Notes under the pieces: model-generated
What the model was told of the DNA's origin: nothing
Database searches by the model: none
Seen by the model: the letters and a program-made list of their open reading frames with translations, nothing else
DNA from: a virus
Taxonomy: Duplodnaviria > Heunggongvirae > Uroviricota > Caudoviricetes
Reading direction: 5' to 3' (one strand)
Virus record (IMG/VR): IMGVR_UViG_2585427765_000009
Length of the DNA stretch: 23,882 nucleotides
In this document: one piece after another, positions 1 through 23,882 of the stretch
How positions within the stretch are numbered: position 1 is the first letter of the stretch
How the letters are laid out: the number at the start of each line of letters is the position of its first letter
Program-made: the position numbers and the translations under genes

Positions 1-766
1 CCAGCTCCACTTCTGTCCGGTTTTTCCAGCTCTTACGGTGTATTACCTCCGCTTTGTAAAGGCCATTGATGCTCTCCGCCATCGCGTTGTCATACGAGTC
101 ACCAGTACTTCCTGTTGATGCCAGTAATCCGGCTTCCTTAAGCCGCTGTGTGTAGGCCAGCGATACATACTGAGAACCTTTATCACTGTGATGGACTGTG
201 CCGGACGGTTGACGGGCCCATAACGCCTGCTCCAGAGCATCCAGCACGAATGTCGTTTCCATAGACGATGAGACCCGCCACCCCACGATGTATCCGGCAA
301 ACACATCAATGATGAACGCCACATAGACGAAGCCCCGCCATGTGCTGACGTAAGTAAAATCAGCCACCCACAGCTGGTCAGGTCGTTCTGCCACGAACTG
401 ACGGTTTACGCGGTCGCCTGCGGCAACGGCTTTCCGGCTGATGGTCGTACGGACCTTTTTACCCCGGAGAACACCGGCAAGTCCCATAACCGCCATGAGA
501 CGTGCCACAGTGCATCTGGCCACTCTGATACCTTCCCGTAACAACTGACGCCAGACTTTACGCACACCGTACACCTGATGATTTTCATCGTATACGCGCT
601 GTATCTCTTTCTTCAGCCAGTCATCGCGCTGCGCACGGGCACTGCGTTTATCCGGATGATGTCGCTGTTGCTGACAGTGGTAATACGTTGACGGGGCAAT
701 ATGCAGTTCGCTGCATAGCGGTCCGACCCCGTACTGCTCACGCAGCTTATCCAGCAGTGGCATCAT
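1..766 (-). CDS. IS3-family transposase orfB (DDE catalytic domain), 3' end beyond window
   Basis: My translation from ATG at 766: MMPLLDKL...[31 protein letters not shown]...[11 protein letters not shown]; no stop before the window edge, so absent from the ORF track. Confidence 0.8.
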
Positions 767-1089
767 TTTTTCCAGAGGCGGTCGAACTCCGCCTTCGCAA
801 AATAAGCGGAAGCCTGGCGAAGGATATCGTTACTGCGGCGCAGTTCACGATTTTCACGTTCCAGCTCTTTCAGACGCTGACGTTCAGCGGTGGTGAGCCC
901 GCCATCACCGCCTCCGGTATCCCGCTCATGCTGGCGTACCCAGACACGCAGAGTCTCCGGTGTACAGCCAATCTTTGGGGCAATGGAACAAATTGCCGCC
1001 CACTGTGAGTCATATTCGCCCTGACTTTCCAGAACCATACGAATCGCTCTCTGACGGACTTCGGGGGAAAAACGAGTATTTTTAGTCAT
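763..1089 (-). CDS. IS3-family transposase orfA (helix-turn-helix / leucine zipper)
   Basis: 108 aa [22 protein letters not shown]...; SD AAGAGG upstream; stop overlaps orfB start. Confidence 0.85.
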
Positions 1090-1143
1090 CCTGTTTACCT
1101 CTTTCTCAGGGAGTTTAGTCTCCAGGATTCCCGGGGCGGTTCA

Positions 1144-3070
1144 GACTGTCTGGCAGCAGCAATCTGTCCTTCCACCTGTGCCTGTTGCTGACTGTACTGC
1201 AGCAATAACCGGGTGGCCTCATCATTACGGGGGTCGCGTGTTTTTTTCTTACCGGATGCCAGGGCTTTCTCGTAACGTTCATTTTCACGTTGTATCGCCG
1301 CATCCCTGACAGCCTGATCGGCGTACTGCATGGCATTAATACGCGCAATTTCACGCTGATGTCGTGCTGCTTCCGTTTCATTCATCCGGTTCAGTGCAGC
1401 ATTTTCAGCATTACGGCGTTTCTGTTGCTCCTGATAATTCCGCTCTGCCTGCTCTTTTGCATCCTGCAAATCCTTCTGGCGTTTTTTCTCCTGAAGCTCG
1501 TTAAGACGCTGCTGATCGTACTCAACCTGAGAAGATGATGCCGTCCAGGGGAGTCTTTTCGCCCGCACACTTTCTCCTGTAAAGCGGAAATCTGTTCATC
1601 CAGCGAGTCTTCACGACCAATATTCATGGCCGCATCCCAGAAACGACTCCATAAATCAGACAGATACTTCAGCGTACTGCCCAGCGCATTGAGGTTATTA
1701 TCAATATCCGCAGTACGCCGACCGGTTTCCTCTGCCAGTGCAGACATGGCTATCCGTGCCGCATCACTGGACCGCCCCTGTTCCCCAAGGACGCGTATCT
1801 GCTCAAGCTGAGTGGCAGTAAGAAAATGCAGCTCATTGTCCAGAGCCTTCGCGGCATTTACAGGATCATCCTTCAGCCGCTTAAACTGATTTATGGTATC
1901 GCTGACCGACTGGCCAACCGATCGCTCCATCTGTGCGGCAGCTCTCGCCACCATACCGATATCGTTTCCACGAAATGCACCACTCCCCACCACCTGAGCC
2001 AGCGCACCGGCTGCAGCATGTTGCGTAATACCATTCCCGGAAATAGCACGACTGAGCGTCCACAGCTGCCCGGCAGTGACTCCGGCATAATGCCCCGTCA
2101 GCGACAACTGGCGGTTAAATTCTTCCCCCTCCTTCTGACCATCATACCAGGCTTTACCCAGACCATAGACGGCCGCGGCAATACCGCCAATAACCCCGCC
2201 CAGCATCATGCCTTTCGGTGACATCAGTGTGTCTATCCATCCGGCACGGTTAGCCAGCGTTATCCCGGATCCCCTCAGCGCACCTAAATTGCCGCGAGCC
2301 AGTTCACCTATCAGAACGCCTATCTCCTGGCGGGCCGCTGCACTTTTCAGACCCAGCGAATGCGTGGCTTTTCCTGCCTGCTCCATTTTGCGGATATACA
2401 CTTCTGCAGCACTGCTTACCCCCAGCTGGGCTGCCTTGGCACGAAGCAACTCAGAAGAAGAAAGATTCTGGCGGGTTGCCTGCTCTTTAAGCTGACGGAT
2501 AAACGCCACTTTCTGTCGGGTAGCCTCTGCCTCAGCCTGCGTAAGAACACCGGTTTTCGCCGTAACCTCAGAAATCAGCGCCAGATAATCCTGCTGACCA
2601 ACCCCGCCACTGTTTCTGGCCTGTCGGATCTGCTGCTGAATACGCTGTAATTCCTGCAGCCCCGCACTGGCCTGTTTCACACTGTCAATCTGACGATAAA
2701 ACGCGGCAGCCGCTTTATCCTGAGCCTCCGCCAGAGCCATGGCCTGCGCCTGTTCCTCGCGCATTTTCTGGCTCAGTGCCTCCATACGCTGGCGGGTTTG
2801 CTCCACCTCGCGGGCCATGCGTTCATGAGCCTGTGCGCTCTTCTCCACCGTCTGCGCATGGACGGATGCGGCTGTTGCAGCCGAAGAAGCCGCCTGCATT
2901 GTCTGCCGGGCGGCCTGAGTCTGACGCTCCATAAAACGCTGCATACGGGCAGAAGACCGTTCTGCATCGCTGGCTGCACCATTCAGAAGGTTTTTGATAC
3001 GGGGAATTTCATTTTTAAACTCTGCCGCATCAATCCCCAAATCAATGACCAGGTTGGCTATCTGGTCCAT
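1144..3070 (-). pseudogene. H: Tail tape-measure protein (lambda H-like), frameshifted near 1545-1575 and truncated by the IS insertion at 1143/1144
   Basis: N-terminus MDQIANLVIDLGIDAAEFKNE resembles lambda H MAEPVGDLVVDLSLDAARF; SD GGAGGTG before ATG at 3070; coding continues in a second frame (ORF 1095..1568) that reads into the IS terminus. Confidence 0.8.
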
Positions 3071-3371
3071 AACGCACACCTCCGGAAATACCTTCTCCAA
3101 GATGCATCAGTTCTTCGTCCGTTCGCTCCGGTATCCCGTTCTCTTCCGGTAAAAGGCTGAAATCAGCCACCGCAGCATCACTGCTGCCGGACACCATTCT
3201 CACGATCAATGCCTTCAGCGAGGCAAACTGCGCATCCATCCACACATCACTGAAGCTCTGCATCCGGAAATAATCGCCCCACTCACCAAGCTCAGTGGCC
3301 GACATTTCCGACAGCATCCGCCGCCAGTCTGCCCGCCGGAACTCCCGGGCAAGCCGCATGACAAACTGCAT
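3042..3371 (-). CDS. T: Tail assembly chaperone T segment, expected to be made as a G-T fusion by -1 frameshift
   Basis: ORF lies in the -1 frame relative to G and overlaps the G 3' end; position between G and H as in lambda. Confidence 0.65.
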   Translation of the reverse strand: MQFVMRLAREFRRADWRRMLSEMSATELGEWGDYFRMQSFSDVWMDAQFASLKALIVRMVSGSSDAAVADFSLLPEENGIPERTDEELMHLGEGISGGVRYGPDSQPGH

Positions 3372-3379
3372 TTCCCGCG

Positions 3380-3769
3380 TCAGGACTTTTCCGGCGTCAG
3401 CGCCTCATGCTCATCATCCCCGGCATTATCAATGGCCCCCATACCGCTCAGCGACAGAACCATCTCCGCCCCCGCACCCAGGGCATCATACGACCATGTT
3501 GTAATAACGGATGCGCAAAGCGTCTCTACATCCTTAGACTGATCCGCATTCCACAGTGAGCGGGAAACCAGCCAGGCATTGATATCCATCCCCATCCGCA
3601 GAAAAGCAATCTGTCGTTCAGCCTCCGGCAGTTCTCCCTCCCCGGCATCAAACTTTGCCGTTCGCTGCTGAACAAACGCCAGATATTCAATTCTCTGCAG
3701 CCCGGACAGCTCACTGAGCACCACGGACTGTTTTTCATAATTAAACGTGCCCTGTTTCAGAAACATCAT
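3380..3769 (-). CDS. G: Tail assembly chaperone (lambda G-like)
   Basis: MFLKQGTFNYEKQSVVLSELSGLQRIEYLAF matches lambda G MFLKTESFEHNGVTVTLSELSALQRIEHLAL; SD GGTGGAGA before ATG at 3769. Confidence 0.8.
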   Translation of the reverse strand: MMFLKQGTFNYEKQSVVLSELSGLQRIEYLAFVQQRTAKFDAGEGELPEAERQIAFLRMGMDINAWLVSRSLWNADQSKDVETLCASVITTWSYDALGAGAEMVLSLSGMGAIDNAGDDEHEALTPEKS

Positions 3770-3781
3770 GTTCTCCACCTG

Positions 3782-3806
3782 CAAAAAAGCCCCGGATAAC
3801 CGGGGC
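3782..3806 (-). terminator. Predicted intrinsic terminator or attenuator just downstream of major tail gene V
   Basis: Minus-strand hairpin GCCCCGG-TTAT-CCGGGGC followed by TTTTTTG. Confidence 0.5.
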
Positions 3807-3826
3807 AAATGATGAGTATCGTCCTG

Positions 3827-4570
3827 TTAACCTGCGGCGCTGACAGCCACCGCAGCCACGGCCACAAAATCGCCGTCAGAAGTCATGCCCACAATGCTGA
3901 CACTGCCCTGCTTCACGCCTTTCACCGTGGCCACAAGCCCGTTCAGGGTCACCGTGGCAGTCTGTGGATCTGTCGAATGTACACTGATCGCTTTGTCACT
4001 GGCTCCGTCAGGTTTTACTGTAAAGGTCAGCGTGGTGGTTGCTCCCACTTTTACACTGGCAGATGCTGGTGCCACCGTCAGCCCGGTAACGCTCACTGTT
4101 TCAGTGCCTTCCTCTGCCAGATGCGGACGCCCCACACCGCTGATTTTCACTGTGCGGGTCATCACGTCTTTTGAGGCAATGGTTTTACCCAGTGAGCTCA
4201 GCCAGCCACGGAAAACATCAACAGTGCCGTTGGGATATTTGATACGAAACGCGCAGACTTCACCGGAGTCGAACAACTGAACCAGTTTTTTCTGCCCGCT
4301 GTCACCCGGACGCCAGGCCAGCGTCGCCGAAGTATCACCGACGGATTTCTGCCCCTGGGTTGTCGTTTTCCAGTCTGCATCTTCATCATCGAGATAAGTG
4401 TCATCTTCTGCATCAGCGGTCATTTCGCCAGGTTGCAGATCCTTCACCATCGCAAGACGCAGCCAGTCAGTGTCCGATAAAGGGTTCGCAAACGCATCGC
4501 CCTTGCCGGTGTACATCCAGAACGTCGTTCCCGCACCTTTCGTTTTTGCCAGTGGATTTGGTGTGGTCAT
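3827..4570 (-). CDS. V: Major tail protein (lambda V-like) with C-terminal Ig-like domain
   Basis: MTTPNPLAKTKGAGTTFWMY...LDDEDADW...NGTVDVFRGW aligns with lambda V along its length; SD AAAGGAGGTG. Confidence 0.9.
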   Translation of the reverse strand: MTTPNPLAKTKGAGTTFWMYTGKGDAFANPLSDTDWLRLAMVKDLQPGEMTADAEDDTYLDDEDADWKTTTQGQKSVGDTSATLAWRPGDSGQKKLVQLFDSGEVCAFRIKYPNGTVDVFRGWLSSLGKTIASKDVMTRTVKISGVGRPHLAEEGTETVSVTGLTVAPASASVKVGATTTLTFTVKPDGASDKAISVHSTDPQTATVTLNGLVATVKGVKQGSVSIVGMTSDGDFVAVAAVAVSAAG

Positions 4571-4581
4571 TGCCACCTCCT

Positions 4582-4983
4582 TTAATTCGTGTACGTGATC
4601 TGGTACGTGATTTCCGCCATCGCCCAGGTGGCCATCTCATTATCACGTTGATAGTTAAAACCGAGAGGGATCAGGGTGTCGATGAGTCCGGAAAGTGCCG
4701 GTATATCATTCAGAGCCGGGAAAATGGTGCTCTCCATCCACATATCCAGCTCTGAATCCGGTGCCTGTGCCCGAATGAAGACAGCAATATGCAGAACAGC
4801 CTGCCAGTCATCTTCATCCGTCATTTTTCCGGTGTACTGAGCATCACTCAGCCACACCGCCACGGCAGGCAGTTCCTGCGCATCAATAAATGCCGGAAGC
4901 CCGTCAAAAAACGTGGCGCTGTCTCCACACTGTTCCCGAAGGCGTGCCAGTACGGCCTGGCGGATTTGTGTATGTCGGTTCAT
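4582..4983 (-). CDS. U: Tail terminator protein (lambda U-like)
   Basis: TFFDGLPAFIDAQELPAVAVWL...DSELDMWMES...DIPALS matches lambda U; ATGA overlap with upstream gene. Confidence 0.9.
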   Translation of the reverse strand: MNRHTQIRQAVLARLREQCGDSATFFDGLPAFIDAQELPAVAVWLSDAQYTGKMTDEDDWQAVLHIAVFIRAQAPDSELDMWMESTIFPALNDIPALSGLIDTLIPLGFNYQRDNEMATWAMAEITYQITYTN

Positions 4984-5558
4984 CGGGTCAGCCATAACCT
5001 CAGTTGTTGTTTCAGTGCATACCCCAGCTGTTTCGGCATTTCCGCAGCAATAATGCGGTCGCGGGCATCTTCAAATGCCTGTGTCAGCGGTCCGGACAGC
5101 GGGACTTTCACCACATCAATGGGGTAACGATTTTTGCCATCAATACGCCGCATCACATGCCAGCGACCATTCGCCAGTTGCTGAATAAACGCATCCCGGA
5201 AAAGATATTTACCCACCTTCAGCACACTGCCACGGTACTGCAGTTTTCCACCACGCCGGGCCAGTCTGACCCGGGCTGTCCCCAGCTTAATAGCGGGCAG
5301 ATTGCCCCGGTTAACGCGGATCCTGGCCGTCATTTTTCCTGACGGACTGGCTTTCAACACCCGGACACGCTGACGTACCAGTTTCAGGGGGATCCCTTTC
5401 ACCTGGTTATCTCCCGCAACGGTATTCCCGGCAACCTGCCGGGTGGCGACCGAGACCGCTTTCTGTGCCACACGGTTTATCGCCCATGCGCTGGCCTGTG
5501 GCACCATACGGGTATCAAGGCTGTTCAGATTACGGATGGCATTCTCAAGCCCCTTCAT
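4980..5558 (-). CDS. Z: Minor tail / head-tail joining protein (lambda Z-like)
   Basis: 192 aa; MKGLENAIRNLNSLD...GRWHVMRRIDGKNRYPIDVVK...LGYAL matches lambda Z as recalled. Confidence 0.8.
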   Translation of the reverse strand: MKGLENAIRNLNSLDTRMVPQASAWAINRVAQKAVSVATRQVAGNTVAGDNQVKGIPLKLVRQRVRVLKASPSGKMTARIRVNRGNLPAIKLGTARVRLARRGGKLQYRGSVLKVGKYLFRDAFIQQLANGRWHVMRRIDGKNRYPIDVVKVPLSGPLTQAFEDARDRIIAAEMPKQLGYALKQQLRLWLTR

Positions 5559-5569
5559 CCCACACCTCT

Positions 5570-5845
5570 TTACTCAATAAAGATCATTGGCTTACCGTTA
5601 AAACGTTCATGCCGTGTGACCGTCCATTGTTGTCCGTCATAAACAACGCGATCCCCGCGCCGTGGGCGGTATCCCGAAGAAAACACCACCAGAGAGACCG
5701 CAGGTCCGGACAGAGCATTCAGCTCTGCCAGTGTTTCTCCCGGGATCACAGTCATATCGGCATCATTAATCGAGGCTGTCTTTCCCATCTTTCTGACCGT
5801 GATCGCATCCATACGCGCTGCCAGCCGGGAAAAGGGATCAGACAT
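5570..5845 (-). CDS. Head-tail joining protein (lambda FII-like)
   Basis: 91 aa; RRGDRVVYDGQQWTVTR resembles the lambda FII RRGDTLTIGEENFWVDR region; gene order. Confidence 0.55.
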   Translation of the reverse strand: MSDPFSRLAARMDAITVRKMGKTASINDADMTVIPGETLAELNALSGPAVSLVVFSSGYRPRRGDRVVYDGQQWTVTRHERFNGKPMIFIE

Positions 5846-6161
5846 TGAGTTTTACCGGCACTTCTTCTGCACTGGTTCCGGCATCTGCCCAGACAACCCC
5901 GACCAGCGGATCAGAGCCGCTGTTAGTCAGCTGAACTTTTCCGGACTTCAGATAAACCTTCTTACCCGTTTTCATGTCATCCGTTTTCAGCTTAGGTAGC
6001 ATAAACACACCTTCGGTCATGCCGTCGCCTGTTTCACCCTGTGGAATATCGGTCAGCGCCACCGCAAAAACATCACCCACCTGCACCAGATCTCCGCTAC
6101 TGATGGCTGCACTGGCAACAATCGCCACCGTTTTTCCTTCTTCTACAAAATTCTTTGCCAT
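5838..6161 (-). CDS. Small head-associated structural protein (DUF2190-like, tentative)
   Basis: MAKNFVEEGKT...GDLVQVGD...; SD GGAGA before ATG at 6161; directly downstream of the capsid gene. Confidence 0.5.
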   Translation of the reverse strand: MAKNFVEEGKTVAIVASAAISSGDLVQVGDVFAVALTDIPQGETGDGMTEGVFMLPKLKTDDMKTGKKVYLKSGKVQLTNSGSDPLVGVVWADAGTSAEEVPVKLNV

Positions 6162-6203
6162 AACTGTCTCCGCACAGCCCCGTTCAGGGGCTGATTTCAG
6201 GTA

Positions 6204-6223
6204 CAAAAAAAGCCCTTACGGGC
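6204..6223 (-). terminator. Predicted intrinsic terminator downstream of the capsid gene
   Basis: Minus-strand GCCC-GTAA-GGGC followed by TTTTTTTG. Confidence 0.5.
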
Positions 6224-6247
6224 CATCAGAGTTGTTGTCTGCGACGT

Positions 6248-8206
6248 TTACGCCGTACATTTCACCAGACCGCGGTGATCAACTGGCGCGACACCGGCGT
6301 CAATACGCACTTTCGTTGTCACGCCATCCACACTGAAGCCCTCCATCTGATCAATATATGGCGTATCCACACCGTTGAGATAAGCCACTTCAATCGTATC
6401 GGAGCCTTTTGACGCAGCCAGGTAGAAGGTGGTCTGGCTGTTATCATCAAGACGAGGCTCTGCAATAACGGTCGCAAAATCTTTCACCGGGTTAATAATA
6501 CCGGCGTTAATGTCAGCCCCCTTGACACTTGAGGAGCGAATGACCTGGTTAGCAACAGACTCCATCGCCGTCGGTACCAGTACGAACGCAGGACGAATAT
6601 TCAGATGACGCTCCCCCTCTTTCTGAACGCGCATCAACTGGCGGGCTTTATCCAGCGATGCCACGTCCATTGCAGCGCTCTCCAGTACGTTTGTATGTTT
6701 CGCTTTATCGAACAGACTTACATTATCTGTGGAGATTTTCGGGTTAGACGTCAGAATGGCATAAACCAGATCGGCAATAGTGGATTTCGCCGCACGGCCC
6801 AGCTTCATCGGGACATCGGTCAGCATATTCAGATCATCATTGATAATGGCCTGACGGGTGATACTGAACAGCTCGCCATAGGTCGCCAGTGCAATAGTGG
6901 CCTGTTTATCTCCGGTGGTGACGTATTTATATTCCGCCCCTTCACGCACCTGACGCAGAGCACTGAAGCCCCCCATACCCACACGATGGGCAATTTTAAA
7001 ATCAGACAACTGACCTTTCCGCGTCCACTGTTCATAGGTTTCAGGGGCATCTTCCCAGCCCTGCAGAATGGCTTTGTTCGCAACATCCAGCAGAATATTA
7101 CCGAAGTCAGACGTACTGTGTGTGAACGCCGCACCGACCATCTGCATCGGGTTATAACTGGAAACCCCAATACCCCGTTCAGTCAGTGACATACGGGCAT
7201 ATTCACGCAGGGTCATCCCGTTGTAGACATTATCACGTTCGGTTTTTTCAAATCCGGCACGCGCCATCAGCGCCTGGCGGATCCCGTCCCCCACAAAATT
7301 ACCGTTACCGGCATAAATATGAGCCGGGGTATTTTTATTGGATGGCGTGGACTCGCGCCCCATCTCGTTCAACAGCTTTTCGCGGGCCTGCTCCAGCGAA
7401 CATTCAGGATCGGCAAGACACTGAGCCTGCAGCGTCTGATAACGCCCGCCAAACATGGCAAACAGATCATTAATACCGTTTACACGCGCTTTTTGCTCTG
7501 CCAGTACCTGCGCACGGATGCTGTTTTCATCCACCACGGGTGCTGCTGCCTGCACTGGCGTCCGGGAGGCTTCAGGTTCATTATCCTGTACGCGTGGAGC
7601 ACTGTTGCGTGGCGGAGTAATCATGTTTCGAATGGATTCCGGCATCTTTTTAAATTCCTCTGTACGTTTTGACTGAATACATGCCATTGCCTTAACGGCT
7701 GGCGTTACCTGATCAGCAAATCCCTGTGCCAGACATTCGGCACCGGACATCCAGGTCTCATCCGCCAGCATGGCAGCAATTTCATCGGTGGTTTTCCCGG
7801 TTTTCTGTGCATAAGCGGGTAACAGAACCGCCTCAACTTTATCGAGCAGGTCGGCATAGGTGCGCATGTCCTCCGCATCACCGCCCGTAAAGCCAAATGG
7901 TTTATGAATCATCATGAAGGTGTTTTCCGGCATAATGACCGGGTTTCCCACCATCGCAATGACCGACGCCATTGACGCCGCCACACCGTCGACATAAACG
8001 GTAATGGACGCACCATGTGTTTTCAGTGCATTAAAAATGGCGATGCCTTCAAAGACATCGCCACCCGGTGAATTAATATGGAGATTAATATGGGTGATAT
8101 CGCCCAGTGCATTCAGATCACTGATAAACTGCTTCGCTGTAACACCCCAGAAACCAATCTCGTCATAAATATAAATATCCGCGTCACTCTGGTGACCAGC
8201 CTGCAT
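6248..8206 (-). CDS. Prohead protease (ClpP/S14-like) fused to HK97-fold major capsid protein
   Basis: N-terminal region has INSPGGDV and GVAASMASV ClpP-like motifs; central coiled-coil linker; C-terminal ~330 aa capsid-like; start taken at ATG 8206 (MQAGHQ) just after portal stop, not at 8467. Confidence 0.75.
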   Translation of the reverse strand: MQAGHQSDADIYIYDEIGFWGVTAKQFISDLNALGDITHINLHINSPGGDVFEGIAIFNALKTHGASITVYVDGVAASMASVIAMVGNPVIMPENTFMMIHKPFGFTGGDAEDMRTYADLLDKVEAVLLPAYAQKTGKTTDEIAAMLADETWMSGAECLAQGFADQVTPAVKAMACIQSKRTEEFKKMPESIRNMITPPRNSAPRVQDNEPEASRTPVQAAAPVVDENSIRAQVLAEQKARVNGINDLFAMFGGRYQTLQAQCLADPECSLEQAREKLLNEMGRESTPSNKNTPAHIYAGNGNFVGDGIRQALMARAGFEKTERDNVYNGMTLREYARMSLTERGIGVSSYNPMQMVGAAFTHSTSDFGNILLDVANKAILQGWEDAPETYEQWTRKGQLSDFKIAHRVGMGGFSALRQVREGAEYKYVTTGDKQATIALATYGELFSITRQAIINDDLNMLTDVPMKLGRAAKSTIADLVYAILTSNPKISTDNVSLFDKAKHTNVLESAAMDVASLDKARQLMRVQKEGERHLNIRPAFVLVPTAMESVANQVIRSSSVKGADINAGIINPVKDFATVIAEPRLDDNSQTTFYLAASKGSDTIEVAYLNGVDTPYIDQMEGFSVDGVTTKVRIDAGVAPVDHRGLVKCTA

Positions 8207-8219
8207 CCTGAACCAGGAA

Positions 8220-9728
8220 TTATTCTTCGGACTGGTCGTCGGTGTGCTGCGGCTCCTGTCGTTTCGTTGCGGCACTGCTGCCTCCTTTATCACTGGCCGG
8301 ATCGGTATCAAATACCAGATCCAGCTTGCGGTTTTCATCAATTTCGGCCTTGCGCCGACGTTTGACATCATCCGGATTACGACCACCAGCACGTACCCAG
8401 TCTGATTCTGTCGCCGCTCCACCACGAATCTGGATTTTCCAGGCCTCAGCCTCCTTAACAGGGTCAATCCACGGCATCACCGGTCCGGAATACACCGCGG
8501 TATACAGTGAAGAAAGGTCAAGATCGCGGGGTAGCCTGATAACACCGGATGCCACAGCCTGTTTCAGCCAGGCACGATACATCGGACGGGTGACGGCACC
8601 AATAAACCAGTCCTGCAGGATCAGGTAGCCATCAGTGGATTCAACCAGCTCCTGACGCTGGGCGCTGTAAGTGCCGTTATAGTTGCGCGCTGTACTGGAA
8701 AAACTCAGACGACTGCCCGCCGCCACGGCACGCAACTGACCATTACGAAAAGTTTCAAGGTTAGGATTTGGGCGATCCGACTTCACCATTCCGATTTCTT
8801 CGCCGGGTTTCAGATCATCGTAAATAATGCCTGGCTGAATGGTAAGCTCGCGTTCCTTATCCTTGCTGCCATTACCATCCGCTTCATAGCTCTGCCCGTC
8901 GCCTTTCCGGATGTACATCCCCAGAGCAGCGGCGATCCTTGCTGCAGTCAGCTCAGAATCTTCATACTCTTTCAGGGCACTGAGGCGGATCAGCACACCG
9001 GACAATAAAGACGTCCCGCGCATCTGGTGCAGACGGCGAACAAATTTAAGATGCAGCATTCGCTCTGCATCCACTTCTTTGGTTTCCATCTGCCGTCCGG
9101 ATACGGGACGGCTTTTATACACCAGATATTTTTCGGGACGCCCCCAGTCATCAACAAACACGCCCTGATTCAGCCTGTTGCTCTCATCACTGGTCATGGG
9201 AATAAAGTCCGGCTCGAGCGCCTCCAGCCAGAAATGAACACCGGCAGAAGGCGTCAGGCTGTTTATGCGCCCGGAAACCATCTGGGCAAACACCTCACCA
9301 TCGCGCAGCCAGGTACGAAGCATCAGACGTTCCAGCATCGGACGGGTAAACTGCCCGGTGACTTCCGGGCTGACAGACCATTCACTCCATCGGGTGCGAA
9401 TCTCCGCAGCCAGGTCACGGGCAATGGCCCCATTGCGTAATACCGGATGTGGCTCGACAATAATCCCGTTTTTCCCCACCACCCGTTCTTCCAGCTTGTC
9501 AAATACACCAATAACCAGATCGTGGTTGTTATCAAGGTAACGGGCCTGCTCACGTAACGACACGGCCCCGTACTGGCTTAACTGGTCGGCAGTTCGGTTC
9601 TCCCGTCGGGCTTTGTGTGTCCGCGTCGTTTTTACGGCCTCATAAGCCTGGATCACCGCACGGGAACGCAGCCTTGCCGCTTTCCATCCTGGTGAAAAAA
9701 CGCCAATCACATCATCAAGAATTGCCAT
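8220..9728 (-). CDS. Portal protein (lambda B-like)
   Basis: ~500 aa ORF between W-like gene and protease-capsid; start at MAILDD with ATGA overlap at 9728. Confidence 0.75.
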   Translation of the reverse strand: MAILDDVIGVFSPGWKAARLRSRAVIQAYEAVKTTRTHKARRENRTADQLSQYGAVSLREQARYLDNNHDLVIGVFDKLEERVVGKNGIIVEPHPVLRNGAIARDLAAEIRTRWSEWSVSPEVTGQFTRPMLERLMLRTWLRDGEVFAQMVSGRINSLTPSAGVHFWLEALEPDFIPMTSDESNRLNQGVFVDDWGRPEKYLVYKSRPVSGRQMETKEVDAERMLHLKFVRRLHQMRGTSLLSGVLIRLSALKEYEDSELTAARIAAALGMYIRKGDGQSYEADGNGSKDKERELTIQPGIIYDDLKPGEEIGMVKSDRPNPNLETFRNGQLRAVAAGSRLSFSSTARNYNGTYSAQRQELVESTDGYLILQDWFIGAVTRPMYRAWLKQAVASGVIRLPRDLDLSSLYTAVYSGPVMPWIDPVKEAEAWKIQIRGGAATESDWVRAGGRNPDDVKRRRKAEIDENRKLDLVFDTDPASDKGGSSAATKRQEPQHTDDQSEE

Positions 9729-9940
9729 CAGACCCTCGCCAGCCGATACCCGGGATGCCCCCGTCGTCGTGTAATCAGAGCCGCAAGGCGGCGCTCCCAC
9801 TCCTGCCGTCCCTGCCGGATCTCAGATAAGTTTTCCATGGTCATCTGCTGACCATTAAAGGTGACGGATTTTCCGTCCAGCACCGCCATTTCAGCTTCCG
9901 TATAACGCTGAATCATGGCTTCGATATCATTCTGGTTCAT
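9728..9940 (-). CDS. Head-tail connector / DNA stabilisation protein (lambda W-like)
   Basis: 70 aa; ATGA coupling to terminase large subunit stop; SD GGAGG; loose similarity to lambda W. Confidence 0.6.
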   Translation of the reverse strand: MNQNDIEAMIQRYTEAEMAVLDGKSVTFNGQQMTMENLSEIRQGRQEWERRLAALITRRRGHPGYRLARV

Positions 9941-12036
9941 AACCATCCTCCGGAAGTCAGCCAGGGGTTAACATCGTCAGTTACTGTTTTCTTCCGTTTT
10001 TGTTTTTTAACAGGCGTGGATACCGGTTCCGGTGAGGATGACGGTTCGGTACTGTCCGGGACACACTCCAGCCAGGTTTCCCGGCTCGCCCACTCCGGTG
10101 CATCCGGCCAGCGGATCTTTTCGTATCCATGCAGAATGACCAGAGCCTCGGCATACACCATCAGGTCAAAAGCTTCGTTGGCACCGCGACCCGGCTTACT
10201 CCATTTCCCGTCACTGCTCCGCTCTTCATACGTCAGTTCGTCGTAAAACCAGCTCCCCAGCCAGTCAGGGAAATGCACATAGCCTGGACCTGGCGAGTCA
10301 CGCCATAACGCGTTATTCACCCGGTCTTTCAGGGCATCCGTCTGAAGAAGCCAGAGCGGCACATCACCTGCGGCCTGCGCCCGGCGGCCCGTTCGTCCGG
10401 TGTTATCAGGGAATGTACGGCTGATCAGTTTTGCGCGCCGGATGCTGTCGCCCTTAAACAGGTAAATACGTTTACCAAGGCCATCACGACGGCAACGACG
10501 CCAGAATTTATAGGCATTATCAGTGACCCCGTCTTCACCGCCGGAGTCCACCGCCATTGCCATCAGTCGCATTTGTTGAGAAGGATCGGAGGCCAGCGGC
10601 CAGCTTTTATGAAAAACATCCGTCAGCAGGACATCCCAGTCTTCCGGATAGCTGGCCGGATCAATTCGCTGGCTCTCCCCGTCGCAGTCACTGCGCAATG
10701 ACTGCGTGATGTTGTAACGATCAATAATCCAGCGTTCGCCACGGCTGCCATAGCCCGTTACCTGAACCACAAAACGGCGATGACGTCCCGCCTGCACATC
10801 CACTGTCGCCACAAGGAAATTAACGCCATCTGGCACACTGCGGGAAGGAACTGGCTCTGCCCGCTGCTCAAGCAGTTCACTTTTTCGTTGCTCCATGCTG
10901 GCGCGGGGAAGATAAGGTAATCCCCAGTCGGTGTTGATAACCGCCCTGAGTGTTTCTTCACTTCCTGTCGCTTCATACTCCTGTTCTGCAGTCAGTAATT
11001 TGTAAACCAGTTGCGCCCAGGTCTGATACGCAGCAGCTGGCCCTTCCATCCAGAAACTGGCGATACGGGAGCGGCGCGGTTCACCGGAAACGTTGCCGTT
11101 ACGATCAATGACCTGACCTTCACGCAACCAGACTCCTGCACTATTGAGCTCACGCTTTTTCTCCGCAGTGATAATGCCGCTGCAGTGCGGGCAAAGTAGA
11201 TACGCCGCCTCACTGGCTTTAAAGGGATCCGGTTCATTACGGTAGCCGGTCATGGCATCCATAGCTGGCTGAAAATATTCACCGCAGTGCGGACATGGCC
11301 AGTACCAGCGGCGGCGGTCACCACGATTGTAAAGGGAAAGAATACCAGTCGTCGGTGGCGCTTCATGAGGCGACTTACGTCGCCATTTGCTGTCGCAGAT
11401 GTCACGTCCCGGCGAGCTCTCCACCAGAGTCATCCCGGCGGACATAAATGTGGTGGTACGTTTTGAGGCCAGGGAGAAACCATCACCCTCGCTGTCGATA
11501 TTCTCCGGAAAACGGTCGTAATCGGTTAAGGCGACAAACCGGTAATCCGACGACGACATAATGTTGACCGAGGGCCAACCAATTTTAAGGAACGAGCCAT
11601 CCCTGAACGTCTTATCATGGACATTATTGTCGTTACGACGTGGACTCATTCTTTTCTTTACCGCCGCACTGCTTCTGAACGTTCTGTCGAGGCGCTTTTT
11701 AGAATGCTCGCGGGCCTTATCTTCGGTCATCTGCACAACGAGCATGTCCGAAGGATCGCAAACGATGGTATAGACAATCCATCCATCGATCAGACCAATG
11801 GTCTTCCCTGTTCGCGCAGGACCAACAAAAATCACCGCATCGTATTCACGCGATGCCAGGCAGTTCATGGGCTCAATGATGTAGGGTGTCAGTTCAGGAT
11901 CCCATGGCACCGAGTTACCAGCCCCCTTGGGAACACGCATGAATTTTTTAACAGCCTCCGAAATCGGCATGCGACGTGGTGGGGAAAATCCTGCCGATAT
12001 GTCCCTTCCCAAATTTCGGGCTGATGAAAAACCCAT
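9937..12036 (-). CDS. Terminase large subunit (lambda A-like)
   Basis: 699 aa; SD AGGAGG before ATG 12036; Cys cluster CPHCGEYF...CPHC parallels lambda A ACPHCGEEQ. Confidence 0.85.
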   Translation of the reverse strand: MGFSSARNLGRDISAGFSPPRRMPISEAVKKFMRVPKGAGNSVPWDPELTPYIIEPMNCLASREYDAVIFVGPARTGKTIGLIDGWIVYTIVCDPSDMLVVQMTEDKAREHSKKRLDRTFRSSAAVKKRMSPRRNDNNVHDKTFRDGSFLKIGWPSVNIMSSSDYRFVALTDYDRFPENIDSEGDGFSLASKRTTTFMSAGMTLVESSPGRDICDSKWRRKSPHEAPPTTGILSLYNRGDRRRWYWPCPHCGEYFQPAMDAMTGYRNEPDPFKASEAAYLLCPHCSGIITAEKKRELNSAGVWLREGQVIDRNGNVSGEPRRSRIASFWMEGPAAAYQTWAQLVYKLLTAEQEYEATGSEETLRAVINTDWGLPYLPRASMEQRKSELLEQRAEPVPSRSVPDGVNFLVATVDVQAGRHRRFVVQVTGYGSRGERWIIDRYNITQSLRSDCDGESQRIDPASYPEDWDVLLTDVFHKSWPLASDPSQQMRLMAMAVDSGGEDGVTDNAYKFWRRCRRDGLGKRIYLFKGDSIRRAKLISRTFPDNTGRTGRRAQAAGDVPLWLLQTDALKDRVNNALWRDSPGPGYVHFPDWLGSWFYDELTYEERSSDGKWSKPGRGANEAFDLMVYAEALVILHGYEKIRWPDAPEWASRETWLECVPDSTEPSSSPEPVSTPVKKQKRKKTVTDDVNPWLTSGGWL

Positions 12037-12044
12037 TATTCCTC

Positions 12045-12572
12045 CTAGAGACTCTCTCCTTCCTCATCAGGAATTAATTCAGCAGCACAAGCCTCGTAGG
12101 ATTTTTCCTGAAGAGTGTATCGCAGGTCATCAATGGCCTGCTGTACAACGCCGACGGCCTGAGGAGTCAGGGCGCAATCGCGTTCAAGAACATCCGGAAT
12201 TGTCTCCAGAACCTGGACGACAGCCTTTCTCATGGACGAATAGACGATGACTACTTCATCAACTGGGATGAGTTTTCGCTGCTCCTTTTCCAGCTTGATC
12301 CTTTCATTTTCAGACTGGTACCAGTCCTTTCTCTCTTTCGGCTCCATACGGGATGGATCATGAACAGAGTCTGCTGCCTCATGCTTCACACTAAACAGGG
12401 CGGGCCCGACATGCTGCAGGGCGTAAACGGGGTTCCCCCTGACAGTCGCAGCCACAGGAGTGTTGGCCGCGAGGAGCCGTTTTTTTACTGTGTCCCGGTG
12501 AAGCCCAAAGGCCTCGGCGATTTTAAAAACACTCCAGTAATAAGCATCACCGATCCCGCTCACATTTGACAT
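12045..12572 (-). CDS. Terminase small subunit (lambda Nu1-like)
   Basis: N-terminal HTH-like segment and ERKDWYQSENERIKLEKEQRKL region resemble Nu1; alternative start at 12584. Confidence 0.7.
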   Translation of the reverse strand: MSNVSGIGDAYYWSVFKIAEAFGLHRDTVKKRLLAANTPVAATVRGNPVYALQHVGPALFSVKHEAADSVHDPSRMEPKERKDWYQSENERIKLEKEQRKLIPVDEVVIVYSSMRKAVVQVLETIPDVLERDCALTPQAVGVVQQAIDDLRYTLQEKSYEACAAELIPDEEGESL

Positions 12573-12749
12573 AAGCAACTCCATCTGGCAGGTGAAAATC
12601 AGGTTTATTTATATATTTCAATTAATTGCAAACTAGTCTAATGACAGGGAGAAAAAAATATTGTACAGCTGAAAAGAGAAATAACTTTTAATTATCAATA
12701 AATTACCAAACATGCTGCCGCCGCCATGGAAATGCAAAAACTAGCCTTT

Positions 12750-12780
12750 TTCCGCGACGCTCCCGCCCCGTGGCAGGGCC
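12750..12780 (-). other. Candidate cos site (cosN-like)
   Basis: GC-rich island in AT-rich DNA ~190 nt upstream of terminase small subunit; minus-strand ACGGGGCGGGAGCGTCGCGG resembles lambda ACGGGGCGGCGACCTCGCGG. Confidence 0.45.
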
Positions 12781-13134
12781 CCTCACTGGTAGGACCCGAC
12801 AGCCTGACAACCGTGACGAGCATCTGAAACAGAGCTTTACATAATGGCATGGGGATAATTCAGAAGGACATCACAGCATGCCCACACAAATTAGTGTGAG
12901 TGTCCTGTTTCTTACTACGCGCAGGACTGACGAGCATGAGGGGAAAATACGAGAACCGAAATGCCTTATCTTCAGAAATGCAGCCAGCATCCGAACTGGA
13001 CGATATTGTAAATTCACCTAAATACGAGGCATTGCTGTAGTTGAATTACAGTACTGTATTAGCCTGACAGTGACAGAATACGATATTGACTCTGTCACTT
13101 GTGAAATGGTCAGAATGGTTAGCAGTTATGGTGA

Positions 13135-13341
13135 TCAATCAACCATCAGGGAATAATCCTTCGTATTCTTATCGTGCTTCACTAACGCTGCCTCAATTGC
13201 CCTGAATGCTTCCAGAGATACTTGATGTTCTATACATGCAATTATAACATCCGGGTAACTCATCGAAATGGTGCTATTAAGCATAGTTTTTACACGAACC
13301 TGCTCTTGGGAGGGGGCCTCAGTACATTGATCTTTATGCAT
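13135..13341 (-). CDS. Hypothetical small acidic protein
   Basis: 68 aa ORF with ATG and SD GGAG; AT-rich context. Confidence 0.4.
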
Positions 13342-13628
13342 TTTGTCGCTCCATGCGTTTGTTCTTCACTTGTCGCTAAAAATATAACTTCAAATCTTTG
13401 AGCGTGGAAGTGTGGAAGTCACTGCGCGTTGATCTTGCATACATCGGTCGTTTGTTTCCCCCCTGGCATATCAGAAAAACCAGGTTTTATAGCGGAATCA
13501 ATACTATGTATTTTCCACCTGACTTTTGACATAAATCATCAATAAAACATATAAAGGTCAGACCAGATTGAAACGATAAAAACGATCTTGCAAACTACGT
13601 GCCCTCATACCATATGGAAGGTTTATCT

Positions 13629-14039
13629 ATGGATCAGGTAGTCATTTTTAAACAAATATTTGATAAAGTTCGAAACGATTTAAACTATCAATGGTTTTAT
13701 TCTGAGCTAAAACGTCACAATGTCTCACATTACATTTACTATTTAGCTACAGATAATGTTCATATTGTATTAAAAAATGATAATACAGTGTTATTAAAGG
13801 GCCTAAAAAACATTGTGTCTGTCAAATTTTCAAAGGATAGGCATCTTATAGAAACGACCTCTAATAAGCTGAAATCCAGTGAGATCACATTTCAGGAATA
13901 CAGAAGAAACCTTGCTAAAGCAGGAGTTTTTCGGTGGGTTACAAATATCCACGAACAAAAAAGATATTACTATACCTTTGATAATTCATTACTCTTTACT
14001 GAAAACATACAGAGCACATCACAAATATTTCCACACTAA
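13629..14039 (+). CDS. Hypothetical protein, possibly DUF1398/YbcV-like
   Basis: 136 aa from ATG at 13629 with SD GGAAGG; only plus-strand gene in the phage; AT-rich; family guess from memory only. Confidence 0.45.
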
Positions 14040-14358
14040 ACCATAACGTCCGGTTTTTTCTACCCCAGCACCGGACTGGCTGACATAAAGAGCAACCCCA
14101 CGTTAAGTTGACGCGTTAATAACCCGGTGTACATCGTTTTTGATTATTCCCCCACACTCGCGCAGAAGGAGTTCCCCGTCAGGCTACAGTCATAATTAAT
14201 GCAAGAGTACAGCGACGATACAGCGCACAGAAATAAATCAGGTATCCATTGACTTCACAAAGACGGTGCATAGCATCGACAGGAGTAATTGCGTAAATTG
14301 AACTCTTGGCACACTTTAGCCACCGGCGAATCTTCAGCGGATTATCCTTGGCCGGTTT

Positions 14359-14823
14359 TTATCTGAGGCATTGCTCTCGAATGTATAGCTGTGCCCCTTC
14401 AAGTTGTTTTTGCATTATTATCAGTCGCGCTCTGAGGGTGAAATAATCCCGTTCAGCGGTGTCTGCCAGTCGGGGGGAGGCTGCATTATCCACGCCGGAG
14501 GCGGTGGTGGCTTCACGCACTGACTGACAGACTGCTTTGATGTGCAACCGACGACGACCAGCGGCAACATCATCACGCAGAGCATCATTTTCAGCTTTCG
14601 CATCAGCTAACTCCTTCGTGTATTTTGCATCGAGCGCAGCAACATCACGCTGACGCATCTGCATGTCAGTAATTGCCGCGTTCGCCAGCTTCAGTTCTCT
14701 GACATTTTTGTCGCGCTGGGCTTTGTAGGTAATGGCGTTATCACGGTAATGATTCAGCCCCAGACTAAGCGCACCACAGGCCGCCAGCAGGGCAATGATG
14801 ACCACGCACAGTACGCGGTTCAT
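14359..14823 (-). CDS. Rz: Rz i-spanin
   Basis: N-terminal TM helix then coiled-coil periplasmic domain; contains embedded Rz1. Confidence 0.85.
14421..14603 (-). CDS. Rz1: Rz1 o-spanin lipoprotein
   Basis: Embedded in another frame of Rz; lipobox VVGC; PPPPP proline-rich stretch. Confidence 0.8.
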
Positions 14824-14824
14824 T

Positions 14825-14923
14825 TCACCACCAGCGTATCTGACCGATGAAATAACCGGAGGCCATAATCACAAACACCAGCCAGATAAGAATGAACTTC
14901 CAGGTGGATAATTTTTCAGCCAT
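14825..14923 (-). CDS. Small single-TM membrane peptide (32 aa) translationally coupled to Rz
   Basis: [32 protein letters not shown]; SD GGGAGA; stop overlaps Rz start. Confidence 0.45.
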
Positions 14924-15002
14924 CACTCGAATCTCCCGAATCAGTTTGCTAAAATCAAACACACTTTCTCCTTTGACTTTTCCGGAGTCAGGAGTCAGGA
15001 AA

Positions 15003-15040
15003 CACAAAACCCCGCTTGGTGCCAACAAACGGGGTTTTTA
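15003..15040. terminator. Bidirectional hairpin between endolysin and Rz
   Basis: AAAACCCCG...CGGGGTTTT stem with T-rich flanks on both strands. Confidence 0.45.
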
Positions 15041-15128
15041 CTTTTATTCACTTACGTTTCGCCAGTTCGCAGGATTTCATGTTATCCGCCCGCGTGGCCA
15101 TGCCTTATTTTTCAGCAAAATATTCTGC

Positions 15129-15662
15129 TTATCTGTCGATACCCCAGCACGCCAGCGCGCTCTCCTGGTCACGACGGGATACCTGACCGTAGCAGTTGTT
15201 TGAACGAATACGGCAGTCTCTGCCACCGTCCTTAATCCACCAGCGAATCGCCTCACACGCTCCCCTGCGATCACCTGCATTAATTCGTTTATAAAACGTC
15301 GACGGGAAACACTTACTGGGACCAATGTTGTACGGACAGAATGACGCGATCCCCGCTTTCTGGGGTTCGCTCAATGGCACTTTGATGTTTTTCTCCACCC
15401 ATGCCAGCGCCTTATCACGCTCAATGGCGTTGACCTGGTCGCATTTTTCCTTCGACAGTTTCATACCGGGAAAAACGGGTTTTCCATCCACCATCGTGGC
15501 CCCCCGACAGATGGTCCAGATGCCGGAACCATCGCGGTATGCCGTTGTGTGGTTACCCTCTTTTTCGTCCAGAAACTGGTCAAGTATCTGAGGAGCAGAC
15601 GCGCCTGCAGCAATCAGCGCCAGAACAGCAGCTGACAGGGCGTATTTGATTTTTGCGCTCAT
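15129..15662 (-). CDS. R: SAR endolysin (T4-lysozyme family)
   Basis: Ala/Gly-rich N-terminal segment YALSAAVLALIAAGASA; E...D...T catalytic spacing in EGNHTTAYRDGSGIWTICRG, as in phage 21 R. Confidence 0.85.
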   Translation of the reverse strand: MSAKIKYALSAAVLALIAAGASAPQILDQFLDEKEGNHTTAYRDGSGIWTICRGATMVDGKPVFPGMKLSKEKCDQVNAIERDKALAWVEKNIKVPLSEPQKAGIASFCPYNIGPSKCFPSTFYKRINAGDRRGACEAIRWWIKDGGRDCRIRSNNCYGQVSRRDQESALACWGIDR

Positions 15663-15717
15663 GGATATTTATCAGGATGCTACCAATGAAAGATACCGGA
15701 AAGCCAACTGCAAAAAG

Positions 15718-16032
15718 CTAACAACCCGTAATCGAGTTATCAGAACTGTTAATTTTTATGGTATACCGCGCCTCTGAACAGGGGCGCGTTTCTGGCAACA
15801 GCTCGTCCCCTTCACATAACCCGGCAGCAACATCCAGGAAGACCTGTCTGATGCTCCTTCTGGCTGCTGACTCATAAAACTCCAGCGCGGCACCTTCAAC
15901 ACGGTCCAGCGAGATGTCCAGGGCAAAAATTTCACCGTCAAAGCGTTTTTTGTCCCGTAACGCTAAAGTTACCGTAACTTTATTCTCAAAATTGCGGATC
16001 CCTTTCACAATCAGTTCATATTTTTGAGTCAT
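15718..16032 (-). CDS. Hypothetical soluble protein inserted between holin and endolysin
   Basis: 104 aa; ATG 5 nt after holin stop with SD GGGGAGAG; no TM or signal peptide. Confidence 0.6.
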   Translation of the reverse strand: MTQKYELIVKGIRNFENKVTVTLALRDKKRFDGEIFALDISLDRVEGAALEFYESAARRSIRQVFLDVAAGLCEGDELLPETRPCSEARYTIKINSSDNSITGC

Positions 16033-16036
16033 TGAA

Positions 16037-16252
16037 TTACTCTCCCCGTGCAGCCTTACGCTTGTCTTCTTTAATCTTGAAATAAAGGTTTGTCAGGTAC
16101 GTCAGCAGGCCAAATACCAGGCTACCCAGCACACCTATTGCTGCCCACTGTGAGGGCGTGACTTTATCGAGCAGCTGTAAAAACCAGTAGCCAGCACTGC
16201 CTGCGGAGGTGCCGTAGGCAATGCCTGTTGAAATTTTGTCCATGGATTTCAT
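16037..16252 (-). CDS. S: Pinholin, phage 21 S-type, dual start
   Basis: [71 protein letters not shown]; SD GGAGGTG; the ORF-track extension to 16309 is rejected. Confidence 0.9.
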
Positions 16253-16351
16253 AGCCTCACCTCCGCACGGAACGGATGGCATAGTTATTATGTGTAGGCT
16301 TCCAGACACATCAATCAGAGCCTTAATTGATATATATGCTGGAGACGATGC

Positions 16352-16378
16352 AATATAAAAAGCTCGCCGTAGCGAGCT
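16352..16378 (-). terminator. Predicted intrinsic terminator between cargo lipoprotein genes and holin
   Basis: Minus-strand AGCTCGC-TACG-GCGAGCT followed by TTTTTATATT. Confidence 0.55.
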
Positions 16379-16503
16379 AATAAAATGTATTTCTCTGATA
16401 TTATGTTTATTTGTATTAGCTCAGACTTGACATCACAGGTTTCGTATATAGAACATCATCAAATCTGTCAGTTTGCTATGAATGAGATATAGTAATTGAA
16501 GAG

Positions 16504-16899
16504 CTAACCTCGCATGTCAAAGCCAGATTTCTGAAAATCTCTGTAGACTTCCGGATTGTTGAAGGCCGGAAATTTGGCTTTATGAGCTGCGGACTTTATC
16601 GCTTCGCAATAGGCTTTATCACCGTTACTGGTAGATATTTTTAACGCCGTGCCATCCTGAGAGAATTCCATATGCAACCTGCATTTTTTCCCTTTCCAGT
16701 TATGCGGCTCATCAAGTTTGGCATTAATTGCAGCTCTGATTCCCCGCGCTTGCGCCCCCCATTCATCCTGATCATCCCAGCGTCCTGAACTGCAACTACC
16801 TGTAGCAGTAGTTTTGTGGCAATCTGAAGGGTGTAAAGGTGTGCATCCCGCAACAAAACCGACCCAAAAAGTCAACATAACGATTTTCTTTAATCCCAC
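16504..16899 (-). CDS. Lipoprotein with TolA domain III-like C-terminal domain (paralog 2)
   Basis: GTG start with SD GAGGAG; lipobox VAGC; C-terminal KGKKCRLHMEFSQDGTALKIS...YCEAIKSAAHKAKFPAFNNPEVYRDFQ aligns with the TolA C-terminus. Confidence 0.75.
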   Translation of the reverse strand: MGLKKIVMLTFWVGFVAGCTPLHPSDCHKTTATGSCSSGRWDDQDEWGAQARGIRAAINAKLDEPHNWKGKKCRLHMEFSQDGTALKISTSNGDKAYCEAIKSAAHKAKFPAFNNPEVYRDFQKSGFDMRG

Positions 16900-17049
16900 T
16901 TCTTGCTCCTCAATCCATTAAAATCTCAGCAATAGTAGTTGTTACGTCCGCCACTGGCTCAGAGCTGACTATCCGCTAAATTTAGCTCAGTGCCGTAGTT
17001 GTGTCAGAACAAACCTAAGCCGAAACCGTTTATTACAAAACAATAAATA

Positions 17050-17478
17050 TCAGGGTTTAAAATCCAGCACCCCATTTTGAAATACTTTATATACTTCCGG
17101 CGAAGGGGGGGCAGGTATATCAGCATTCTTTATCGCATTCATCGCTTCACGACATAAATCGAGGTCTCCACTTTCTCTTTTAACCTCCAGTAGAAGGCCA
17201 TTCGGGGCCATATGCATTCTCAGTGTACACTCTTTTCCTGAATACTTACTCGCATCCCCGAACTGTTTTTCGATGGCGCTCTTGATTTGATGGGCATACA
17301 GACGGATATCCTCACTAACATCAGAAGTACGTTCAGATGAACTCACATACTGTGTCTCTATTGCTTTATCGGAGTAATATGATGTACGGTCATGATAATT
17401 TGTCGATACAGCATCAGTGCACCCGATAATAATCCCACTAATAATCAACGTAAGAATTGATGCGCTACGAAAACCCAT
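17050..17478 (-). CDS. Lipoprotein with TolA domain III-like C-terminal domain (paralog 1)
   Basis: Lipobox IIGC; QIKSAIEKQFGDASKYSGKECTLRMHMAPNGLLLEVKRESGDLDLCREAMNAIKNADIPAPPSPEVYKVFQNGVLDFKP versus TolA QIKSAIESKFYDASSYAGKTCTLRIKLAPDGMLLDIKPEGGDPALCQAALAAAKLAKIPKPPSQAVYEVFKNAPLDFKP (recalled). Confidence 0.8.
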   Translation of the reverse strand: MGFRSASILTLIISGIIIGCTDAVSTNYHDRTSYYSDKAIETQYVSSSERTSDVSEDIRLYAHQIKSAIEKQFGDASKYSGKECTLRMHMAPNGLLLEVKRESGDLDLCREAMNAIKNADIPAPPSPEVYKVFQNGVLDFKP

Positions 17479-17507
17479 TTTTCCTCACATATGTCATATA
17501 GTAAAGG

Positions 17508-17537
17508 ATTATATATACCGTTGTTTTGGATGCTCAA
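17508..17537 (-). promoter_or_regulatory. Candidate sigma70 promoter for TolA-like lipoprotein 1
   Basis: Minus-strand TTGAGC, 18 nt spacer, TATAAT, about 30 nt upstream of the start codon. Confidence 0.4.
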
Positions 17538-18011
17538 ACAGCGAATCAGATCAAATAAAACGCACATTTGTTAACATTTACACAAAGTCTGCGTGGGATA
17601 TTCTGAAAGAATATCCATAATGTAGAGAGAATCTATTGAAGTGCATGGTGCCGGGTGCCTCCCGGTGAATTCAGTACCAGCACCTGAATCCGCGATTATC
17701 CCATATACCTACTGGCTGATTGCCCCTCCGCACAGGGGGATTCACCATGCCAGTTTCTTTTAACAAACTCCCCGCAAACCAGACAACAGTCAACCGCCTG
17801 AATTGTGAAGTATTTAAAAATTTCTCCCGCTAACTGATACCCGGCTAACAGTCTGGCGTTTTCTTTTTCAGCAACGGGAAAGCAACAACCACCACACCCG
17901 CCACCAGCACACCGTCAGCCAGCACTGACATTATCCGGCTGCTGCAATGCCATTCACAAAAACAGTAAGCAATCACTTTTTACCGTAACAGGTGATAATC
18001 CAGATATGTAT

Positions 18012-18365
18012 CTACCCCAGGTGAGTAATCCGAAGTTCATCCATACCACAGGTCCTGGCTATTCTGTTGTACTCCTGAACAAGAGCAAATAATTCTGAAT
18101 TAGCAACCATGAACTCATCGCAAACCCTCTGTATAGCATCACTATTCAGAATAATAACGTCTCTTCCCGAAAGACGATCAGGAGTACAAAACAAAACTGT
18201 CAAACGGCTGAAGGCCTTTGCTCGTGCTGCATTGACTATATCAATACGCTGCCTAAGGATGAAACACCCCGACGCCTCATCAATATTCACTCTACCCACA
18301 CCATATGAATGATAAATATTTAATGCTGAAAAAACCATTAGACGGTATAACAAACACTCAATCAA
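18012..18365 (-). CDS. Hypothetical protein in cargo locus downstream of tRNAs
   Basis: 117 aa ORF in AT-rich DNA; start uncertain (TTG 18365 or ATG 18338); no clear RBS. Confidence 0.35.
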   Translation of the reverse strand: MIECLLYRLMVFSALNIYHSYGVGRVNIDEASGCFILRQRIDIVNAARAKAFSRLTVLFCTPDRLSGRDVIILNSDAIQRVCDEFMVANSELFALVQEYNRIARTCGMDELRITHLG

Positions 18366-18475
18366 TACTTAACAGAACTTTTATTTTTGACAAACATATA
18401 ATATTTTCAACAAGATCCTGAGCCAAGTATATTTCAGTATAAGGCTCTGCCGGAAGGAATCTGGAAGAATGAATA

Positions 18476-18552
18476 TGGCGCGCTGTACTGGATTCGAACT
18501 AGTGACCGATTGCTTAGAAGGCAATTGCTCTGTCCGGCTGAGCTAACAACGC
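18476..18552 (-). tRNA. tRNA-Arg, anticodon UCU
   Basis: 77 nt cloverleaf folded by hand: acceptor GCGTTGT/ACAGCGC, D-stem GCTC/GAGC, anticodon stem ATTGC/GCAAT, loop CTTCTAA, T-loop TTCGAAT, CCA encoded. Confidence 0.8.
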
Positions 18553-18652
18553 TGAATACCGATAATGGACCGCCATCGGGGACCCGCCCCCGCACCAACA
18601 ACCCTGTTATCGCGTCGTCTGCTCTTCCTGATAAGCTAATGGCGGTTTGTGA

Positions 18653-18728
18653 TGGTGGCCCTTGCTGGATTTGAACCAGCGACCTGGCGATTATGAGTCG
18701 CTCGCTCTCACCACTGAGCTAAAGGGCC
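18653..18728 (-). tRNA. tRNA-Ile2, anticodon CAU (lysidine type; software may call it tRNA-Met)
   Basis: 76 nt; near-identical to E. coli ileX as recalled; acceptor GGCCCTT/AAGGGCC, anticodon loop CTCATAA, T-arm GCTGG-TTCAAAT-CCAGC. Confidence 0.8.
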
Positions 18729-18761
18729 GTGAGCAGAATAATAACGGTCCGTAATTAATTC

Positions 18762-18791
18762 CGCAATAAAAAACCCGCTCGGCGGCGGGTT
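18762..18791 (-). terminator. tR'-like intrinsic terminator of the late leader transcript
   Basis: Minus-strand AACCCGCCGCCGAGCGGGTT followed by TTTTTTATTG, ~45 nt downstream of the candidate pR'. Confidence 0.6.
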
Positions 18792-18838
18792 GTAGAAACT
18801 CTTCTAACGTCAGGCATAAAAAGCCCATCATTATGACG

Positions 18839-18866
18839 AATTTACCACAGATTCCGGAAAAATCAA
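18839..18866 (-). promoter_or_regulatory. Candidate late promoter pR' (with Q-utilisation region)
   Basis: Minus-strand -35 TTGATT, 16 nt spacer, -10 TAAATT (lambda pR' is TTGACT / TAAATT), immediately after the Q stop. Confidence 0.55.
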
Positions 18867-18871
18867 CCTTG

Positions 18872-19693
18872 TTACCTAGTTACCTTTTTTAACTGCCGCT
18901 CAGCCCATGCTTCTTCAATATCAAACCGGGTCACCAGCGCATCATAGAATTTCTTAACTGTTTTTTCCCATGACGCGCGTGTTATCTGGTTTGTCACCTC
19001 GCATATAGCATTAAATGCCTCCGTTGATGGTAGTCTTTCATAGCCACGACCACCACAACGCTGGCAGTCTCTGATAACAGGCATACCACGTTTTACCGAC
19101 TCTTCACGGTGAATGGCGACACCACGCCCACGGCAATCCTTACAGGCGGTGGAAACCTCACCCTTTCCGCCACACTCCGGACAGGCAACTTTTACCACCT
19201 CCCTGACTTTTTTCCATTCTTCCCAGTAAGACGGATACACACCTTTCGTACACTTTGCCCATACCGGCGGCTTACCATCCGGATACTGGACCTTGTTTGT
19301 AAAAACTACGCTTTCAATAAATTTTTCCCCATAGCAACAAGGGCACTGCTTTTTACTCGCTGCGCTGCGGGCATAATCCTCAAAAGCGTACGAAGCCATA
19401 ATGCGCATCACTACCGGTTTTATTTCTGCCGGAAGTTTTCTCAACGCCGCCACACGATCGCACCGACTGAGTGCATAATCTGCCAGTAATTCTGTTGCCC
19501 GCGCCCTGTCATTCATACTGATGCCCATTTTCCCCAGGAACGCAGAAAACCCCATCTCAGCCCGATTCTGTGTCATGCCCTGCGCGGCCATCACATCAGT
19601 GATACTCAGCGCATCTTTTGACGTTGAGGCCGATGCATCGGTCAGGCAAGGGGATTTTGGGGAGTAGTATTTCGGTAAATCTTCCAGTTTCAT
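18872..19693 (-). CDS. Late-gene antiterminator, Q-like (Cys-rich, zinc-binding type)
   Basis: Position between rusA and pR'/tR'; CxxC clusters CPCC, CPECGGKG, CKDCRGRG, CQRCGGRG; ATGA overlap with rusA stop. Confidence 0.65.
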   Translation of the reverse strand: MKLEDLPKYYSPKSPCLTDASASTSKDALSITDVMAAQGMTQNRAEMGFSAFLGKMGISMNDRARATELLADYALSRCDRVAALRKLPAEIKPVVMRIMASYAFEDYARSAASKKQCPCCYGEKFIESVVFTNKVQYPDGKPPVWAKCTKGVYPSYWEEWKKVREVVKVACPECGGKGEVSTACKDCRGRGVAIHREESVKRGMPVIRDCQRCGGRGYERLPSTEAFNAICEVTNQITRASWEKTVKKFYDALVTRFDIEEAWAERQLKKVTR

Positions 19694-20064
19694 TTTTTGA
19701 CCTGCTCTTCATGCATTATGGGGTAAATCTTCACCCCCAGACGTCCACCAGATACTGGCTGACCACGAACGATATTGATTTCATCAAACTGCTCATCGTC
19801 CATTAACACTCCCGCATGCGTCAGCGCATCCAGCGGTGCTTTCAGGATATTGTCCAGGTCGCGACGACGCTTATCCGGTGGCTCTGCAATCACCTTTATC
19901 GCCAGCCTTCCGGACAGGCTTAATTTCAGCCGCTGCTGGCGAACAATAAGCGCCACAGCCCGGCGATAACGCTTTCCCTCCTCCGAGATAAAATATGTGC
20001 TGCCACGGCGTCGCCAGTAAGTGTTCACCGTCGGCGGGTAAGGTAAAACCAAATCTATGAGCAT
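19690..20064 (-). CDS. rusA: Holliday junction resolvase RusA
   Basis: LPYPPTVNTYWRRRG...DKRRRDLDNILKAPLDALTHAGVLMDDEQ matches the RusA DxxRRDLDN motif; SD AAGAGGTGA. Confidence 0.9.
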   Translation of the reverse strand: MLIDLVLPYPPTVNTYWRRRGSTYFISEEGKRYRRAVALIVRQQRLKLSLSGRLAIKVIAEPPDKRRRDLDNILKAPLDALTHAGVLMDDEQFDEINIVRGQPVSGGRLGVKIYPIMHEEQVKK

Positions 20065-20076
20065 CAGTCACCTCTT

Positions 20077-21126
20077 TTACCCAAGCACGCCAGTTGCAAA
20101 GGCGTGATCAAGAAAACGAAAGATTAAATCAACCTGAGAACCATGCTTTTCTTCGAACGCCAGCGGATCCGCATGAAGCTCGTTGTGATGCTCCCGACAC
20201 AGCGGTAGCGTGAAAATATCGTGAGATTTTGTCCCCATTCCGCCCTGACCATGACCAATCAGGTGATGGGGATCGTCGGCTGGCTTACCACAACACGCAC
20301 ACGGCTGTGTCTTCACCCAGCGTGTGTATTTCTCGTTAACCCAGCGGCGACGTTTAGGTCGTTTCATAAAAGATTCCGGAGACTCAGGATCAACGGCAAT
20401 GCTTACCACCGTCTTTTCCTGTAGTGGGTGTTGTTCCTGGTGGGCGTGAGGCAACAGTGCAAGATTTTTTGTGCGCTGTTTCAGTATGCTGGTGGCGGTC
20501 TGCTCTCCCGGTACGATGTCGCTTTCACGGTACATTGAGCGGATTTTTTCCGCACGCAACCCCAGCGAACGACGTAATACCGCTTCCGGTAGCGCGTCCG
20601 CCACCTGATTGCGGACCGCCCACCAGGATAATTCAGCCAGAGATAATTCACGCTCCTGCGTACCGCTTATTGCGTGACCGATGACGTCAATCATCCATGC
20701 TGACAGGTTTTGATGAGCAAGTTGCTCGAGTGATTCGGATGTCTGGTCACGCAGTTGGTTGTCGCAGTGCCAGCACAACACCATTGCGCCGGTACCATAA
20801 CGGTGAATGACGGTTTCGCTGTGATGATAATCGCCGTGTGGCCACTGGCAGGATTTAATATGGCGCAACAGCCAGTCAGACAATGCACCAGCACCACCAG
20901 CAGCACGAATCACCCGTGCGTTACTGAAAAACGGCAGCAATGTTTTGTCTTCCACCAGCGGCTGGCGAGCGGCAGGAACGACCCCGGACGGCAGATTACG
21001 CATGCTTTTCGGTTCCGGCTCCACCAGTAACCGGGTATTGTGGAATACCGGCATGGATTCACGGCCCGGCTTAACGATCACCAGCCCGAGTTCCGGTACC
21101 AGAACAGGTCGAAGTAATACCCGCAC
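20077..21126 (-). CDS. DUF968-like prophage protein (YdfU-like) with C-terminal HNH-like Cys/His motif
   Basis: 349 aa; GTG start with SD GGAGG; C-terminus CACCGKPADDPHHLIGHGQGG...CREHHNELH. Confidence 0.65.
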   Translation of the reverse strand: MRVLLRPVLVPELGLVIVKPGRESMPVFHNTRLLVEPEPKSMRNLPSGVVPAARQPLVEDKTLLPFFSNARVIRAAGGAGALSDWLLRHIKSCQWPHGDYHHSETVIHRYGTGAMVLCWHCDNQLRDQTSESLEQLAHQNLSAWMIDVIGHAISGTQERELSLAELSWWAVRNQVADALPEAVLRRSLGLRAEKIRSMYRESDIVPGEQTATSILKQRTKNLALLPHAHQEQHPLQEKTVVSIAVDPESPESFMKRPKRRRWVNEKYTRWVKTQPCACCGKPADDPHHLIGHGQGGMGTKSHDIFTLPLCREHHNELHADPLAFEEKHGSQVDLIFRFLDHAFATGVLG

Positions 21127-21127
21127 G

Positions 21128-21406
21128 TTACCTCCAGATGCGTTGCTGGAATGTGTGGGACGGACGCGGTGGGCGTTCGGAGTAAGGCAATCTGACTGAG
21201 ATTATCCAGTGACGGTAGTCGAGGCTAAGGGCTTTTTTAACCTCGTATCCGCGCCTGCGGTAACACTGAATTATCCATTCAGCCTGCTCTTCAGTGCATG
21301 GTGGATGCTGGAACCAGTCCGATTTGAATGCATGAAAACGCCGTCCGCACCTGCTGGCAAAGACGGCAGAATCATCAGAATTGTGTAATTTGGTATCGTG
21401 CGCCAT
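21128..21406 (-). CDS. Hypothetical protein coupled upstream of the DUF968 gene
   Basis: ORF ends 1 nt before the DUF968 start; start uncertain (ATG 21406 or ORF-track start 21517). Confidence 0.45.
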   Translation of the reverse strand: MAHDTKLHNSDDSAVFASRCGRRFHAFKSDWFQHPPCTEEQAEWIIQCYRRRGYEVKKALSLDYRHWIISVRLPYSERPPRPSHTFQQRIWR

Positions 21407-21769
21407 CGGTTGTCTCTGCTGGCGCAGCAGGTGCCAGTTGTTCAGGCTGGCGTATAAAGTATAAATAAACTGGTTCCAGTGTAAAGCCCCTACATTAATG
21501 GAATAAAAGTCAAACAACAGATTGTTGGGATAAACACAACGCTTATTATTAAAAGCGATTAGATAAATTAAATTTTAATGTTATGCAATTTTACCAGATC
21601 ACCATAACATCTCGTTTGAAACCACCGAAACAACAACCATATCAATATTGATTATGTTAAAGTGAGTAAATATGGAAAACAACAAATCTGCACATTACGC
21701 TCCTTTCTTATCTGTGATACTTTTTGTTTTATGCTGTGTGTGGGCATTATTTTTATAAAAATATTTACA

Positions 21770-21796
21770 GATAAAATAAACCCGCCGAAGCGGGTT
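21770..21796 (-). terminator. Predicted intrinsic terminator of the hok transcript
   Basis: Minus-strand AACCCGC-TTCG-GCGGGTT followed by TATTTTATCTG. Confidence 0.55.
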
Positions 21797-21864
21797 AAGT
21801 GCGGGTGCATTGAGGATGCCTGACACATCAGAGGTGGCGAGGGATTTCTCCCTCGCCTGGTCTC

Positions 21865-22020
21865 TTACTCCTCAGGTTCGTAAGCTGTGAAGACAGCGAC
21901 CTCCGTCTGGCCGGTTCGGATTCGTACCTCGCAGAGGTCTTTCCTCGTTACCAGTGCCGTCACTATGACGGTTAAACAGATGACGATCAGGGCGATTAAC
22001 ATCGCCTTTTGCTGCTTCAT
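21865..22020 (-). CDS. hok: Hok/Gef-family type I toxin (HokD/RelF-like)
   Basis: MKQQKAMLIALIVICLTVIVTALVTRKDLCEVRIRTGQTEVAVFTAYEPEE, near-identical to Gef/HokC as recalled; SD AAGGAGAAG; ORF-track start at 22077 is an in-frame upstream ATG. Confidence 0.9.
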   Translation of the reverse strand: MKQQKAMLIALIVICLTVIVTALVTRKDLCEVRIRTGQTEVAVFTAYEPEE

Positions 22021-22278
22021 AGCCTGCTTCTCCTTGCCTTTCGGCACGTAAGAGGCTAACCTAGATTTGCCGTTCATAGATTGAGCCTCAGATTAATGTT
22101 AAACGTCTTGCAGGACGCGTAATGTTAACTGGGGCTTTTCTCTATCTGCCTTTGGTGTTCATGCCCGAGGCAGATAGCCTCAAGCACCCGCAGTCATTCT
22201 ACTTAACTAAGATTTCCCCGCAAACCGTTTTTGTCCAGCACAATAAATATCCAACTAAACCAATGGAGTTCGCTGTAT

Positions 22279-22458
22279 TTACCGCCAGTATTCAATGCAC
22301 ATGACCGCCATGAACACCCCTAAAAAAAGGGCATTTATATATCCAAATATTAATATCAAAACATCAACTTTTTCCATATACCTTGCTGTGAAGATGATGG
22401 GCATACATGATACGAACAACCAGAACGCAACAAACAAAAACTGCAATGCGTTTTTCAT
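22279..22458 (-). CDS. Hypothetical small membrane protein (59 aa, two predicted TM helices)
   Basis: ATG 22458 with SD AGGAGG; MKNALQFLFVAFWLFVSCMPIIF...ILIFGYINALFLGVFMAVMCIEYWR; AT-rich. Confidence 0.45.
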   Translation of the reverse strand: MKNALQFLFVAFWLFVSCMPIIFTARYMEKVDVLILIFGYINALFLGVFMAVMCIEYWR

Positions 22459-22671
22459 TATTCCTCCTACAATCAATGCGCAATTACATTTAAACACACC
22501 TCAATTTGGCCGGACATATAAATATCTAAACTAGAAAAAATCACTTACATAGCGTTACAAACTCTTTAGTCTAAAGGTTCATCGTAAAACATTCCCCATA
22601 CTTATCAGTCCGTTCCGTGCCAGGTAGCTTATTGCCTTATCTGGCAACCTATATGAATCGCCACAGATAAT

Positions 22672-23484
22672 CTAGACACTTCCGAGCCGCTGATAATATT
22701 GTTTTTCGTATTCAGTTGGTGGCATATGATCACTCGAACCATGCCGACGCTTACTGTTATAAAACATTTCGATGTAATCAAAAATATCACCGCGAGCTTC
22801 TTCTCGCGTTCCGTAGATCTTTTTCTTTATCCGTTCACGTTTCAGTAACTGGAAAAAACTTTCTGCGACTGCGTTGTCATGACAGTTACCGCGACGGCTC
22901 ATACTGCCCTCCAGCCCGTGTGATTTCAGGAACGACTGCCACTCATAGCTTGTGTACTGACTGCCTTGATCAGAATGAACCAGCACCTGCTTTTGAGGAT
23001 TACGTCGCCACACGGCCATCAGAAGTGCATTCAGGACAATATCCTTTGTCATCCGGGGCTGCATTGACCAGCCAATAACTTTGCGCGAGAACAGGTCAAC
23101 AACCACAGCCAGATACAGCCAGCCTTCGTGAGTCCGGATGTAGGTGATGTCCGTTACCCAACGCTCATCCGGTGCTTCCGGGTTGAACTGCCGCTGGAGC
23201 CTGTTGGGCGTCACGATGCTGGTTTCACCCTTACGTGCCCGTGGGCTACGGTACCCGACCTGAGCCCTTATCCCGGCACGCTTCATCAGTCGCCAGACAC
23301 GGTTAACTCCGCACTGTTGTCCGGTATCCCGCAGGTCGAGGTGGATCTTGCGATAACCATAAACGCAACCCGACTCCAGCCAGAACTGCTTTATCAGCCC
23401 CGTCAGTCTCAGGTCAGCATGATGCCGCCGTGAATCCGGCTGCTGAAGCCAGGCGTAAAAACCACTCGGATGCACATCCAGCAC
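22672..23484 (-). CDS. IS3-family transposase orfB (DDE domain); true N-terminus supplied by frameshift fusion with orfA
   Basis: WVTDITYIRTHEGWLYLAVVVDLFSRKVIGW...HSDQGSQYTS...NAVAESFF motifs. Confidence 0.85.
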   Translation of the reverse strand: MLDVHPSGFYAWLQQPDSRRHHADLRLTGLIKQFWLESGCVYGYRKIHLDLRDTGQQCGVNRVWRLMKRAGIRAQVGYRSPRARKGETSIVTPNRLQRQFNPEAPDERWVTDITYIRTHEGWLYLAVVVDLFSRKVIGWSMQPRMTKDIVLNALLMAVWRRNPQKQVLVHSDQGSQYTSYEWQSFLKSHGLEGSMSRRGNCHDNAVAESFFQLLKRERIKKKIYGTREEARGDIFDYIEMFYNSKRRHGSSDHMPPTEYEKQYYQRLGSV

Positions 23485-23540
23485 CCGACAAAGCAGTCGG
23501 ACAGGCCAGCAATGGGTGTTGTCACGGATAAAGGCGTACC

Positions 23541-23819
23541 TCAGTCGGACAGCTTTGCGAAGTACGCCGCGGCTTTTTTTAATATGTCCCGTTCGTCGGT
23601 AACCCGCTTCAGCTCTTTCTGGAGGCGTCGGATCTCAGCCTGAGCGTCTGACTGGACTTTATTGGTTGAGGAATCCGGGCCATATGCCTTTATCCAGGCA
23701 TAAAGACTGTGGGTGGTGATACCGAGACGTGTTGCCACGCTGGAAACAGAATGGCCGCGATCAACAACCTGTTTTACCGCTTCAATTTTAAACTCTTCGG
23801 GATAACGCTTACCGCTCAT
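23541..23819 (-). CDS. IS3-family transposase orfA
   Basis: HTH region plus leucine-zipper-like C-terminus ending AAAYFAK; SD GAGAGGTG; ORF-track GTG at 23825 or ATG at 23819. Confidence 0.85.
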   Translation of the reverse strand: MSGKRYPEEFKIEAVKQVVDRGHSVSSVATRLGITTHSLYAWIKAYGPDSSTNKVQSDAQAEIRRLQKELKRVTDERDILKKAAAYFAKLSD

Positions 23820-23882
23820 GGGCACCTCTCTTTAAGTCATCTTAAATGACTCTGAGGTGTCTGTTAAACCCGTGGCGATTCA

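Follow-up and report, generated by a model that had tools for sequence, protein, structure and literature searches.

The decay of prophages through insertion sequence (IS) insertion and IS-adjacent deletion is textbook biology. The Qin prophage of Escherichia coli K-12 is itself defective and IS-containing: it keeps its immunity and early region (dicA/dicC/dicF/dicB, relBE) and an integrase pseudogene, intQ, with an IS2 remnant beside it, and its head and tail genes are lost. Prophages at this site range from 11 to 97 kb, and loss of the integrase has been proposed as a route by which they are grounded (PMC6379469). IS629 generates target-site duplications of 3-4 bp, and 62% of its copies in O157 sit in prophages (PMC3271280). 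For IS150, a member of the IS3 family, 14 deletions of 14 bp to 48.9 kb were described in the long-term evolution experiment; none of them carried a target-site duplication, and all were explained as an insertion followed by an adjacent deletion (PMC11708052).

The window analyzed here is a stretch of 23,882 nucleotides that differs by only 2 SNPs from E. coli E203449 (Mali). It forms the right-hand 23.9 kb, or two thirds, of a lambdoid prophage of ~37.5 kb that is flanked by rspB-rspA-ynfA on one side and by ydfJ'-ydfI on the other. An 11-bp att core, GAAATCCATAA, coincides exactly with the annotated boundaries of K-12 Qin. In E203449 we found this core at the 5'-truncated ydfJ', where it forms attL, and a search for it at rspB in the same genome returned none, because attR has been deleted. 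Together with the adjacent rspB, these landmarks place the prophage at the Qin site (ydfJ'–rspB). We consider it highly likely that the locus represents a Qin-site lambdoid prophage with three separate lesions: an IS in the tape-measure gene H, a frameshift in H, and an IS insertion with an adjacent deletion. Annotation and family matches reveal the lambdoid late-gene order (Q, lysis, terminase, portal, protease/capsid, tail, H, M-L-K-I-J, side tail fibre), of which the window contains the following features.

1-1143, minus strand: left IS, IS629/IS1203-type, IS3 family (1143 of its 1310 bp)
692-808, minus strand: ALIL pseudoknot (RF01497, 120 bits against a gathering score of 50) that stimulates the programmed frameshift of the left IS
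763-1089, minus strand: orfA of the left IS, whose orfA-proximal end is at 1143
1144-1146: right copy of the target-site duplication GAC (left copy outside the window, L001 12831-12833)
1144-3070, minus strand: 5' fragment of H, codons 1 to ~642 of 1021
3042-3766, minus strand: intact tail assembly chaperones G (3380-3766) and T (3042-3371) (TIGR01674, TIGR01715)
3827-12572, minus strand: tail shaft, head and packaging genes, all intact (V-like, U, Z-like, DUF2190, ClpP-like protease/major capsid fusion, portal, TerL, DUF1441 small-terminase-like)
13135-14039: two accessory ORFs lying between the packaging and lysis genes, a hypothetical of 68 aa (minus strand) and a DUF1398 YdfO-like ORF (plus strand, 13629-14039)
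14359-16252, minus strand: intact lysis cassette (holin EssD, DUF1327, lysozyme RrrQ, Rz-like lysis protein)
16504-17976, minus strand: cargo of four features between Q/tRNAs and the holin
16504-16878, minus strand: TolA C-terminal-domain ORF
17050-17478, minus strand: second TolA-C ORF, annotated as a pseudogene
17587-17779, minus strand: STnc100 sRNA match
17845-17976, minus strand: DUF3927
18476-18728, minus strand: a pair of phage tRNA genes, one for tRNA-Arg(UCU), the other for a tRNA with a CAU anticodon (Met according to ARAGORN, Ile according to PGAP)
18772-18791, minus strand: terminator-like hairpin just downstream of Q (L001 31791-31772), by position the putative late terminator tR'
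18872-19693, minus strand: intact late antiterminator Q (PF03589, 184 bits)
19690-21406, minus strand: intact nin-type region (RusA, DUF968 YdfU-like, 92-aa hypothetical)
21865-22020, minus strand: intact hokD toxin gene
22015-22189, minus strand: Rfam sok match
22209-22653: last phage-side segment before the deletion junction (breakpoint 22653, MLI107 L003 35206)
22279-22497, minus strand: unannotated 72-aa hydrophobic ORF
22654-23882, minus strand: right IS, a complete 1229-bp IS3-family element that marks the deletion and whose last base is the window end
23541-23819, minus strand: orfA of the right IS (PF01527, HTH)
23573-23580, minus strand: A7G slippery motif of the right IS
reaching 22672, minus strand: orfB of the right IS (PF00665, rve; PF13276; PF13333)
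23880-23882, minus strand: rspB stop codon TGA, formed by the last three bases of the right IS (RspB 325 aa versus 339)

The prophage shares with K-12 Qin the chromosomal site, the att core and homologues of hokD, ydfU (DUF968), rrrQ, ydfO and tfaQ/stfQ (85-98% nucleotide identity), yet most of the window has no match in K-12 Qin. In its state of decay it is the reverse of the K-12 prophage, with a nearly complete late region, the early and integration regions deleted, and the deletion reaching into rspB. Its closest complete relative is a lambdoid prophage at the same site in MLI107 (NZ_CP116987.1), which matches 18.9 kb of the window at 99.0% identity and has the same gene order and cargo. 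By contrast, the MLI107 prophage contains neither IS; its complete early region, xis, int and attR are all present, and rspB is full-length. Its nin region (DUF968) is only 82-87% identical, indicating mosaicism. Among free phages, the relatives are cdtI, which is 98.7% identical over the head-tail half, Tritos, PhiR47_1 and mEp460-type phages.

Of the 25 CDSs annotated from hokD to G/T, a stretch that spans Q and the lysis, terminase, head and tail genes, every one is open and has lost no length relative to MLI107, confirming the initial annotation's claim of an intact late operon. That the remnant also 'keeps its cargo loci' is true in a trivial sense only: the same cargo genes are present, at 100% protein identity, in the complete MLI107 prophage, and nothing points to their selective retention. 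The late genes (Q, lysis, packaging, head and most of the tail) and the accessory genes, although intact as ORFs, are probably silent, as suggested by the terminator-like hairpins that follow hokD and Q. Because all of these genes lie on the same strand and the native 3' end of rspB is gone, we considered read-through from rspAB or from the IS transposase into Q and the late operon; the same two hairpins make this improbable.

At its left end the window begins inside an IS629-like element, as had been proposed. The whole element (L001 12834-14143, 1310 bp) carries TGAACCGCCCCGGG... at both ends in inverted orientation with TG...CA termini, in keeping with the ~1.2-1.55 kb length and imperfect terminal inverted repeats (5'-TG...CA-3') by which we recognized IS3-family members. 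Its orfA matches NF033516 (IS3 transposase), and PGAP annotates a programmed frameshift, as expected for a two-ORF element with −1 frameshifting (orfB lies only partly in the window). The element thus resembles the IS629/IS1203/IS3411 group in its length, TG...CA ends, orfA/orfB −1 frameshift, ALIL pseudoknot and 3-bp duplication, although PGAP does not give it an IS1203 name. It is ~99.8% identical to copies in other E. coli and 96.0% identical (52 nucleotide differences) to an O157 IS1203/IS629 copy, which PGAP does assign to the IS1203 family; like many O157 copies, it sits in a prophage.

The trinucleotide GAC lies on both sides of this element and occurs once at the corresponding position of the uninterrupted, intact H of MLI107 (1021 aa), identifying it as a 3-bp target-site duplication. 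Beyond the element, the prophage runs on for another 13.6 kb, with the remaining 1149 bp of H followed by M, L, K, I, J, lom, stf and tfa, all annotated as intact, and by the att core at the truncated ydfJ. Because of the GAC duplication and the contiguous, intact tail-tip genes, the left IS is a simple insertion in H without loss of flanking DNA and not a prophage boundary; its apparent role as one simply reflects the point at which the window happens to start. The initial annotation had taken the two IS as both ends of a remnant from which IS activity had removed the tail-tip and early modules alike, a reading that the window by itself invites, since inside it phage DNA lies only between the two elements. 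The duplication-flanked IS and the contiguous tail-tip region refute this on the left and leave it extremely improbable as a whole. On the right, an IS does mark a deletion edge.

H is indeed broken, and doubly so. In addition to the IS, we observed a 1-bp deletion at window position 1566, upstream of the insertion, where the frame is lost near codon 501 and a premature stop follows at 1391-1393. Restoring H in silico by removing the IS and one GAC copy leaves the reading frame broken by this independent lesion, so that the left IS is not the only defect in the gene.

At its other end, the window stops exactly on a different IS3-family element, again as initially described. The transposase of this right IS matches NF033516 with 334 bits (cutoff 160), its orfA/orfB arrangement includes a slippery motif, and its termini read TGAATCGCCAC.../...GTGGCGATTCA, with TGAATCGCCAC(A/G)G... 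at both ends forming TG...CA inverted repeats. Unrelated Klebsiella plasmids carry full-length copies of the element (1-1229, 99.9-100% identical), which confirms its ends. PGAP, NCBIfam, Pfam and PLSDB return 'IS3 family transposase' only, and a literature search on the name ISEhe3 gave nothing that ties the name to the sequence, so that we leave the element unnamed. In contrast to the left IS, the right IS has no target-site duplication, its flanks CTATA/ and /CTGT being different. Such an absence does not argue against membership in the IS3 family; rather, it is what a later deletion or recombination would be expected to leave.

Comparison with MLI107 reveals what the right IS has replaced. 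Between hokD and the IS, the ~630 bp contain only the sok match and the one small unannotated ORF, and, as initially noted, no immunity, replication or integrase genes. In MLI107 this breakpoint is followed by 10,142 bp (L003 35207-45348) that are missing from E203449, a size (10.1 kb) that is an estimate from the closest complete relative, because lambdoid early regions are mosaic and the ancestor's own early region may have differed. The segment holds 16 whole CDSs and the 5' portion of a nin-region pseudogene, along with attR and the 3' end of rspB; absent with it are the replication and immunity genes, ydfABC, dicB, ydfD, exo, xis and int, together with attR and the final 45 bp of rspB, including its last 14 codons. 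When we queried E203449 with chimeric reciprocal junctions, joining the IS end to the early region or the int/attR/rspB 3' region to the IS start, neither was found. IS-mediated loss, proposed initially for both ends, is supported at the right end.

The missing reciprocal junctions also bear on whether the junction could be an assembly artefact, with two IS copies collapsed into one, or whether the early region was relocated by an IS-mediated inversion or translocation. The right IS is repeated (about 10 places in E203449 match it) and the record is labelled whole-genome shotgun, both of which would favor such accounts. Yet neither chimeric query matches, rspB is collinear with the prophage, excluding a simple inversion, and the window and the RefSeq record differ by 2 SNPs while sharing the junction, which points to a second, independent sequence. 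We consequently regard artefact and relocation as very improbable.

The most probable course is one of insertion followed by deletion. An IS629/IS1203-type element would have transposed into H in a normal insertion, with its 3-bp duplication and no loss of flanks, and a 1-bp deletion would have frameshifted H upstream of this site. The 1229-bp element would have entered a nin-region gene at its 3' end, just past hokD, and a deletion anchored at its orfA-proximal end would then have extended from the early region (replication, cro/cI-type immunity) through int and attR to 45 bp into rspB, yielding phage DNA-IS-rspB' without a duplication. The IS150 deletions share these traits: an IS3-family element kept at one edge, a kilobase-scale deletion and no target-site duplication. 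There, the order of insertion and deletion was seen directly; in E203449, we infer it from this genome and two related ones. In PEC395, a related IS (89.5% identical) lies 23 bp away, cleanly flanked by a 4-bp duplication (GATT), and the early region is intact; in mip270_04, a related IS 51 bp away borders another deletion, whose far end lies within int. A nearly fixed IS end combined with varying far endpoints is what adjacent deletions should produce.

A less likely route to the same structure is homologous, RecA-dependent recombination between directly oriented copies of the 1229-bp element, the first at the nin-region site and the second separately inserted near the rspB stop, with a single hybrid copy left behind. 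Its end product would be identical to that of an adjacent deletion and would lack the duplication either way, about 10 places in E203449 match this IS, and recombination between IS copies is a frequent cause of missing duplications (PMC11708052). However, among 5,426 complete genomes, none has the right IS at the rspB site or a junction of the rspB 3' end with the IS start, and the exact right-IS junction occurs in E203449 only. The mip270_04 deletion, with nearly the same anchor and another endpoint, would require yet another nearby insertion in the same orientation, and all 14 IS3-family deletions in the evolution experiment trace to a single prior insertion (PMC11708052). An adjacent deletion thus probably accounts for the right junction.

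The prophage now lacks int, xis, attR, the repressor/operator region, the early promoters and the replication genes, and its tape measure is broken. Judged by its gene content, it is a defective prophage that is predicted to be unable to excise, replicate, be induced or build tails, because the corresponding genes and sites are lost and H is interrupted and frameshifted.

In the course of these comparisons, we noticed apparent insertion hotspots for both IS types. In three unrelated strains, members of the 1229-bp IS lineage occupy three different sites at the end of one nin-region gene, within about 50 bp and all in the same orientation, and in two of the three cases the insertion led to a one-sided deletion of the entire early/integration module. 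Likewise, in two different prophages at different chromosomal loci, H carries an IS629-type element at exactly the same nucleotide and in the same orientation, the two elements being different sequence variants. Sharing of the H::IS629 allele with O157 by descent was rejected, as the O157 prophage is a different one, located at bio/ybhB and carrying nleD/nleH/nleC/nleB2. In that comparison the IS is more diverged (96%) than its flanks (99%), and the coincidence may reflect either a hotspot or a transferred allele followed by IS conversion. That both IS types have narrow, orientation-specific hotspots in lambdoid prophages is a tentative and rather doubtful proposal; if true, IS3-family elements would have a recurrent and semi-targeted way of grounding Qin-site prophages and their relatives. 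The observations may be of use for understanding IS3-family target choice or for strain typing by IS629 sites.

In sum, the locus shows the ordinary decay of a lambda-like prophage at a well-known E. coli integration site, Qin, with one IS in a tail gene and one IS marking a deletion of roughly 10 kb; IS insertion followed by adjacent deletion is documented IS3-family behavior. The correct annotation is a ~37.5-kb defective prophage that extends from ydfJ' to a truncated rspB, rather than a 22-kb remnant between two IS, and rspB in E203449 should carry a note that its C-terminus is truncated and its stop codon comes from the IS. Great variability among Qin-site prophages is already known, so that the finding matters little beyond E203449 and its value lies mainly in annotation.

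Querying 5,426 complete E. coli genomes by megablast with the whole window returned a single full-length match, the chromosome of E203449, a strain from human stool in Mali (NZ_CM128603.1, 2388733-2412614, reverse strand). The two sequences differ at two single bases (positions 2602 and 9733), so the window is probably another assembly version, or a sister isolate, of the same structure as RefSeq E203449. In the same search, window 1144-22208 alone, that is everything except both IS elements and the final ~450 bp of phage DNA, was matched in ~100 other genomes. We examined the E203449 locus with 13 kb on either side (L001), such that a window position equals the L001 position minus 13000. Rightward of the window come rspB, rspA, ynfA, ynfB and speG, and leftward further phage genes followed by ydfJ (5'-truncated), ydfI and ydfZ; this is the chromosomal site of the K-12 cryptic prophage Qin. 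An 11-bp att core, GAAATCCATAA, marks exactly the two annotated boundaries of K-12 Qin and is also found at each prophage end in the relative MLI107; in E203449 it was found beside ydfJ and is absent at the rspB end. From these positions, the remnant spans ~37.5 kb (record 2388733-2426208), of which the window is the right-hand 23.9 kb. Judged on its sequence, the element is a lambdoid prophage at the Qin site. Its left end (L007 468-2200, compared with MLI107 L003 721-2745) lacks the ynfT-ydfK-pinQ segment that sits between attL and tfaQ in MLI107 and K-12; that interval in E203449 holds one annotated gene, a 198-bp hypothetical.

The window starts, as the initial annotation recognized, inside an IS629-like element, here called the left IS.

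L001 12834-14143 (window part 1-1143): left IS, 1310 bp, both ends TGAACCGCCCCGGG in inverted orientation
Window 1143/1144 (L001 12833/12834 and 14143/14144); L006 4401-5710: insertion point in the tape-measure gene H, shared with O157:H7

It holds an ALIL frameshift pseudoknot (120 bits; gathering score 50) and an orfA with an IS3-family profile match. Identity is 96.0% with an O157:H7 copy assigned by PGAP to the IS1203 family and ~99.8% with copies elsewhere in E. coli, and 'IS629-like' appears a fair label. The H target reads CTGCTGAC before and TGTCTGGCAGCAG after the insertion point and lies between a short inverted repeat, CTGCTG...CAGCAG. GAC abuts the element on both sides where the uninterrupted H of MLI107 has one GAC, and a 3-bp target duplication is expected of IS629 (PMC3271280). 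Past the element the prophage runs on without a break through the remaining 1149 bp of H and then M, L, K, I, J, lom, a side tail fibre gene and tfaQ, and the genes from M to tfaQ are annotated as intact. The remnant had been taken to be bounded on this side by the IS; rather, with tail-tip genes contiguous beyond a target duplication, which for the tail side is what the initial annotation itself named as refuting, the left IS is a simple insertion in H and not a prophage boundary.

H is indeed broken, and it is broken twice. H remains out of frame when the left IS and one GAC copy are removed in silico: window 1566 carries a further 1-bp deletion (CGCGAC to CGCAC, not in a homopolymer), which shifts the frame near codon 501 and leads to a stop at 1391-1393. 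This deletion is independent of the IS insertion.

In ~14 O157:H7 genomes, an IS1203/IS629 copy occupies the same H nucleotide in the same orientation with the same GAC duplication. The prophage carrying it is a different one, located at bio/ybhB and encoding nleD, nleH, nleC and nleB2. Between O157:H7 and E203449 the H flanks are 99% identical and the IS 96%, and 31 of the 52 IS differences fall in IS positions 103-403. The shared point may reflect either a precise hotspot or an allele that was transferred and later underwent IS conversion; a precise hotspot in H would conflict with the reported lack of sequence specificity of IS629 (PMC3271280).

At the other end, the window stops on the last base of a second, different IS3-family element, as had been proposed.

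Window 22654-23882: right IS, 1229 bp, ends TGAATCGCCAC.../...GTGGCGATTCA
hokD to right IS, ~630 bp: sok match, small ORF

Its orfA encodes HTH_Tnp_1 and its orfB an rve domain; the transposase matches NF033516 (334 bits; cutoff 160), and the element carries an A7G slippery motif. Copies spanning exactly 1-1229 at 99.9-100% identity occur in unrelated Klebsiella plasmids, which independently confirms its ends. There is no target-site duplication around the right IS, as the flanks (...CTATA before, CTGT... after) differ. The ~630 bp between hokD and this element contain only the sok match and the small ORF, and the reported absence of immunity, replication and integrase genes from this interval stands. 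The ORF (window 22279-22497, minus strand) is unannotated and falls in the AT-rich DNA that separates hokD/sok from the right IS; its hydrophobic 72-aa product has two membrane-like stretches predicted by eye and no Pfam match, and the ORF is conserved beside the IS sites in the comparison genomes PEC395 and mip270_04 and in MLI107.

Comparison with MLI107 (NZ_CP116987.1), which is also from Mali and carries an apparently complete prophage in this position, sharing 99.0% identity with the window across 18.9 kb, places the junction at L003 35206 on the phage side and L003 45349 on the rspB side. The missing 10,142 bp hold several small nin-region genes, the replisome organiser, ydaT, cro-type and cI-type regulators, ydfA/B/C, dicB, ydfD, an exonuclease, xis, int and the attR core, plus the 3'-terminal 45 bp of rspB. 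RspB is consequently 325 instead of 339 amino acids long: the final 14 codons (DQKHCCKVLLTFSE) are gone, and the TGA stop (window 23880-23882) is the terminal TCA of the right IS on the opposite strand. RefSeq annotates this rspB (L001 36880-37857) as an ordinary Zn-dependent oxidoreductase with no truncation flag; rspA-rspB, the right-IS transposase, hokD and Q share one strand. We also considered that the early segment had moved beside another IS copy or was hidden by a collapsed assembly. Two chimeric queries found no reciprocal junctions in E203449, indicating that the segment was lost. The exact phage-IS-rspB junction occurs in E203449 only, among the 5,426 genomes. By these alignments the right IS marks a real deletion, and the proposal of IS-mediated deletion thus holds at this element and fails at the left IS.

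Related insertions bear on how the deletion arose.

Window 22653/22654; L005 6483/6484; L004 6508/6509: insertion points of the 1229-bp IS lineage, at MLI107 L003 35206, 35229 and 35257

PEC395 and mip270_04 carry a related IS (89.5% identical) in the same orientation within this stretch, a few bases off. The PEC395 copy is displaced inward by 23 bp, has a clean 4-bp duplication (GATT) and is followed by an intact early region. In mip270_04 the displacement is 51 bp, the 4-bp flanks do not match, and directly after the IS come the 3' portion of int and an rspB of full length, a different deletion of ~9.5 kb. Three unrelated strains thus carry independent same-orientation insertions of this lineage (two variants) in a ~50-bp interval at the 3' terminus of a single nin-region gene, and two of the three are associated with different one-sided early-region deletions, ending in rspB or int. 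This cluster and the same-site insertion in H are the region's only mildly unusual aspect.

A fixed IS end with a varying far endpoint is the classic pattern of IS-adjacent deletion. Together with the precedent of IS150, likewise of the IS3 family, it leads us to favour an origin in which the 1229-bp IS would have inserted beyond hokD and an adjacent deletion would then have removed the early region through the 3' end of rspB. Of the 83 IS movements in a long-term evolution experiment, 14 were deletion-associated (14 bp to 48.9 kb); all 14 involved IS150, lacked a duplication and were each preceded by a simple insertion (PMC11708052). An identical product would result if two directly repeated IS copies had recombined, and E203449 has ~10 places matching the 1229-bp IS; however, no copy was found at the rspB site in any of the 5,426 genomes searched, and we regard this route as rather unlikely.

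The late operon proved intact from the late antiterminator gene Q to G/T, as first described. All 25 annotated genes from hokD to G/T are open and full-length against their MLI107 counterparts (80-100% protein identity); they include RusA/DUF968, Q, two tRNAs, a lysis cassette, terminase, portal, a protease-capsid fusion and tail shaft genes. Between Q/tRNAs and the holin, the Stx gene slot of Stx phages, lie two TolA C-terminal-domain ORFs, both identical in MLI107.

16504-16878, minus strand: TolA-C ORF (PF06519, E = 1e-14)
17050-17478, minus strand: TolA-C ORF (PF06519, E = 2e-23), annotated as a tolA pseudogene, yet its 142-aa frame is open
17587-17779, minus strand: STnc100 sRNA in the cargo region, full-length Rfam match (RF02076, 113 bits; gathering score 47), without annotation in the RefSeq record
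18653-18728, minus strand: CAU-anticodon tRNA, Met by ARAGORN and tRNA-Ile (lysidine-modified type) by PGAP

The CAU tRNA adjoins tRNA-Arg(UCU) just downstream of Q, an arrangement typical of lambdoid and Stx phages. The cargo said to have been kept is present, but the complete MLI107 prophage shares the two TolA-C ORFs, DUF1398, DUF3927, hokD/sok, both tRNAs and the STnc100 match, so their presence in the remnant is uninformative on selection.

The description of a defective prophage is borne out by this gene content. Lacking int, xis and attR, the element would be unable to excise; loss of the immunity region, early promoters and replication genes would prevent induction and replication, and without functional H no tails would be made. 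Q, the lysis genes and the structural genes persist as open reading frames. Simple read-through into the late genes from rspAB or the right IS is disfavoured by the terminator-like hairpins that follow hokD and Q. The components all fall into known families at high identity, and the process itself is likewise well known. The late module is closest to phages cdtI, Tritos and PhiR47_1 and to the mEp460 type. Reported sizes of Qin-site prophages extend from 11 to 97 kb, and integrase loss has been proposed as a route to their grounding (PMC6379469). K-12 Qin is the mirror image of the E203449 remnant: it kept its early region and lost heads and tails, whereas the remnant did the opposite.

Follow-up and report, generated by a model that had tools for sequence, protein, structure and literature searches.

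A one-base deletion and an IS629/IS1203-group insertion in the tape-measure gene of a cryptic prophage at the Qin site

Genetic work on phage lambda has established that tail assembly cannot nucleate without the tape-measure protein, which also sets the length of the tail. In lambda-like Escherichia coli siphophages such as mEp460, cdtI and vB_EcoS-569R4, its gene, H, is found in the order Z, U, V, G, T, H, M, L, K, I, J and encodes the domains TMP_2, TMP_4 and Tape_meas_lam_C. At the prophage site that concerns us here, E. coli K-12 carries Qin, a cryptic prophage from which the head and tail genes are gone. The insertion sequence IS629 is biased towards prophages: Rump et al. 2011 (PMC3271280), who reported no specific hot spot, counted 62% of the O157:H7 copies in prophages or prophage-like elements. 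On IS629 in tape-measure genes, we found nothing specific in the literature, and one incidental paper.

Here we describe a lambda-H-type gene, residing in a cryptic prophage at the Qin site, that in all likelihood became a pseudogene through two independent mutations, each private to its lineage. The window analysed, 23,882 bp long, coincides with the whole of draft contig JOSO01000043.1 (assembly GCA_000713745.1). Both of its ends lie at IS elements, and it stops inside one of them: the element is multicopy, so the draft contig breaks off within it. The genome that carries the locus further is that of E. coli E203449 (NZ_CM128603.1), a commensal isolate (phylogroup A, O8:H10, ST5386) from a Malian control child of the GEMS study, whose complete chromosome was assembled with Unicycler from new Illumina HiSeq and Nanopore (ONT) reads at a depth of ~348x. 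The draft contig and this chromosome align collinearly along the full 23,882 bases, with 2 mismatches at window positions 2602 and 9733, which are either true strain differences or an error in one of the assemblies. From the differing accessions and dates, together with these two SNPs, we infer that the draft contig and E203449 probably stem from separate isolates or libraries.

The gene appears in the list of open reading frames as a large minus-strand frame with its ATG at 3070, beginning MDQIANLVIDLG..., and is preceded by other tail genes:

3380..3766, minus strand: gene of the tail assembly chaperone G (Pfam Phage_TAC_2; gpG in PGAP)
3042..3371, minus strand: gene of the tail assembly protein T (Pfam Phage_tail_T and PGAP), directly 5' of H and overlapping it
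1144..3070, minus strand: 5' portion of H, equal to nt 1-1928 of a 3066-nt gene but one base short (alignment, Pfam and PGAP)

The order of transcription on the minus strand of window 1-4600 is thus major tail protein V, chaperones G and T, then H. Within the H fragment, Pfam recognizes TMP_2 ('prophage tail length tape measure') with E=1.6e-49. The 1.96-kb 5' fragment is 98-99.6% identical in DNA to H of lambda-like E. coli siphophages (vB_EcoS-569R4, Ayreon, Tritos, mEp460, cdtI). The full fragment is matched by 17 phage genomes; all 17 have an annotated H, and nearly all of them align one base longer than the window. Two features of a lambda-type gpH are present: the tape-measure domains, with TMP_2 in the window and TMP_4 and Tape_meas_lam_C beyond the IS in E203449, and the gene position, with V, G and T upstream in the window and M, L, K, I and J downstream of the IS in E203449. 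The third, an uninterrupted frame of about 1021 codons, is absent: it is broken by a deletion at nt 1505 and by an IS after nt 1928, and a full-length protein of 1021 amino acids is therefore impossible. To judge by its sequence, the gene is a pseudogene of the lambda-type tape-measure family, and not a functional member of it.

The first lesion emerged when window 3070-1144 (minus strand) was aligned to the intact 3066-nt H of Escherichia phage vB_EcoS-569R4. The alignment holds 5 substitutions and a single indel, a gap of 1 nt at H nt 1505. Its consequences for the reading frame are laid out as follows:

1566..1567, minus strand: place of the missing base, H nt 1505, which is the C of the Ser502 codon TCG and would fall between these two letters
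1391..1393, minus strand: premature stop in the shifted frame, giving a product of 559 aa, of which 501 are native and 58 out of frame
1095..1568, minus strand: frame-B ORF, made of native H codons 503-642 and 15 codons from the end of the IS (16 protein letters not shown)

Around the gap, the intact gene has GAGAAAGTGTCGCGGGCG where the window has GAGAAAGTGTGCGGGCG; split into codons, GAG AAA GTG TCG CGG GCG becomes GAG AAA GTG TGC GGG CGA. Within window 1500-1620, the deletion form is recognizable as GTGTGCGGG and the intact form as GTGTCGCGGG. The missing base lies outside any homopolymer (GTGT-C-GCGGG), and the placement of the gap is unambiguous. Past ...ISALQEKV, the native protein continues ...ISALQEKVSRAKRLPWTASSSQVEYDQQ, whereas frame A of the window reads ...ISALQEKVCGRKDSPGRHH...; the native sequence is taken up in frame B (RAKRLPWTASSSQ... 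/ RAKRLPWTASSSQVEYDQQRLNELQEKK...), as the ORF 1095-1568. This agrees with the sequence-only reading, which had placed a change of frame between about 1545 and 1575, had judged frame A implausible after that same motif, and had suggested that alignment to an intact H would locate the indel. The 559-aa product is present as a called gene on contig JOSO01000043.1, and the gene caller sees the frame-B region as an ORF of 96 aa. A Pfam search with the 58-aa out-of-frame tail and with the frame-B ORF returned no family match.

The frame-B ORF does extend 46 nt into the IS (...AAARQ, then 16 protein letters not shown), as had been noticed before. Its description as an H-IS read-through holds only in part: the frameshift lies upstream of the IS, and ribosomes that start at H therefore stop at 1391-1393 and never reach the element. 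Out of frame with the start of H, the read-through is best regarded as a purely formal ORF, a by-product and not a gene.

We considered that the frameshift might be an error of sequencing or assembly, with the IS insertion alone being real. An 81-nt probe centred on the deletion found its target in 1789 complete E. coli genomes, and only one of these, E203449, carries the deletion allele; the other matches are all below 99% identity and, among the matches listed, all align with one extra base. Neither the deletion allele nor the H-IS junction has any other carrier among 241 million metagenome records. An artefact would show the same rarity. Against it, the missing base is not in a homopolymer, and the same deletion is found in the 2014-era draft JOSO01000043.1 and in the later hybrid assembly of E203449 (~348x), two assemblies that differ elsewhere at 2 positions. 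That a sequencing error produced the identical deletion, outside a homopolymer, in two assemblies made separately is very unlikely. We thus reject the homopolymer error against which the sequence-only reading had advised a check, on the grounds of both the GTGT-C-GCGGG context and the recurrence in a separately sequenced hybrid genome.

The second lesion is the IS itself, of which the window holds the following parts:

1144..1146, minus strand: target triplet GTC, H nt 1926-1928, whose second copy lies past the IS in the complete genome
1..1143, minus strand: left part of the IS, 1143 bp of a 1310-bp IS629/IS1203-group element of the IS3 family, cut by the contig end
763-1089, minus strand: orfA of the IS, with HTH_Tnp_1 (Pfam)
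692-808, minus strand: ALIL frameshift pseudoknot (Rfam ALIL, 120 bits)
After orfA and truncated at the contig end, minus strand: most of orfB, with HTH_21 and rve

The left end of the IS, TGAACCGCCCCGGGAATCC... / TGAACCGCCCCGGGAATCCTGGAGAC, starts at window 1143, reading downwards and including the terminal repeat, exactly at the 1143/1144 boundary proposed earlier. In E203449 the element is complete: it measures 1310 bp, is inserted after H nt 1928 (codon 643) between perfect GTC repeats, and has the junctions ...CAGACAGTC/TGAACC...GGTTCA/GTCAGCAGG. The two parts of H in E203449 rejoin exactly to the intact gene sequence. Three hallmarks of the IS3/IS629 type are found: a length of ~1.3 kb with inverted repeats TGA...TCA (TGAACCGCCCCGGG...CCCGGGGCGGTTCA in the 1310-bp copy of E203449); orfA (HTH) and orfB (DDE/rve) with -1 frameshifting, attested by ALIL and by the 'programmed frameshift' of PGAP; and a 3-bp target duplication, GTC on both sides in E203449, with the left copy alone inside the window. 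The element differs at 51-54 of 1310 nt (~96% identity) from the O157:H7 copies, which PGAP names IS1203 family; copies of at least 99% identity occur in 134 E. coli records. Its 1143 nt in the window match another copy in E203449 at 100%, which fits a recent transposition from a resident copy.

That the H-IS junction could be a chimera of assembly, with H in fact continuous, is hardly credible: in its favour, the window is a draft contig ending in a multicopy IS, but the long-read-scaffolded chromosome has the full 1310-bp element with its perfect 3-bp GTC duplication, and the H halves of this complete chromosome rejoin exactly to the intact sequence. E203449 shares the deletion, the insertion and the duplication with the window; the distal part of H, which had been expected to run on uninterrupted if the earlier interpretation were wrong, lies behind the IS there. 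The double inactivation of H is thereby confirmed, the frameshift by the vB_EcoS-569R4 alignment and the insertion by the E203449 junctions.

Equally far-fetched is a programmed recoding site, or an N-terminal fragment of H retained for a new function, in place of plain decay: PGAP flags no pseudogenes in the rest of the late operon and the region is not heavily degraded, but the site (AAA GTG TGC GGG) has no slippery heptamer of the X XXY YYZ kind, the allele is not conserved (1 of 1789 genomes), every phage genome matching the whole H fragment has an annotated tape-measure gene, and the 58-aa tail and the frame-B ORF have no Pfam match. A programmed frameshift is rejected on the grounds of the missing heptamer and the rarity of the allele. 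Taken together, error, chimera and recoding or exaptation retain only a small share of the probability, which leaves the double inactivation of H as the best explanation.

In E203449, the sequence beyond the IS holds the last 379 codons of H, followed by M, L, K (C40 peptidase), I, J, lom, the tail fibre gene (stf) and tfaQ, and then by a 5'-truncated ydfJ. The absence of tail-tip genes from the window, correctly remarked on in the sequence-only reading, is thus trivial, the window being a whole contig that ends in the IS; the distal H and the genes M, L, K, I and J, whose presence was to be looked for, are found directly past it, together with lom, stf and tfa. The same reading held functional tails to be unlikely unless the distal genes lay beyond the IS. 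The prophage is indeed defective, but the exception does not apply: the distal genes exist but would not rescue tail formation, H being doubly broken. PGAP treats the H of E203449 as two pseudogenes on either side of an IS3-family transposase: the 5' one is labelled 'phage tail length tape measure family protein; frameshifted; incomplete', the 3' one 'incomplete'.

The prophage occupies the Qin site, from rspB to the truncated ydfJ'. At the far end of the window, the order is the stop of rspB, a second IS3-family element, hokD/sok, DUF968, RusA and a Q-type antiterminator; two tRNA genes, lysis genes, terminase, portal, a protease-capsid fusion and tail genes follow. The second element is unrelated to the first:

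22672-23825: second IS3-family element, with orfA (MSGKRYPEEFKIEAVKQ...) and an rve-type orfB

No integrase, excisionase, repressor/immunity or replication genes are present in the prophage. It is therefore a cryptic remnant, incapable of autonomous excision or replication and defective whatever the state of H. The second element stands directly between the rspB stop and hokD, on the side where a Qin-type prophage is expected to have its integrase and dicB/dicA/relBE genes, an arrangement that points to loss of the entire early region in an IS-associated deletion.

Several small features of the remnant deserve mention. At its edge, window 21865-22189 holds the hokD toxin ORF and a full-length sok antisense RNA (Rfam RF01794, 110 bits). 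Among the features at 18476-18728 and 17587-17779 are two phage-borne tRNA genes, downstream of the Q antiterminator, and a full-length match to the STnc100 sRNA family (113 bits). One tRNA is tRNA-Arg (UCU); the other, with a CAT anticodon, is assigned to Met by ARAGORN and to Ile by PGAP.

We propose the following course of decay. A deletion of 1 nt at codon 502 shifts the frame of H and ends translation 58 codons later. A resident IS629/IS1203-group element has transposed into codon 643, duplicating the 3-bp target GTC, and now cuts H off from its final 379 codons, among them those for the Tape_meas_lam_C domain. Once either lesion of H, or the loss of the early region, was present, the next lesion would have been selectively neutral. 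With a tape-measure protein truncated at residue 501 and its C-terminal domains gone, lambda genetics predicts that no tails are made: in the absence of an intact tape measure there would be neither tail initiator nor tube, and presumably no tailed particles, even with the late operon transcribed. Since the element was already unable to replicate or excise, selection on its late genes is probably relaxed, and they would be decaying.

The double disruption of H is ordinary prophage decay, already recorded by PGAP in a near-identical public genome. Its significance is mostly one of annotation: the Qin-site prophage should be read as a decaying remnant, and the end of the window in an IS as a break of the draft assembly at a repeat. 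Insertions of the IS629 family in prophages are commonplace, and the sole mildly unexpected result is an insertion at the same site in another strain.

In a search for the H-IS junction among 5426 complete genomes, only O157:H7 F8798 (NZ_CP038351.1, extracted locus 7959-9268) was found besides E203449. There, an IS629/IS1203 copy follows nt 1928 of H exactly as in the window, with the same orientation and GTC duplication; its sequence differs from the window's element at 52 of 1310 nt. The flanks of the two insertions diverge within 40-90 bp of the IS, and each IS is identical or near-identical to resident copies of its own genome. We also considered an ancestral insertion shared by both strains, followed by gene conversion, and find it less likely, given the junction in F8798 only, the differing flanks and the match to resident copies. 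The insertions of the window and of F8798, whose hosts are unrelated, are probably independent events at one site. By our estimate, the chance that a few independent random insertions in a 3066-bp gene share position and orientation is ~1/1000. Tentatively, H nt 1928 (GTC in GCCAGACA-GTC-AGCAGGC) might be a preferred insertion site for transposases of the IS629 group, although we rather doubt it; if true, it would contradict the published view of IS629 as having no hot spot (PMC3271280).

Other interruptions of H by IS629/IS1203 are seen in O157:H7-type strains. In strain 319 (extracted locus 4777-6086), the element lies at nt 2246, with target duplication ATA; nine other listed O157:H7-type strains share nt 2246, judged from equal alignment spans. 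In O157:H7 F6667 (extracted locus 4068-5377), it lies at nt 1537, with target duplication CAT. The copies in 319, F6667 and F8798 are all co-oriented with H, which is thus a recurrent target of IS629. Such recurrent hits are relevant to target choice by IS3-family transposases and to strain typing with IS629 sites as markers. A different tape-measure gene is involved at a second E203449 copy of the element, identical over the 1143 nt (NZ_CM128603.1 1729366-1731548): it abuts a truncated tape-measure gene in an unrelated prophage remnant of myovirus type (baseplate genes, stfP), in which a deletion has apparently taken the gene's N-terminal portion and its upstream neighbours.

Compared with the described systems, the locus departs from each in a definite way. 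Like the IS629/IS1203 of O157:H7, its element has 1310 bp, TGAACCGCCCCGG... ends, a 3-bp duplication and orfA/orfB with the ALIL pseudoknot; it is, however, an isoform ~4% divergent, labelled by PGAP only as 'IS3 family transposase', and its host is a phylogroup A O8:H10 commensal instead of the O157:H7 of the comparison copies. Like K-12 Qin, the prophage lies between rspB and a truncated ydfJ and has hokD/sok, a Q-type antiterminator, the essD/rrrQ lysis genes and tfaQ. Unlike K-12 Qin, it keeps a full late operon, from terminase to tail fibre, and lacks the int-dicB-dicA-relBE side, with an IS3-family element beside rspB instead. Finally, H as pieced together from the window and E203449 has the domain order and the gene neighbourhood of the mEp460/cdtI/vB_EcoS-569R4 group; in contrast to the H of these phages, it is one base short at codon 502 and interrupted by a 1310-bp IS in codon 643.

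Follow-up and report, generated by a model that had tools for sequence, protein, structure and literature searches.

Two small genes of phage lambda, lambdap78 and lambdap79, lie directly beside bor at 46.9-48.1 kb, and their counterparts in the E. coli K-12 prophage DLP12 are ybcV and ybcW. The gene pair has long been known under these names and is present in every lambda genome record. A further relative of lambdap78 and ybcV is ydfO of the K-12 prophage Qin, whose product was solved by NMR as a soluble protein (2HH8). Neighboring bor, a moron expressed in lysogens, occupies the interval between Rz and cos in lambda, is antisense to and independent of the late operon, and encodes a lipoprotein with a signal peptide and a lipobox. 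Although the best-studied phage and around half of E. coli genomes carry these genes, they belong to the uncharacterized "y-ome", and a 2024 y-ome survey still lists ydfO as uncharacterized.

For lambdap79, a connection to host defense has been described. All lambda-vir escapers of the Vulcan NIR-NADase defense delete lambdap79, apparently via recombination with Qin, and co-expression of lambdap79 with Vulcan is toxic; uninfected MG1655 expressing Vulcan shows normal growth (bioRxiv 10.64898/2026.09.04.749371). Because the escapers delete the gene and its co-expression is toxic, lambdap79 is evidently made in lytic infection and dispensable. In a genome-wide CRISPRi screen of lambda, lambdap79 was scored "essential" (EOP 3e-4) though listed as non-essential, whereas bor and lambdap78, which lie on the other strand, scored non-essential. 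We attribute the lambdap79 score to polarity caused by a roadblock to late transcription, an effect that the authors of the screen document for the lambda nin region.

Gene pair and prophage context

The window, i.e., the whole stretch of DNA analyzed here (23,882 nucleotides), matches part of the chromosome of E. coli E203449 with 100% identity. It represents the late half of a defective lambdoid prophage that is bounded by IS3-family elements and resides at the chromosomal locus of K-12 Qin, with hokD, rspAB, and ynfA alongside. The Q-type antiterminator gene is followed by the tRNA, holin, DUF1327, lysozyme, and Rz genes, then by the gene pair, and finally by the terminase, portal, capsid, and tail genes. 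The two open reading frames (ORFs) named in a preliminary description of the locus were both recovered, namely one for a 68-residue protein on the minus strand (13135-13341) and one for a 136-residue protein on the plus strand, with an ATG at 13629 and its end at 14039. They are separated by a divergent control region of 287 bp (13342-13628) with a GC content of 39%, in agreement with the AT-rich spacer of about 290 bp that had been reported. The low GC content attributed to the pair as a whole was likewise confirmed, with values of 30.7% for the 136-residue gene and 41.5% for the 68-residue gene compared to 50.4% for the window. In having a base composition distinct from that of the flanking phage genes, the pair resembles morons in the sense of Juhala and Hendrix.

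The proposed location between the lysis cassette and cos was also borne out. On one side lies Rz, the spanin gene that concludes the lysis cassette (minus strand, 14359-14823; Pfam Phage_lysis E=1e-52 and RefSeq annotation), whose stop codon begins at 14359. On the other side, cos was placed via the ends of phage genome records: position 12768/12769 corresponds to the end of the record of Tritos as well as to the start of that of cdtI. The minus-strand sequence from this point is GGGCGGGAGCGTCGCGG, which resembles lambda cosN and the left end of lambda. The cosN-like cohesive-end sequence GGGCGGGAGCGT (minus strand, 12757-12768) is similar to lambda GGGCGGCGACCT; the exact lambda cosN 12-mer was not found in the window. 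The site is located 366 bp past the stop codon of the 68-residue gene and 172 bp ahead of the start codon of a DUF1441-type small terminase subunit gene (minus strand, 12045-12584; Pfam DUF1441 E=2e-44), the first gene past cos, whose homologue in phage cdtI carries a small terminase annotation.

In lambda, the Q-antiterminated late transcript runs from the lysis genes across cos into Nu1. Given this direction, the 68-residue gene is sense and the 136-residue gene antisense to the late transcript. The opposite orientation previously ascribed to the pair therefore applies to the 136-residue gene, which opposes the late operon as bor does, but not to the 68-residue gene, which is co-directional with it. 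This held for all phage and prophage loci examined: genes of the ybcW type run with the late operon and those of the ydfO/ybcV type against it. The 136-residue gene had also been called the only plus-strand gene of the phage. This is correct for the intact RefSeq-annotated coding sequences in the window; as a statement about the whole phage it is unsupported, since the window covers only the late half of a defective, IS-bounded prophage.

The pair recurs with identical position and orientation in lambda, DLP12, HK629, PhiR30_1, and Tritos, and homologous pairs are also present in HK630 and DE3. The proposed cargo position of the bor type is thus apt, as the lambda homologues adjoin bor in equal relative orientation, although bor itself shows no sequence similarity to either gene of the window and is absent from this prophage. 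The arrangement agrees with that of lambda and DLP12 in having a divergent ybcW-type gene upstream of the ydfO-type gene, whereas K-12 Qin possesses ynfO (DUF3950) at this position, co-directional with ydfO, and no ybcW. YdfO of Qin shares with its counterpart in the window the length of 136 residues, the post-lysis position, the antisense orientation, the leader, and a PdhR box (see below). Correspondingly, lambdap79 and YbcW share with the 68-residue protein the length, orientation, cos distance class, upstream leader, and FNR box, but differ strongly from this allele in the N-terminal 15 residues. Two further differences concern the cos-proximal side: there is no ylcI (DUF3950) between the 68-residue gene and cos, unlike in lambda and DLP12, and the downstream terminase gene is of the DUF1441 type rather than Nu1 as in lambda. 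Searches of the flanking spacers for ylcI/ynfO (DUF3950) and other small ORFs gave no Pfam and no tblastn match, and an Rfam scan of positions 12400 to 14500 at E<=1 returned no match.

Overall, the preliminary description proved correct in its observation and partly right in its interpretation; the feature itself is already known and ordinary. The value of the present analysis is one of housekeeping rather than discovery, in that the pair is resolved into two separable modules, two annotation labels are found to be unsupported, and regulatory boxes are shown to be conserved.

Properties and conservation of the two proteins

A homology search of both proteins had been suggested, and it yielded an end-to-end family match for each. 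The 136-residue protein matches DUF1398 (PF07166) over profile positions 1-119 of 119 with 156.7 bits versus a cut-off of 22 (E=3e-46), and thus belongs to the YdfO/YbcV/lambdap78 family. It is basic (pI 9.5), about 96% identical to K-12 YdfO (b1549), and 79% identical to YbcV/lambdap78. It matches 2HH8 over residues 1-135 (E=3.7e-84), and a profile search returned 2HH8 only. An AlphaFold2 model calculated from 29 close homologues had a mean pLDDT of 49 and was unusable; we infer a YdfO-like fold solely from the high identity to 2HH8. A weak likeness to the parafibromin N-terminal domain (phmmer E=0.008) was not recovered by the profile search and is spurious. Initiation at an in-frame GTG (13599) would yield a protein of 146 residues; however, the ATG and its Shine-Dalgarno sequence GGAAGG (plus strand, 13616-13621) are conserved across homologues, favoring the 136-residue start, which is also the RefSeq annotation. 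Just past the stop codon lies a conserved hairpin, GTCCGGT-N15-ACCGGAC (plus strand, 14048-14076), as a candidate 3'-end element. Its stem is partly kept in lambda and kept in Tritos, where a T:A pair is replaced by C:G. The hairpin has no T-run, so that a promoter-gene-terminator cassette is not demonstrated for the DUF1398 gene.

The 68-residue protein matches phrog_657 over positions 1-68 of 68 (E=2.1e-45) and is 76% identical to both DLP12 YbcW and lambdap79, which are 100% identical to each other; identities to phage and E. coli members of the family range from 76 to 93%. It had been described as acidic, which is true only in a mild form (pI 5.5; 10 acidic versus 7 basic residues). No Pfam family match and no sequence relatives among the solved structures of the PDB were found, and no DNA-binding fold or family was recognizable. 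A structural model of moderate confidence (pLDDT 65) features three helices comprising residues 12-26, 29-38, and 43-60; a fold search with this model against the PDB and BFVD gave no match at E<=0.001. The family is very narrow, with 122 matches among 1.84 billion cluster representatives, many of which are fragments or noisy lambda reads. Within the family, the core formed by residues 16-68 is nearly invariant and the first 15 residues are variable, as reflected by a dN/dS of 0.18 for codons 16-68 compared to 0.59 for the first 15 codons. The Shine-Dalgarno sequence GGAG (reverse complement of 13349-13352) is conserved.

For DUF1398, dN/dS was 0.15-0.35 between well-diverged copies, with dS reaching about 0.6-0.7; values of up to 0.74 were obtained between near-identical pairs, which contain little information. 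Neither ORF varied in length between the copies compared. Of 5,426 complete E. coli genomes, 2,010 (37%) contain the 68-residue gene and 3,011 (55%) a DUF1398 gene of this type at near-full length; the DUF1398 paralogue ycgX, at least, is present in nearly all of them. A search of GTDB genomes for distant DUF1398 contexts yielded none; the non-Escherichia matches were almost all the lambda allele itself, i.e., control-DNA contamination. The full-length family matches, the constant length, the low dN/dS values, and the conserved ribosome-binding sites together indicate, from comparison of sequences, that both ORFs are real genes under purifying selection. A lack of conservation of the ORFs, named beforehand as an outcome that would speak against the proposal, was not what we found: both genes are conserved across diverged lineages.

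These data also bear on the view that the two genes are at present without function and in decay, persisting only through their linkage to cos and the lysis genes. Both are non-essential in lambda, they reside in a defective, IS-bounded prophage remnant, the 68-residue family is very narrow, and a function is still unassigned after decades. Yet dN/dS is well below 1 for both genes, lengths are constant, ribosome-binding sites are conserved, transcription-factor boxes are invariant while the synonymous divergence of DUF1398 reaches about 0.6, and 37-55% of E. coli genomes have kept the genes. Decay is therefore regarded as quite improbable.

The comparison with bor and lom in the preliminary description implied that the pair might code for envelope or virulence proteins of the lysogenic-conversion type. 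The genes do occupy the same cargo slot as bor, the DUF1398 gene shares its antisense orientation, and several lambdap78/YbcV records bear the name "putative envelope protein". However, neither protein contains a signal peptide, functional lipobox, hydrophobic N-terminus, or membrane segment, whereas the Bor control was positive; specifically, the maximum Kyte-Doolittle values (15-residue window) of the two proteins were 0.95 and 1.34 compared to 2.22 for Bor, which has the lipobox ITGC. As YdfO was solved as a soluble protein and the envelope label was apparently propagated without a supporting experiment, such a role appears highly improbable.

Another label, "head and packaging; head protein", is attached to phrog_413, which the DUF1398 protein matches, and RefSeq and pharokka-type records copy "head protein". 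Together with the position of both genes beside cos and the terminase genes, this could suggest a virion head protein in the case of DUF1398 and a packaging accessory protein acting at cos in the case of the 68-residue product. We consider this scarcely credible. All head proteins are made from the late operon, to which the DUF1398 gene is antisense; lambdap78 is non-essential according to both the CRISPRi screen and the literature; and the genes occur with two unrelated types of small terminase, Nu1 (lambda, PhiR30_1) and DUF1441 (window, HannyBb). Moreover, K-12 cryptic prophages without head genes keep intact copies under purifying selection. Both labels, "putative envelope protein" and "head protein", are unsupported.

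Conserved boxes in the divergent control region

The 287-bp spacer shows a mean column identity of 89% across six lineages, which exceeds the conservation of the synonymous sites of DUF1398, and two blocks (13330-13400 and 13517-13635) are near-invariant. The second block includes an FNR-box-like site, TTGACATAAATCAT, at 13526-13539, which is the reverse complement of the site predicted for K-12 ybcW. An FNR ChIP-chip peak with the predicted site beneath it has been reported for K-12 ybcW (PMC1802558). The FNR-box-like site is invariant in the window, DLP12, lambda, PhiR30, Tritos, and L042, and is lost in the Qin-type and HannyBb-type arrangements. Within the same block, a PdhR-box-like palindrome, AGGTCAGACCAGAT, is located at 13555-13568, about 60-75 bp ahead of the start codon of DUF1398, and is invariant in all lineages compared, K-12 Qin included. 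In K-12, PdhR SELEX sites are located in ybcV/ybcW and ynfO/ydfO, and in a pdhR mutant the mRNAs of ybcV and ybcW were decreased 10.0-fold and 8.9-fold, respectively; PdhR in an activator role is unusual, and this role rests on one RT-qPCR experiment (PMC7660256). For microaerobic versus aerobic conditions, an "RNA (Up/Down)" column lists 1.67 for ybcV and 1.79 for ybcW. Both predicted boxes have thus been conserved by selection. The independent regulation that had been postulated for the pair is thus supported by the FNR and PdhR data for the spacer of the K-12 homologues and by conservation of the boxes here, but not for the pair as one unit (see below).

Promoter prediction, proposed earlier as a check, did not lend support: a consensus sigma-70 scan of 1.8 kb found two sites versus 5.6 expected, neither of them within the spacer, and no good promoter in the spacer. 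A candidate -10 hexamer of the 68-residue gene, TAGTAT (minus strand, 13501-13506), is conserved, and in phages without DUF1398 the homology upstream of ybcW stops exactly there; it was not called by the consensus scan. If TAGTAT is the -10 element, the center of the FNR box (13532.5) would be positioned near -41.5 of the 68-residue gene, as in a class II arrangement.

The region of about 165 nucleotides upstream of the 68-residue gene was also considered as a structured RNA. This was rejected, as the z-score of the minimum free energy was -0.49; RNAalifold gave a weak consensus of -10.9 kcal/mol with one compensatory pair. A >1000-fold rise of ybcV and ybcW upon overexpression of T4 MotB was measured in BL21(DE3). 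Since this strain carries the lambda DE3 copies of the genes, the effect may reflect prophage late transcription and not relief from H-NS.

Assortment of the modules and expression timing

The preliminary description treated the pair as a single independently regulated unit. This did not hold, as each gene occurs without the other and their prevalences differ (37% versus 55%). Specifically, ynfO and DUF1398 without ybcW are found in K-12 Qin, PhiR70_1, PhiR49_1, E. albertii, and others, and in such ybcW-less loci the DUF3950 gene lies directly upstream of and co-directional with DUF1398. Conversely, HannyBb and PhiR63_1 possess gnsB followed by ybcW, without DUF1398. The slot between Rz and cos is in fact a mosaic, with combinations of bor, DUF1398, ybcW, ylcI/ynfO (DUF3950), gnsB, ynfN, csp genes, and KilA-N. 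In Qin-type copies, homology is found only from the PdhR-box-like palindrome onward, whereas HannyBb-type copies keep about 165 nucleotides upstream of ybcW, ending at TAGTATTG, and have no FNR or PdhR box. The module boundaries set by these natural variants fit the predicted regulatory boxes. The independent assortment of ybcW and DUF1398 indicates two mosaic modules and no coupled system.

A functionally coupled pair with a shared divergent promoter (resembling a toxin-antitoxin system, a regulator and its target, or a two-gene phage exclusion system) has several observations in its favor. The genes are direct neighbors with divergent orientation in lambda, DLP12, Tritos, PhiR30_1, and the window; the spacer shows high conservation; the two K-12 mRNAs decrease jointly in the pdhR mutant; and a mildly acidic product (pI 5.5) is paired with a basic one (pI 9.5). 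In addition, small helical proteins encoded beside a divergent gene are often regulators, and the model of the 68-residue protein is helical. On the other hand, each gene is frequently alone in viable phages and prophages, with unequal prevalence; K-12 Qin keeps ydfO alone, and lambda escapers without lambdap79 still plate. The 68-residue protein has no recognizable DNA-binding fold or family, and a search of the PADLOC-DB v2 defense models gave no significant match, the best hits having E=0.014 and 0.011 with partial coverage. A type II toxin-antitoxin pair was rejected, as the genes are divergent rather than bicistronic and each is often found alone. Altogether, coupling is judged unlikely.

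The reading we favor, and hold to be probable, is that the two genes are independent, non-essential accessory modules of the moron type in the lambdoid cargo slot between Rz and cos. The first module would consist of the DUF1398 gene, encoding a putative soluble cytoplasmic protein from very AT-rich DNA. As this gene, like bor, is antisense to the Q-dependent late transcript, it is most likely expressed from the resident prophage under the control of host transcription factors via the predicted PdhR box and the adjacent predicted FNR box; late transcription would oppose its expression in lytic growth. The second module would comprise the 68-residue gene, which is co-directional with the late operon and for this reason probably expressed for the most part late in the lytic cycle, through transcripts that extend from the late promoter, possibly supplemented by a weak FNR-dependent promoter of its own. 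Its product is predicted to be a small, mildly acidic, three-helix cytoplasmic protein, whose lambda homologue lambdap79 is dispensable and is sensed by the Vulcan NIR-NADase abortive-infection system.

Expression in lysogens, as previously suggested for both genes, is doubtful for the 68-residue gene. DLP12 YbcW is identical to lambdap79, yet uninfected MG1655 containing Vulcan is healthy, which argues that the resident prophage copy of ybcW is not appreciably expressed in aerobic LB. The module structure also explains the escape route via Qin, because in K-12 Qin the flanking DUF1398 and DUF3950 genes are present while the ybcW module is missing. That the allele of the window behaves like its K-12 and lambda homologues is inferred, as are the expression timing and any physiological role.

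A more specific and rather unlikely version of events is that the 68-residue protein is a late effector acting on a host pathway (for example, in anti-defense or takeover), that Vulcan-type NADases have evolved to guard against this effector, and that the DUF1398 protein is a factor of the prophage state wired to the pyruvate and oxygen sensors of the host, PdhR and FNR. If true, the slot preceding cos would encode, back to back, a metabolic-state-dependent lysogen function and a lytic counter-defense. Elucidating both functions would fill a minor gap in the understanding of lambda and account for the retention of a gene that is sensed by a defense system.

Two reports on YdfO touch on the cellular role of DUF1398 proteins. 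Overexpression of YdfO is cited second-hand in PMC4077768 as raising oxidative-stress resistance; the main text of PMC3105296 (Wang et al. 2010), a presumed source, was not found to contain this claim. In addition, exposure to an imidazolium ionic liquid causes a strong, short-lived induction of ydfO (PMC4077768). A role of DUF1398 in stress tolerance is only hinted at by these observations.

Boundaries and late-region landmarks of the prophage remnant

An IS3-family element lies at each end of the prophage remnant, and the two differ from each other. The left element (window 1-1090) truncates the tape-measure gene. Next to hokD, the right one (22672-23820) takes the place of the early, immunity and integration region. 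Consequently, this is a defective phage, of which the late half alone remains. Within this half, the minus strand at 12757-12768 carries the sequence GGGCGGGAGCGT, followed by CGCGG, which we take to be a lambda-like cosN. In support of this placement, the genome records of phages Tritos and cdtI have termini that meet at window 12768/12769. A DUF1441-type small terminase gene starts 172 bp downstream of the cosN-like sequence. In the lysis cassette, a DUF1327 (YdfR-like) gene (15718-16032, minus strand) is placed between the holin and lysozyme genes, as in K-12 Qin.

Sequences within and around the divergent gene pair

The least conserved part of the divergent spacer contains a tandem 8-bp duplication, GTGGAAGT GTGGAAGT, at 13405-13420, which is absent from both DLP12 and lambda. 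In Tritos and the compared lineage L042, a different insertion, of 16 bp, occupies this site. Immediately 3′ of the DUF1398 stop codon lies a hairpin, GTCCGGT-N15-ACCGGAC (14048-14076), which is kept partly in lambda and also in Tritos, where it shows one compensatory change (T:A to C:G); no T-run follows it on either strand. The first approximately 190 bp of the region between the DUF1398 stop and Rz (14040-14358) are homologous to the lambda lambdap78-bor spacer, although bor itself is missing from this region of the window. HK629 has an annotated promoter-like site upstream of bor; at the corresponding aligned position, lambda reads TACAAT and the window TACAGC, so this site appears degraded in the window. 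Another promoter-like site, TTGACT-16-TAGCAT (14249-14276, plus strand), is directed antisense into Rz.

Between lambdap79 and cos, phage lambda carries an intact 64-aa open reading frame that is 100% identical to K-12 YlcI (DUF3950) and has no counterpart in the window. It is located on the complementary strand at positions 200-394 of the lambda segment L005 (about 48109-48303 of J02459), an interval across which J02459 has no annotated feature.

Probable annotation and database artefacts

The label "head protein", which comes from PHROG 413 (phrog_413), is now in wide use for DUF1398 proteins, lambda lambdap78 among them; it appears, for example, in NC_001416 and in further records of the RefSeq or pharokka type. 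This label looks like a spreading annotation artefact, since the DUF1398 gene runs opposite to the late operon and is nonessential. Furthermore, the exact lambda bor-lambdap78-lambdap79-ylcI segment occurs in approximately 30 "genomes" of unrelated bacteria (loci L017-L047), i.e., Pseudomonas, Kitasatospora, Flavobacterium, Cohnella, metagenome-assembled genomes (MAGs), and others. Contigs of approximately 3.5 kb are a frequent form, and some are labelled as plasmids, such as "Arcanobacterium hippocoleae plasmid unnamed1" (L022; CP136411.1; 3566 bp) and Brevibacillus fluminis "plasmid pContig2" (L021; 3552 bp). Because this contig size fits a sequencing spike-in amplicon, these occurrences look like contamination with lambda control DNA. 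Many approximately 3.5-kb ENA contigs among the matches to the DUF1398 and 68-aa families probably represent the same contamination, and the apparent diversity of both families is thus probably inflated.

Follow-up and report, generated by a model that had tools for sequence, protein, structure and literature searches.

Genomic setting of the small ORF

The 23,882-nt stretch of DNA analysed here (the window) represents a lambdoid prophage of E. coli, and its lysis cassette is read from the minus strand. A Q-type antiterminator gene lies upstream of the lysis operon in the same prophage, and an S21-type holin (PF04971) is already encoded in the window. The segment of interest is the interval between the endolysin and Rz genes, which is arranged as follows; the term cassette is used below for the unit made up of a hairpin, a short leader and the small ORF.

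15129..15662, minus strand: endolysin R, lysozyme family, 177 aa (PF00959, E = 5e-24), the upstream neighbour of the cassette, annotated as rrrQ/lysozyme in the source genome
15039..15128, minus strand: R-flank spacer, directly after the R stop and outside the cassette, about 70% conserved in two relatives
14825..14962, minus strand (read 14962..14825): small ORF of 45 aa plus stop, with a GTG start (phrog_6632, RefSeq WP_000459345.1)
14359..14823, minus strand: Rz (i-spanin), the downstream neighbour (PF03245, E = 1e-52)
14421-14603: Rz1 (o-spanin), embedded in Rz (PF06085, E = 5e-20)

The two relatives that share the R-flank spacer at about 70% are Salmonella phage FSL SP-016 and the ant-type junction of E. 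coli Sakai, and this conservation runs up to 'gtgaataaa', just 5' of the hairpin. Rfam searches of positions 14700-15300 (E <= 5) and of the whole window (gathering scores) assigned no family to the R-Rz spacer, the sole matches of the spacer search being weak terminator-like resemblances to leader families.

A conserved small membrane protein with two candidate starts

An earlier note on this DNA had described a small membrane peptide coupled to Rz, and a hydrophobic ORF of this kind, with an ATG at 14923, is indeed present on the minus strand directly before Rz. The size of 32 aa that it was given fits a predicted inner isoform beginning at an invariant methionine (Met14), but the conserved frame starts 13 codons earlier, at GTG 14962. 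The full 45-aa product matches phrog_6632, a group of unknown function, over 45/45 positions with E = 1.2e-29, as against E = 5.5e-20 for the 32-aa core alone, and it is the 45-aa form that RefSeq annotates in relatives. Each start has its own translation signal.

14968..14973, minus strand: SD1, AAGGAG, with 5-nt spacing to GTG 14962 (read from the sequence)
14921..14937, minus strand: internal start, comprising SD2 (GGGAG, 14937-14933), a 9-nt spacer and the ATG of Met14 (14923-14921), opening the 32-aa isoform

SD1 is stronger than the Shine-Dalgarno (SD) sequence of the internal ATG. An SD-like word precedes the first start in 34/38 diverse relatives. All 38 relatives have a methionine at the position homologous to Met14, with an SD-like word 4-15 nt upstream in 34-35 of them. 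The GGGAG(A) at 14937-14932, 8-9 nt upstream of ATG 14923, had been correctly read as an SD in the earlier note, and its equivalents elsewhere are spelled by varied codon pairs (CGG/AGG GAG, AAG GAG, GAG GTG). Furthermore, two independent deletions (loci L018 and L123) have kept the Met14 core only, placing it directly after the stop codon of gpV. From these signals we infer that both starts are used, yielding 45-aa and 32-aa isoforms. At the other end of the gene, the stop codon (TGA, 14827-14825) is separated by a single base (14824) from the ATG of Rz at 14823. The overlap with the Rz start previously reported for this junction is thus off by one base (TGA-A-ATG), and the same 1-nt spacing is found in every R-Rz copy.

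The AlphaFold2 model of the protein (pLDDT 85) consists of an amphipathic N-terminal helix (residues 4-17) followed by a C-terminal transmembrane helix (20-44). The latter is hydrophobic, the positive charges fall within residues 1-22 and the C-terminus reads Q-I-R-W-W. No family was found for the 45-aa protein in Pfam, NCBIfam or PADLOC (E <= 0.01-1); this includes the holin families and, in the same three collections, the known type I toxin families (Hok, Ldr, Ibs, TisB, ShoB, Zor, Fst). BLASTP produced no alignment with ECs_5741, the pre-Rz membrane ORF of Sakai, no paper was retrieved by full-text searching with either the peptide sequence or the RefSeq accession, and phrase searches on the R-Rz junction returned nothing relevant. 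Relatives are nonetheless numerous by sequence: they fall into 35 database clusters, and into 41 clusters at 50% identity among 1.8 billion proteins, and they occur in genomes of Escherichia, Salmonella, Citrobacter, Edwardsiella, Yersinia, Pantoea, Brenneria, Sodalis and Serratia, as well as in one Azoarcus MAG and in Pseudomonas phages.

Its very small size and its lack of annotation in most phage records would agree with a chance reading frame lying over a conserved intergenic RNA element from which no protein is made. We regard that reading as close to negligible in probability. Over the membrane-spanning part (codons 15-42) dS is saturated while dN stays at 0.25-0.55, the Trp, Lys and Met positions are invariant across genera, a start codon (GTG, TTG or ATG) is kept behind an SD in 37/38 relatives, and the frame is intact in about 170 loci. 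On this comparative evidence the small ORF is a genuine, conserved protein-coding gene with conserved start signals. What the peptide does at the membrane can be guessed at: it might perturb the membrane or control lysis timing.

Conserved hairpins at the cassette boundary and in the leader

The region between the R-flank spacer and SD1 contains two stem-loops and a small duplication.

15006..15038, both strands: hairpin 1, a bidirectional intrinsic-terminator-like stem-loop at the 5' boundary of the cassette (AAAACCCCG...CGGGGTTTT)
14986..14999, minus strand: strain-specific 7-bp tandem duplication (CCTGACT twice), seen as a gap in the leader alignment
14974..14990, minus strand: hairpin 2, TGAC...GTCA, directly 5' of SD1, predicted by folding

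The stem of hairpin 1, as delimited by the terminator scan, has 13 pairs, 6 of them GC. An A-rich run (15039-15048) flanks it on the 5' side, so that T-tracts follow the stem on both strands: TTTTTACTTTT at 15035-15045 on the plus strand and the T-rich tail TTTTGTGTTT at 14996-15005 on the minus strand. Predicted folding is stable in both directions, with -18.9 kcal/mol (z = -3.15) on the lysis strand and -15.8 kcal/mol (z = -2.98) on the opposite one. The terminator-pattern scan taken alone does not exceed shuffled sequence (4 found vs 3.2 expected in 3.5 kb), and the case for the hairpin therefore rests on its conservation. In an alignment of 29 diverse relatives, 92.9% of the cells in hairpins 1 and 2 are paired, compared with 37-56% when the partner column is slid, and 12 of the 18 pairs have changed on both sides; none of 500 shuffles reached the observed values. 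Hairpin 1 accounts for 9 of its 13 pairs changed on both sides, with 94% of cells paired over the same 29 relatives, and hairpin 2 for 3 of 5 aligned pairs. Every full-length relative examined has hairpin 1 with the exception of locus L187, and the A-rich run on its 5' side is retained in unrelated upstream contexts. The GC-rich hairpin with T-tracts on both strands that the earlier note had placed some 80 nt upstream of the small ORF (15038..15006, in fact 83 nt from the ATG of Met14) is accordingly upheld by covariation.

Judged by this pattern of conservation, hairpin 1 is a real bidirectional terminator-like element, and both hairpins are conserved with covariation. Transcription would presumably terminate at hairpin 1 in either direction. 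Within hairpin 1, G-U wobble pairs that work on the lysis strand only outnumber those that work on the other strand only by approximately 20 to 6, so that the structure serves the sense strand no less than the opposite one.

Only about 44 nt of leader remain after the terminator, and these carry hairpin 2. Other leader types have equivalents of this second helix with different sequences (CCTTG/CAAGG, CGTTA/TAACG, CCATG/CATGG, GGCAG/CTGCC), which always abut or cover the SD or the start codon. As for the tandem duplication, a 100% match over 361 nt is found in the source genome only, the other full-length E. coli hits being 354 nt long and at most 98.1% identical.

A portable unit in phage late operons

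The distribution of the cassette was examined in 172 loci, a sample biased towards E. coli prophages. Homology among them always starts at the A-tract of hairpin 1 and always ends at the stop codon of the small ORF. Endolysin-Rz junctions account for 134/172 loci, with three unrelated kinds of endolysin upstream (R21-type lysozyme, a GH108 enzyme or an unclassified 138-aa endolysin) and Rz proteins of either the PF03245 or the DUF2514 family downstream. In another 28/172 loci the cassette follows the baseplate gene V (gpV), and elsewhere it is found after DUF2612, S74 tail fibre or LPD38 protein genes, between genes for a T7 gp14-like protein and an SLT protein, or between lambda K and I. The gene downstream varies, and is sometimes on the opposite strand or absent. 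Tandem arrangements also occur: one locus (L193) has three tandem copies, in another (L191) a repeated unit sits between ParE and YafQ genes, and a third (L190) adjoins PrlF/YhaV.

The endolysin-Rz junction had been named in the earlier note as a hotspot of insertion in other lambdoid phages, and comparison among prophages bears this out. In Qin of E. coli K-12, R overlaps Rz and nothing lies between them. The R-Rz junctions of Sp15 and Sp9 in Sakai have the cassette absent or replaced by an antirepressor gene (ant) and a different 48-aa membrane ORF, and locus L157 carries both small ORFs in tandem. The cassette occupies the R-Rz junction in 871/5426 complete E. coli genomes, or about one in six, and is present in H-19B and in many Stx1a, Stx2a and Stx2c phages. 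By the constancy of its ends, the assembly of hairpin, leader and ORF is one portable unit of about 230 bp, inserted here at the endolysin-Rz junction.

This portability bears directly on the role first suggested for the hairpin, namely that it sets Rz/Rz1 expression apart from that of holin and endolysin, with the peptide acting as a leader coupled to Rz. The position of the hairpin between R and Rz, the start of Rz 1 nt after the stop codon and the predominance of endolysin-Rz junctions among sampled copies all lend themselves to such a reading. However, the bias of the sample towards E. coli prophages means that the 78% found at these junctions overstates any link to lysis, and the same unit is also found in operons for baseplate, tail-fibre and virion proteins, as well as next to toxin-antitoxin genes, so that the hairpin belongs to the small ORF and not to Rz. 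Moreover, related lysis cassettes function with R overlapping Rz. It is well established in lambda that Q-modified polymerase overrides such terminators; given the Q gene upstream, it should also override hairpin 1, which is a further argument against attenuation. Because hairpin, leader and ORF travel together across contexts, the hairpin is not a spanin-specific attenuator, and the proposal that it tunes the spanins within the lysis operon now appears very improbable.

A second sense-strand reading takes its cue from the IsrK-orf45-anrP region of the Salmonella prophage Gifsy-1, which comprises a terminator, a helix sequestering the ribosome-binding site and a 45-codon ORF with two in-frame starts, the stop codon of orf45 abutting the next gene and leading to translational coupling (PMC4825925). 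The cassette has the same order of elements: a terminator, a helix adjoining the SD, a two-start ORF of 45 codons and a stop codon next to the following gene. Transcription from upstream would accordingly stop for the most part at hairpin 1, read-through transcripts would be silenced by hairpin 2, and the chief purpose of translating the ORF would be to turn on the downstream gene (Rz) by translational coupling. The covariation of hairpin 2 and its constant contact with SD or start codon agree with a switch of this type, as does the fixed TGA-A-ATG spacing at R-Rz junctions. Nevertheless, orf45 is reported to be conserved in nucleotides only (PMC4825925), whereas the cassette protein is conserved in sequence and membrane-like while its downstream partner varies. 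The cassette also differs in having neither homology to the Gifsy-1 region nor an sRNA body or conserved promoter upstream of hairpin 1, and Rfam IsrK (RF01394) is found neither in the window nor in the R-ant spacer of Sakai. We consider a switch of this kind improbable, if less so than spanin attenuation.

Constraint on the first codons and a predicted antisense RNA

The beginning of the ORF evolves under a different regime from the remainder. Synonymous entropy is 0.32 bits in codons 3-12 vs 1.27 in codons 22-41 (Mann-Whitney p = 9e-5), and dS in the 5' codons is 0.13-0.46, compared with saturation downstream. Some codons do not change at all: Asp3 is always GAT, Ser5 AGC, Leu11 TTG and Arg12 CGA. 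Part of this constraint, at codons 9-10, is accounted for by SD2. The remainder includes a motif that is read on the opposite strand and from which two features are predicted.

14947..14955, plus strand: predicted extended -10 promoter (TGCTAAAAT), located within ORF codons 3-6 and based on conservation of TGnTAnnnT
14961..15045, plus strand: predicted cis-antisense RNA of about 80 nt, deduced from the promoter position and the terminator

The TGnTAnnnT motif is present at the homologous antisense position in 36/38 diverse relatives. The cassette has practically no second motif of this kind, and the one present points at hairpin 1 from a distance of 50 nt. The amino-acid sequence by itself would produce it with a probability of 0.05-0.20 per lineage, and it has been rebuilt with other codons in locus L192 (CTA TCA) and locus L017 (TTT ATC), and kept as GAT TTT AGC in a GC-rich Pseudomonas phage. 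As judged from the alignment, the first 40 nt of the ORF are shown to be under extra nucleotide-level constraint that spells both SD2 and the antisense -10. A few loci bear on whether motif and hairpin go together. L187 has neither TGnTAnnnT nor the A/T-flanked terminator, and the deletions in L018 and L123 removed everything from hairpin 1 through the antisense -10. L186, which speaks against the antisense reading, keeps the hairpin with only a shifted and weaker -10. The co-loss and the two co-deletions are, however, anecdotes only, and a crude Fisher test of co-occurrence failed because its free-energy threshold called a hairpin in 38/38 loci.

From a 5' end opposite the GTG codon, the predicted RNA would extend across SD1 and hairpin 2 as far as hairpin 1, with its T-tract, where it would terminate. 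It folds into a 5' stem-loop, an A-rich linker and the terminator (-27.6 kcal/mol, z = -3.2), and none of 200 shuffles was as stable. The suggestion in the earlier note that the hairpin ends an antisense transcript is consistent with the conserved extended -10 ahead of it, although the transcript itself is a prediction. We infer both the existence of this RNA and a repressive role for it. On the sense strand, neither the promoter scan nor inspection of the conserved leader by eye yielded a promoter between R and the small ORF. A promoter-like CTGACC-18-CATAAT on the plus strand at 14840-14869 was discarded as not conserved, Salmonella having GTC GCT GCT at that place, and the conserved extended -10 was preferred to it.

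Antisense-oriented small RNAs inside lambdoid late operons have been described in EHEC prophages, where they include AgvB, AsxR and other EcOnc RNAs (PMC4104026). The predicted RNA resembles these in being a short transcript (51-85 nt in their case) directed against a Q-dependent late operon, with a Rho-independent terminator and a recurrent insertion site. In contrast, the EcOnc RNAs occupy other positions (following Q/PR', within the I-J spacer or following Rz), have other sequences and no paired small ORF, and are known RNAs where that of the cassette is predicted only. From the Hfq-CRAC list of EcOnc RNAs in EHEC Sakai, EcOnc12 (Sp9, immediately following Rz), EcOnc22 (Sp15, I-J spacer) and EcOnc37 (Sp18) could be placed, none of them in a copy of the cassette. 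The Pas sRNAs (preprint), considered as candidates for the cassette RNA, were rejected since they are located upstream of the holin instead.

Reduced synonymous change near start codons has a general cause in selection for weak structure and efficient initiation. On these grounds the cassette could be a plain passenger, that is, a membrane-protein gene with a captured terminator acting in the sense direction only (as an insulator or the 3' end of an upstream unit), no antisense RNA, and first codons frozen by the needs of translation initiation, namely a pair of starts, the SD between them and a start region rich in A/U and poor in structure. The coding and portability evidence is equally compatible with such a gene. 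The excess of lysis-strand wobbles in hairpin 1 and its more stable sense fold favour it, and SD2 explains codons 9-10. In addition, the -35 region of the proposed antisense promoter is poor (2-4 of 6), and the -35/-10 promoter scan did not report it. Yet a general preference for A/U-rich or unstructured starts leaves the constant AGC of Ser5 (never AGT or TCN) unaccounted for, as it does the invariant rare pair TTG CGA at Leu11-Arg12, the reconstruction of TGnTAnnnT in two lineages and its persistence in a GC-rich phage. The A-rich run preserved in unrelated contexts is needed only for termination on the other strand, and an accidental terminator would not stay attached across so many contexts. 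A passenger gene is on balance unlikely, but it is a possibility to be taken seriously.

A tentative model

The reading we prefer, with a confidence just short of an even chance, is that of a late-operon cassette resembling a type I toxin-antitoxin pair, in which a membrane peptide with two isoforms is accompanied by a terminator acting in both directions and by an antisense RNA of about 80 nt encoded in cis. The cassette would encode a tail-anchored inner-membrane protein of the phrog_6632 group as a 45-aa (GTG 14962) and a 32-aa (Met14) form. In the lysis direction, hairpin 1 would stop ordinary read-through from upstream, so that the peptide and Rz/Rz1 would be made by Q-antiterminated late transcription only, Rz being probably translated by re-initiation 1 nt past the stop codon of the small ORF. 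In the opposite direction, the same hairpin would terminate the RNA started from the extended -10 in codons 3-6. This RNA would pair without mismatch to the start codon, to SD1 and to the leader, and would keep the long form untranslated in the lysogen, much as in a type I pair. Two observations sit uneasily with the model. A strong sense terminator should do harm in those tail operons that are not known to rely on antitermination, which implies that the terminator is leaky or the model incomplete. Classical type I toxin genes carry their own promoter and a structured 5' UTR; the peptide gene has a structured leader (hairpin 2), but no promoter was seen for it.

A broader proposal is rather doubtful, though it deserves consideration: that these cassettes form a new and widespread toxin-antitoxin-like family in phage late operons, defined by a tail-anchored membrane peptide in a long and a short form, an antisense promoter in codons 3-6 and a shared bidirectional terminator. 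In the lysogen the long form would be kept silent by the RNA; late (antiterminated) transcription would later swamp this RNA, leaving the peptide to act on the inner membrane and to influence lysis timing, phage release or exclusion.

The cassette is common, being carried by approximately one in six complete E. coli genomes and by Stx phages, and is yet mostly unannotated. Should the model hold, a small membrane protein, possibly in two isoforms, would join the set of proteins expressed by Stx phages at the time of lysis, and the cassette would offer a clear instance of a codon-embedded promoter and of a bidirectional terminator shared by an mRNA and its antisense RNA. It would likewise indicate that late operons can carry toxin-antitoxin-like units which lack their own promoter, explain the frozen 5' synonymous sites of a small gene, and provide a simple testable system in which a single 230-bp unit can be altered by point mutations that spare the protein. 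Should only the plain reading hold, the analysis still supplies a corrected annotation (45 aa, two starts) for a common hypothetical phage gene, and the hairpin is still shown not to be a spanin attenuator.

Relation to known systems

The literature on type I toxin-antitoxin systems, prophages and small RNAs provided analogues only. Dual-start holin/antiholin pairs, such as S105/S107 of lambda and S68/S71 of phage 21, share with the cassette two in-frame starts that yield a long and a short membrane protein, RNA structure at the upstream start and, given the frequency of the cassette in lysis cassettes, a similar setting. The starts of the cassette, however, are 13 codons apart, as opposed to 2-3 in those pairs, and, unlike holins, its protein has one C-terminal helix followed by only RWW, with no charged C-terminal tail, and many of its copies lie outside lysis cassettes.

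The cassette can also be compared with morons, extra genes found between conserved late genes (Juhala et al. 2000, quoted in PMC4104026). It too is extra DNA between genes that are otherwise adjacent or overlapping (R and Rz in Qin; gpV and the next baseplate gene), and it moves between unrelated phages. A classical moron has a promoter upstream and a terminator downstream, whereas the cassette has its terminator upstream and no sense promoter; its sole promoter-like signal points the opposite way, and the next gene follows 1 nt after the stop codon.

There is likewise a resemblance to type I toxin-antitoxin systems (hok/sok, ibs/sib, zorO/orzO, hokW-sokW). As in these, a small (<60-aa) membrane peptide with a single helix has its SD held in a hairpin, an antisense RNA is predicted over the ribosome-binding site and would end at a Rho-independent terminator, and the units occur in tandem arrays, next to toxin-antitoxin genes and in prophages. 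The differences are that the peptide gene rides late operons in the same orientation with no promoter of its own, that a single, shared terminator precedes the ORF, that there are two in-frame starts, and that the peptide has no sequence similarity to known toxin families. In one prophage type I pair, hokW-sokW, a contribution to lysis has been described (PMC8621323). A hok/sok copy is also present in the window.

Layout of the lysis region

The window, which aligns at 100% with the chromosome of E. coli E203449, is part of a lambdoid prophage. The small ORF, Shine-Dalgarno (SD) sequence and hairpin that the earlier note placed between the endolysin gene R and Rz are all present when the minus strand is read.

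Features of the late region, with the R-Rz gap in detail
Minus strand, first listed gene: Q-type antiterminator gene
18479-18728, minus: tRNA-Ile and tRNA-Arg, downstream of the Q antiterminator gene
17587-17779, minus: STnc100-like sRNA (Rfam STnc100, 112.9 bits), upstream of the holin gene
Minus: TolA-like genes, between the STnc100-like sRNA and the holin gene
16309..16037, minus: S21-type holin (PF04971)
16032..15718, minus: DUF1327 gene
15662..15129, minus: endolysin R, lysozyme family (PF00959)
R-Rz gap, 305 nt, minus: location of the cassette
15039-15128, minus: segment of ~90 nt after the R stop, containing …GGCGGATAACATGAAATCCTGCGAACTGGCGAAACGTAAGTGAATAAA
Minus: A-rich run, after the ~90-nt segment and 5' of hairpin 1
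15038..15006, minus reading: hairpin 1, stem-loop AAAACCCCGTTTG-TTGGCAC-CAAGCGGGGTTTT
Minus: T-rich tail, 3' of hairpin 1 and before the tandem duplication
14986-14999, minus: 7-bp tandem duplication (CCTGACT x2), in the leader 3' of hairpin 1 and 5' of the SD
Minus: hairpin 2, small TGAC...GTCA stem after the duplication and before AAGGAG
Minus: AAGGAG (SD1), 5-nt spacing, GTG 14962, upstream start of the 45-aa ORF
Minus: GGGAG (SD2), 9-nt spacing, ATG 14923 (Met14), 13 codons past the GTG
14827-14825, minus: stop TGA, then one spacer base and the Rz ATG at 14823
14823..14359, minus: Rz (PF03245)
14603..14421, minus: Rz1, embedded in Rz (PF06085)

The segment at 15039-15128, for which an Rfam search gave no match, is part of the R flank, since Salmonella phage FSL SP-016 and a Sakai junction of the antirepressor (ant) type both conserve it. 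The CCTGACT duplication is confined to the source strain; every other full-length match in E. coli is shorter by 7 nt. The duplication provides an additional TGAC arm, by which hairpin 2 could become longer. The STnc100 match belongs to the PasD/STnc100 class of prophage sRNAs, treated in a 2026 preprint. Elsewhere in the window, a Sok antitoxin RNA at 22015-22189 (minus, 110 bits) marks a hok/sok type I toxin-antitoxin locus, and an ALIL pseudoknot, the frameshift signal of the IS3 family, lies at 692-808 (minus, 120 bits).

The 45-aa ORF and its two probable starts

We regard it as nearly certain that the 45-aa ORF is a gene. Its product matches phrog_6632 (45 positions, unknown function) from end to end with E = 1e-29, and in sister genomes the 45-aa form is the RefSeq hypothetical protein WP_000459345.1; the protein family is thus already catalogued, as hypothetical, and searches of Pfam, NCBIfam and PADLOC found no family for it. 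Database searches give 35 clusters at 90% identity, and a search of 1.8 billion proteins gives 41 representatives at 50% identity; the family is real, though small. Relatives occur in genomes of Escherichia, Salmonella, Citrobacter, Trabulsiella, Edwardsiella, Yersinia, Izhakiella, Sodalis, Brenneria, Pantoea, Symbiopectobacterium and Serratia, in an Azoarcus MAG and in phages of Pseudomonas and Actinobacillus. Codons 15-42 are under strong purifying selection acting on the protein, because comparison of the E. coli, Salmonella and Pantoea types gives dN of 0.25-0.55 with dS beyond the range of the estimator. Trp21, Lys22, Phe23, Trp27 and the terminal R-W-W are near-invariant, and AlphaFold2, run on a shallow alignment, predicts helices at 4-17 and 20-44 (pLDDT 85). 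From the clustering of basic residues before residue 22 we infer a tail-anchored protein with its N-terminus inside and a nearly bare periplasmic side.

Of 38 diverse relatives, 37 have a start codon at the upstream position (23 GTG, 8 ATG, 6 TTG), and 34 an SD-like word before it; the 13 N-terminal residues are conserved as protein even in distant members that use other codons. Met14 is found in all 38, with an SD-like word 4-15 nt before it in 34-35; this second word is assembled from lineage-specific codon pairs (CGG or AGG + GAG, AAG + GAG, GAG + GTG). Two independent deletions, in the loci of Serratia (L018) and of a viral contig (L123) that follow the baseplate spike gene V, remove everything from the hairpin through codon 6 or 13 and retain the Met14 core directly after the stop of gpV, the V product. 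Because Met14 and its SD are conserved, and the Met14 core survives both deletions, the 32-aa product is probably made too, and the evidence leans towards use of both starts. The 32-aa ORF of the earlier note is accordingly a real frame with a conserved start, covering only the inner two-thirds of the 45-aa frame.

Conserved hairpins

Homology to the window begins at the A-tract and ends at the ORF stop codon, and every full-length relative but the GC-rich locus L187 repeats the same order: A-tract, hairpin 1, T-tract, hairpin 2 at the SD or start codon, start codon and ORF. A terminator scan scores hairpin 1 as terminator-like on the minus strand, and it folds at -18.9 and -15.8 kcal/mol on the two strands (z about -3). 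In an alignment of 29 sequences, 92.9% of the cells of the two helices are paired, whereas sliding the partners lowers this to 37-56%. Changes on both sides affect 12 of 18 pairs, and none of 500 column shuffles reaches the observed values. Compensatory changes in hairpin 1 take CCCCG/CGGGG to CTCCG/CGGAG in Edwardsiella and to CCCGG/CCGGG in locus L122, while the stem of hairpin 2 varies among CCTTG/CAAGG, CGTTA/TAACG and CCATG/CATGG, with TGAC/GTCA and GGCAG/CTGCC in two other leader types. It is highly probable that both hairpins are functional structures. Hairpin 1 is at least a sense-strand element, because its wobble pairs favour that strand by ~20 to 6. The A-rich run on its 5' side, maintained across unrelated upstream contexts, is required solely for termination on the plus (antisense) strand.

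A candidate antisense promoter within the codons

The first 40 nt of the ORF are under additional constraint. Among 29 representatives, mean synonymous codon entropy rises from 0.32 bits (codons 3-12) to 1.27 bits further on (codons 22-41; Mann-Whitney p = 9e-5), and pairwise dS, saturated further downstream, is 0.13-0.46 in codons 2-14. Asp3 GAT, Phe4 TTT and Ser5 AGC (out of six possible codons) are fixed throughout; Arg9 is only CGG or AGG and Glu10 only GAG, the two codons that constitute SD2, and Leu11 is only TTG and Arg12 only the rare CGA. The needs of translation can explain constraint around start codons in general, and might do so at the 5' end of this ORF as well. The same bases also admit a promoter reading: codons 3-6 on the opposite strand are TGCTAAAAT, an extended -10 promoter (TGnTATAAT). 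TGnTAnnnT stands at the homologous position in 36 of the 38 relatives and is nearly the sole such motif within the cassette, its internal variation being confined to hexamer position 4, among the less critical ones in sigma-70 promoters. The motif is kept despite amino-acid changes in Azoarcus (TTT ATC, giving TGATAAAAT) and in locus L194 (GAG TTT ATC, giving TGATAAACT), and with a different serine codon in locus L192 (CTA TCA, giving TGATAGGAT); in a Pseudomonas phage the codons remain GAT TTT AGC, GAT and TTT being seldom used in its GC-rich host. Were synonymous codons drawn uniformly for the given amino acids, 5-20% of recodings in each lineage would show the motif. L187 has neither the motif nor a terminator flanked by A/T, and locus L186 has the hairpin with the -10 only as a shifted TAAGAT. 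The -35 region is weak, and the promoter scan does not call the site.

The predicted plus-strand RNA, of ~80 nt, would start at ~14961-14963 opposite the GTG, run antisense to SD1 and hairpin 2, and terminate at hairpin 1 and its T-tract, at ~15039-15045. In its predicted fold, at -27.6 kcal/mol (z = -3.2), an A-rich linker joins a 5' stem-loop to the terminator. We hold the existence of this RNA to be a serious possibility that falls a little short of probable, and the proposal in the earlier note that the hairpin ends an antisense transcript may hold to that extent: the conserved extended -10 fits it, and the RNA itself is a prediction. No link to the cassette was found among published transcripts, the EcOnc RNAs that could be placed mapping elsewhere; in Sakai, which has the best Hfq-CRAC map, the R-Rz junctions examined (Sp9 and Sp15) hold a different insert. 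EcOnc22, a published Hfq-bound RNA of ~85 nt that is antisense to the late operon, lies in the hairpin-containing spacer of tail genes I and J in Sakai Sp15 (locus L188, 2192-2431) and is a second antisense-oriented small RNA at a late-operon junction, unrelated in sequence to the cassette.

Genomic contexts

In a biased sample of 172 retrieved loci, dominated by E. coli prophages, 134 place the unit between endolysin and Rz, beside an R21-type lysozyme, a GH108 enzyme or an unclassified 138-aa protein on one side and an Rz of PF03245 or DUF2514 type on the other. Another 28 follow gene V, as in Salmonella phage SEN34, phage Rac-SA53 and Pantoea and Serratia prophages, and single loci lie downstream of a DUF2612, S74 tail fibre or LPD38 protein, in a T7 gp14-like/SLT protein interval, or in the lambda K-I interval (a Pseudomonas phage and locus L195). 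Among more distant members, locus L193 carries three tandem small ORFs (1201-1787), each ending in IRWW, with a terminator-like hairpin in each of the two upstream regions read; loci of type I toxins typically multiply in tandem in this way. In locus L191 (GCA_900156195.1, 800-1900), ParE and YafQ toxin genes flank a direct repeat of ~700 bp, in which each copy has a good sigma-70 promoter (TTTACA-17-TATCAT), a short terminated RNA of ~90 nt, a spacer of ~170 nt, hairpin 1 and a family or variant ORF, and a further copy, in L190, adjoins PrlF/YhaV. The unit is very probably a portable cassette. Hairpin 1 belongs to the small ORF rather than to the lysis operon, and the spanin-specific attenuator suggested in the earlier note is not borne out: the hairpin-ORF unit is found also after gpV, in tail and virion modules and beside toxin-antitoxin genes.

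The R-Rz junction is, as that note said, an insertion hotspot: R overlaps Rz in K-12 Qin, and the Sakai Sp15 and Sp9 junctions hold an antirepressor and an unrelated 48-aa membrane ORF. Junctions of this ant type have a single-helix membrane ORF of 43-48 aa directly before Rz, with no detectable similarity to the 45-aa ORF, and locus L157 has both small ORFs in tandem in its R-Rz interval.

Other membrane ORFs preceding Rz
L179, 4749-4895: Sakai Sp15, ECs_5741
L183, 6827-6973: Sakai Sp9, ECs_5722
L157, 1638-1769

Small membrane ORFs seem to gather just upstream of Rz. In Salmonella phage FSL SP-016 (L004, 2386-2502), a further unannotated hydrophobic ORF of 38 aa, MTMSKRDVSALCFLMAAAVAISGNDGWGWLIFAGIIIL, lies upstream of the cassette and overlaps the endolysin gene at its end.

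A model for the cassette

Our best reading is a portable cassette of late operons, similar in behaviour to a type I toxin-antitoxin pair. The membrane peptide would be transcribed solely by read-through from the late promoter, and the promoter scan found no sense promoter for the small ORF. Classical type I toxins carry their own promoters. In the lysogen, the hairpin 1 terminator would stop sense transcripts that stray into the cassette, with SD1 and the start codon covered by the antisense RNA. Once the prophage is induced, polymerase modified by Q, whose gene is present in the prophage, would ignore the terminator, Q override of terminators being established lambda biology, and the peptide, mainly or also as the Met14 form, would be co-produced with Rz/Rz1. 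The small ORF, said in the earlier note to overlap the Rz start, ends short of it: the Rz ATG stands exactly one base after the stop in every R-Rz copy, and Rz probably re-initiates there, 1 nt past the stop. The conserved C-terminal codons TGG TGG TGA (W-W-stop, 14825-14835) resemble an SD, GGTGGTGA, which suggests a built-in translational coupling to the downstream gene, whichever that is. Tail operons are not known to use antitermination; a strong sense terminator within them should be costly, and the two deletion variants after gpV may reflect this cost. That the peptide acts as a toxin or lysis modulator we consider rather unlikely.

In the searchable literature, neither the architecture of the cassette nor its dual start nor the antisense promoter embedded in its codons was found described. 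Precedents are the antisense-oriented sRNAs inside late operons of this kind in EHEC prophages (PMC4104026) and hokW-sokW, a type I pair carried by a prophage, which promotes lysis and the release of phage (PMC8621323). IsrK-orf45-anrP of Gifsy-1 has no homology to the cassette, but its sense-strand layout, as described (PMC4825925), is almost identical.

Follow-up and report, generated by a model that had tools for sequence, protein, structure and literature searches.

Organization of the lysis cassette

The window, that is, the whole stretch of DNA analysed here (23,882 nucleotides; IMG/VR virus record IMGVR_UViG_2585427765_000009), contains a complete lambdoid lysis cassette, all on the minus strand, in which a pinholin gene is followed by a DUF1327 gene, a SAR lysozyme gene and Rz/Rz1. 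The pinholin gene (16037..16252) encodes a 71-aa protein of the S21 type (PF04971, E 8.7e-36; PHROG holin families) with the characteristic dual start Met1/Met4 (MKSM) and a charged C-terminal tail, and it is annotated as essD in an identical genome. Directly behind it lies a gene of the YdfR/DUF1327 family (15718..16032, minus strand), which starts with ATG, stops with TAG at 15718-15720 and encodes a soluble protein of 104 aa. According to the initial annotation, a soluble 104-aa protein is encoded between a pinholin of the phage 21 type and a SAR endolysin, and both this reading and the boundaries of the ORF are correct, the minus strand having been left unstated.

The junction of the two genes reads CGG GGA GAG TAA TTCA ATG on the minus strand. 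The spacer is therefore 4 nt long and the ATG begins at the fifth nucleotide, so that the earlier description of a start 5 nt past the holin stop was essentially right, if one nucleotide too long as a spacer. The same annotation had credited the gene with its own Shine-Dalgarno (SD) sequence and with co-expression with the lysis genes. Both proposals are well founded, as a strong SD, GGGGAGAG, lies within the final holin codons (16040..16047, minus strand) and is predicted to form an anti-SD duplex of -8.5 kcal/mol, and the gene is almost certainly part of the late lysis transcript. The absence of a TM segment was likewise upheld, the maximum 19-residue Kyte-Doolittle mean being 0.77 for the DUF1327 protein, while the holin reaches 1.72 and the SAR endolysin 1.78; nor does the protein have a TM, SAR or signal segment of the antiholin type, as in S21-71, T4 RI or Mu releasin.

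Downstream of the DUF1327 gene, a 55-nt non-coding spacer (15663..15717, minus strand) ends in the conserved SD-less leader CTGATAAATATCC before the ATG of the endolysin gene R. R (15129..15662, minus strand; annotated rrrQ) encodes an RrrQ-type SAR endolysin of 177 aa (PF00959) with an Ala/Gly/Ser-rich SAR helix at its N-terminus, where the Kyte-Doolittle maximum falls at residue 9. The cassette is completed by the Rz i-spanin gene (14359..14823, minus strand; PF03245, E 1.4e-52) and, embedded within it, an ORF for the Rz1 o-spanin (14421..14603, minus strand), recognized by sequence only from its lipobox (LVVVGC) and proline-rich composition.

The intervening gene encodes a YdfR/DUF1327 protein

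The window protein matches the Pfam family DUF1327 with an E-value of 1.9e-37 and 127.8 bits (gathering cut-off 25), residues 1-96 aligning to positions 1-90 of the 93 in the model, and it matches PHROG 2735 with an E-value of 1e-53. Further PHROG matches, with no function assigned, have the N-terminal 85-93 residues in common and range in length from 105 to 296 aa. At the DNA level, the match to a stretch of E. coli E203449 is 100%. There, RefSeq annotates an identical protein as 'DUF1327 domain-containing protein', its gene flanked by essD and rrrQ within a prophage that occupies the Qin locus and adjoins rspAB and ynfA. Among 34 DUF1327 alleles, a rough estimate of dN/dS came to approximately 0.4-0.45 for the domain and the tail alike. 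A chance ORF or mis-call is ruled out by the Pfam and PHROG scores, the conservation and a dN/dS below 1. We are nearly certain that the window gene is a typical representative of the YdfR/DUF1327 family that had been annotated before, its accessory status included.

An AF2 model based on a 22-sequence alignment contains strands at residues 5-15, 18-27 and 34-43 and a helix at residues 50-74. Mean pLDDT is 70, with 10-residue blocks of 73-90 over residues 1-70 and values below 50 for residues 75-104. Together, the alignment, the model and the identity to YdfR of K-12 delimit a conserved N-terminal domain (residues 1-72; 15817..16032, minus strand) that is near neutral (pI 8.1) and an acidic C-terminal tail (residues 73-104; 15721..15816, minus strand; pI 4.4), whose sequence and length vary among cassette variants. 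As modelled, the window protein thus shows a conserved domain of ~72 residues with a beta-beta-beta-alpha arrangement, followed by a variable acidic tail that is predicted to be disordered.

Invariant residues in the Escherichia members include K10, G11, R13, N14, E16, K18, F31, G33 and E34, as well as the block E46-G47-A48...F52-Y53-E54...A57. Among the distant members, only Y5, Y53, E54 and A57 are invariant besides the initiator Met, with L7 and G47 nearly so; the basic residues K10, R13, K18 and K28, conserved in the Escherichia members, are not conserved in the distant members of 72-76 aa.

Searches by sequence returned no relatives of solved structure, the best match being to Rab proteins at E 0.79, and Foldseek comparison of the AF2 model with PDB and BFVD gave nothing at E<=0.001, the matches being generic or weak. 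A dsRBD, which has an alpha-beta-beta-beta-alpha fold, was also considered and rejected, as the window protein showed no significant similarity to it in fold or sequence. No holin or lysis family was matched in Pfam or PHROGs, and neither the window protein nor three longer variants (P0052, P0132 and P0123) matched any PADLOC defence model.

DUF1327 genes are a common component of Escherichia lysis cassettes

The initial annotation took S directly followed by R as the norm for cassettes of this type and regarded the gene as an unusual insertion. Direct succession of S and R does hold for phage 21 and for DLP12, in which essD overlaps rrrD, but it is not general in E. coli. In a census of 5,426 complete E. 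coli genomes, the S21-type pinholin gene was found at 16,904 places in 5,166 genomes, the DUF1327 domain at 8,486 places in 4,338 genomes (~80%) and the RrrQ-type lysozyme at 11,152 places in 4,428 genomes. Roughly every second pinholin cassette therefore has a DUF1327 gene, and the notion of a rarity is further countered by the Qin prophage of K-12, in which the order essQ-ydfR-rrrQ has been annotated for decades.

DUF1327 is also present in 101 phage records, among them mEp460, Perceval, BP-4795 (ORF47), H-19B and many Stx1/Stx2 phages, and in more than 563 IMG/VR contigs. The family as a whole is small, with 243 clusters at 90% identity, and an exhaustive profile search of 1.84 billion proteins yielded 76 representatives at 50% identity. 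When one genome per species was scanned, DUF1327 was confined to Escherichia and Shigella apart from two MAGs labelled Veillonella and Bacillota. In both of these it is accompanied by E. coli-like S and R genes, and they are presumably mis-binned.

Typically, the gene sits directly behind a class II holin/pinholin and in front of an RrrQ-type lysozyme in lambdoid phages and prophages of Escherichia/Shigella. Of 92 loci, 90 place the DUF1327 ATG exactly 4 nt past the pinholin stop; the other two have no match to an S21-type holin, one of them (L090) ending at a contig edge. Where the endolysin side seems to deviate, the prophage is degraded, R being interrupted by an IS in one case and a deletion being present in the other. 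Across these loci, DUF1327 alleles are 56-100% identical and the paired holin alleles 77-100% identical with no co-variation between them, so that the two types reassort freely and a physical interaction with the holin is not indicated. Six database proteins of 106-175 aa (P0002, P0006, P0049, P0100, P0103 and P0205) carry PF04971 and DUF1327 in one chain; these are probably not real fusions but products of frameshifts, lost stop codons or sequencing errors where the two genes meet 4 nt apart, or of calls from an upstream start.

From this comparison of the cassettes of related prophages, the DUF1327 gene is a conserved part of this cassette type, namely an optional yet very common third gene of Escherichia lambdoid cassettes between the holin and an RrrQ-type SAR endolysin. 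The suggestion that it could be a late-expressed cargo protein is a fair description. The value of the locus as a discovery is small, as K-12 and thousands of other genomes already have annotations for the gene and its family in this position. Family and arrangement being already known, only the SD capture and the hot spot of convergent ORFs described below go beyond annotation.

The DUF1327 gene occupies the SD that serves the endolysin in cassettes lacking it

The SD embedded in S serves the DUF1327 gene in the window, mEp460, BP-4795 and K-12, whereas in phage 933W, which has no DUF1327 gene, it serves R. The predicted anti-SD duplexes range from -8.5 to -9.5 kcal/mol for the DUF1327 genes and R of 933W (-8.5 for the latter), compared to only -2.8 kcal/mol for R in the window and -2.8 to +1.1 kcal/mol for R across the window, mEp460, BP-4795 and K-12. 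Comparison of the sequences shows that the DUF1327 gene has taken over the SD used by R in cassettes without DUF1327, leaving the R start SD-less. With R SD-less in the one type and served by the strong S-embedded SD in 933W, the translation regime of the endolysin would differ between the two cassette types. R lacks an SD in every DUF1327-bearing cassette examined (window 15663-15692, minus strand; loci L001, L002, L004 and L101).

The region between the DUF1327 domain and R is hypervariable. In blastn comparisons, homology to K-12 and other cassettes breaks at approximately codons 69-84 of the DUF1327 gene and is not regained until 10-16 nt ahead of the R ATG, defining in the window a segment from approximately codon 69 to approximately 10 nt before the start of R (15673..15826, minus strand). 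The distance from codon 72 of the DUF1327 gene to the R ATG is 154 nt in the window and 91, 92, 179, 458, 469, 472 or 657 nt in other versions of the slot. In the longer versions, either the ORF is extended to 114-206 aa or a convergent small ORF lies inside (PHROGs 21218, 2411 and 2572); the window has no such ORF. Across these otherwise unrelated spacers, 12-16 nt before the R ATG are kept as a conserved AU-rich leader, ATAAATATCY.

Distant relatives and convergent ORFs

Stand-alone DUF1327 relatives of 72-76 aa exist outside the Escherichia-type lysis slot. In a Cronobacter prophage the gene directly follows Rz, and elsewhere it is found among tail genes, either between I and J or between L and K. 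The DUF1327 domain is therefore not confined to lysis cassettes. In one further lineage, DUF1327 follows a holin of a different family (PF16080, 101 aa) and precedes an RrrQ-type lysozyme. In all of these contexts, the gene is in late-gene orientation. Ten contigs of this lineage (e.g., L102:2677-3837 and L103:981-2140) have two overlapping DUF1327 ORFs, one of 72 aa and one of 96-107 aa, and the split gene could be a frameshifted pseudogene or the product of a programmed frameshift.

In seven contexts, comprising long-spacer Escherichia S-R slots, the Cronobacter post-Rz site and the tail-gene sites, a small convergent ORF follows DUF1327, immediately in six of them and after the second DUF1327 ORF in L102. 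These ORFs are located at L045:3312-3551(-), L006:3311-3589(-), L007:3500-3766(-), L093:1469-1765(-), L096:4243-4524(-), L098:4273-4821(-) and L102:3465-3725(-). Six of the seven belong to six different PHROGs with no function assigned, and the ORF in L102 is unclassified; in the distant contexts, the ORFs downstream of DUF1327 are those of PHROGs 25324, 10490 and 18578 and the unclassified ORF, of 86 aa. No common partner was found among the opposite-strand ORFs beside DUF1327, those assigned all falling into differing PHROGs. The 3' flank of DUF1327 looks like a hot spot for the exchange of cargo, and DUF1327 itself behaves like late-region cargo at recombination hot spots.

Other features of the window

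Several other features were noticed while the window was being analysed. An insert of ~300 nt separates R from Rz (14824-15128, minus strand), two genes that overlap in mEp460 and K-12. It contains a small ORF (14825-15028) with a hydrophobic segment, apparently TM, whose product matches phrog_6632 (function not assigned) over its last 45 aa. The insert also has a strong hairpin of 13 bp (15006-15038), and in L103 the corresponding position holds a called gene of 45 aa. A gene with DUF1398 (YdfO-like; 13599-14039, plus strand) lies between Rz and the terminase genes, in the same place as ydfO in the Qin prophage of K-12, and is another opposite-strand cargo gene of the late region.

Upstream of the cassette, a terminator-like G+C-rich hairpin with a T-run (16361-16378) lies just before S. 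Two tandem ORFs (16504-16899 and 17050-17478, minus strand) with TolA C-terminal domains and lipoprotein-like N-termini are found between the holin and the Q/tRNA region, the second being called a truncated pseudogene by RefSeq. Both resemble cargo of the late region and might be relevant to the Tol-Pal system or to colicin/phage entry. Downstream of the Q antiterminator gene (18872-19693) are two phage tRNA genes (18476-18552 and 18653-18728, minus strand), for tRNA-Arg (UCU) and for a tRNA with a CAU anticodon that is Met according to ARAGORN and Ile according to RefSeq, the latter tRNA presumably being lysidine-modified Ile2. At the end of the early region, hokD and an IS3-family transposase gene (~21865-22020 and 22672-23819, coordinates offset from the annotation of L003) directly adjoin chromosomal rspB in the identical genome, which suggests that the prophage is truncated there; a tape-measure pseudogene lies at the other end.

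Possible function of the DUF1327 protein

DUF1327, which many Shiga-toxin phages and ~80% of the complete genomes of E. coli possess, sits in the cassette responsible for the timing of lysis and, where Stx phages are concerned, of toxin release. The name DUF1327 occurs in a single genomics paper, and the only functional study of the family that was found is that of Göpel et al. (RNA Biol 2026; PMC13232886). In that work, residues 1-72 of K-12 YdfR were recovered in a two-hybrid screen with RNase G (Rng), the paralogue of RNase E, as bait; YdfR fusions were positive with Rne constructs in the bacterial two-hybrid assay, and the authors conclude that YdfR binds Rng and, preferentially, the N-terminal domain of Rne. 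Rne1-598 also co-purified with Strep-YdfR. The Strep-YdfR eluates also contained DNase-resistant nucleic acid, for which the authors could not exclude a contaminant carrying RNA, while overexpression of YdfR changed few transcripts and left growth unaffected (PMC13232886).

Based on these reports and the comparisons described above, it appears reasonably likely that the DUF1327 protein, its identity as described included, is a non-essential accessory that acts on a cytoplasmic host target and not on the lysis machinery. RNase E or RNA is the leading candidate for this target, although that specific identification is possible but doubtful. DUF1327 is translated from the strong SD that lies within the final codons of the holin gene, the protein presumably being made in quantity late in infection from a Q-dependent late transcript. 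Residues 1-72 might then engage the catalytic N-terminal half of RNase E, as K-12 YdfR reportedly does, and RNA decay or processing could thereby be modulated during late phage development. The experiments behind the choice of RNase E come from a single paper and an overexpressed, tagged K-12 YdfR (PMC13232886); the window protein differs from K-12 YdfR at 15 of the 72 domain residues and has another tail, and the basic residues K10, R13, K18 and K28 are not kept in the distant members. An accessory role in general must also contend with the near-invariant slot between holin and endolysin, which recurs behind a second holin family and could mean a role related to lysis. In a more elaborate proposal, which we regard as rather unlikely, DUF1327 would be a late RNA/RNase E-binding factor that protects or processes the long late transcript by engaging the catalytic half of RNase E, or that times translation of the SD-less endolysin message by which it is always followed in Escherichia, with the 3' flank of its gene possibly being a dedicated hot spot that exchanges convergent cargo genes from many unrelated families.

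The initial annotation had also raised the possibility that the gene regulates lysis timing. By analogy with T4 RIII, the protein might act in trans by binding either the holin, at its cytoplasmic C-terminal tail, or the SAR endolysin, no later than its insertion into the membrane, and so delay or sharpen triggering. Consistent with this idea, the Escherichia position is always right after the holin and before the RrrQ-type endolysin, even behind the PF16080 holin, and DUF1327 would be co-translated from a strong SD. Extra regulators have moreover been reported for SAR-endolysin cassettes, for instance that of Mu (PMC9239132). However, conserved S and R flanks would carry any gene between them along during mosaic recombination, which makes position weak evidence for function, and 933W lyses with the same types of S and R and no DUF1327 gene.

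A 2014 CPRG screen for envelope leakiness also bears on this point, as the Keio ydfR deletion mutant is listed among its hits, in the supplementary tables only and not in the main text, while essQ, rrrQ/ydfQ and ydfP are absent from its text-format supplementary files. Since the start of rrrQ, the SAR lysozyme gene, overlaps the ydfR stop in K-12, the simplest reading of this phenotype is a polar effect in which the promoter of the kan cassette would drive rrrQ, which would explain the hit equally well. Together with the existence of 933W, the free reassortment of DUF1327 and holin alleles without co-variation, the second holin family and the relatives among tail genes or after Rz lean against an essential or holin-specific role in lysis, and we consider a lysis-timing regulator unlikely.

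A different explanation places the effect on the dosage of the endolysin, which would be lowered or delayed because R is displaced from the holin-embedded SD in cis, possibly together with binding of RNA at the SD-less R leader in trans. The loss of an SD before R in the window, mEp460, BP-4795 and K-12 compared to 933W, the conservation of ATAAATATCY before the R ATG across unrelated spacers and the co-purification of RNA with K-12 YdfR (PMC13232886) all fit such a scheme. Nonetheless, it seems improbable, as a pure cis role would leave unexplained why a conserved domain is under purifying selection and why members of the family occur far from any endolysin gene. In addition, the overlap of ydfR and rrrQ in K-12 suggests coupling, as opposed to the 55-nt gap in the window, and no single cis mechanism fits the variants.

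It is similarly improbable that the gene is a moron that serves in lysogenic conversion, defence or counter-defence and benefits the host when expressed from the prophage (e.g., in stationary phase or stress). In favour of this reading, distant members sit in classic hot spots for morons in tail operons, each by a variable small opposite-strand ORF, and the GC content of the DUF1327 gene is slightly lower than that of S, R and Rz (0.47 vs 0.50-0.54). In vitro, RNA polymerase with sigma-S showed a preference for transcribing the CFT073 homologue c1434 (PMC3141248), and ydfR is among the tabulated candidates for streptomycin 'survival genes', with an MIC increased 3-fold (PMC12924614). Against it, the 4-nt gap to the holin stop leaves no room for a promoter of its own, only a weak G-U-rich hairpin (15718-15743) and no convincing terminator is found at its end, ydfR reads are almost absent from K-12 RNA-seq data under standard growth (PMC13232886), and there are no PADLOC matches.

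Should the RNase E/RNA lead or an effect on endolysin dosage prove true, either would amount to a new layer of late gene control in lambdoid phages.

Comparison with known systems

The co-antiholin RIII of T4, a small protein of the cytoplasm, binds holin T at the cytoplasmic domain of the latter and is not known to be encoded in a lysis cassette. It offers a conceptual precedent for the possible modulation of a holin by a phage protein that is small and soluble, with no relation found in sequence or fold to the window protein. Known modulators of RNase E comprise Dip of phiKZ, gp0.7 of T7 and Srd of T4 among phage proteins, and RapZ, RraA and RraB among host proteins. Dip binds the C-terminal scaffold of RNase E and gp0.7 is a kinase, and the phage modulators are products of early genes, unlike DUF1327 with its late gene position. 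Homology of the window protein to any of these six proteins was not detected, Pfam giving DUF1327 only and the fold match to Dip being weak.

The relative that gives the family its name is K-12 YdfR (b1555; UniProt P76160) of the Qin cryptic prophage, which belongs to the same Pfam family and, like the window protein, is encoded by a gene whose ATG lies 4 nt past the pinholin stop. The two proteins are 64% identical over 99 residues (BLASTP E 4e-45), with 57 of 72 positions (79%) identical in residues 1-72, whereas past approximately residue 72 the C-terminal tails are unrelated; likewise, the ydfR stop overlaps the rrrQ start in K-12, where the window has a 55-nt spacer instead. Much closer is gp55 of mEp460 ('YdfR family protein'), which is 96% identical and has the same length of 104 aa and the same 55-nt spacer. 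The versions in BP-4795 and Stx phages are ~56% identical to the window protein and have a variant tail, for a total of 114 aa. Along with mEp460, Perceval, BP-4795 (ORF47) and H-19B (in which the ORF is unannotated) carry DUF1327 in the same slot and are viable lambdoid/Stx phages.

Phage 21 and the essD-rrrD cassette of DLP12 have the same pinholin family but no DUF1327 gene, with R directly after S. A further comparison is with 933W, which has the same gene types as the window without DUF1327, its pinholin being identical at 57 of 71 positions and its R at 164 of 177 (93%). The R ATG of 933W lies 4 nt past S, at the position held by the DUF1327 ATG in the window, and the S-embedded SD and 4-nt spacer are the same, serving R in its place. 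Because 933W uses the same types of pinholin and endolysin in the absence of DUF1327, the gene would seem dispensable for lysis, and the protein is probably not needed for lysis itself. To judge from its sequence, the 933W cassette is a natural 'deletion' comparator for DUF1327, and 933W on the one hand and BP-4795 or mEp460 on the other thus represent natural variants of the cassette without and with the gene.

Follow-up and report, generated by a model that had tools for sequence, protein, structure and literature searches.

Lipoprotein-anchored look-alikes of TolA domain III in the cargo slot of a defective Escherichia coli prophage

[quoted passage not shown] Llp of phage T5 and Cor of phi80/N15 stop phages and colicins at another point, by masking the outer-membrane receptor FhuA. 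Levengood-Freyermuth et al. (1993) reportedly found cells tolerant to colicins A, E1, E2 and E3 when TolAIII was exported alone. Periplasmic proteins also leak out when TolAIII alone is exported into the periplasm (cited to Wan & Baneyx 1998 in PMC6195910). In Ff-infected cells, g3p-mediated immunity (Boeke, Model & Zinder 1982) confers colicin tolerance and superinfection resistance through the g3p-N1/TolAIII interaction, according to the account given in PMC3102678. The strand of TolAIII used by g3p, ColN and TolB is beta3 (PMC3365938, PMC4339652, PMC7391070), and TolAIII is also used by the I-pilus phage IF1 (PDB 2x9a).

The window analyzed here is the whole stretch of 23,882 nucleotides of IMG/VR record IMGVR_UViG_2585427765_000009, in which a defective E. 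coli prophage carries two adjacent genes, T1 and T2. Both ORFs described in an earlier note on this DNA are present on the minus strand (Table 1). The gene order is antiterminator Q, tR', tRNA-Ile2/Met(CAT) and tRNA-Arg(UCU), the T1–T2 cassette and a P21-type holin, the lysis cassette of this prophage being complete with holin, endolysin and Rz. The placing of the pair where Stx phages carry stx, as the earlier note had it, agrees with this order and with a 59-bp match in Shigella phage 75/02 Stx, in the stx1B/nanS-p interval, which on the strength of the sequence identity is taken to mark a recombination slot shared with Stx phages. In addition, the tRNA kinds are those preceding cargo in Stx phages, and T1 alleles of other prophages lie directly 3' of the tRNAs and 5' of nanS-p. 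The arrangement was well kept among T2-carrying IMG/VR prophage contigs, with T1 upstream of T2 in 79 of 80 and the P21-type holin present in all 72 having enough downstream sequence.

Table 1. Features of the T1–T2 region, with positions counted from the first letter of the window.
Feature	Position	Strand	Description
T1	17050-17478	-	142 aa lipoprotein; ATG start; Shine-Dalgarno GAGGA 4-5 nt 5' of ATG
T1 parts			signal peptide and lipobox IIGC, residues 1-20; disordered Ser/Thr/Tyr-rich linker, 21-50; TolAIII domain, 51-142
T1 TolAIII-like domain	17053-17328	-	residues 51-142; includes C-terminal beta3 edge strand GVLDFKP
T2	16504-16899	-	131 aa lipoprotein with divergent TolAIII domain; GTG start at 16899, preceded by GAGGAG
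T2 parts			signal peptide and lipobox VAGC, residues 1-19; conserved Cys-containing linker (PLHPSDCHKTTATGSCSSGRWDDQDEWG), ~20-44; domain, 45-131
Candidate sigma-70 promoter of the cassette	17508-17537	-	TTGAGC, 18 nt, TATAAT; consensus match
Intrinsic terminator, T2 to holin gap	16351-16378	-	AGCUCGC-UACG-GCGAGCU followed by UUUUUAUAUU; stem-loop 16378-16361
P21-type holin (essD)	16037-16252	-	first lysis gene; Pfam PF04971
Antiterminator Q	18872-19693	-	Pfam PF03589
tR'-like terminator	18791-18772		placed downstream of Q
tRNA-Arg(UCU) and tRNA with CAU anticodon (PGAP: tRNA-Ile)	18476-18728	-	
59-bp segment	17642-17700		identical to the Stx-phage stretch that separates stx1B from the esterase gene nanS-p

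The cassette is moron-like in place and base composition. It lies between Q and S, a place taken in related prophages by stx, nanS-p or other cargo, and the GC content is 0.39-0.46 across positions 16200-18400 vs 0.48-0.53 in the flanks. The candidate promoter, a pattern match, is the best consensus match in 15900-19000 (10/12 positions) and would put the transcription start ~22 nt 5' of the T1 start codon. The terminator, likewise a pattern match, combines a 7-bp GC stem, a UACG loop and a U-tract, with a folding energy of -13 kcal/mol (z = -2.2). The suggestion that the cassette has its own promoter and a terminator before the holin is matched by a consensus-like candidate promoter and a canonical terminator. 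The promoter-like site was not conserved when sought upstream of one divergent T1 allele. An independent promoter for T2 in the window was considered and rejected. Chromosomal T2 copies have TTGAAA-17/18-AAnAAT at a conserved place, and the copy in the window has lost this site, so that T2 is probably co-transcribed with T1.

The C-terminal domains of both proteins align with TolAIII, as had been proposed, at scores well beyond chance. Both exceeded the 25-bit gathering cutoff of Pfam PF06519, with 82.6 bits (E 2e-23) for T1 and 54.6 bits (E 1e-14) for T2, and both matched PDB TolAIII chains in phmmer searches, T1 with E 5e-28 and gapless across 88 residues up to the C-terminus, T2 with E 5e-9. 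Specifically, T1 shared 52/88 identical residues (59%) with residues 334-421 of E. coli TolA in a gap-free alignment, whereas T2 shared 31% identity with the same topology. The T1 pair Cys84-Cys109 corresponds to the TolA C363-C388 disulfide, and in an alignment of 23 family members the two domain cysteines and the lipobox cysteine were invariant. AlphaFold models of the two domains reached a pLDDT of about 90, and the Foldseek comparison of predicted structures, a check named beforehand, returned TolAIII as the top match for both: 2x9a_B for T1 (rmsd 0.6 Å, TM 0.96, 59% identity) and 3qdp for T2 (rmsd 1.1 Å, TM 0.92, 31% identity). The models superpose on TolAIII as solved in complex with g3p and with colicin A. 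Sequence, profile and fold all support T1 and T2 as lipoprotein-anchored look-alikes of TolA domain III at a moron position.

The remainder of TolA has no counterpart in the pair. Matches of T1 and T2 to full-length TolA profiles span only model positions 265-387. Each protein begins with a lipoprotein signal peptide that closes on a lipobox, in place of the TolA transmembrane anchor that couples to TolQ-TolR, and the long helical periplasm-spanning domain II is lacking from these proteins of 142 and 131 aa. In the absence of domains I and II, T1 and T2 cannot transduce TolQR force. They also lie outside the ybgC-tolQRA-tolB-pal cluster, whereas the real tolA of K-12 sits in tolQRAB-pal.

The homology to TolA is already in public annotation, although T1 carries the wrong label there, either "tolA" or tolA pseudogene. 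In the identical strain, PGAP labels T1 "tolA, incomplete, missing N-terminus", because the full-length TolA model matches the C-terminus only: the scores against NF007065 (full-length TolA) were 107.8 bits for T1 and 53.7 bits for T2, both failing the cutoff of 213. The misleading "tolA" label arises because T1 passes the TIGR02794 cutoff of 59.45 on its C-terminus alone (75.6), while T2 fails (47.2). This exposes a systematic annotation error, in which lipoproteins of 142 aa receive the name "tolA" or a tolA pseudogene flag. For T2, copies from prophage, plasmids and chromosomes agree in the GTG start and in about 60 nt before it, and the PGAP start at 16878 is therefore too short. The earlier note knew of no functional characterization, and none came to light: both proteins fall in phrog_5772 (function unknown), a PADLOC defence search with T1 and T2 gave no match, and a full-text search of the published literature gave no functional study of these TolA-like proteins, returning only noise or genome tables listing "TolA protein".

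The N-termini (MGFRSASILTLIISGIIIG-C20 in T1, MGLKKIVMLTFWVGFVAG-C19 in T2) have a basic n-region, a hydrophobic h-region and a lipobox by rule ([LVI][ASTVI][GAS]C, no later than residue 35). The lipoboxes IIGC (Cys20, T1) and VAGC (Cys19, T2) read from the sequence in the earlier note matched this rule, with the Cys invariant in the family. Position +2 is Thr in T1 and T2, and Thr, Ala or Ser in the family; Asp, the Lol avoidance signal, does not occur there. Because this residue is Thr and not Asp, both proteins are predicted by the +2 rule to reside in the inner leaflet of the outer membrane. The segments following the lipid anchor, T1 residues 21-50 and T2 residues 20-38, are disordered by model (pLDDT below 50). 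The T2 linker (SSGRWDDQDEWG) may bear a resemblance to the colicin TolB box (DGSGW...W), with the Trp spacing off by one and key residues not conserved, which serves as a lead and not as support.

The two proteins differ in how well they reproduce the surfaces of TolAIII, using site definitions from PMC3365938, PMC4339652 and PMC7391070. T1 is identical to TolA at 11/16 positions of the g3p helix and at 5/7 of the proline-free beta3 strand (GVLDFKP vs APLDFKP), and at 4/9 of the ColA site, which shows three further conservative changes. The corresponding values for T2 are 4/16, 2/7 and 2/9. Since its three mapped surfaces differ from those of TolA, T2 is no simple mimic of E. coli TolAIII; on these counts T1 plausibly fits a TolAIII mimic well and T2 poorly.

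Of the 5426 complete E. coli genomes, 888 carry T1 and 1269 carry T2 (~16-23%), T2 thus being absent from most. A tblastn search with T1 and T2 against 50,697 GenBank phage genomes matched only mEp460_ev081 (1/50,697), and the BFVD viral structure search gave no TolAIII-like viral protein at E <= 0.001. The earlier note treats both genes as prophage genes, but T2 is not specific to phages and no invention of a prophage. Copies of T2 with ~88% identity follow the nikB relaxase gene on ~600 I-complex and pO157-type plasmids, with pO157p55 among them, and T2 relatives also occur as single-gene cassettes in ~30 Enterobacterales species. These were stand-alone chromosomal genes at 30 of 33 species-representative loci, in Enterobacter, Leclercia, Klebsiella, Raoultella, Kluyvera, Citrobacter, Rouxiella and Pantoea. 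Synteny was kept within Leclercia and part of Enterobacter, most species using different chromosomal sites; most relatives are chromosomal and adjoin none of the mobile-element genes that were sought beside them, and a Serratia copy adjoins a GmrSD/HEPN pair. The same T2 cassette with its upstream region is found in prophage, plasmids and chromosomes. A wider profile search of the family gave many short TolAIII-only lipoproteins, with a lipobox in 62 of 96 short representatives.

Both genes are under purifying selection, strong for T2 (~0.1), with dN/dS values of 0.07-0.12 for T2 and 0.17-0.32 for T1. Region-wise dN/dS among three T1 alleles ranged from 0.18 to 0.65 and never exceeded 1, giving no sign of positive selection. 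Helix alpha1 of T1 evolves faster (dN 0.21-0.27 vs 0.08), on small counts. A recent tandem duplication was rejected, T1 and T2 sharing 29% identity with saturated dS, and so was recent capture from E. coli tolA (dS about 2.5, saturated; identity only 59%). By these distances T1 and T2 are old paralogs. T2 is taken as an older copy that moves horizontally, its surfaces altered and its ligands possibly different.

With free periplasmic TolAIII as a precedent, T1 and T2 may act as TolAIII co-receptor decoys that block entry of colicins and filamentous phages, a tentative reading, though the likeliest of those considered, to which a probability of about 0.4 is assigned. In this model, the proteins would hold a TolAIII copy on a flexible tether of ~25-30 residues under the outer membrane, their predicted location. 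To enter, group A colicins and bacteriocins related to them have to dock on TolAIII by beta-strand addition, as does the g3p N1 domain of filamentous phages that use F or I pili; on reaching the periplasm, all of these would meet the tethered copy first. T1, as a close mimic of E. coli TolAIII, could bind them in this way. The invader would then be trapped in a complex coupled neither to the inner membrane nor to the proton-motive force, and entry would fail for that reason. Expression in the lysogen would come from the candidate promoter of the cassette, and upon induction Q-dependent late transcription from pR' would also read through it. TolAIII binds ColN and g3p with affinities of ~1 µM and TolB with ~40 µM, so that moderate decoy levels could spare Tol-Pal function while giving a protective phenotype. 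Carriage on mobile elements, in a prophage cargo slot and on nikB-adjoining plasmids, also counts for the decoy reading, and the T2-carrying plasmids include the I-complex, in keeping with the use of TolAIII by an I-pilus phage. The purifying selection, the spread among E. coli genomes, the moron-like anatomy and the Serratia copy beside GmrSD/HEPN count for it too. On the other hand, the mapped surfaces of T2 differ from TolA, PADLOC gave no match, the promoter-like site is a consensus match that a divergent T1 allele lacks, an arms race might leave a signal of positive selection and none was seen, binding of TolB by the decoy would cost outer-membrane integrity, and the mostly chromosomal T2 relatives also fit a housekeeping role.

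A broader and slightly more doubtful proposal makes T1 and T2, with their relatives on plasmids and chromosomes, members of an unrecognized, widespread class of defence genes. Their TolAIII decoys, tethered to the outer membrane, would catch the TolA-binding epitope of the invader and so make cells broadly tolerant of Tol-dependent bacteriocins and of filamentous phages specific to pili. Such co-receptor decoys would differ in mechanism from receptor masking and be present in roughly a quarter of E. coli genomes, those with pO157 included.

It is unlikely that T1 and T2 instead impair the Tol-Pal system to the benefit of the mobile element, capturing the N-terminus of TolB or another TolA partner at the outer membrane and so weakening Pal mobilization. 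The outcome would be a leaky or hyper-vesiculating outer membrane that aids phage release alongside holin, endolysin and spanin, or cargo release upon induction. Such a role would suit a cassette on the Q-dependent late transcript directly 5' of the holin, in a T1–T2–holin block that is nearly invariant (79/80 and 72/72 loci), but a strong terminator separates cassette and holin, a promoter-like site precedes the cassette, and the holin, endolysin and Rz already make a complete lysis cassette. Persistence in a defective prophage also argues against a role in release, as does the strong purifying selection on T2 relatives on plasmids and chromosomes without nearby lysis genes, although the beta3 strand of T1 (the TolB site) is almost unchanged and tol mutants hyper-vesiculate. 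Free periplasmic TolAIII, as cited in PMC6195910, likewise makes cells leak.

No more probable is an accessory envelope role for the host, mainly for T2, with mobile elements merely carrying the gene; an example would be an outer-membrane-anchored receptor for an endogenous periplasmic ligand acting in envelope homeostasis. The stand-alone chromosomal position at 30/33 species-representative loci and the synteny in Leclercia and part of Enterobacter fit this explanation, yet the distribution is patchy, the chromosomal site varies among most species and T2 is missing from most E. coli genomes. Similarly, the dN/dS of about 0.1, the conservation of the linker including two extra Cys and the many short TolAIII-only lipoproteins (lipobox in 62/96) are consistent with a host function, whereas the same cassette and upstream region recur in prophage, plasmids and chromosomes, and no ligand can be named beyond the known TolA partners. 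The last explanation, that the pair is non-functional debris from a truncated tolA pseudogene fragment captured by a phage, echoes the RefSeq annotation of T1 in some genomes and its PGAP label in the identical strain, and is already contradicted, and hence extremely improbable, given intact ORFs in hundreds of genomes with gained lipoprotein signal peptides and good ribosome-binding sites, dN/dS of 0.17-0.32 (T1) and about 0.1 (T2), and a saturated dS vs E. coli tolA, by which neither gene is a recent fragment.

If the TolAIII decoy reading is true, it would describe a new and simple form of entry immunity spread by mobile elements, and would supply a function for pO157p55 as well as for a gene pair in ~16-23% of complete E. 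coli genomes. It could help explain strain differences in sensitivity to colicins and to Ff/If1, and would be relevant to bacteriocin- and phage-based therapeutics and to phage display hosts. If Tol-Pal is weakened instead, the proteins would be natural phage- and plasmid-borne regulators of outer-membrane stability and vesiculation.

Among known systems, E. coli TolAIII (residues ~334-421; PDB 1TOL, 2X9A, 3QDP/3QDR, 1S62) has its fold and disulfide in common with T1 and T2; compared with full TolA, domains I and II give way in these to a lipoprotein signal peptide followed by a tether that is short and disordered. Recombinant periplasmic TolAIII (Levengood-Freyermuth 1993; Wan & Baneyx 1998) is, like T1 and T2, an isolated TolAIII uncoupled from the motor, and provides the functional precedent both for decoys and for a weakening of Tol-Pal. 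That construct is soluble and overproduced, whereas T1 and T2 are natural, diverged, predicted to be lipid-anchored and presumably low-level. Llp of T5 and Cor of phi80/N15 are, as predicted for T1 and T2, small phage-encoded outer-membrane lipoproteins facing the periplasm; in Pfam, PHROGs and PADLOC, T1 and T2 showed no sequence relationship to Llp or Cor, matching only TolA and phrog_5772, and unlike these receptor-masking proteins they would imitate a periplasmic co-receptor. The immunity that g3p confers on Ff-infected cells mirrors this: in that case a phage ligand saturates host TolA, while the copy provided by T1 and T2 would saturate the incoming ligand. Finally, the lambdoid cargo genes stxAB and nanS-p occupy the same slot, 3' of Q, tR' and the Ile/Arg tRNAs and 5' of the holin, and they can be expressed by a promoter of their own as well as by late transcription, as is predicted for T1–T2, the difference being that their cargo is a toxin or an esterase and that of T1–T2 an envelope lipoprotein pair.

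Both tandem prophage ORFs, T1 (142 aa) and T2 (131 aa), lie at the coordinates and carry the motifs described in the earlier note, and the TolA C-terminal homology that it proposed was confirmed by agreement between PF06519, PDB sequence matches and Foldseek. PF06519 (TolA C-terminal) scored 82.6 bits for T1 and 54.6 bits for T2 (gathering cutoff 25). Against PDB sequences, T1 residues 55–142 gave an ungapped alignment to E. coli TolA 334–421 (E 5e-28) and T2 residues 50–129 aligned to TolA domain III (TolAIII; E 5e-9), with 52/88 and 27/88 positions identical to TolAIII, respectively. AlphaFold models made from 23-sequence alignments had pLDDT values of ~90 in the domains and <50 for residues 1–50 of T1 and 1–38 of T2. 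In the structure comparison called for at the outset, the top Foldseek matches in the PDB were TolAIII entries only, the best being 2x9a_B for T1 (rmsd 0.6 Å, TM-score 0.96, 59% identity) and 3qdp for T2 (rmsd 1.1 Å, TM-score 0.92, 31% identity).

The lipoprotein signal peptides proposed for both proved to be of the classical type, with lipoboxes IIGC (Cys20) in T1 and VAGC (Cys19) in T2. The lipobox Cys and two domain Cys, the latter corresponding to the TolA C363–C388 disulfide, are invariant throughout both families. The residue following the lipid Cys decides outer-membrane sorting of lipoproteins (the +2 rule) and, since it is Thr in T1 and T2, both are predicted to be sorted to the outer membrane. 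They lack the TolA transmembrane anchor and helical domain II, score under the cutoff of the full-length model NF007065 and are TolAIII-domain proteins, not TolA. The T2 linker (residues 20–44; 16767–16842) is predicted to be disordered, yet is near-invariant among genera, with a consensus (PLHPSxCHKTTATGSCSSGRWDDQDEWG) that includes two extra conserved Cys; its SSGRW...EWG portion may loosely resemble the colicin TolB box.

Two binding sites on TolAIII are known from published structures and mutagenesis: beta3 (A415–K420) with helix 334–349, to which g3p-N1, colicin N and the TolB N-terminus bind through backbone beta-strand addition, and beta2 (L375–P380) with K368, K379 and K396, to which colicin A binds (PMC3365938, PMC4339652, PMC7391070). 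T1 is identical to TolA at 11/16 g3p helix, 5/7 beta3 and 4/9 colicin A positions, with three conservative changes in the last; its beta3 reads GVLDFK vs APLDFK in TolA, without the proline. The corresponding values for T2 are 4/16, 2/7 and 2/9. T1 is thereby a plausible mimic of TolAIII, and T2 is predicted to keep the fold with different surfaces. As they share only 29% identity, T1 and T2 are judged to be old paralogs. Because dS between T1 and E. coli tolA domain III is saturated (~2.5), T1 cannot be a recently derived piece of the host gene.

The window is an E. coli lambdoid, Qin-like prophage remnant with 100% identity to strain E203449, where rspAB/ynfA adjoin it. From Q to the holin every relevant gene is on the minus strand. 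The prophage is defective according to the RefSeq annotation of the identical strain, from which the coordinates of the defects were taken: IS3-family copies occupy both window ends (1–1089, 1143–3070, 22672–23819), the tape-measure gene is both interrupted and frameshifted, and between hokD and host rspB there is no early/immunity region.

Features of the T1–T2 region, in the direction of transcription, followed by two plasmid comparison loci
Feature	Coordinates	Strand	Basis or remark
Antiterminator Q	18872-19693	-	Pfam PF03589
tR'-like terminator	18791-18772	-	predicted
tRNA, CAU anticodon	18653-18728	-	
tRNA, UCU anticodon	18476-18552	-	
DUF3927 ORF	17845-17976	-	
Promoter-like site upstream of T1	17537-17508	-	consensus match
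T1	17050-17478	-	Pfam PF06519
T2	16504-16899	-	Pfam PF06519; GTG start
Intrinsic terminator after T2	16378-16361	-	predicted
P21-type holin	16037-16252	-	then DUF1327, lysozyme, Rz
88%-identical T2 homolog downstream of nikB	L013 6965-7396		I-complex plasmid
TolAIII-only lipoprotein and thioredoxin-fold gene	L014 6217-7246		IncFIB/IncFII plasmid NZ_CP070426.1 (Klebsiella pneumoniae)

No other site in the region matches the consensus as well as the candidate promoter suggested before T1, and the terminator suggested before the holin is canonical. T1 and T2 are probably co-transcribed, as no terminator is predicted to separate them; on induction, Q-modified polymerase would also transcribe through the cassette. 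GC content dips over the accessory region, and T2 of the window lacks a promoter-like element retained by chromosomal copies. A 117-aa TTG-start ORF (18012–18365, minus strand) between the tRNAs and DUF3927, in a region of low GC (~0.39), is unannotated in RefSeq and gave zero Pfam or PADLOC matches. A DUF1398 gene (13599–14039, plus), encoded opposite to Rz and the terminase genes that flank it, may be another cargo gene.

T1 occurs in 888/5426 complete E. coli genomes, almost always in the chromosome, and T2 in 1269/5426 (825 loci on chromosomes and 525 on plasmids). Among T2-carrying IMG/VR prophage contigs, T1 is directly upstream in 79/80, the same holin is downstream in all 72 with enough sequence, and Q and lysozyme types vary. 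Divergent T1 alleles stand alone in Stx-phage-like prophages, between the Ile/Arg tRNAs, which they follow directly, and the NanS-p esterase, and a 59-bp segment (17642–17700) is identical to stx1B–nanS-p intergenic DNA of Shigella phage 75/02 Stx and other Stx phages; the pair thus does occupy the stx position of Stx phages, as stated. The segment overlaps a plus-strand ORF fragment (17635–17760), an incomplete hypothetical gene in PGAP. Only 1/50,697 GenBank phage genomes contained T1 or T2, and BFVD viral structures held nothing similar.

T2 is not phage-specific. On approximately 600 plasmids, among them conjugative I-complex plasmids and members of the pO157 family, the gene that directly follows the nikB relaxase is a T2 copy with 88% identity. 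The pO157 Sakai copy, pO157p55 (53756–54187; 3857–4288 in comparison locus L018), is annotated "hypothetical protein" and follows a truncated nikB; the leading-region genes ssb-psiB-psiA-hok precede it, and toxB comes after. Among GTDB species representatives, 30/33 T2-family loci are stand-alone chromosomal genes, in Enterobacter, Leclercia, Klebsiella, Raoultella, Kluyvera, Citrobacter, Rouxiella, Pantoea, Buttiauxella and Yokenella; synteny is confined to Leclercia and part of Enterobacter. The start codon, GAGGAG ribosome-binding site and ~60 nt upstream accompany the gene in prophage, plasmid and chromosome, so that T2, judged by its flanks, behaves as a mobile single-gene cassette. In Serratia marcescens (loci L004–L007, ~5957–7736), a chromosomal T2 homolog adjoins GmrSD_N and HEPN (RiboL-PSP/MAE_28990) genes, likely a defence pair, downstream of nrdDG. 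Two MAG loci labelled Lachnospiraceae and Treponemataceae (L028, L029) contain the nikB–T2 module with 98–99% identity to E. coli plasmids, for which mis-binning of enterobacterial plasmid contigs is the most likely explanation. Klebsiella IncF plasmids encode a further TolAIII lipoprotein, the third and a more distant one (144 aa, lipobox LITAC, 35% identity to T2; ~290 Klebsiella plasmids), adjoining a thioredoxin-fold gene; a DDLLGNL motif in its linker resembles the DDIFGEL with which TolA domain II ends. From 1.84 billion representatives, a profile search retrieved 597 relatives; among the best 150, 96 were ≤170 aa, 62 of these with a lipobox.

The mechanism we favour, tentatively (probability about 0.4), is that of a co-receptor decoy, in which group A colicins and the g3p of filamentous phages would have their TolA-binding epitopes trapped by a TolAIII copy, tethered beneath the outer membrane, before they reach motor-coupled TolA. 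Levengood-Freyermuth et al. reportedly obtained tolerance to colicins A, E1, E2 and E3 with free periplasmic TolAIII in 1993. Also in favour are the TolA binding-site residues retained in T1 and the nature of the carriers, elements that would gain from host protection, including I-complex plasmids, whose pili attract phage IF1. The IF1 g3p likewise docks on TolAIII (PDB 2x9a), TolAIII affinity is ~1 µM for invaders vs ~40 µM for TolB, and a passage in PMC6195910 citing Wan & Baneyx 1998 links free periplasmic TolAIII to leakage. Against a decoy count the diverged surfaces of T2, its many copies in plain chromosomal contexts, and the lack of a PADLOC match or positive-selection signal. A deliberate weakening of Tol-Pal that would aid lysis or vesiculation agrees with the tight T1–T2–holin linkage, but plasmid and chromosomal copies without lysis genes argue against it, and it is rated unlikely. 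As likely as this is a host envelope role of T2, which mobile elements would just carry. With dN/dS of 0.07–0.12 among T2-family copies (prophage, plasmids, Serratia, Enterobacter) and ~0.2–0.3 among T1 alleles, both are real genes under selection, and this, with the intact signal peptides, contradicts pseudogene debris, a most improbable reading.

Since automated annotation already shows the TolA homology, the observation is in itself no novelty: RefSeq labels T1 "tolA: cell envelope integrity protein TolA" and, in the identical strain, RefSeq/PGAP gives a tolA pseudogene missing the N-terminus, a mislabelling that arises because a full-length model matches the C-terminus only. The RefSeq/PGAP start of T2 (16878, 124 aa) loses the basic n-region; plasmid and chromosomal copies keep the GTG at 16899 and its GAGGAG Shine-Dalgarno. 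No functional study or assignment was found in PHROGs, PADLOC or the literature, the latter with limited coverage that does not prove absence, and the biology appears untouched. The family is common, occurs in well-known elements including pO157 and is testable by standard colicin and phage assays. T1 and T2 are mobile-element-encoded envelope lipoproteins that probably block entry; their proposed mode is imitation of a periplasmic co-receptor instead of the masking of a receptor.

Follow-up and report, generated by a model that had tools for sequence, protein, structure and literature searches.

What occupies the position directly behind the tRNA genes of a lambdoid prophage when it is not a Shiga toxin gene, and is the reading frame found there a gene at all? 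The question is raised by a stretch of viral DNA of 23,882 nucleotides (the window), which corresponds to the part of a Qin/lambdoid-type E. coli prophage concerned with late regulation and lysis, the minus strand being the reading strand. In the direction of reading, genes for a DUF968 protein, RusA and the antitermination protein Q and a GC-rich hairpin with a T-run precede two tRNA genes; the frame at issue comes next, and past it lie a DUF3927/TciB-like gene, the STnc100 sRNA, two TolA-C lipoprotein genes, a P21-type holin gene, DUF1327, lysozyme and Rz.

A stop-free frame of 117 codons exists exactly as a sequence-only reading of this DNA had described it, running on the minus strand from TTG 18365 to the TAG at 18012-18014, but the 5' end drawn for it is probably wrong, the conserved start being GTG 18290, with a product of 92 aa. 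It is the first ORF past tRNA-Ile2(CAT) and tRNA-Arg(UCU), downstream of Q. We distinguish the following parts:

18012..18290, minus strand: very probable protein-coding gene of 92 codons plus TAG (GTG 18290 start; 279 nt kept in three clades; phrog_2873; AlphaFold2 model)
18291..18365, minus strand: 5' extension of 25 codons (TTG 18365, ATG 18338), most likely an untranslated leader and not coding
18294..18299, minus strand: weak Shine-Dalgarno-like GTGGGT, 3 nt before GTG 18290 (the homologous position carries Shine-Dalgarno sequences in relatives)

The gene was judged real because of its conservation and not because of the length of its ORF, which lies within chance, since at least 118 open codons also turned up in 138 of 1000 shuffled versions of the 2.2-kb cargo region (~14%). 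When representatives of three E. coli clades were compared, namely the window type, RM10042 (L004) and ETEC4079 (L005), the stretch from GTG to stop measured exactly 279 nt in each, free of indels at 68-72% DNA identity, and homology faded within ~20 nt upstream of the GTG and directly past the stop. Nei-Gojobori dN/dS among the three was 0.26-0.30, third codon positions differed about twice as much as positions 1 and 2, and the cross-clade substitutions were conservative. Moreover, the 92-codon frame was the only one of six open in all three clades, each of the other five (on both strands) having stops in at least one; for the antisense frame that shares its wobble positions, dN/dS was low, as is to be expected, yet the window has two stops in it. 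Near-identical copies, 80 from IMG/VR and one from an E. coli genome, were intact in 81 of 81 cases, and their variable sites were least dense in the core (3.2 per 100 nt vs 5-15 in the flanks). In ETEC4079, PGAP calls the 92-aa protein (WP_001017777.1). That the frame is a chance opening in AT-rich non-coding cargo DNA, from which no protein is made, would agree with an ORF length reached by 13.8% of shuffles, with the weak Shine-Dalgarno sequence and non-ATG start, and with the lack of a PGAP feature beneath the match in nearly every RefSeq genome listed. Such a reading is nonetheless extremely improbable in view of that dN/dS and the absence of indels over 92 codons at ~30% DNA divergence, of 20-43% identical homologues in other genera with the same length and good Shine-Dalgarno sequences, and of the intactness of all 81 copies. 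Two further candidates were rejected: an antisense ORF of 67 aa at 18109..18312 (plus strand), which had no family match, and a pseudogene fragment, relatives in six genera all being 91-99 aa long. The reading frame, whose conservation in related prophages had been proposed as the check on the ORF, is strongly kept in related and distant prophages alike, and with gene, family, position and fold taken jointly we consider it highly probable that the 92-codon gene is genuine.

With comparable confidence, sequence comparison places the start at GTG 18290, for a product of 92 rather than 117 aa, because several lines of evidence converge there. Stop codons lie 6-10 codons upstream of the shared GTG in both RM10042 and ETEC4079, which means that neither the TTG nor the ATG of the window can be the ancestral start. 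The extension is 30.7% GC, close to the tRNA-to-gene spacer (31.4%) and below the core (44.1%). Its amino-acid-changing polymorphisms are 4/4 nonsynonymous, and its density of variable sites is ~2x that of the core. No Shine-Dalgarno sequence was found before TTG 18365 or ATG 18338. Finally, the distant relatives all start at the equivalent of the GTG, with good Shine-Dalgarno sequences; the homologous position carries AGGAGT in ETEC4079, AAGGA in Serratia and Morganella and AGGGA in Citrobacter (normal spacing), whereas the window copy is degenerate (GTGGGT only). Given this poor Shine-Dalgarno sequence and the GTG start, translation of the window copy may be weak. Within the window-type clade the ATG at 18338, which precedes the GTG by 16 codons, is conserved; PHROG and many gene callers start there. 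A longer protein, either as drawn (117 aa from TTG 18365) or in a 108-aa form from ATG 18338, could appeal to a frame that is open and an ATG that is present in 65 of 65 colinear window-type copies, to a phrog_2873 profile that begins at this ATG and to 108-aa NCBI records such as WP_097292279.1; set against the stops that interrupt the extension in the other two clades, its spacer-like composition, its exclusively nonsynonymous coding changes, the missing Shine-Dalgarno sequence before either codon and the beginning of all distant relatives at the GTG position, it is unlikely. The caution already voiced about expression of the ORF as drawn was well placed, neither the TTG nor the ATG being conserved and the GTG 25 codons downstream being so. 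Read from this GTG, the product of the 92-codon gene is VNIDEASGC...RITHLG, a peptide predicted from this start being (M/V)NIDEASGCFILR.

The ORF had been regarded as an orphan without recognisable motifs, of which the second part held and the first did not. Pfam and NCBIfam scans of the ORF gave nothing significant (the sole Pfam line, RHIM, had E 0.093 and 12.8 bits, below cut-off), a Pfam scan of all 21 family members gave scattered chance matches only, and no family of the PADLOC defence models matched the ORF at E <= 1. By contrast with an orphan, it matched phrog_2873 (PHROGs v4) end to end (E 3.8e-70, 233.9 bits, residues 10-117 on positions 1-108 of a 108-position profile), with phrog_4827 as a distant match (E 4e-5), both annotated 'unknown function'. 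With blastn, the ORF DNA was found in 1314 of 5426 complete E. coli genomes, of which 1185 were at least 95% identical and 128 were 60-80% identical, and in almost all RefSeq records listed there was no annotated feature (PGAP) under the match. An exhaustive HMM search of 1.84 billion representative proteins yielded 20 clusters at E <= 0.001, and a profile search of a 5.8-billion protein set yielded 40 at E <= 0.01 (91-110 aa), which come from E. coli/Shigella, Citrobacter, Salmonella, Serratia, Morganella and Xenorhabdus, so that relatives exist in five other genera; those outside E. coli are 20-43% identical. Source names of the clusters were all "hypothetical protein", bar one stray automatic UniRef label, "GGDEF domain-containing protein". 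A literature search returned no paper naming phrog_2873, phrog_4827 or WP_001017777, and a general one on Q/tRNA/holin morons returned nothing specific. A scan of genome contigs found 3 loci only, and the Serratia-type subfamily was represented in IMG/VR by only 2 loci. The family is a narrow, uncharacterised one of 91-99-residue proteins restricted to Enterobacterales phages, already catalogued and poorly annotated in RefSeq. One 62%-identical homologue lies at 1039..1314 of a 2.7-kb contig (L022) from a MAG labelled Bacillota, a label that is probably a binning artefact, with enterobacterial phage DNA mis-binned.

Where these genes sit bears on how they might be expressed. The elements that define the position in the window are:

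18872..19693, minus strand: antitermination protein Q, 273 aa, with a DnaJ-type zinc-finger region (PF03589, E 6.2e-55; RefSeq)
18772..18791, minus strand: GC-rich hairpin with T-run, at the position of a tR'-type terminator (terminator scan)
18653..18728, minus strand: tRNA with CAT anticodon (ARAGORN, Rfam, PGAP)
18476..18552, minus strand: tRNA-Arg (anticodon UCU), transcribed in the same direction (ARAGORN; Rfam tRNA, 62.5 bits)
18366..18475, minus strand: AT-rich spacer from tRNA-Arg to the gene, with promoter-like hexamers (promoter scan)
16037..16309, minus strand: holin, on the same strand as Q and the gene

The CAT-anticodon tRNA is called Met by ARAGORN and tRNA-Ile by PGAP, and its counterpart in an annotated Stx2 phage record is ileZ. 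That the ORF takes the place of stxA, as had been proposed, is corroborated by the tRNA block: more than 170 Stx2 phages have an ileZ-argN-argO block 86-88% identical to it, and there stx2A begins 92 nt after argO, the last tRNA gene. From this shared slot, Q-dependent expression is to be expected. The gene lies between Q and holin in the window, all three on the minus strand, and holds the same Q-to-holin position in ETEC4079, Citrobacter, Serratia, Morganella, Salmonella, a metagenomic phage and an IMG/VR phage, where the upstream flank is the Q antiterminator or the methyltransferase that follows Q. Exceptions are Xenorhabdus, with a Mu-like tail region beside an IS, and a plasmid clade. 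The relatives have Q proteins from three families and holins from at least three, so that what stays constant is the slot and not any particular partner. The 117-codon ORF is 41.2% GC compared to 50.4% for the whole window, which, with its place in the Q-to-lysis slot, agrees with its earlier description as AT-rich accessory cargo: the 92-codon gene is optional accessory cargo in the Q-to-lysis slot of temperate lambdoid phages, typically the first protein gene past the tRNAs.

Six contexts have tRNA genes no more than 700 nt upstream (the window, Serratia, Morganella L019, Salmonella, the metagenomic phage and the plasmid clade), and the flanks examined in four others contained none (ETEC4079, Morganella L018, Xenorhabdus L104 and L110). 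In the plasmid clade (L007-L010, E. coli contigs, 4347..5276), a 34%-identical copy lies beside tRNA-Thr(UGU) on Rep3 plasmids with a K88-type fimbrial operon, an arrangement suggesting that ETEC-type plasmids captured a fragment of phage origin comprising tRNA and gene. A function tied to the adjacent phage tRNAs, for example in shielding or exploiting them against host nucleases that target tRNAs, could be read from the six contexts, the plasmid clade included. We regard it as very unlikely, given that tRNAs and gene share one well-known cargo slot downstream of Q, that tRNA identities vary (Ile2/Arg, Thr/Gly, Met/Gly, Asn), that four contexts have no tRNA in the flanks examined, and that the product lacks both a basic character and an RNA-binding signature.

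Between Q and the gene, the only terminator-like site is that at 18791..18772, upstream of the tRNAs, with no other convincing one, and the terminator scan found none between the gene and the DUF3927 gene. A terminator-like hairpin within the ORF (18176..18158; 7 pairs, 3 of them G-C) lies inside conserved coding sequence and was treated as chance. From its position, we infer that the gene is transcribed mainly with the late genes and in dependence on Q. Q would be the likely activator, in that RNA polymerase modified by it would read through the tR'-like terminator and the tRNAs into the gene, the tR' terminator having the role it has in lambdoid late-operon architecture; translation of the window copy would then proceed from the weak Shine-Dalgarno sequence and the GTG start. 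In the Q-to-tRNA interval (18765..18871, minus strand) Rfam also scored isrK at 18.1 bits and Trp_leader at 25.6 bits, both below threshold, and the Salmonella relative L105 has a bona fide isrK (76 bits) at the same place. The strong intrinsic terminator in this interval fits, by analogy, a short, terminated leader RNA initiated at PR', for which lambda 6S and StxS are the comparison.

The spacer contains promoter-like hexamers (TTGGCT-17-TATTAT, 18426..18398, score 9/12) that are polymorphic, most copies having CTGGCT, and judged from these letters a lysogen promoter in the spacer is possible. The gene could accordingly be pictured as a classical moron with a promoter of its own, active in the lysogen or on the plasmid and conferring a defence, exclusion or anti-defence benefit independent of the lytic cycle. 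Its AT-richness relative to its neighbours, the hexamers and the retention of an intact clade on Rep3/K88-fimbrial plasmids, where Q cannot act, speak for such a moron, and some members need their own promoter because the plasmid-borne clade cannot depend on Q. With the hexamers polymorphic, no terminator past the gene and no PADLOC defence match, however, we hold it to be rather unlikely for the gene at large, and retain Q-dependent late transcription as the preferred reading.

Downstream of the gene, three elements of the late region precede the holin:

17845..17976, minus strand: DUF3927/TciB-like small membrane protein, 43 aa, 35 nt past the stop of the gene (phrog_1470, E 7.8e-13; RefSeq)
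17587..17779, minus strand: full-length STnc100 sRNA (Rfam RF02076, 112.9 bits vs a gathering score of 47)
17050..17478 and 16504..16899, minus strand: TolA C-terminal-domain proteins, two paralogues (PF06519, E 2e-23 and 1e-14)

The DUF3927 gene may be co-transcribed with the 92-codon gene. It is found 35 nt downstream in the window and mEp460 type and one gene further in Citrobacter, and is absent in Serratia, Morganella, Salmonella, ETEC4079 and the plasmids. PGAP calls it with 43 or 28 aa depending on the genome, and in Citrobacter it follows the ORF homologue after a TerB-like gene, a pair that presumably recalls tciA-tciB of phage P1. STnc100 comes after the DUF3927 gene and ahead of the first of the TolA-like lipoprotein genes, where RefSeq has only a partial pseudo-CDS on the opposite strand. 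RM10042 has five STnc100 copies in one prophage late region (1666..1878 and 3637..4616; 119-172 bits each), four of them in tandem right after the ORF homologue, as an sRNA array in the stx slot. A 2026 preprint (10.64898/2026.05.13.724894) links STnc100 with the prophage sRNA PasD. As to the TolA-C paralogues, their N-termini resemble lipoprotein signal peptides by eye (…IIGC, …VAGC), and RefSeq lists the first of the two genes as a truncated pseudogene ('missing N-terminus'), yet its 142-aa ORF is complete and starts with ATG.

It had also been suggested that the product may work with the TolA-like lipoproteins, with which it would form an envelope-directed module. Both paralogues lie on the same strand and in the same cargo block as the gene in the window and in mEp460_ev081, and RM10042 has a tolA-like gene in the same region. 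We found little else to sustain the suggestion, RM10042 being the one divergent context with a TolA-C gene nearby, and there the gene is not adjacent, lying upstream with other genes between. No TolA-C gene was found near the homologues in ETEC4079, Citrobacter, Salmonella, Serratia, Morganella or Xenorhabdus, nor in two metagenomic/viral phage contigs or the plasmid clade, and in the window the DUF3927 gene and STnc100 intervene. Moreover, the product has neither signal peptide nor membrane segment and therefore would not share the envelope with the lipoproteins, so that a joint module is highly unlikely.

The 92-aa product, in which no signal peptide or membrane segment was identified, has a near-neutral pI of 5.7 and a maximal Kyte-Doolittle value of 0.94 over 19-residue windows, and from its sequence is predicted to be soluble and cytoplasmic. 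AlphaFold2, with a shallow alignment of 21 sequences, modelled it as an antiparallel two-helix coiled-coil hairpin (pLDDT 88.3, pTM 0.75), in which a 15-residue loop (CTPDRLSGRDVIILN) joins helices 3-34 and 50-81 and a short C-terminal tail comes after helix 2. Both helices show periodic conservation, the helical conservation moment of helix 1 being reached by 0 of 5000 shuffles and that of helix 2 by 2.2%, and the conserved residues lie on one face of each helix. The most conserved are C9, L12, R23, F27 and F34 in helix 1 and N64, L67, V71, Y74, N75 and A78 in helix 2. In the model, the two conserved faces presumably pack together in antiparallel register, which would set the invariant polar residues R23, N64 and N75 in or beside the core as the only candidate for a functional or register-defining site. 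Remote-homology search and structure prediction, proposed earlier as a further check, thus supplied a family and a helical hairpin but fold matches that were generic and gave no functional lead. The closest Foldseek matches in the PDB were coiled-coil arms of proteins such as EmrA and prefoldin (best E 0.088), and those of the BFVD fold search were uncharacterised hairpins (best E 0.18), the fold matches overall being only generic coiled-coil hairpins and designed helical bundles. No match of the family profile to PDB sequences was significant, the best being GapR/UPF0335 (E 0.11), with Rop at a non-significant E of 0.75.

Because no enzymatic, membrane or nucleic-acid-binding signature was found, binding is the most economical mechanism. 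We tentatively propose, on the strength of the model, that the product might act by binding either to itself, as a Rop-like bundle, or to a cytoplasmic partner of host or phage, a proposal we rate below even. Its role would be accessory and late (modulating the host, countering defence or timing lysis) and not that of a toxin, an envelope protein or a TolA-like partner. Among specific roles, a cytoplasmic regulator of lysis timing could be envisaged along the lines of RIII of phage T4, a small cytoplasmic antiholin. The product is predicted to be likewise small, soluble and helical, and in Serratia, Morganella, the metagenomic phage and the IMG/VR phage the gene lies ~100-250 nt upstream of the first gene of the lysis cassette. 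Against this, the neighbouring holins are unrelated (holin_2_1, holin_3_1, holin_8/3_7) and show no co-variation, 1.7 kb and four other genes or RNAs separate the gene from the holin in the window, the plasmid clade has no lysis genes, and no sequence relation to any lysis protein was found; control of lysis timing is therefore decidedly unlikely. We infer a ranking in which a general accessory, host-modulating or anti-defence role comes before lysis timing, lysis timing before a tRNA-linked function, and this before cooperation with TolA-like proteins. More speculatively, and with low expectation, the family might represent an unrecognised class of small coiled-coil hairpins that accompany phage tRNAs in the first part of the Q-dependent late transcript, keep company with a tRNA even on plasmids, and have a specific target in the host; such a class could, for example, neutralise a tRNA-directed or late-acting host defence, or tune lysis.

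As conserved hypothetical phage proteins go, the window product is ordinary and its fold generic; it is of interest chiefly for how common the gene is and for where it lies, the stx slot. About one quarter of complete E. coli genomes carry the gene in a prophage slot that elsewhere holds Shiga toxin; RefSeq hardly ever gives it a feature, and it falls in no curated family. With its boundaries corrected to 92 aa from a GTG start and purifying selection shown, what was a gap in annotation becomes a small-protein gene open to testing. If a target were found, it would add one more late-expressed phage accessory protein, and if the hairpins did form a class of their own, the stx slot of non-Stx prophages would be functionally meaningful in about a quarter of E. 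coli genomes.

Among known systems, phrog_2873 has the same size class and the same phage origin as the window gene, with the difference that its profile takes in 16 N-terminal residues that the cross-clade comparison indicates to be untranslated. Rop/ROM-type proteins are helical hairpins that dimerise into four-helix bundles, and they serve as a comparison for the bundle that the window product might form. T4 RIII is likewise a small soluble helical phage protein, and several relatives of the window gene sit with or near lysis genes; no homology between the two is shown, however, and the window gene stands apart from the holin. Shiga toxin is a 319-aa secreted N-glycosidase with a B pentamer, whereas the window product is predicted to be a 92-aa helical hairpin without a signal peptide, and a search for a relation to RIP N-glycosidases or Stx gave no Pfam match, no fold relation and no hydrophobic N-terminus. 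The two have only genomic position in common, the order of Q, terminator, ileZ/arg-type tRNAs and cargo gene being that of the Stx-converting lambdoid phages.

Follow-up and report, generated by a model that had tools for sequence, protein, structure and literature searches.

The locus examined here lies immediately downstream of the Q antiterminator gene in a viral sequence of 23,882 nucleotides (IMGVR_UViG_2585427765_000009, referred to in full as the window), and is best read as two independent modules joined end to end: a late-leader unit and a tRNA cassette, the latter very probably transcribed from a promoter of its own. We assign this reading a probability of about 0.8. It is based on sequence features, homology, conservation and codon statistics, and within it we infer the start sites, the pause, Q loading, the efficiency of termination and the expression of the tRNAs. 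The locus represents lambda-like prophage wiring of an already described kind, the components of which were already annotated or published. The order Q, late promoter (pR'), terminator (tR'), tRNA-Ile2 and tRNA-Arg(UCU), which the original prediction had proposed for positions 18476 to 18866, was borne out at those coordinates on the minus strand, as was the absence of toxin genes, since neither Pfam nor the PGAP annotation revealed stx genes in the window. In the interpretation of this layout, the proposal of rare-codon supply also stood, whereas those of an Stx-type Q unit, of exclusive dependence on Q and of prophage induction did not.

The window is an exact match to positions 2388733-2412614 of the E. 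coli E203449 chromosome (NZ_CM128603.1), in reverse complement. The minus strand carries every feature of the Q, leader and tRNA locus and all genes of the region. On this strand, hokD/sok is followed by an operon (a hypothetical protein, DUF968, RusA and Q), a short non-coding leader, the two tRNA genes, an AT-rich cargo region, a P21-type holin, DUF1327, lysozyme and Rz, and subsequently by terminase, portal, head and tail genes. A 601-bp segment around the locus occurs in 100% identical copies in many E. coli chromosomes, and at least 80% of this segment was found in at least 777 of 5426 complete genomes. The deposited genome of phage mEp460 exhibits 98.5% identity over the leader, tRNA and cargo region.

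The Q gene (18872-19693) is intact in the window and codes for a protein of 273 residues, annotated by PGAP as "antitermination protein", which matches the Pfam family PF03589 (E 6e-55), as does lambda Q itself. Comparison with lambda Q (phmmer, PDB 7UBM) yielded an E value of 1.5e-40, wherein residues 1-113 and 182-273 align to lambda residues 1-113 and 116-207, respectively. The intervening 68-residue insertion (residues 114-181) contains extra CXXC motifs. The zinc-binding CXXC...CXXC motif is present as CKDC...CQRC, aligned with CRDC...CGRC in lambda. A promoter-like site (TTTACA-16-TATACT, 10/12) heads the four-gene Q operon, 1.77 kb upstream of Q. In its placement, this candidate promoter resembles the start mapped for Gifsy-1 antQ, which lies 1.6 kb ahead of that gene (PMC4825925).

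Directly downstream of Q lies the candidate late promoter pR' (18839-18866). Its -35 hexamer TTGATT (18866-18861) and -10 hexamer TAAATT (18844-18839) occupy exactly the sites that had originally been predicted, and are separated by a 16-nt spacer (18860-18845). The -10 element is of the extended type (TGgTAAATT, with TG in positions 18847-18846), and the -10 region, GGTAAATT, is identical to that of lambda pR'. Alignment with lambda places the predicted start at A18832, followed by a -10-like sigma70 pause-inducing element and GGG (18824-18832); the element with its GGG reads AATGATGGG here and AACGATGGG in lambda, where it occupies +1 to +9. The corresponding arrangements are TAAATT-N6-AATGATGGG and TAAATT-N6-AACGATGGG, respectively, with a 6-nt discriminator in both, and the window contains a single copy of the composite motif TAAATT-N6-AAYGATGGG, compared to 0.02 occurrences expected. 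At the level of the sequence, a promoter with a -10-like pause element thus appears to be present directly downstream of Q. The hexamers of pR' match only 8 of the 12 sigma70 consensus positions and by themselves are not above chance. A generic sigma70 scan listed neither pR' nor the promoter of the tRNA cassette (8/12 each), and both promoter calls therefore rest on homology and conservation. In the case of pR', it is the homology to the lambda promoter, the uniqueness of the motif and its conservation behind distant Q proteins that raise it above chance. In lambda, the -10-like element at +1 to +6 is reportedly re-bound by sigma70, as described by Ring, Yarnell and Roberts in 1996 and in later structures of the Ebright laboratory; this re-binding is said by the same sources to cause the promoter-proximal pause at +16/+17, the site of Q loading.

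The conservation of this unit was assessed in a survey of 96 loci that code for relatives of this Q, comprising 82 with the close Q allele and 14 with distant homologs. The sequence AACGATGGG(C) occurs in 13 of the 14 distant loci, including that of a homolog of 48% identity, among the divergent leaders recovered. All of the divergent Q-family leaders have an extended -10 that fits TGnTAnnnT. The order of elements (extended -10, 6-7 nt, AACGATGGGC, a first small hairpin and, within about 55-67 nt, a second, GC-rich one with a T-run) is kept behind Q homologs of only 40-48% identity in at least seven genera, the hosts being E. ruysiae, Shigella, Kosakonia, Mangrovibacter, Phytobacter, Buttiauxella, Atlantibacter and Entomohabitans. 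In the group of close alleles, represented by 29 distinct haplotypes, 3 of the 32 columns of pR' are variable. A18831 and T18827, which correspond to the two most important positions of a -10 element, are invariant in this group, and the third base of the element is C, T or A. The spacer TTTCCGGAATCTGTGG, a candidate Q-binding region, is nearly invariant within the Q allele group and is unlike the lambda spacer in sequence; binding of Q in this spacer is therefore assumed.

The original prediction placed a strong terminator about 45 nt downstream of the promoter, and a terminator scan together with the hairpin energy identified a strong intrinsic terminator, tR' (18766-18791), the hairpin of which begins 47 nt past the -10 hexamer. 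Its 7-bp stem (18791-18772; AACCCGC/GCGGGTT, five G-C pairs) encloses the loop CGCCGA, with a predicted energy of -10.6 kcal/mol, and the tail, UUUUUUAUU, provides a U6 tract. We accept pR' and tR' as real in view of the homology to lambda and the conservation behind distant Q proteins; they would delimit a predicted leader RNA that extends from 18832 to about 18768, a length of about 65 nt. A hairpin followed by a T-run was found in all 18 divergent leaders examined, with stems of differing sequence. RNAalifold, applied to the same 18 leaders, maintained the 5' hairpin, without compensatory changes in it, and did not align the terminators. Rfam matches of the leader to Trp_leader (25.6 bits), isrK (18.1 bits), rseX and others were sub-threshold and driven by the terminator, and were discarded.

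Besides being a by-product of the switch, the predicted pR'-tR' transcript might act in trans as a small RNA, produced constitutively in lysogens in the manner of StxS or IsrK. Precedents for such a role are StxS, one of the short terminated pR' transcripts that act as sRNAs in Stx phages (PMC7547250), and the placement of IsrK directly downstream of Gifsy-1 antQ (PMC4825925). The leader also has a typical sRNA shape, in which an A/U-rich unpaired stretch separates a hairpin at the 5' end from a U-tailed terminator. Across enterobacterial genera, its first 27 nt are preserved even where the Q proteins share only about 40% identity, and the conservation of the segment from +10 to +27 (GGGC-UUKUAUG-YC-CGUU) exceeds the needs of the pause element, although it might instead reflect a role of the DNA in pausing or Q loading. 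The weak isrK alignment spans exactly the leader transcript, but its 18.1 bits compare with a gathering score of 50 and derive mostly from the terminator; no curated Rfam sRNA family matched the leader above threshold, and isrK is retained solely as a positional analogy. Moreover, the leader displays no compensatory covariation, the z-score of its fold is only -1.6, and the equivalent leader of the K-12 Qin prophage has no annotated RNA. On balance, we regard a trans-acting role as unlikely, although it is the alternative that survives best.

The tRNA genes lie 37 nt past tR' on the same strand. Both were accepted by ARAGORN and by the Rfam tRNA model: the tRNA-Ile2 (CAU) gene of the ileX/ileZ type (18653-18728; 72.5 bits; tRNA-Ile in PGAP) and the tRNA-Arg (UCU) gene of the argO type, which reads AGA (18476-18552; 62.5 bits; tRNA-Arg in PGAP). 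The CAU anticodon of tRNA-Ile2 reads AUA after lysidine modification, and the pairs C4-G69 and C5-G68 are two of the determinants for this modification, according to published work on TilS. The CAU tRNA possesses both pairs, as in K-12 ileX, which it matches in 68 of 76 positions (one of the differences being a compensated acceptor-stem pair); the corresponding pairs of the elongator metT are U4-A69 and A5-U68. The body of tRNA-Ile2 is identical to that of ileZ from the Stx2a phage, with differences confined to the flanks, and the UCU tRNA matches Stx2a argO in 75 of 77 positions. In the latter gene, a G-to-A change at 18500, unique to this haplotype among the 29, turns the fourth T-stem pair into an A.C mismatch, which is flagged by Rfam and may weaken this copy of tRNA-Arg. 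Across the 29 haplotypes, the variable columns amount to 2 of 76 (2.6%) in tRNA-Ile and 3 of 77 (3.9%) in tRNA-Arg, compared to 13-35% in the non-coding flanks. The two genes are intact, and this pattern indicates purifying selection on them.

The 100 nt between the two genes (18553-18652) were identified, by alignment with Stx2a argN, phiP27 and mEp460, as a degenerate relic of argN, the tRNA-Arg(UCG) gene of Stx2 phages. The relic preserves the acceptor stem and D-arm; its anticodon arm has been rewritten with 4 additional nt, and its T-loop consensus has been lost through slippage in a G-tract. ARAGORN (with default and relaxed thresholds and with introns allowed) and Rfam (E<=1) made no tRNA call in the relic. 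The relic shows 25 variable columns out of 110 (22.7%) among the 29 haplotypes, 12 of these columns being indels, including slippage in G-tract length. It thus varies like the non-coding flanks while lying between two conserved genes, and is consequently considered pseudogene-like. The intact argN of the Stx cassette is absent here and the same degenerate state is found in phiP27 and mEp460; intact three-tRNA cassettes occur behind this Q allele at other loci. The identity of this spacer had been overlooked in the original prediction. An alternative reading of the spacer as an unusual tRNA was rejected, there being no ARAGORN call with relaxed thresholds or introns.

A putative promoter of the cassette (18738-18766) comprises a -35 hexamer TTGCGG (18766-18761), a 17-nt spacer and a -10 hexamer TATTAT (18743-18738). 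It ends 9 nt before the 5' end of tRNA-Ile, and its predicted start, at about 18731/18730, would be 2-3 nt ahead of that end. None of the 76 cassette copies departs from the TATTAT hexamer, the TTG of the -35 hexamer or the 17-nt spacing, although the copies represent 19 upstream variants and at least five upstream contexts that are unrelated to one another, among them those of phiP27 and an Stx2a phage; the spacer sequence and the context, by contrast, drift. The left edge of the cassette, formed by the -35 hexamer, adjoins the U-tract of tR' in the window. In the Stx2a phage Sp5, a primary start site that drives the homologous tRNAs has been mapped (PMC7547250). Since a conserved promoter travels with the cassette and the Sp5 start is mapped, the tRNAs are probably independent of Q; the sequence indicates that the cassette very probably has its own promoter and is transcribed without Q in the lysogen. 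The promoter and terminator scan revealed no convincing terminator after tRNA-Arg, and the cargo slot may therefore also receive some low-level transcription from the cassette promoter.

These observations bear on the original view that everything downstream of tR' depends on Q and on prophage induction, i.e., that the locus is a single transcription unit whose tRNAs and downstream genes remain silent until induction and Q-mediated antitermination at tR'. The proximity of the tRNAs to tR', only 37 nt away on the same strand, is compatible with such a unit, and Q-modified polymerase would certainly transcribe them. For the tRNAs themselves, exclusive dependence on Q is nevertheless probably wrong, in view of the conserved promoter that accompanies the cassette and the primary start mapped for its Sp5 homologs. 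For the TolA-like cargo genes (see below), it is opposed by flanking promoter-like sites and a dedicated terminator, and sRNAs of the STnc100 family, one of which is encoded in the cargo slot, have been described as prophage-encoded sRNAs. Induction, for its part, has no immunity region left on which to act. An IS3 element (22672-23819) upstream of hokD directly adjoins the host gene rspB, and the PGAP annotation contains no remaining integrase, repressor, N, O, P or replication genes. A second IS3 element splits the tape-measure gene, and the tail genes carry on past it. The prophage is, judging from its gene content, defective, having lost its immunity and early region to IS3. Because this region is gone, induction cannot operate here in cis, and Q could be supplied only from a local promoter or in trans; in this strain, the late switch may never fire. 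The single transcription unit is accordingly improbable, more so than an sRNA role of the leader, and we retain the reading of two adjoining modules.

The cargo slot (16361-18475), which corresponds to the position of stx in Stx phages, was analyzed by Pfam, PGAP, Rfam and the promoter and terminator scan. Downstream of tRNA-Arg, it contains an unannotated ORF of 108 residues (18012-18338), a DUF3927 peptide (17845-17976), an STnc100 sRNA (17587-17779; 112.9 bits in Rfam, against a gathering score of 47) and two genes with a TolA C-terminal domain (17050-17478 and 16504-16878), accompanied by promoter-like sites. A terminator (16378-16361) is located just ahead of the holin gene. The 108-residue ORF is taken to be real because homologs of 54-60% identity exist; 4 synonymous and 8 non-synonymous changes were counted in it.

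The original prediction also suggested that the tRNAs, which decode the rare AUA and AGA codons, support the translation of AT-rich cargo. Codons were counted in the PGAP genes of the cargo and lysis regions (815-923 codons, the upper value including the unannotated ORF) and of the head and tail regions (3128 codons). The ATA codon occurs 11-14 times in the former and 5 times in the latter (odds ratio 8.5-9.6; p about 4e-5 to 3e-6), and AGA 11-14 and 9 times, respectively (odds ratio 4.7-5.3; p 7e-4 to 9e-5), an enrichment that rests on small counts of 11-14 codons per class. AGG is not enriched (6 in cargo and lysis versus 14 in head and tail genes; odds ratio 1.5; p 0.43). The nin/Q genes are likewise ATA-rich, and Q itself includes three codons each of ATA, AGA and AGG. 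Rare-codon supply is thus supported, since the codons concentrated in the adjacent AT-rich genes match the specificities of the two tRNAs. The tRNAs might instead be leftovers of integration or recombination sites, or counter-defence spares that stand in for host tRNAs cleaved by anticodon nucleases, with no part in rare-codon supply. The cassette is clearly mobile among unrelated phage backbones, and a preprint reads tRNA matches near prophage sRNAs as integration hot spots; however, the genes are full-length, lie within the late region rather than at the prophage ends, occur also in free phage genomes, and possess a promoter and signs of purifying selection. Together with the exact fit of the codon enrichment to both tRNA specificities, AGG being unaffected, and with nothing in the present analysis that ties the tRNAs to any nuclease, this makes such origins very improbable, and supply of rare codons remains the preferred explanation.

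The following mechanism would account for these features. RNA polymerase would start at pR' near A18832, and sigma70 would re-bind the -10-like sequence AATGAT(GGG), producing, by analogy with lambda, a pause at about +16/+17. Without Q, transcription would stop at tR' after about 65 nt. Q would bind a site between the -35 and -10 hexamers and load onto the paused polymerase, and the modified enzyme would then read through tR' and all later terminators, into the tRNA cassette and the cargo, lysis, head and tail genes. The mobile ileZ-(argN)-argO cassette would have been inserted such that its own promoter adjoins the U-tract of tR', its middle tRNA, argN, having decayed to a pseudogene. In the lysogen, the cassette would very probably be transcribed from its own promoter, in addition to being transcribed by Q-modified polymerase, and would supply tRNA-Ile2 (AUA) and tRNA-Arg(UCU) (AGA) for the neighbouring accessory, lysis and nin/Q genes.

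Among known systems, the late-leader unit is closest in kind to the Q/pR'/6S RNA/tR' unit of lambda. The two share the Q family (PF03589), an identical -10 region (GGTAAATT), AAYGATGGG at the same spacing, the placement directly after Q and an intrinsic terminator downstream. They differ in several respects: lambda Q is without the 68-residue insertion; the -35/-10 spacer is 16 nt here and 17 nt in lambda, with unrelated sequences; the leader measures about 65 nt, compared to 194 nt in lambda; the hairpin energy is -10.6 versus -26.3 kcal/mol; and, unlike in lambda, a tRNA cassette follows tR'. Given this relationship, the hairpin at 18791-18772 can hardly be a mere terminator of the Q (nin-region) operon with no promoter in between, since the lambda pR' -10 and the pause element are spaced exactly as in lambda and persist behind distant Q homologs, even though the hairpin lies only 80 nt past the Q stop codon and the promoter hexamers match just 8 of 12 consensus positions; moreover, the two roles are compatible, because in lambda, too, tR' is found at this position with respect to Q.

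The relationship to Stx phages is confined to the second module. The tRNA genes of the ileZ-argN-argO cassette of Stx2 phages (933W/Sp5 type) and of the ileZ-argO cassette of phiP27 (Stx2e) are 88-91% identical at the DNA level to those of the window. The Stx2-phage cassette has the same promoter, TTGnnn-17-TATTAT, and likewise lies after the late terminator region and ahead of the cargo and lysis genes, and phiP27 shares the form of two tRNAs plus relic. In comparison with the Stx cassette, argN is degenerate here, and the stx operon downstream is replaced by the 108-residue ORF, DUF3927, STnc100 and the TolA-like genes. The Q protein of Stx2a phages belongs to PF06530, a family unrelated to PF03589, and the Stx2a pR'-tR' leader (StxS) is 258 nt long (PMC7547250), compared to about 65 nt here. 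The cassette adjoins tR' here, but in Stx2a phages and in phiP27 it is preceded by a DNA methylase gene or by what remains of one. Of the proposed reproduction of the Stx-phage late-leader layout, the homology of the tRNA cassette could thus be upheld, while Q, pR' and tR' proved to be of the lambda type; because the Q families are unrelated and only the cassette is shared, the layout as a whole is analogous rather than homologous. The locus is thus a recombinant of a lambda-type late switch and an Stx-phage tRNA cassette.

The K-12 Qin prophage (hokD-rem-ydfU-ydfT(quuQ)-cargo-essQ-ydfR-rrrQ-rzpQ) exhibits the same gene order, the same neighbourhood on the rspB side and the same type of leader, but its Q is only about 40% identical, it lacks the tRNA cassette and its cargo consists of cold-shock genes. 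In several lambdoid phages that lack stx (SfI, Sf6, ST64T, PS3 and 21), Q is immediately followed by one or two tRNA genes, for which the same rare-codon rationale has been advanced, although the tRNA species, Asn and Thr, differ from the Ile2 and Arg of the present cassette (PMC3636060). Literature searches on ileZ/argN/argO and on the leader sequence returned nothing relevant. In our survey, the cassette is present in 76 of the 82 loci with the close Q allele, and any tRNA in just 1 of the 14 loci with a distant Q, which argues for an old leader unit and a later addition of the cassette. At a few loci, this Q allele is followed by variants with Thr, Gly or Lys tRNAs. The cassette adjoins tR' directly in 66 loci, and in about 10 it is found about 1.6 kb downstream, past a methylase gene.

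The main worth of the locus lies in its correct annotation, as it belongs to a Qin/mEp460-like late region carried by many E. coli. The corrections to the original prediction concern the lambda-type Q, the promoter of the cassette, the argN pseudogene in the spacer and the defective state of the prophage. The locus illustrates a late switch of the lambda type recombined with a tRNA cassette of Stx phages. If the leader proves to be an sRNA, the principle exemplified by StxS and IsrK, wherein antiterminated phage promoters serve as sources of sRNAs, would extend to common non-toxigenic prophages of E. coli, of a family with members in 777 or more of 5426 complete genomes. The host probably has the rare-codon tRNAs at its disposal constantly and not just after induction, which matters for predicting the expression of AUA- and AGA-rich accessory genes and of Q. 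In toxigenic phages, the same cassette and promoter lie upstream of stx, and read-through from this promoter could aid basal expression of the cargo slot.

The prophage is a remnant at the Qin site with a nearly complete late region. Two copies of an IS3-family element are present (22672-23819 and 1-1089); one of them takes the place of the entire early and immunity region and adjoins the host gene rspB, and the other interrupts the tape-measure gene. Also directly adjoining the IS3 copy at 22672-23819 is the hokD toxin gene with its sok antisense RNA (21865-22189, minus strand; Rfam score for sok, 110 bits). In the Qin prophage of E. coli K-12 the relBE genes lie 5' of hokD, whereas they are absent from the window. 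A DUF1398 gene (13629-14039) is situated between the Rz and terminase genes on the opposite, plus strand, with a GC content of 31% and many ATA and AGA codons, and represents a further accessory insertion.

Relative to lambda Q, the Q antiterminator (18872-19693, minus strand) carries a 68-residue insertion at residues 114-181. Because the insertion holds additional CPCC and CPECGGKG motifs, its sequence suggests a second, DnaJ-like zinc centre. The K-12 homolog QuuQ (250 residues) possesses a shorter form of this insertion.

The cargo slot between tRNA-Arg and the holin gene contains both protein-coding genes and an sRNA. In the position occupied by stx in Stx phages there is an unannotated 108-residue ORF (18012-18338, minus strand). 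Each of its 12 sequence variants is uninterrupted, and homologs of equal length share 54-60% identity with it. The ORF is without a Pfam domain; its GC content is 42%, and it contains three codons each of ATA, AGA and AGG. Two genes encoding TolA C-terminal domains follow on the same strand (17050-17478, the first of which is a pseudogene according to PGAP, and 16504-16878), each preceded by a promoter-like site (region 16361-17537, minus strand), with a strong terminator (16378-16361, minus strand) 3' of the pair. This combination is a typical "moron" arrangement.

The prophage sRNA STnc100 lies at 17587-17779 (minus strand) and is strongly matched in Rfam, i.e., 112.9 bits against a gathering score of 47. 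It is absent from the PGAP annotation, which has a pseudo-ORF on the opposite strand instead. No convincing sigma70 promoter was found just upstream of the sRNA. A recombination breakpoint, common to at least 27 related loci, falls within STnc100 at about position 17642.

Within the tRNA cassette, the 100-nt spacer (18553-18652, minus strand) between tRNA-Ile2(CAU) and tRNA-Arg(UCU) is homologous to the tRNA-Arg(UCG) gene argN of Stx2 phages but has degenerated, with length slippage of a G-tract in the T-arm. Phages phiP27 and mEp460 both carry this same relic. At position 18500 of tRNA-Arg(UCU), a G-to-A change that occurs in only one of 29 haplotypes, that of the window itself, turns the fourth base pair of the T-stem into an A.C mismatch, which may weaken this copy of the tRNA.

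Among the surveyed loci that encode relatives of Q, two related loci contain tandem tRNA cassettes (CAU-UCU followed by CAU-UCG-UCU), and a few carry Thr/Gly/Lys tRNAs 3' of the same Q allele. The site directly 3' of tR', the late-leader terminator, thus seems to be a hot spot at which tRNA cassettes are exchanged. In a preprint, tRNA matches near the prophage sRNAs PasA/C/D and STnc100 were interpreted as integration hot spots (bioRxiv 10.64898/2026.05.13.724894). The tRNAs less than 1 kb from STnc100 in the window belong to the phage itself and lie in the interior of the prophage, within its late region.

Follow-up and report, generated by a model that had tools for sequence, protein, structure and literature searches.

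A hok-mok-sok type I cassette with a regulatory leader and a predicted Sok RNA in a defective lambdoid prophage at the Qin site of Escherichia coli

The hok/sok locus is a textbook type I toxin-antitoxin system. The stretch of viral DNA considered here (IMG/VR record IMGVR_UViG_2585427765_000009, 23,882 nucleotides, called the window below) encodes a 51-residue protein of the Hok/Gef type, and a preliminary description of its sequence remarked that no RelBE partner was visible and expected a Sok-like antisense RNA. The locus thus raises the question of whether the toxin gene stands by itself or belongs to a complete antisense-regulated cassette, and of what the lack of RelBE means. We conclude, with a probability of roughly 0.92, that the hok gene of the window belongs to an intact type I cassette, hok-mok-sok, of the HokD/HokW subtype. 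The lambdoid prophage that carries this cassette in its nin-like region is defective and occupies the Qin (rspB) site of E. coli. Both the kind of system and its details have been described before, and RefSeq already lists the gene as hokD; the window copy, unlike the K-12 reference hokD, keeps a complete regulatory leader and a predicted sok gene. The features of the cassette and its surroundings are collected in Table 1.

Table 1. Features of the cassette and its surroundings, in coordinates of the window.
Feature	Coordinates	Strand	Basis or remark
IS3-family element	22654-23882	.	33-nt imperfect terminal inverted repeats, OrfA/OrfB transposase, programmed frameshift; adjoins rspB
Putative hok/mok promoter: -35 TTTGCG (22224-22219), 17-nt spacer, -10 TAGAAT (22201-22196)	22196..22224	-	read from sequence
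Full-length hok (mok-hok) mRNA, ~411 nt, predicted	21779..22189	-	fold, similarity to 933W hokW cassette
tac, GGGUGCUUGAGG	22178..22189	-	pairs with fbi (full-length fold), with ucb (truncated fold)
ucb, anti-Shine-Dalgarno box for mok, AGCCCC	22131..22136	-	both folds
mok Shine-Dalgarno GAGG	22086..22089	-	8 nt upstream of ATG 22077
Hypervariable 23-nt block: mok start and first codons, Sok-target hairpin loop and upper stem, Sok 5' tail	22063..22085	.	diversity in 71 unique cassettes
mok reading frame, 70 codons, in frame with hok, common stop codon	21865..22077	-	ORF list; layout that of annotated mokW of 933W
dcb, AGCCUC, closes Sok-target hairpin with mok SD region (truncated mRNA)	22052..22057	-	truncated fold
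hok Shine-Dalgarno AAGGAG	22035-22030	-	9 nt before hok ATG
hok toxin gene (HokD type, 51 aa, MKQQKAMLIALIVICLTVIVTALVTRKDLCEVRIRTGQTEVAVFTAYEPEE)	21865..22020	-	ORF list, Pfam, identity to K-12 hokD, RefSeq
Tyr47 codon UAC within UACG motif	21880..21882	-	reported TadA A-to-I editing position in hok mRNAs
3' stem-loop directly after stop, GGCGAGGGA-GAAA-TCCCTCGCC	21836..21857	-	helix 15, 21 homologs
fbi, CCUCAAUGCACCC	21803..21815	-	pairs with tac in minimum-free-energy fold
Intrinsic terminator of hok mRNA: 7-bp stem, 5 G-C pairs, then T-run	21779..21796	-	terminator scan
Sok promoter, predicted: -35 TTGCCT (22034-22039), 17-nt spacer, -10 TAACCT (22057-22062)	22034..22062	+	identical to 933W/Sp5
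Predicted Sok-like RNA, ~71 nt: 5' tail, long terminator hairpin, GGGGCUUUU	~22069..22139	+	transferred from 933W sokW annotation

The assignment of the toxin itself is straightforward. The 70-aa product of the frame that ends with hok scores 81.6 bits against the Pfam profile HOK_GEF (PF01848; cut-off 22, E=3e-23) over profile positions 1-42 of 42, so that by the Pfam threshold the Hok product belongs to the family, as the preliminary description had proposed for the 51-aa reading frame with its strong Shine-Dalgarno sequence. An NCBIfam Hok subfamily model gave 48.5 bits, under its cut-off of 73, and the other NCBIfam Hok models also scored under their cut-offs; since the protein is identical to HokD and passes the Pfam threshold, we do not count these values against membership. 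In the alignment, the hok coding DNA is identical to hokD (relF) of E. coli K-12, and RefSeq labels the same stretch hokD (WP_000813254.1); this coding sequence is the only RefSeq feature at the locus, where mok and sok features are absent. A 601-nt query around hok had a 100% match in the E. coli strain E203449 chromosome, and a related stretch occurs in 4,723 of 5,426 complete E. coli genomes, at a median of two places per genome. According to a preprint (bioRxiv 10.1101/2025.08.07.668861), A-to-I editing by TadA turns a tyrosine of hok mRNAs into cysteine, and HokD is among the control peptides that had earlier been found toxic. The sequence TACGAA does not vary among 21 diverse hok homologs, and the UUACGAA motif (21879-21883) is kept in the window copy. 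Two further reading frames nearby are most likely spurious, namely a 54-aa frame on the plus strand (21887-22051), antisense to the hok coding sequence, and a 58-aa frame on the minus strand (21652-21828) with no Pfam match.

Upstream and downstream of the coding sequence, the elements of a hok regulatory mRNA are all present and conserved. The -10 region of the hok promoter is conserved among the aligned cassettes (entropy 0.34), and transcription probably starts at about 22189 +/- 3 nt, where the 5' end aligns to position 1 of the Rfam model RF01794; ucb is nearly invariant in an alignment of 21 sequences (A3). The in-frame ATG at 22077, earlier put forward as the start of an extended Mok-like product, opens a 70-aa reading frame arranged like mokW of phage 933W, and the terminator noted further down lies at 21796-21779, followed by a T-run. 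The hairpin described 3' of the stop codon is likewise present, although its limits are 21857-21836 and the coordinates first given, 21835-21856, were one base off; it corresponds to helix 15 of the alignment, which is paired in 97% of cells among the 21 homologs and shows compensatory changes. By analogy with the homologous stem-loop of plasmid R1, which has a 3'-protective role (PMC9841398), the window stem-loop should shield the processed (truncated) hok mRNA at its 3' end.

The comparison with a hok/sok covariance model that had been suggested gave a full-length match: RF01794, named 'sok' in Rfam, aligns at 22189-22015 on the minus strand over the whole model (positions 1-157 of 157) and scores 110.1 bits, the gathering threshold being 59 (E=1.4e-24). 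This match lies on the hok-sense strand, begins with GGGUGCUUGAGG and stops at the hok AUG, and hence the model describes the hok leader and not the antisense RNA. We therefore rejected the match as a candidate antisense gene, sokW being annotated on the opposite strand, and we point out that automated annotation based on RF01794 would put the antitoxin on the wrong strand.

Folding with ViennaRNA predicts for this mRNA the switch that characterizes hok systems. The 412-nt full-length transcript has a minimum free energy of -173.6 kcal/mol (z=-9.3 vs shuffles) with its 5' and 3' ends paired, tac and fbi forming a 12-bp helix and ucb pairing with the mok Shine-Dalgarno region so that the mok Shine-Dalgarno sequence is sequestered. 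When the 3' end is cut back to the stem-loop at 21857-21836, the 362-nt fold contains a tac/ucb pairing and a hairpin between the mok Shine-Dalgarno region and dcb, which carries the mok AUG and in which the mok Shine-Dalgarno sequence sits. The first 30 nt of the mRNA fold into a hairpin of -18.8 kcal/mol with tac as its 5' arm, which would correspond to the metastable co-transcriptional structure of the nascent transcript. These three predicted folds agree with the R1 hok/sok model as summarised in PMC9841398, and a refolding of the window mRNA after 3' truncation is thus predicted.

On the pattern of R1 hok/sok and of the homologous hokW-sokW of prophage Sp5, from which we infer transcription, processing, toxicity and Sok action at the window locus, the cassette would work as follows. 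A weak promoter would yield a stable hok mRNA of ~411 nt, in which pairing of the 5' tac with the 3' fbi and masking of the mok Shine-Dalgarno sequence by ucb would allow neither translation nor Sok binding. The 3' end would then be trimmed slowly, as far as the stem-loop at 21857-21836, and fbi lost; tac would then pair with ucb, and the mok Shine-Dalgarno/dcb hairpin would form, making mok translatable and hok expressed via translational coupling, while the same hairpin would present the Sok target. A short-lived Sok RNA of ~71 nt, made constitutively from the opposite strand, would pair with this target, and RNase III would cleave the duplex. Once Sok synthesis stopped, Hok would be made, enter the inner membrane and depolarise or kill the cell.

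The pairing on which the closed form depends is supported by comparison among genera. We gathered 53 hok loci from genome contigs of Escherichia, Shigella, Kluyvera, Citrobacter, Pseudocitrobacter, Photorhabdus, Pantoea and Erwinia, and an unbiased scan for the best 5'/3' complementarity recovers tac/fbi in most of them, as GGGUGC/GCACCC in Escherichia and as GGGCGC/GCGCCC in Photorhabdus and Pantoea. With the window's fold projected onto the untrimmed 21-sequence alignment A3, 82% of cells are paired, vs 39-46% when the partners are slid by 1-3 columns, and 44 pairs are changed on both sides, vs 18-31 with slid partners; the projected structure is the fold of one of the aligned sequences, the window's own, which inflates the paired percentages and affects the compensatory counts less. 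One tac/fbi pair (columns 82/484) is U-A in 14 of the 21 loci, C-G in the other 7 and broken in none. The tac/fbi pairing thus covaries across genera.

A Sok RNA had been expected on the plus strand across the hok leader, roughly at 22020-22140. Homology supports such an RNA, although its predicted extent is narrower, about 22069-22139, with a promoter at 22034-22062. The predicted promoter stretch is base-for-base identical, in the alignment, to the sokW promoter of 933W/Sp5, whose 'pro-less' mutation (primers YO-421/422) altered the -10 hexamer from TAACCT to GAGCCG and abolished protection against HokW (PMC8621323, Takada et al. 2021). The predicted RNA folds with -28 kcal/mol (z=-4.4) and leaves a single-stranded 5' tail of ~9 nt. 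The plus-strand promoter search that the preliminary description had proposed gave a divided answer: a generic sigma-70 scan of 21600-22400 missed both the hok and the Sok promoters, its sole match being an unrelated one at 21678-21651, yet the candidate identical to the sokW promoter is in place. The predicted Sok promoter matches just 7 of 12 consensus positions, which explains why the generic scan misses it, and since neither promoter was flagged, both were assigned by homology instead.

One part of the leader departs from the general conservation. Among 71 unique cassettes, pairwise diversity is 0.29 in the 23-nt block 22085-22063, 0.019 at the third positions of hok codons, 0.035-0.052 elsewhere in the leader and 0.072 in the 3' UTR. 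In the best 80 viral-contig loci, the 51-aa Hok is identical throughout, a tac-containing leader is present in all but ~3, and the leaders are nearly alike outside the block, which itself has at least 15 alleles, that of the window occurring in 6 of the 80; this sample is small and was chosen for its identical Hok protein. The Sok-target hairpin is kept in 8 of 8 main block alleles, at -13 to -15 kcal/mol and with different loops. Where cassettes share a genome, the copies mostly differ in allele: three genomes hold two, three and two block types, and one pair is of a single type. We propose, tentatively and at less than even odds, that diversifying change may be concentrated in this block and fix the specificity with which Sok recognises hok, so that HokD/HokW cassettes which are nearly alike elsewhere would belong, from prophage to prophage, to many mutually orthogonal alleles, at least 15 in the sample. 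Recombination or relaxed constraint, in place of diversified recognition, may also have produced such diversity. If the specificity reading is true, the Sok of one prophage could not cover the loss or silencing of another, and, if driven by selection, the block would add modestly to what is known of how type I systems in one cell are kept from cross-talk; a limited search of the literature returned no account of such a block for hok/sok.

What, then, does the lack of RelBE mean? The remark that no RelB/RelE-like frames flank hok was accurate: no relB or relE ORF lies within the window flanks, where the neighbours of hok are the IS3-family element and the hypothetical, DUF968, RusA and Q genes, and the relBE-hokD (relBEF) arrangement of K-12 is thus not found. 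RelBE is, however, a separate type II system and not the partner of Hok, so that its absence does not amount to a missing part, and our analysis corrects the idea that Hok needs RelBE. In K-12, relB-relE lies directly upstream of hokD. Identity between the window and K-12 begins ~17 nt upstream of the hok ATG and extends over the coding sequence, the 3' hairpin, fbi and the terminator; before this point comes relE in K-12 and the hok leader in the window. Because the identity starts just ~17 nt before the ATG, we read the K-12 relBE-hokD adjacency as a rearrangement that replaced the hok leader, and the absence of RelBE in the window as the mark of an intact, ancestral-looking state. A minority of other loci also has relE upstream, namely L028 in a Kluyvera genome and one or two of the 80 viral-contig loci, including L091 from IMG/VR; since in L028 and L091 relE is directly upstream, the relBE-hokD fusion is not peculiar to K-12. 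In another IMG/VR locus, L136, hokD also lacks the leader and has a different upstream sequence.

The surroundings of the cassette are those of a defective lambdoid prophage of E. coli. Along the hok strand the order is rspB, the IS3-family element, hokD, a hypothetical gene, DUF968, RusA and the antiterminator Q, followed by tRNA-Ile, tRNA-Arg, the lysis genes, terminase, head and tail genes and a tape-measure gene split by an IS. The prophage occupies the Qin (rspB) site, and the integrase, immunity and replication arm is gone beside the IS3-family element; in uninterrupted relatives (strain 205, an ST131 strain), DUF977, replication, repressor and dicB genes come left of 22653. The preliminary description had named sequence evidence of an inactivated leader as a finding that would count against its reading. 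Inactivation of the hok copy as in the K-12 loci, by the nearby IS or by truncation of the leader, was looked for and rejected: the leader elements are intact, and the IS ends at 22654, ~430 bp upstream of the hok -35. At this distance, and with homology to the uninterrupted genomes resuming at 22653, the cassette is untouched.

Several other features of this prophage were observed. A second, different IS3-family element interrupts the tail tape-measure gene (window 1-1100) and contains an ALIL frameshift pseudoknot at 692-808 on the minus strand (120 bits vs Rfam ALIL). The Rfam sRNA STnc100 matches 17587-17779 on the minus strand with 112.9 bits, between Q and the lysis genes and downstream of the prophage tRNA-Ile (18656-18728) and tRNA-Arg (18479-18552). 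Just upstream of the hok promoter, an unannotated small frame on the minus strand (22279-22458) has a strong AGGAGG Shine-Dalgarno sequence and would encode, from the ATG at 22458, a very hydrophobic protein of 59 aa (MKNALQFLFVAFWLFVSCMPIIF…CIEYWR); Pfam and NCBIfam gave no match for it, and its DNA is conserved in ~1,540 E. coli genomes.

An intact sequence does not guarantee activity, and the decay of the prophage brings in a first alternative, that the cassette looks intact and is nevertheless a silent relic like the chromosomal hok loci of K-12. The prophage has indeed lost int, immunity and replication arm beside one IS3-family element and has its tape-measure gene split by another, and chromosomal hokA, hokB and hokC showed no post-segregational killing in earlier tests, according to the preprint (bioRxiv 10.1101/2025.08.07.668861). 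We nevertheless consider a silent relic improbable. Every known regulatory element is intact and conserved, the predicted Sok promoter is identical to the functional one of sokW, and nearly all of the best 80 viral-contig copies retain the full leader. Moreover, an R1 cassette without Sok is lethal from a single chromosomal copy (PMC9841398), from which it follows that a cell can tolerate a hok gene with its leader intact only if Sok is functional.

If the intact hok-mok-sok cassette is functional, its role may be sought in phage release or in the maintenance and defence of the prophage segment. A contribution to lysis and phage release at prophage induction is suggested by the 92% identity to hokW-sokW of Sp5, which provides the sole direct experiment on a close homolog: after mitomycin C, sokW RNA vanishes and HokW appears in a RecA-dependent manner ~1 h before the endolysin, and without the hokW-sokW locus the phage yield is halved (PMC8621323). 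Intact relatives of the window prophage carry the cassette in the nin-like region upstream of Q, and these prophages could still be inducible. The window prophage, however, has no repressor, integrase or replication genes and a broken tape-measure gene, and the cassette lies elsewhere in 933W, at the far right end of the genome as opposed to the nin-like region. Since productive induction of the defective window prophage is impossible, a lysis-assist role is unlikely at this locus, and the induction-linked role of HokW may not apply to the window cassette.

The other possibility, which we likewise regard as rather doubtful, is that the cassette guards the prophage segment against loss, as an addiction or anti-deletion module, or that it serves as an abortive-infection defence set off by the shut-off of host transcription during phage infection. 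For R1 hok/sok, post-segregational killing and partial exclusion of T4 are on record (Pecota and Wood 1996, as relayed in PMC8621323 and PMC10305079), hok genes are ~4-fold enriched in prophages (bioRxiv 10.1101/2025.08.07.668861), and the Sok-recognition block differs between most co-resident copies, a pattern that addiction logic would favour because one Sok then cannot cover the loss of another. Against this, hok genes show no enrichment beside defence systems (bioRxiv 10.1101/2025.08.07.668861), the chromosomal loci tested gave no post-segregational killing, and for loci of the HokD/HokW type the argument is drawn by analogy from other systems. Perhaps the cassette survives as a selfish stabiliser; perhaps it has simply been inherited.

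Four known systems are closest to the window cassette. The plasmid R1 locus (hok/sok, or parB) has the same closed tac/fbi form, with ucb masking the mok Shine-Dalgarno sequence, 3' processing and the open tac/ucb form, as far as summarised in PMC9841398; there, Sok targets the mok translation initiation region and RNase III cleaves, a regulatory logic that the window cassette would share according to the predictions above. The R1 system lies on a plasmid whereas the window cassette lies in a prophage, the window Hok and R1 Hok are distantly related proteins (HokW and R1 Hok share 44% identity, PMC8621323), and the hairpin formed by the Sok terminator and the hok leader has in the window a ~16-nt insertion relative to the Rfam consensus. 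The chromosomal loci hokC (gef), hokA, hokB and hokE belong to the same Pfam family and have the same leader architecture; hokC-type loci of several Escherichia species align along the whole mRNA with tac and fbi kept, and hokC and other chromosomal loci show ~80% protein identity to the window Hok. These loci differ in their shorter Sok hairpin, without the 16-18-nt insertion, and in their location in the core chromosome and not in a prophage.

The other two are hokW and hokD. The hokW-mokW-sokW cassette of 933W/Sp5 is ~92% identical over ~430 nt that begin shortly before the hok promoter and reach fbi, and has the same layout (mok of 70 codons in frame with hok, Hok of 51 aa, and Sok, predicted in the window, of 71 nt), with Sok promoter, tac, fbi, ucb and dcb identical to those of the window. 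Experiments on HokW/sokW demonstrated toxicity, antitoxicity dependent on the Sok promoter, partial dependence on RNase III and Hfq, and inner-membrane localisation (PMC8621323). The two cassettes differ in the C-terminus of the toxin (…VFVDYESEK in HokW, …VFTAYEPEE in the window Hok), in the terminator and at 8 of 23 positions of the block containing the Sok 5' tail and target loop, which makes cross-recognition uncertain. The Qin hokD (relF) of K-12, for its part, has an identical coding sequence and a nearly identical 3' UTR (3' hairpin, fbi and terminator) and, like the window copy, lies at the prophage site close to rspB, ahead of DUF968 (ydfU) and Q (ydfT), but it is without a promoter of its own, tac, ucb, mok and sok, all of which, with sok as a prediction, the window copy has.

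Follow-up and report, generated by a model that had tools for sequence, protein, structure and literature searches.

Type I toxin loci typically combine a structured leader with an antisense RNA, and hok/sok systems, such as parB of plasmid R1, are self-sufficient. GhoT, a type V toxin of about 57 residues, has two transmembrane helices, and class II holins and pinholins such as S21 are proteins of about 60-70 residues with two hydrophobic helices. T5 Llp, phi80 and N15 Cor, and lambda Bor are small phage lipoproteins with soluble domains that reside in the outer membrane and protect the lysogen. Finally, the YebO-related HK97 gp15 is one of several small superinfection-exclusion proteins that are encoded by prophages and located in the inner membrane; the prophage expresses it, and once in that membrane it prevents genome injection (PMC3594210, which cites Cumby et al. 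2012). Here we compare with these systems a 59-codon ORF from a lambdoid E. coli prophage, and we propose, with a probability of roughly 0.6 that includes the function, that it is a real gene for a very hydrophobic envelope protein acting as an independent accessory protein of the inner membrane.

The window, by which we mean the whole 23,882-nt stretch of DNA that was analysed, covers the late-to-early part of a Qin-type lambdoid E. coli prophage whose genes all lie on the minus strand. Going upstream along that strand, lysis and Q/RusA/DUF968 genes are followed by a PHROG_1212 gene, an AT-rich gap, hok/mok/sok, the ORF and an IS3-family element. The ORF is situated in a nin-like stretch, with replication genes on one side and Q on the other, and its earlier placement in a prophage early region is roughly right. 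The features to which we refer are the following:

21779..21796, minus strand: intrinsic terminator of the hok transcript, and the first one met when reading on from the ORF
21865..22077, minus strand: mok frame, with hok (21865-22020) nested inside
22015..22189, minus strand: hok mRNA leader and sok region (Rfam RF01794 sok, 110 bits, E 1e-25)
22196..22223, minus strand: putative hok promoter TTGCGG-16-TAGAAT, predicted from sequence, at the left edge of the mobile hok/sok cassette
22279..22458, minus strand: small-protein ORF, 59 codons plus stop, clade A of a two-clade Escherichia/Shigella orphan family (from the ORF list and the paralog)
22322..22328, minus strand: T7 homopolymer within codons 44-46, the site of rare frameshifted alleles (55-residue variants P0019, P0021, P0024 and P0025; L179)
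22405..22416, minus strand: codons 15-18 (F-V-S-C), a lipobox-like segment in the two-clade alignment, S17-C18 being invariant in both clades
22459..22578, minus strand: 120-nt intergenic leader from the stop of the upstream pseudogene to the ORF start (promoter scan, folding z-score, nucleotide diversity 0.024)
22463..22468 (22468-22463), minus strand: Shine-Dalgarno (SD) sequence AGGAGG, 4 nt 5' of the ATG, in the context TAGGAGGAATAATG
22579..22653, minus strand: 3' remnant of a degraded pseudogene upstream of the ORF, truncated by the IS (frameshifted and with an internal stop according to PGAP)
22654..23882, minus strand: IS3-family insertion sequence with TGAATCGCCAC inverted repeats at both ends

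The ORF extends from an ATG at 22458-22456 to a TAA at 22281-22279 and encodes the product MKNALQFLFVAFWLFVSCMPIIFTARYMEKVDVLILIFGYINALFLGVFMAVMCIEYWR, the spacing between SD and ATG being slightly short but acceptable. The earlier note had described a 59-residue ORF with an AGGAGG SD and two hydrophobic helices, some 260 nt upstream of hok on the same strand and next to an IS boundary in AT-rich DNA, and each element of that description was recovered from the sequence, its hydropathy and an AlphaFold2 model; the strand, left unstated there, is minus. The distance from the ORF stop to the hok ATG (22020) is 258 nt and that from the ORF start to the IS3-family end is 195 nt, while the local GC content is 0.35-0.37 versus about 0.5-0.58 in the flanking genes, a distinct composition of the moron-like kind. 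The IS transposase is transcribed toward the ORF and hok, and homology of the window to other loci starts at 22653, that is, at the IS edge. In strain E203449, which is 100% identical to the window, the host gene rspB lies directly beyond the IS (L002, 7073-8281), which implies that the immunity, replication and integration regions have been deleted and that the IS has replaced the whole early region.

Two further reading frames of this neighborhood deserve mention. One is an unannotated hydrophobic ORF of 28 residues (MENNKSAHYAPFLSVILFVLCCVWALFL; window 21672-21758, plus strand), which points toward hok and lies where the GC content falls to about 0.30, in another AT-rich segment flanked by the hok terminator and the PHROG_1212 gene. 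All 25 fetched loci that have this segment carry an identical copy, and K-12 has rem in its place. On the minus strand, a 129-residue ORF (window 21128-21517) matches PHROG_1212 (function not known, E 3e-35) in its C-terminal 66 residues only, and since PGAP calls a 92-residue version, its true start is uncertain.

In dinucleotide shuffles of the 470-nt AT-rich stretch, an ATG ORF of at least 59 codons arose in 21% of cases, and one that also had an SD in 0.5%. The length of the ORF by itself is weak evidence for a gene, so that homology rather than length settles whether the gene is real. We note that a T-rich second codon position yields hydrophobic residues automatically. A tblastn search of plasmid records retrieved a paralog in two chromosome-derived records, with 40.7% identity across all 59 residues, exactly 59 codons and coinciding start and stop positions. 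This paralog, hereafter clade B, belongs in these records and in other E. coli strains to a badly degraded prophage between ttcA and uspF, in which an integrase fragment and a DUF1627 fragment are the only annotated features.

Clade A, to which the ORF of the window belongs, and clade B share 41% amino acid and 59% nucleotide identity, and their 72 substitutions include no indel and no stop. The differences fall on codon positions 1/2/3 in the proportion 25/16/31, with dN 0.44 and dS 2.3. When neutral evolution was simulated with substitutions matched in number and spectrum, the frame stayed open in 3.3% of the trials, and the observed BLOSUM62 score was never reached in 20,000. When all six frames were compared with the paralog, the proposed one gave a z of 5.55 and the five others z values of at most 0.32. 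Conservation in related prophages, suggested earlier as a check on the gene, is likewise evident, as 92 of 93 copies are intact among IMG/VR contigs sampled with the SD and codons 1-5 as the sole anchor. The existence of the paralog, the frame specificity of its similarity, the simulations and the intactness of the copies together argue for a protein-coding gene under protein-level selection: at the level of sequence comparison they demonstrate long-term purifying selection on the amino acid sequence in the proposed frame, and the ORF is very probably a genuine gene for a small membrane protein. Length, termini, conserved blocks and protein-level selection are all shared by the ORF and the paralog at the ttcA site, as expected of an orphan protein family.

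The ttcA fossil (strains such as ST131 and BH100, which we take to be phylogroup B2; L003 5235-5296, L005, L184/L185) retains the integrase and DUF1627 fragments, the intact paralog and a hok that lacks its 5' part and is stopped prematurely. Across four strains that carry it, 34 variable sites were counted in 1,700 nt of flanks and one in the 180-nt paralog ORF. Immediately after the stop codon, about 26 nt (TAAATAcaGcGAACtcCATTgGTT) are kept between the otherwise diverged clades (window 22253-22278; L003 5181-5206); this block may be a functional 3' element, as far as its conservation indicates, and no hairpin or terminator was predicted within it.

Two alternative gene models were set aside. 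Some GenBank records carry a 72-residue version with a GTG start, whose sole SD-like sequence abuts the GTG, and in the paralog an in-frame stop lies 18 nt before the ATG. On the opposite strand, a 79-residue ORF (window 22295-22534, plus strand) appears in deposited phage records as 'hornerin' (vB_EcoS-813R8, 640R1) or 'hypothetical protein' (PhiR42_1); since stops interrupt it in the paralog and its similarity there is not in excess, this annotation is probably erroneous.

Variation within clade A is more equivocal than the comparison between clades. Nucleotide diversity over 143 intact copies is 0.011 in the ORF, 0.024 in its immediate flanks and 0.071 in the sok/mok leader, the ORF value being about half that of the flanks, a difference that is not significant. 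An AGGGGG variant of the SD (position -7) is present in 54 of the 143 sampled copies. All six common polymorphisms of the ORF in IMG/VR loci (V16A, M28I, V31I, I37M, Y40H and M53T) are nonsynonymous and conservative, with no synonymous counterpart, which is compatible with neutrality at a ratio of about 3:1 between nonsynonymous and synonymous sites (p about 0.2) and very unlikely under the low dN/dS observed between clades. As read from these alleles, strong constraint explains the pattern less well than relaxed constraint or diversifying selection, to which near-neutral exchanges of hydrophobic residues may be added as a possible source. Two of the alleles, I37M and Y40H, bring back residues of the paralog (LMFGH).

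Clade A DNA was found in 1,584 of 5,426 complete E. coli genomes (about 29%) at 95-100% identity, and clade B DNA in about 1,043-1,180 (about 20%), with ST131 and other B2 pathogens among the carriers; the ST131 strain MB1159 harbors both clades in one genome (H80 and H106). The exact clade A protein occurs on at least 1000 contigs, where it is labelled 'hypothetical protein' or 'putative membrane protein', and three sequenced inducible phages carry the ORF. RefSeq has no feature beneath clade A DNA in the 60 rows listed or in the annotated regions inspected, where PGAP never calls the ORF, and none for the clade B ORF among the matches listed. K-12 lacks the ORF, and K-12 small-protein surveys are thus uninformative about it, having never seen it.

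Family searches with the 59-residue protein retrieved no Pfam family at E <=1, no NCBIfam match, no PADLOC family and a single PHROG match at E 0.93; accordingly, no holin, known superinfection-exclusion or defence family was matched in PADLOC, PHROG or Pfam. A HMMER scan of 1.84 billion representative proteins with a two-clade profile recovered the two known clades and two spurious eukaryotic repeat proteins only, a scan of species-representative genomes gave Shigella and one chance match only, and a degenerate-motif scan of viral contigs showed no third clade among the matches listed. A full-text literature search for the peptide strings found no paper. Judged by these searches, the family is a previously undescribed orphan, confined to Qin/Rac-type lambdoid prophages of Escherichia/Shigella.

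The reading of the product as a small membrane protein, put forward in the earlier note, is supported by its conservation in related prophages, by a GRAVY of 1.31 and by two helices (residues 2-24 and 31-58, mean pLDDT 71) in an AlphaFold2 model built from a shallow alignment of eight sequences. A Foldseek search of BFVD with this model returned only generic helical hairpins (E at least 1.9), a hairpin of 59 residues carrying no fold information. The N-terminus bears a charge of +1 in clade A and +2 in clade B and the loop a charge of 0 or -2, and by the positive-inside rule these charges suggest an N-in, loop-out, C-in arrangement. Kept between the clades are W13, the block S17-C18-x-P20-I21-I22-x-T24, the block F38-G39-x-x-N42-A43-L44-x-x-G47-V48-F49 and the terminal I55-E56-x-W58-R59; no significant clustering of these conserved residues on one helical face was detected.

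In the mechanism that we favor, the protein would insert into the inner membrane, either as an N-in/C-in helical hairpin or as the lipid-anchored peptide described below, and its intramembrane blocks SCxPIIxT, FGxxNALxxGVF and IExWR would contact a membrane component of the host or of an incoming phage. The product would be no killer toxin and no part of hok/sok; it would benefit the lysogen as an accessory of the moron-like kind, for instance by keeping phage DNA out of the cell or by altering the activity of a membrane protein. This mode of action is drawn by analogy, as the family has two clades only and no characterised relative. Among systems in which a prophage membrane peptide is not toxic, the nearest functional parallel would be HK97 gp15, which like the ORF product is a small hydrophobic protein of a lambdoid prophage encoded in a compositionally distinct insert. 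The two nevertheless differ in that they show no sequence relation by Pfam, PHROG or PADLOC, in that gp15 belongs to a tail operon and the ORF to a nin-like region, and in that the ORF has no promoter or terminator of its own that we could find.

Indeed, crude consensus scans, which a weak promoter may have escaped, gave no convincing sigma-70 promoter in the 120-nt leader or the upstream pseudogene, and no terminator was found between the ORF and the hok terminator (21796-21779). With neither signal found, the ORF falls outside the formal definition of a moron, and its expression may depend on the phage early-right transcript or, in this strain, on read-through from the IS. A transcript of the ORF, lacking a terminator, would run on into the hok locus.

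A variant of the proposed structure has signal peptidase II cleaving between S17 and C18, so that residues 1-17 would be a signal peptide and the mature product a lipid-anchored, single-pass peptide of 42 residues held by the lipid on Cys18 and by helix 2. Under the permissive PROSITE-type definition, a lipobox reads [LVI..][ASTVI..][GAS]-C at residues 15-35, after an uncharged h-region preceded by an N-terminal K or R. Applied by eye to the alignment, L-F-V/A-S-C18 of clade A and I-V-I-S-C18 of clade B fit this rule, and the match gains weight from S17-C18 being unchanged throughout the two clades and all listed variants, from positions -2 and -3 varying only among lipobox-allowed residues (F-V/A-S-C and V-I-S-C, respectively) and from a K or R at one of residues 1-3 with an uncharged h-region of 11-13 residues behind it. 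Phe at -3, however, is unusual and fails the strict consensus, the hydrophobic stretch runs on for seven conserved residues beyond the cysteine (MPIIFTA / VPIILTS), and AlphaFold draws a single continuous helix over residues 2-24; lipobox-like matches are, moreover, known false positives in first transmembrane helices. The possible lipobox after a short positive N-terminus in a prophage accessory gene recalls Llp, Cor and Bor, from which the product would differ in keeping a transmembrane helix, its lipidation being putative. We consider processing of this kind unlikely, and it is compatible with the main explanation, of which it changes the topology and not the biology.

It is distinctly unlikely that the ORF encodes a membrane-damaging toxin of its own, type I-like or GhoT-like, that is silent in the lysogen and kills or arrests the cell when expressed. 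At 59 residues, with extreme hydrophobicity and two predicted helices, the product does have the build of the small hydrophobic peptides of type I loci, and it is encoded beside a membrane toxin in AT-rich, probably H-NS-silenced prophage DNA; the conserved Asn of helix 2 together with the small residues G39, A43 and G47 could also support oligomeric pores. Against this stand the lack of any match to Hok/Gef or another toxin family in Pfam, NCBIfam or PADLOC and the architecture of the locus. The 152-nt leader folds at -23.4 kcal/mol (z +1.04 against shuffles), which is not unusually structured, and leaves the SD exposed rather than sequestered. Sequence scans showed no opposite-strand promoter- or terminator-like sites within or beside the ORF in clade A, those in the clade B locus are within the chance range for AT-rich DNA and are not conserved between the clades, and sok is the only Rfam RNA at the locus. 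An unstructured leader with an exposed SD, and the lack of conserved antisense signals in these scans, speak against an arrangement like that of type I toxins; in addition, no antitoxin ORF is adjacent, and the gene is intact in remnants stripped of all phage regulators. With GhoT the product shares its length and the predicted two-helix hairpin, and differs in showing no similarity by Pfam or NCBIfam and in having no GhoS-like partner gene. Class II holins such as S21 are similar in size, in their two hydrophobic helices and in the small-residue spacing of helix 2, whereas the ORF is about 6 kb from the lysis cassette (essD, rrrQ), ends in IEYWR without a charged tail and matches no holin in Pfam or PHROG.

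A more far-reaching reading, which we hold improbable, makes the protein an envelope defence factor engaged in an arms race, in which it would block DNA entry or another membrane step of competing phages, or one half of a two-component membrane module with Hok. An arms race would explain why every common clade A polymorphism changes an amino acid. If either version were true, RefSeq annotation would be missing a new family of peptides that act at the membrane to exclude phages or modulate a toxin, and that roughly a third to a half of E. coli genomes carry.

The proximity to hok had also led the earlier note to raise a functional pairing, and the ORF product might accordingly modulate Hok, as an immunity factor, co-toxin or membrane co-factor, or transcription through the ORF into the hok leader might control hok. 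The hok gene of the window (Pfam HOK_GEF E 3e-23; hokD according to PGAP) and the ORF encode small membrane peptides on the same strand and within the same AT-poor/AT-rich prophage mosaic, and the two are linked in both clades. A hok sequence lies directly downstream of the ORF in each, that of clade B being a fragment 82% identical to the hok of the window that starts 55 nt past the ORF stop, and the adjacency is therefore older than the split between these deeply diverged clades, i.e., ancestral. In about 150 sampled loci the ORF was never found apart from hok or hok remnants, and the interval between the two contains no terminator.

The linkage is nevertheless one-sided. The clade B hok has lost its 5' half and contains a premature stop, and the ORF next to it is intact; only three of 80 Hok-carrying phage records contain the ORF. 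In mEp460, PPompW and 933W, which encode a 92-100% identical Hok and no ORF, homology to the window begins at about 22209-22235, 45-70 nt past the ORF stop and at the putative hok promoter, a boundary which implies that the mobile hok/sok unit excludes the ORF. Moreover, PhiR42_1-type loci have an IS and flxA-ydfV-relBE between the ORF and hokD, and hok/sok systems are known to be self-sufficient. At the level of the products and their genes, the ORF lacks a HOK_GEF match, has two hydrophobic segments instead of one, and is without a mok-like overlapping frame, a Sok-like RNA or a structured leader. With hok/sok found without the ORF, and the ORF intact beside a decayed hok, the functional pairing is not supported and we deem it quite improbable; the linkage is best explained by common descent in a single phage lineage, that is, by ancestral synteny. 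A mobile cassette comprising both the ORF and hok was considered and rejected, as an apparent upstream break at -206 proved to be a divergent patch and 78 of 83 loci share the upstream DNA.

In many related prophages, those of the PhiR42_1 type (L004, 5001-8900), the IS and flxA-ydfV-relB-relE are inserted exactly at the hok start codon (window 22019-22034), parting hokD from the mok/sok leader, which stays beside the ORF. Homology of the K-12 Qin prophage (L183) to the window ends at about 22034, and the relBE-hokD operon of K-12 looks like a further-deleted derivative of the PhiR42_1-type arrangement.

Lastly, that the ORF is non-functional, either a chance frame in AT-rich DNA or a decaying gene, is very improbable: its commonplace length in shuffles, the silence of PGAP, a pseudogene as upstream neighbor, the wholly nonsynonymous clade A polymorphism and the frameshift alleles at the T7 run are what such an account can draw on, and they are met by frame-specific amino acid conservation with the paralog, by the retention of start, stop and length without an indel, by the intactness of nearly all copies and by a strong SD.

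Overall, an independent accessory protein of the inner membrane would place the ORF within a familiar class, that of the small prophage membrane peptides, with no sign of an unusual mechanism. The ORF also helps to clarify how the hokD locus was laid out ancestrally, the relBE-hokD arrangement of K-12 being a rearranged, derived form. Small membrane proteins are systematically missed by annotation, and the ORF is an example, the wrong strand having been annotated in some phage records; as a real gene, it is one more candidate among the few accessory membrane peptides of prophages.
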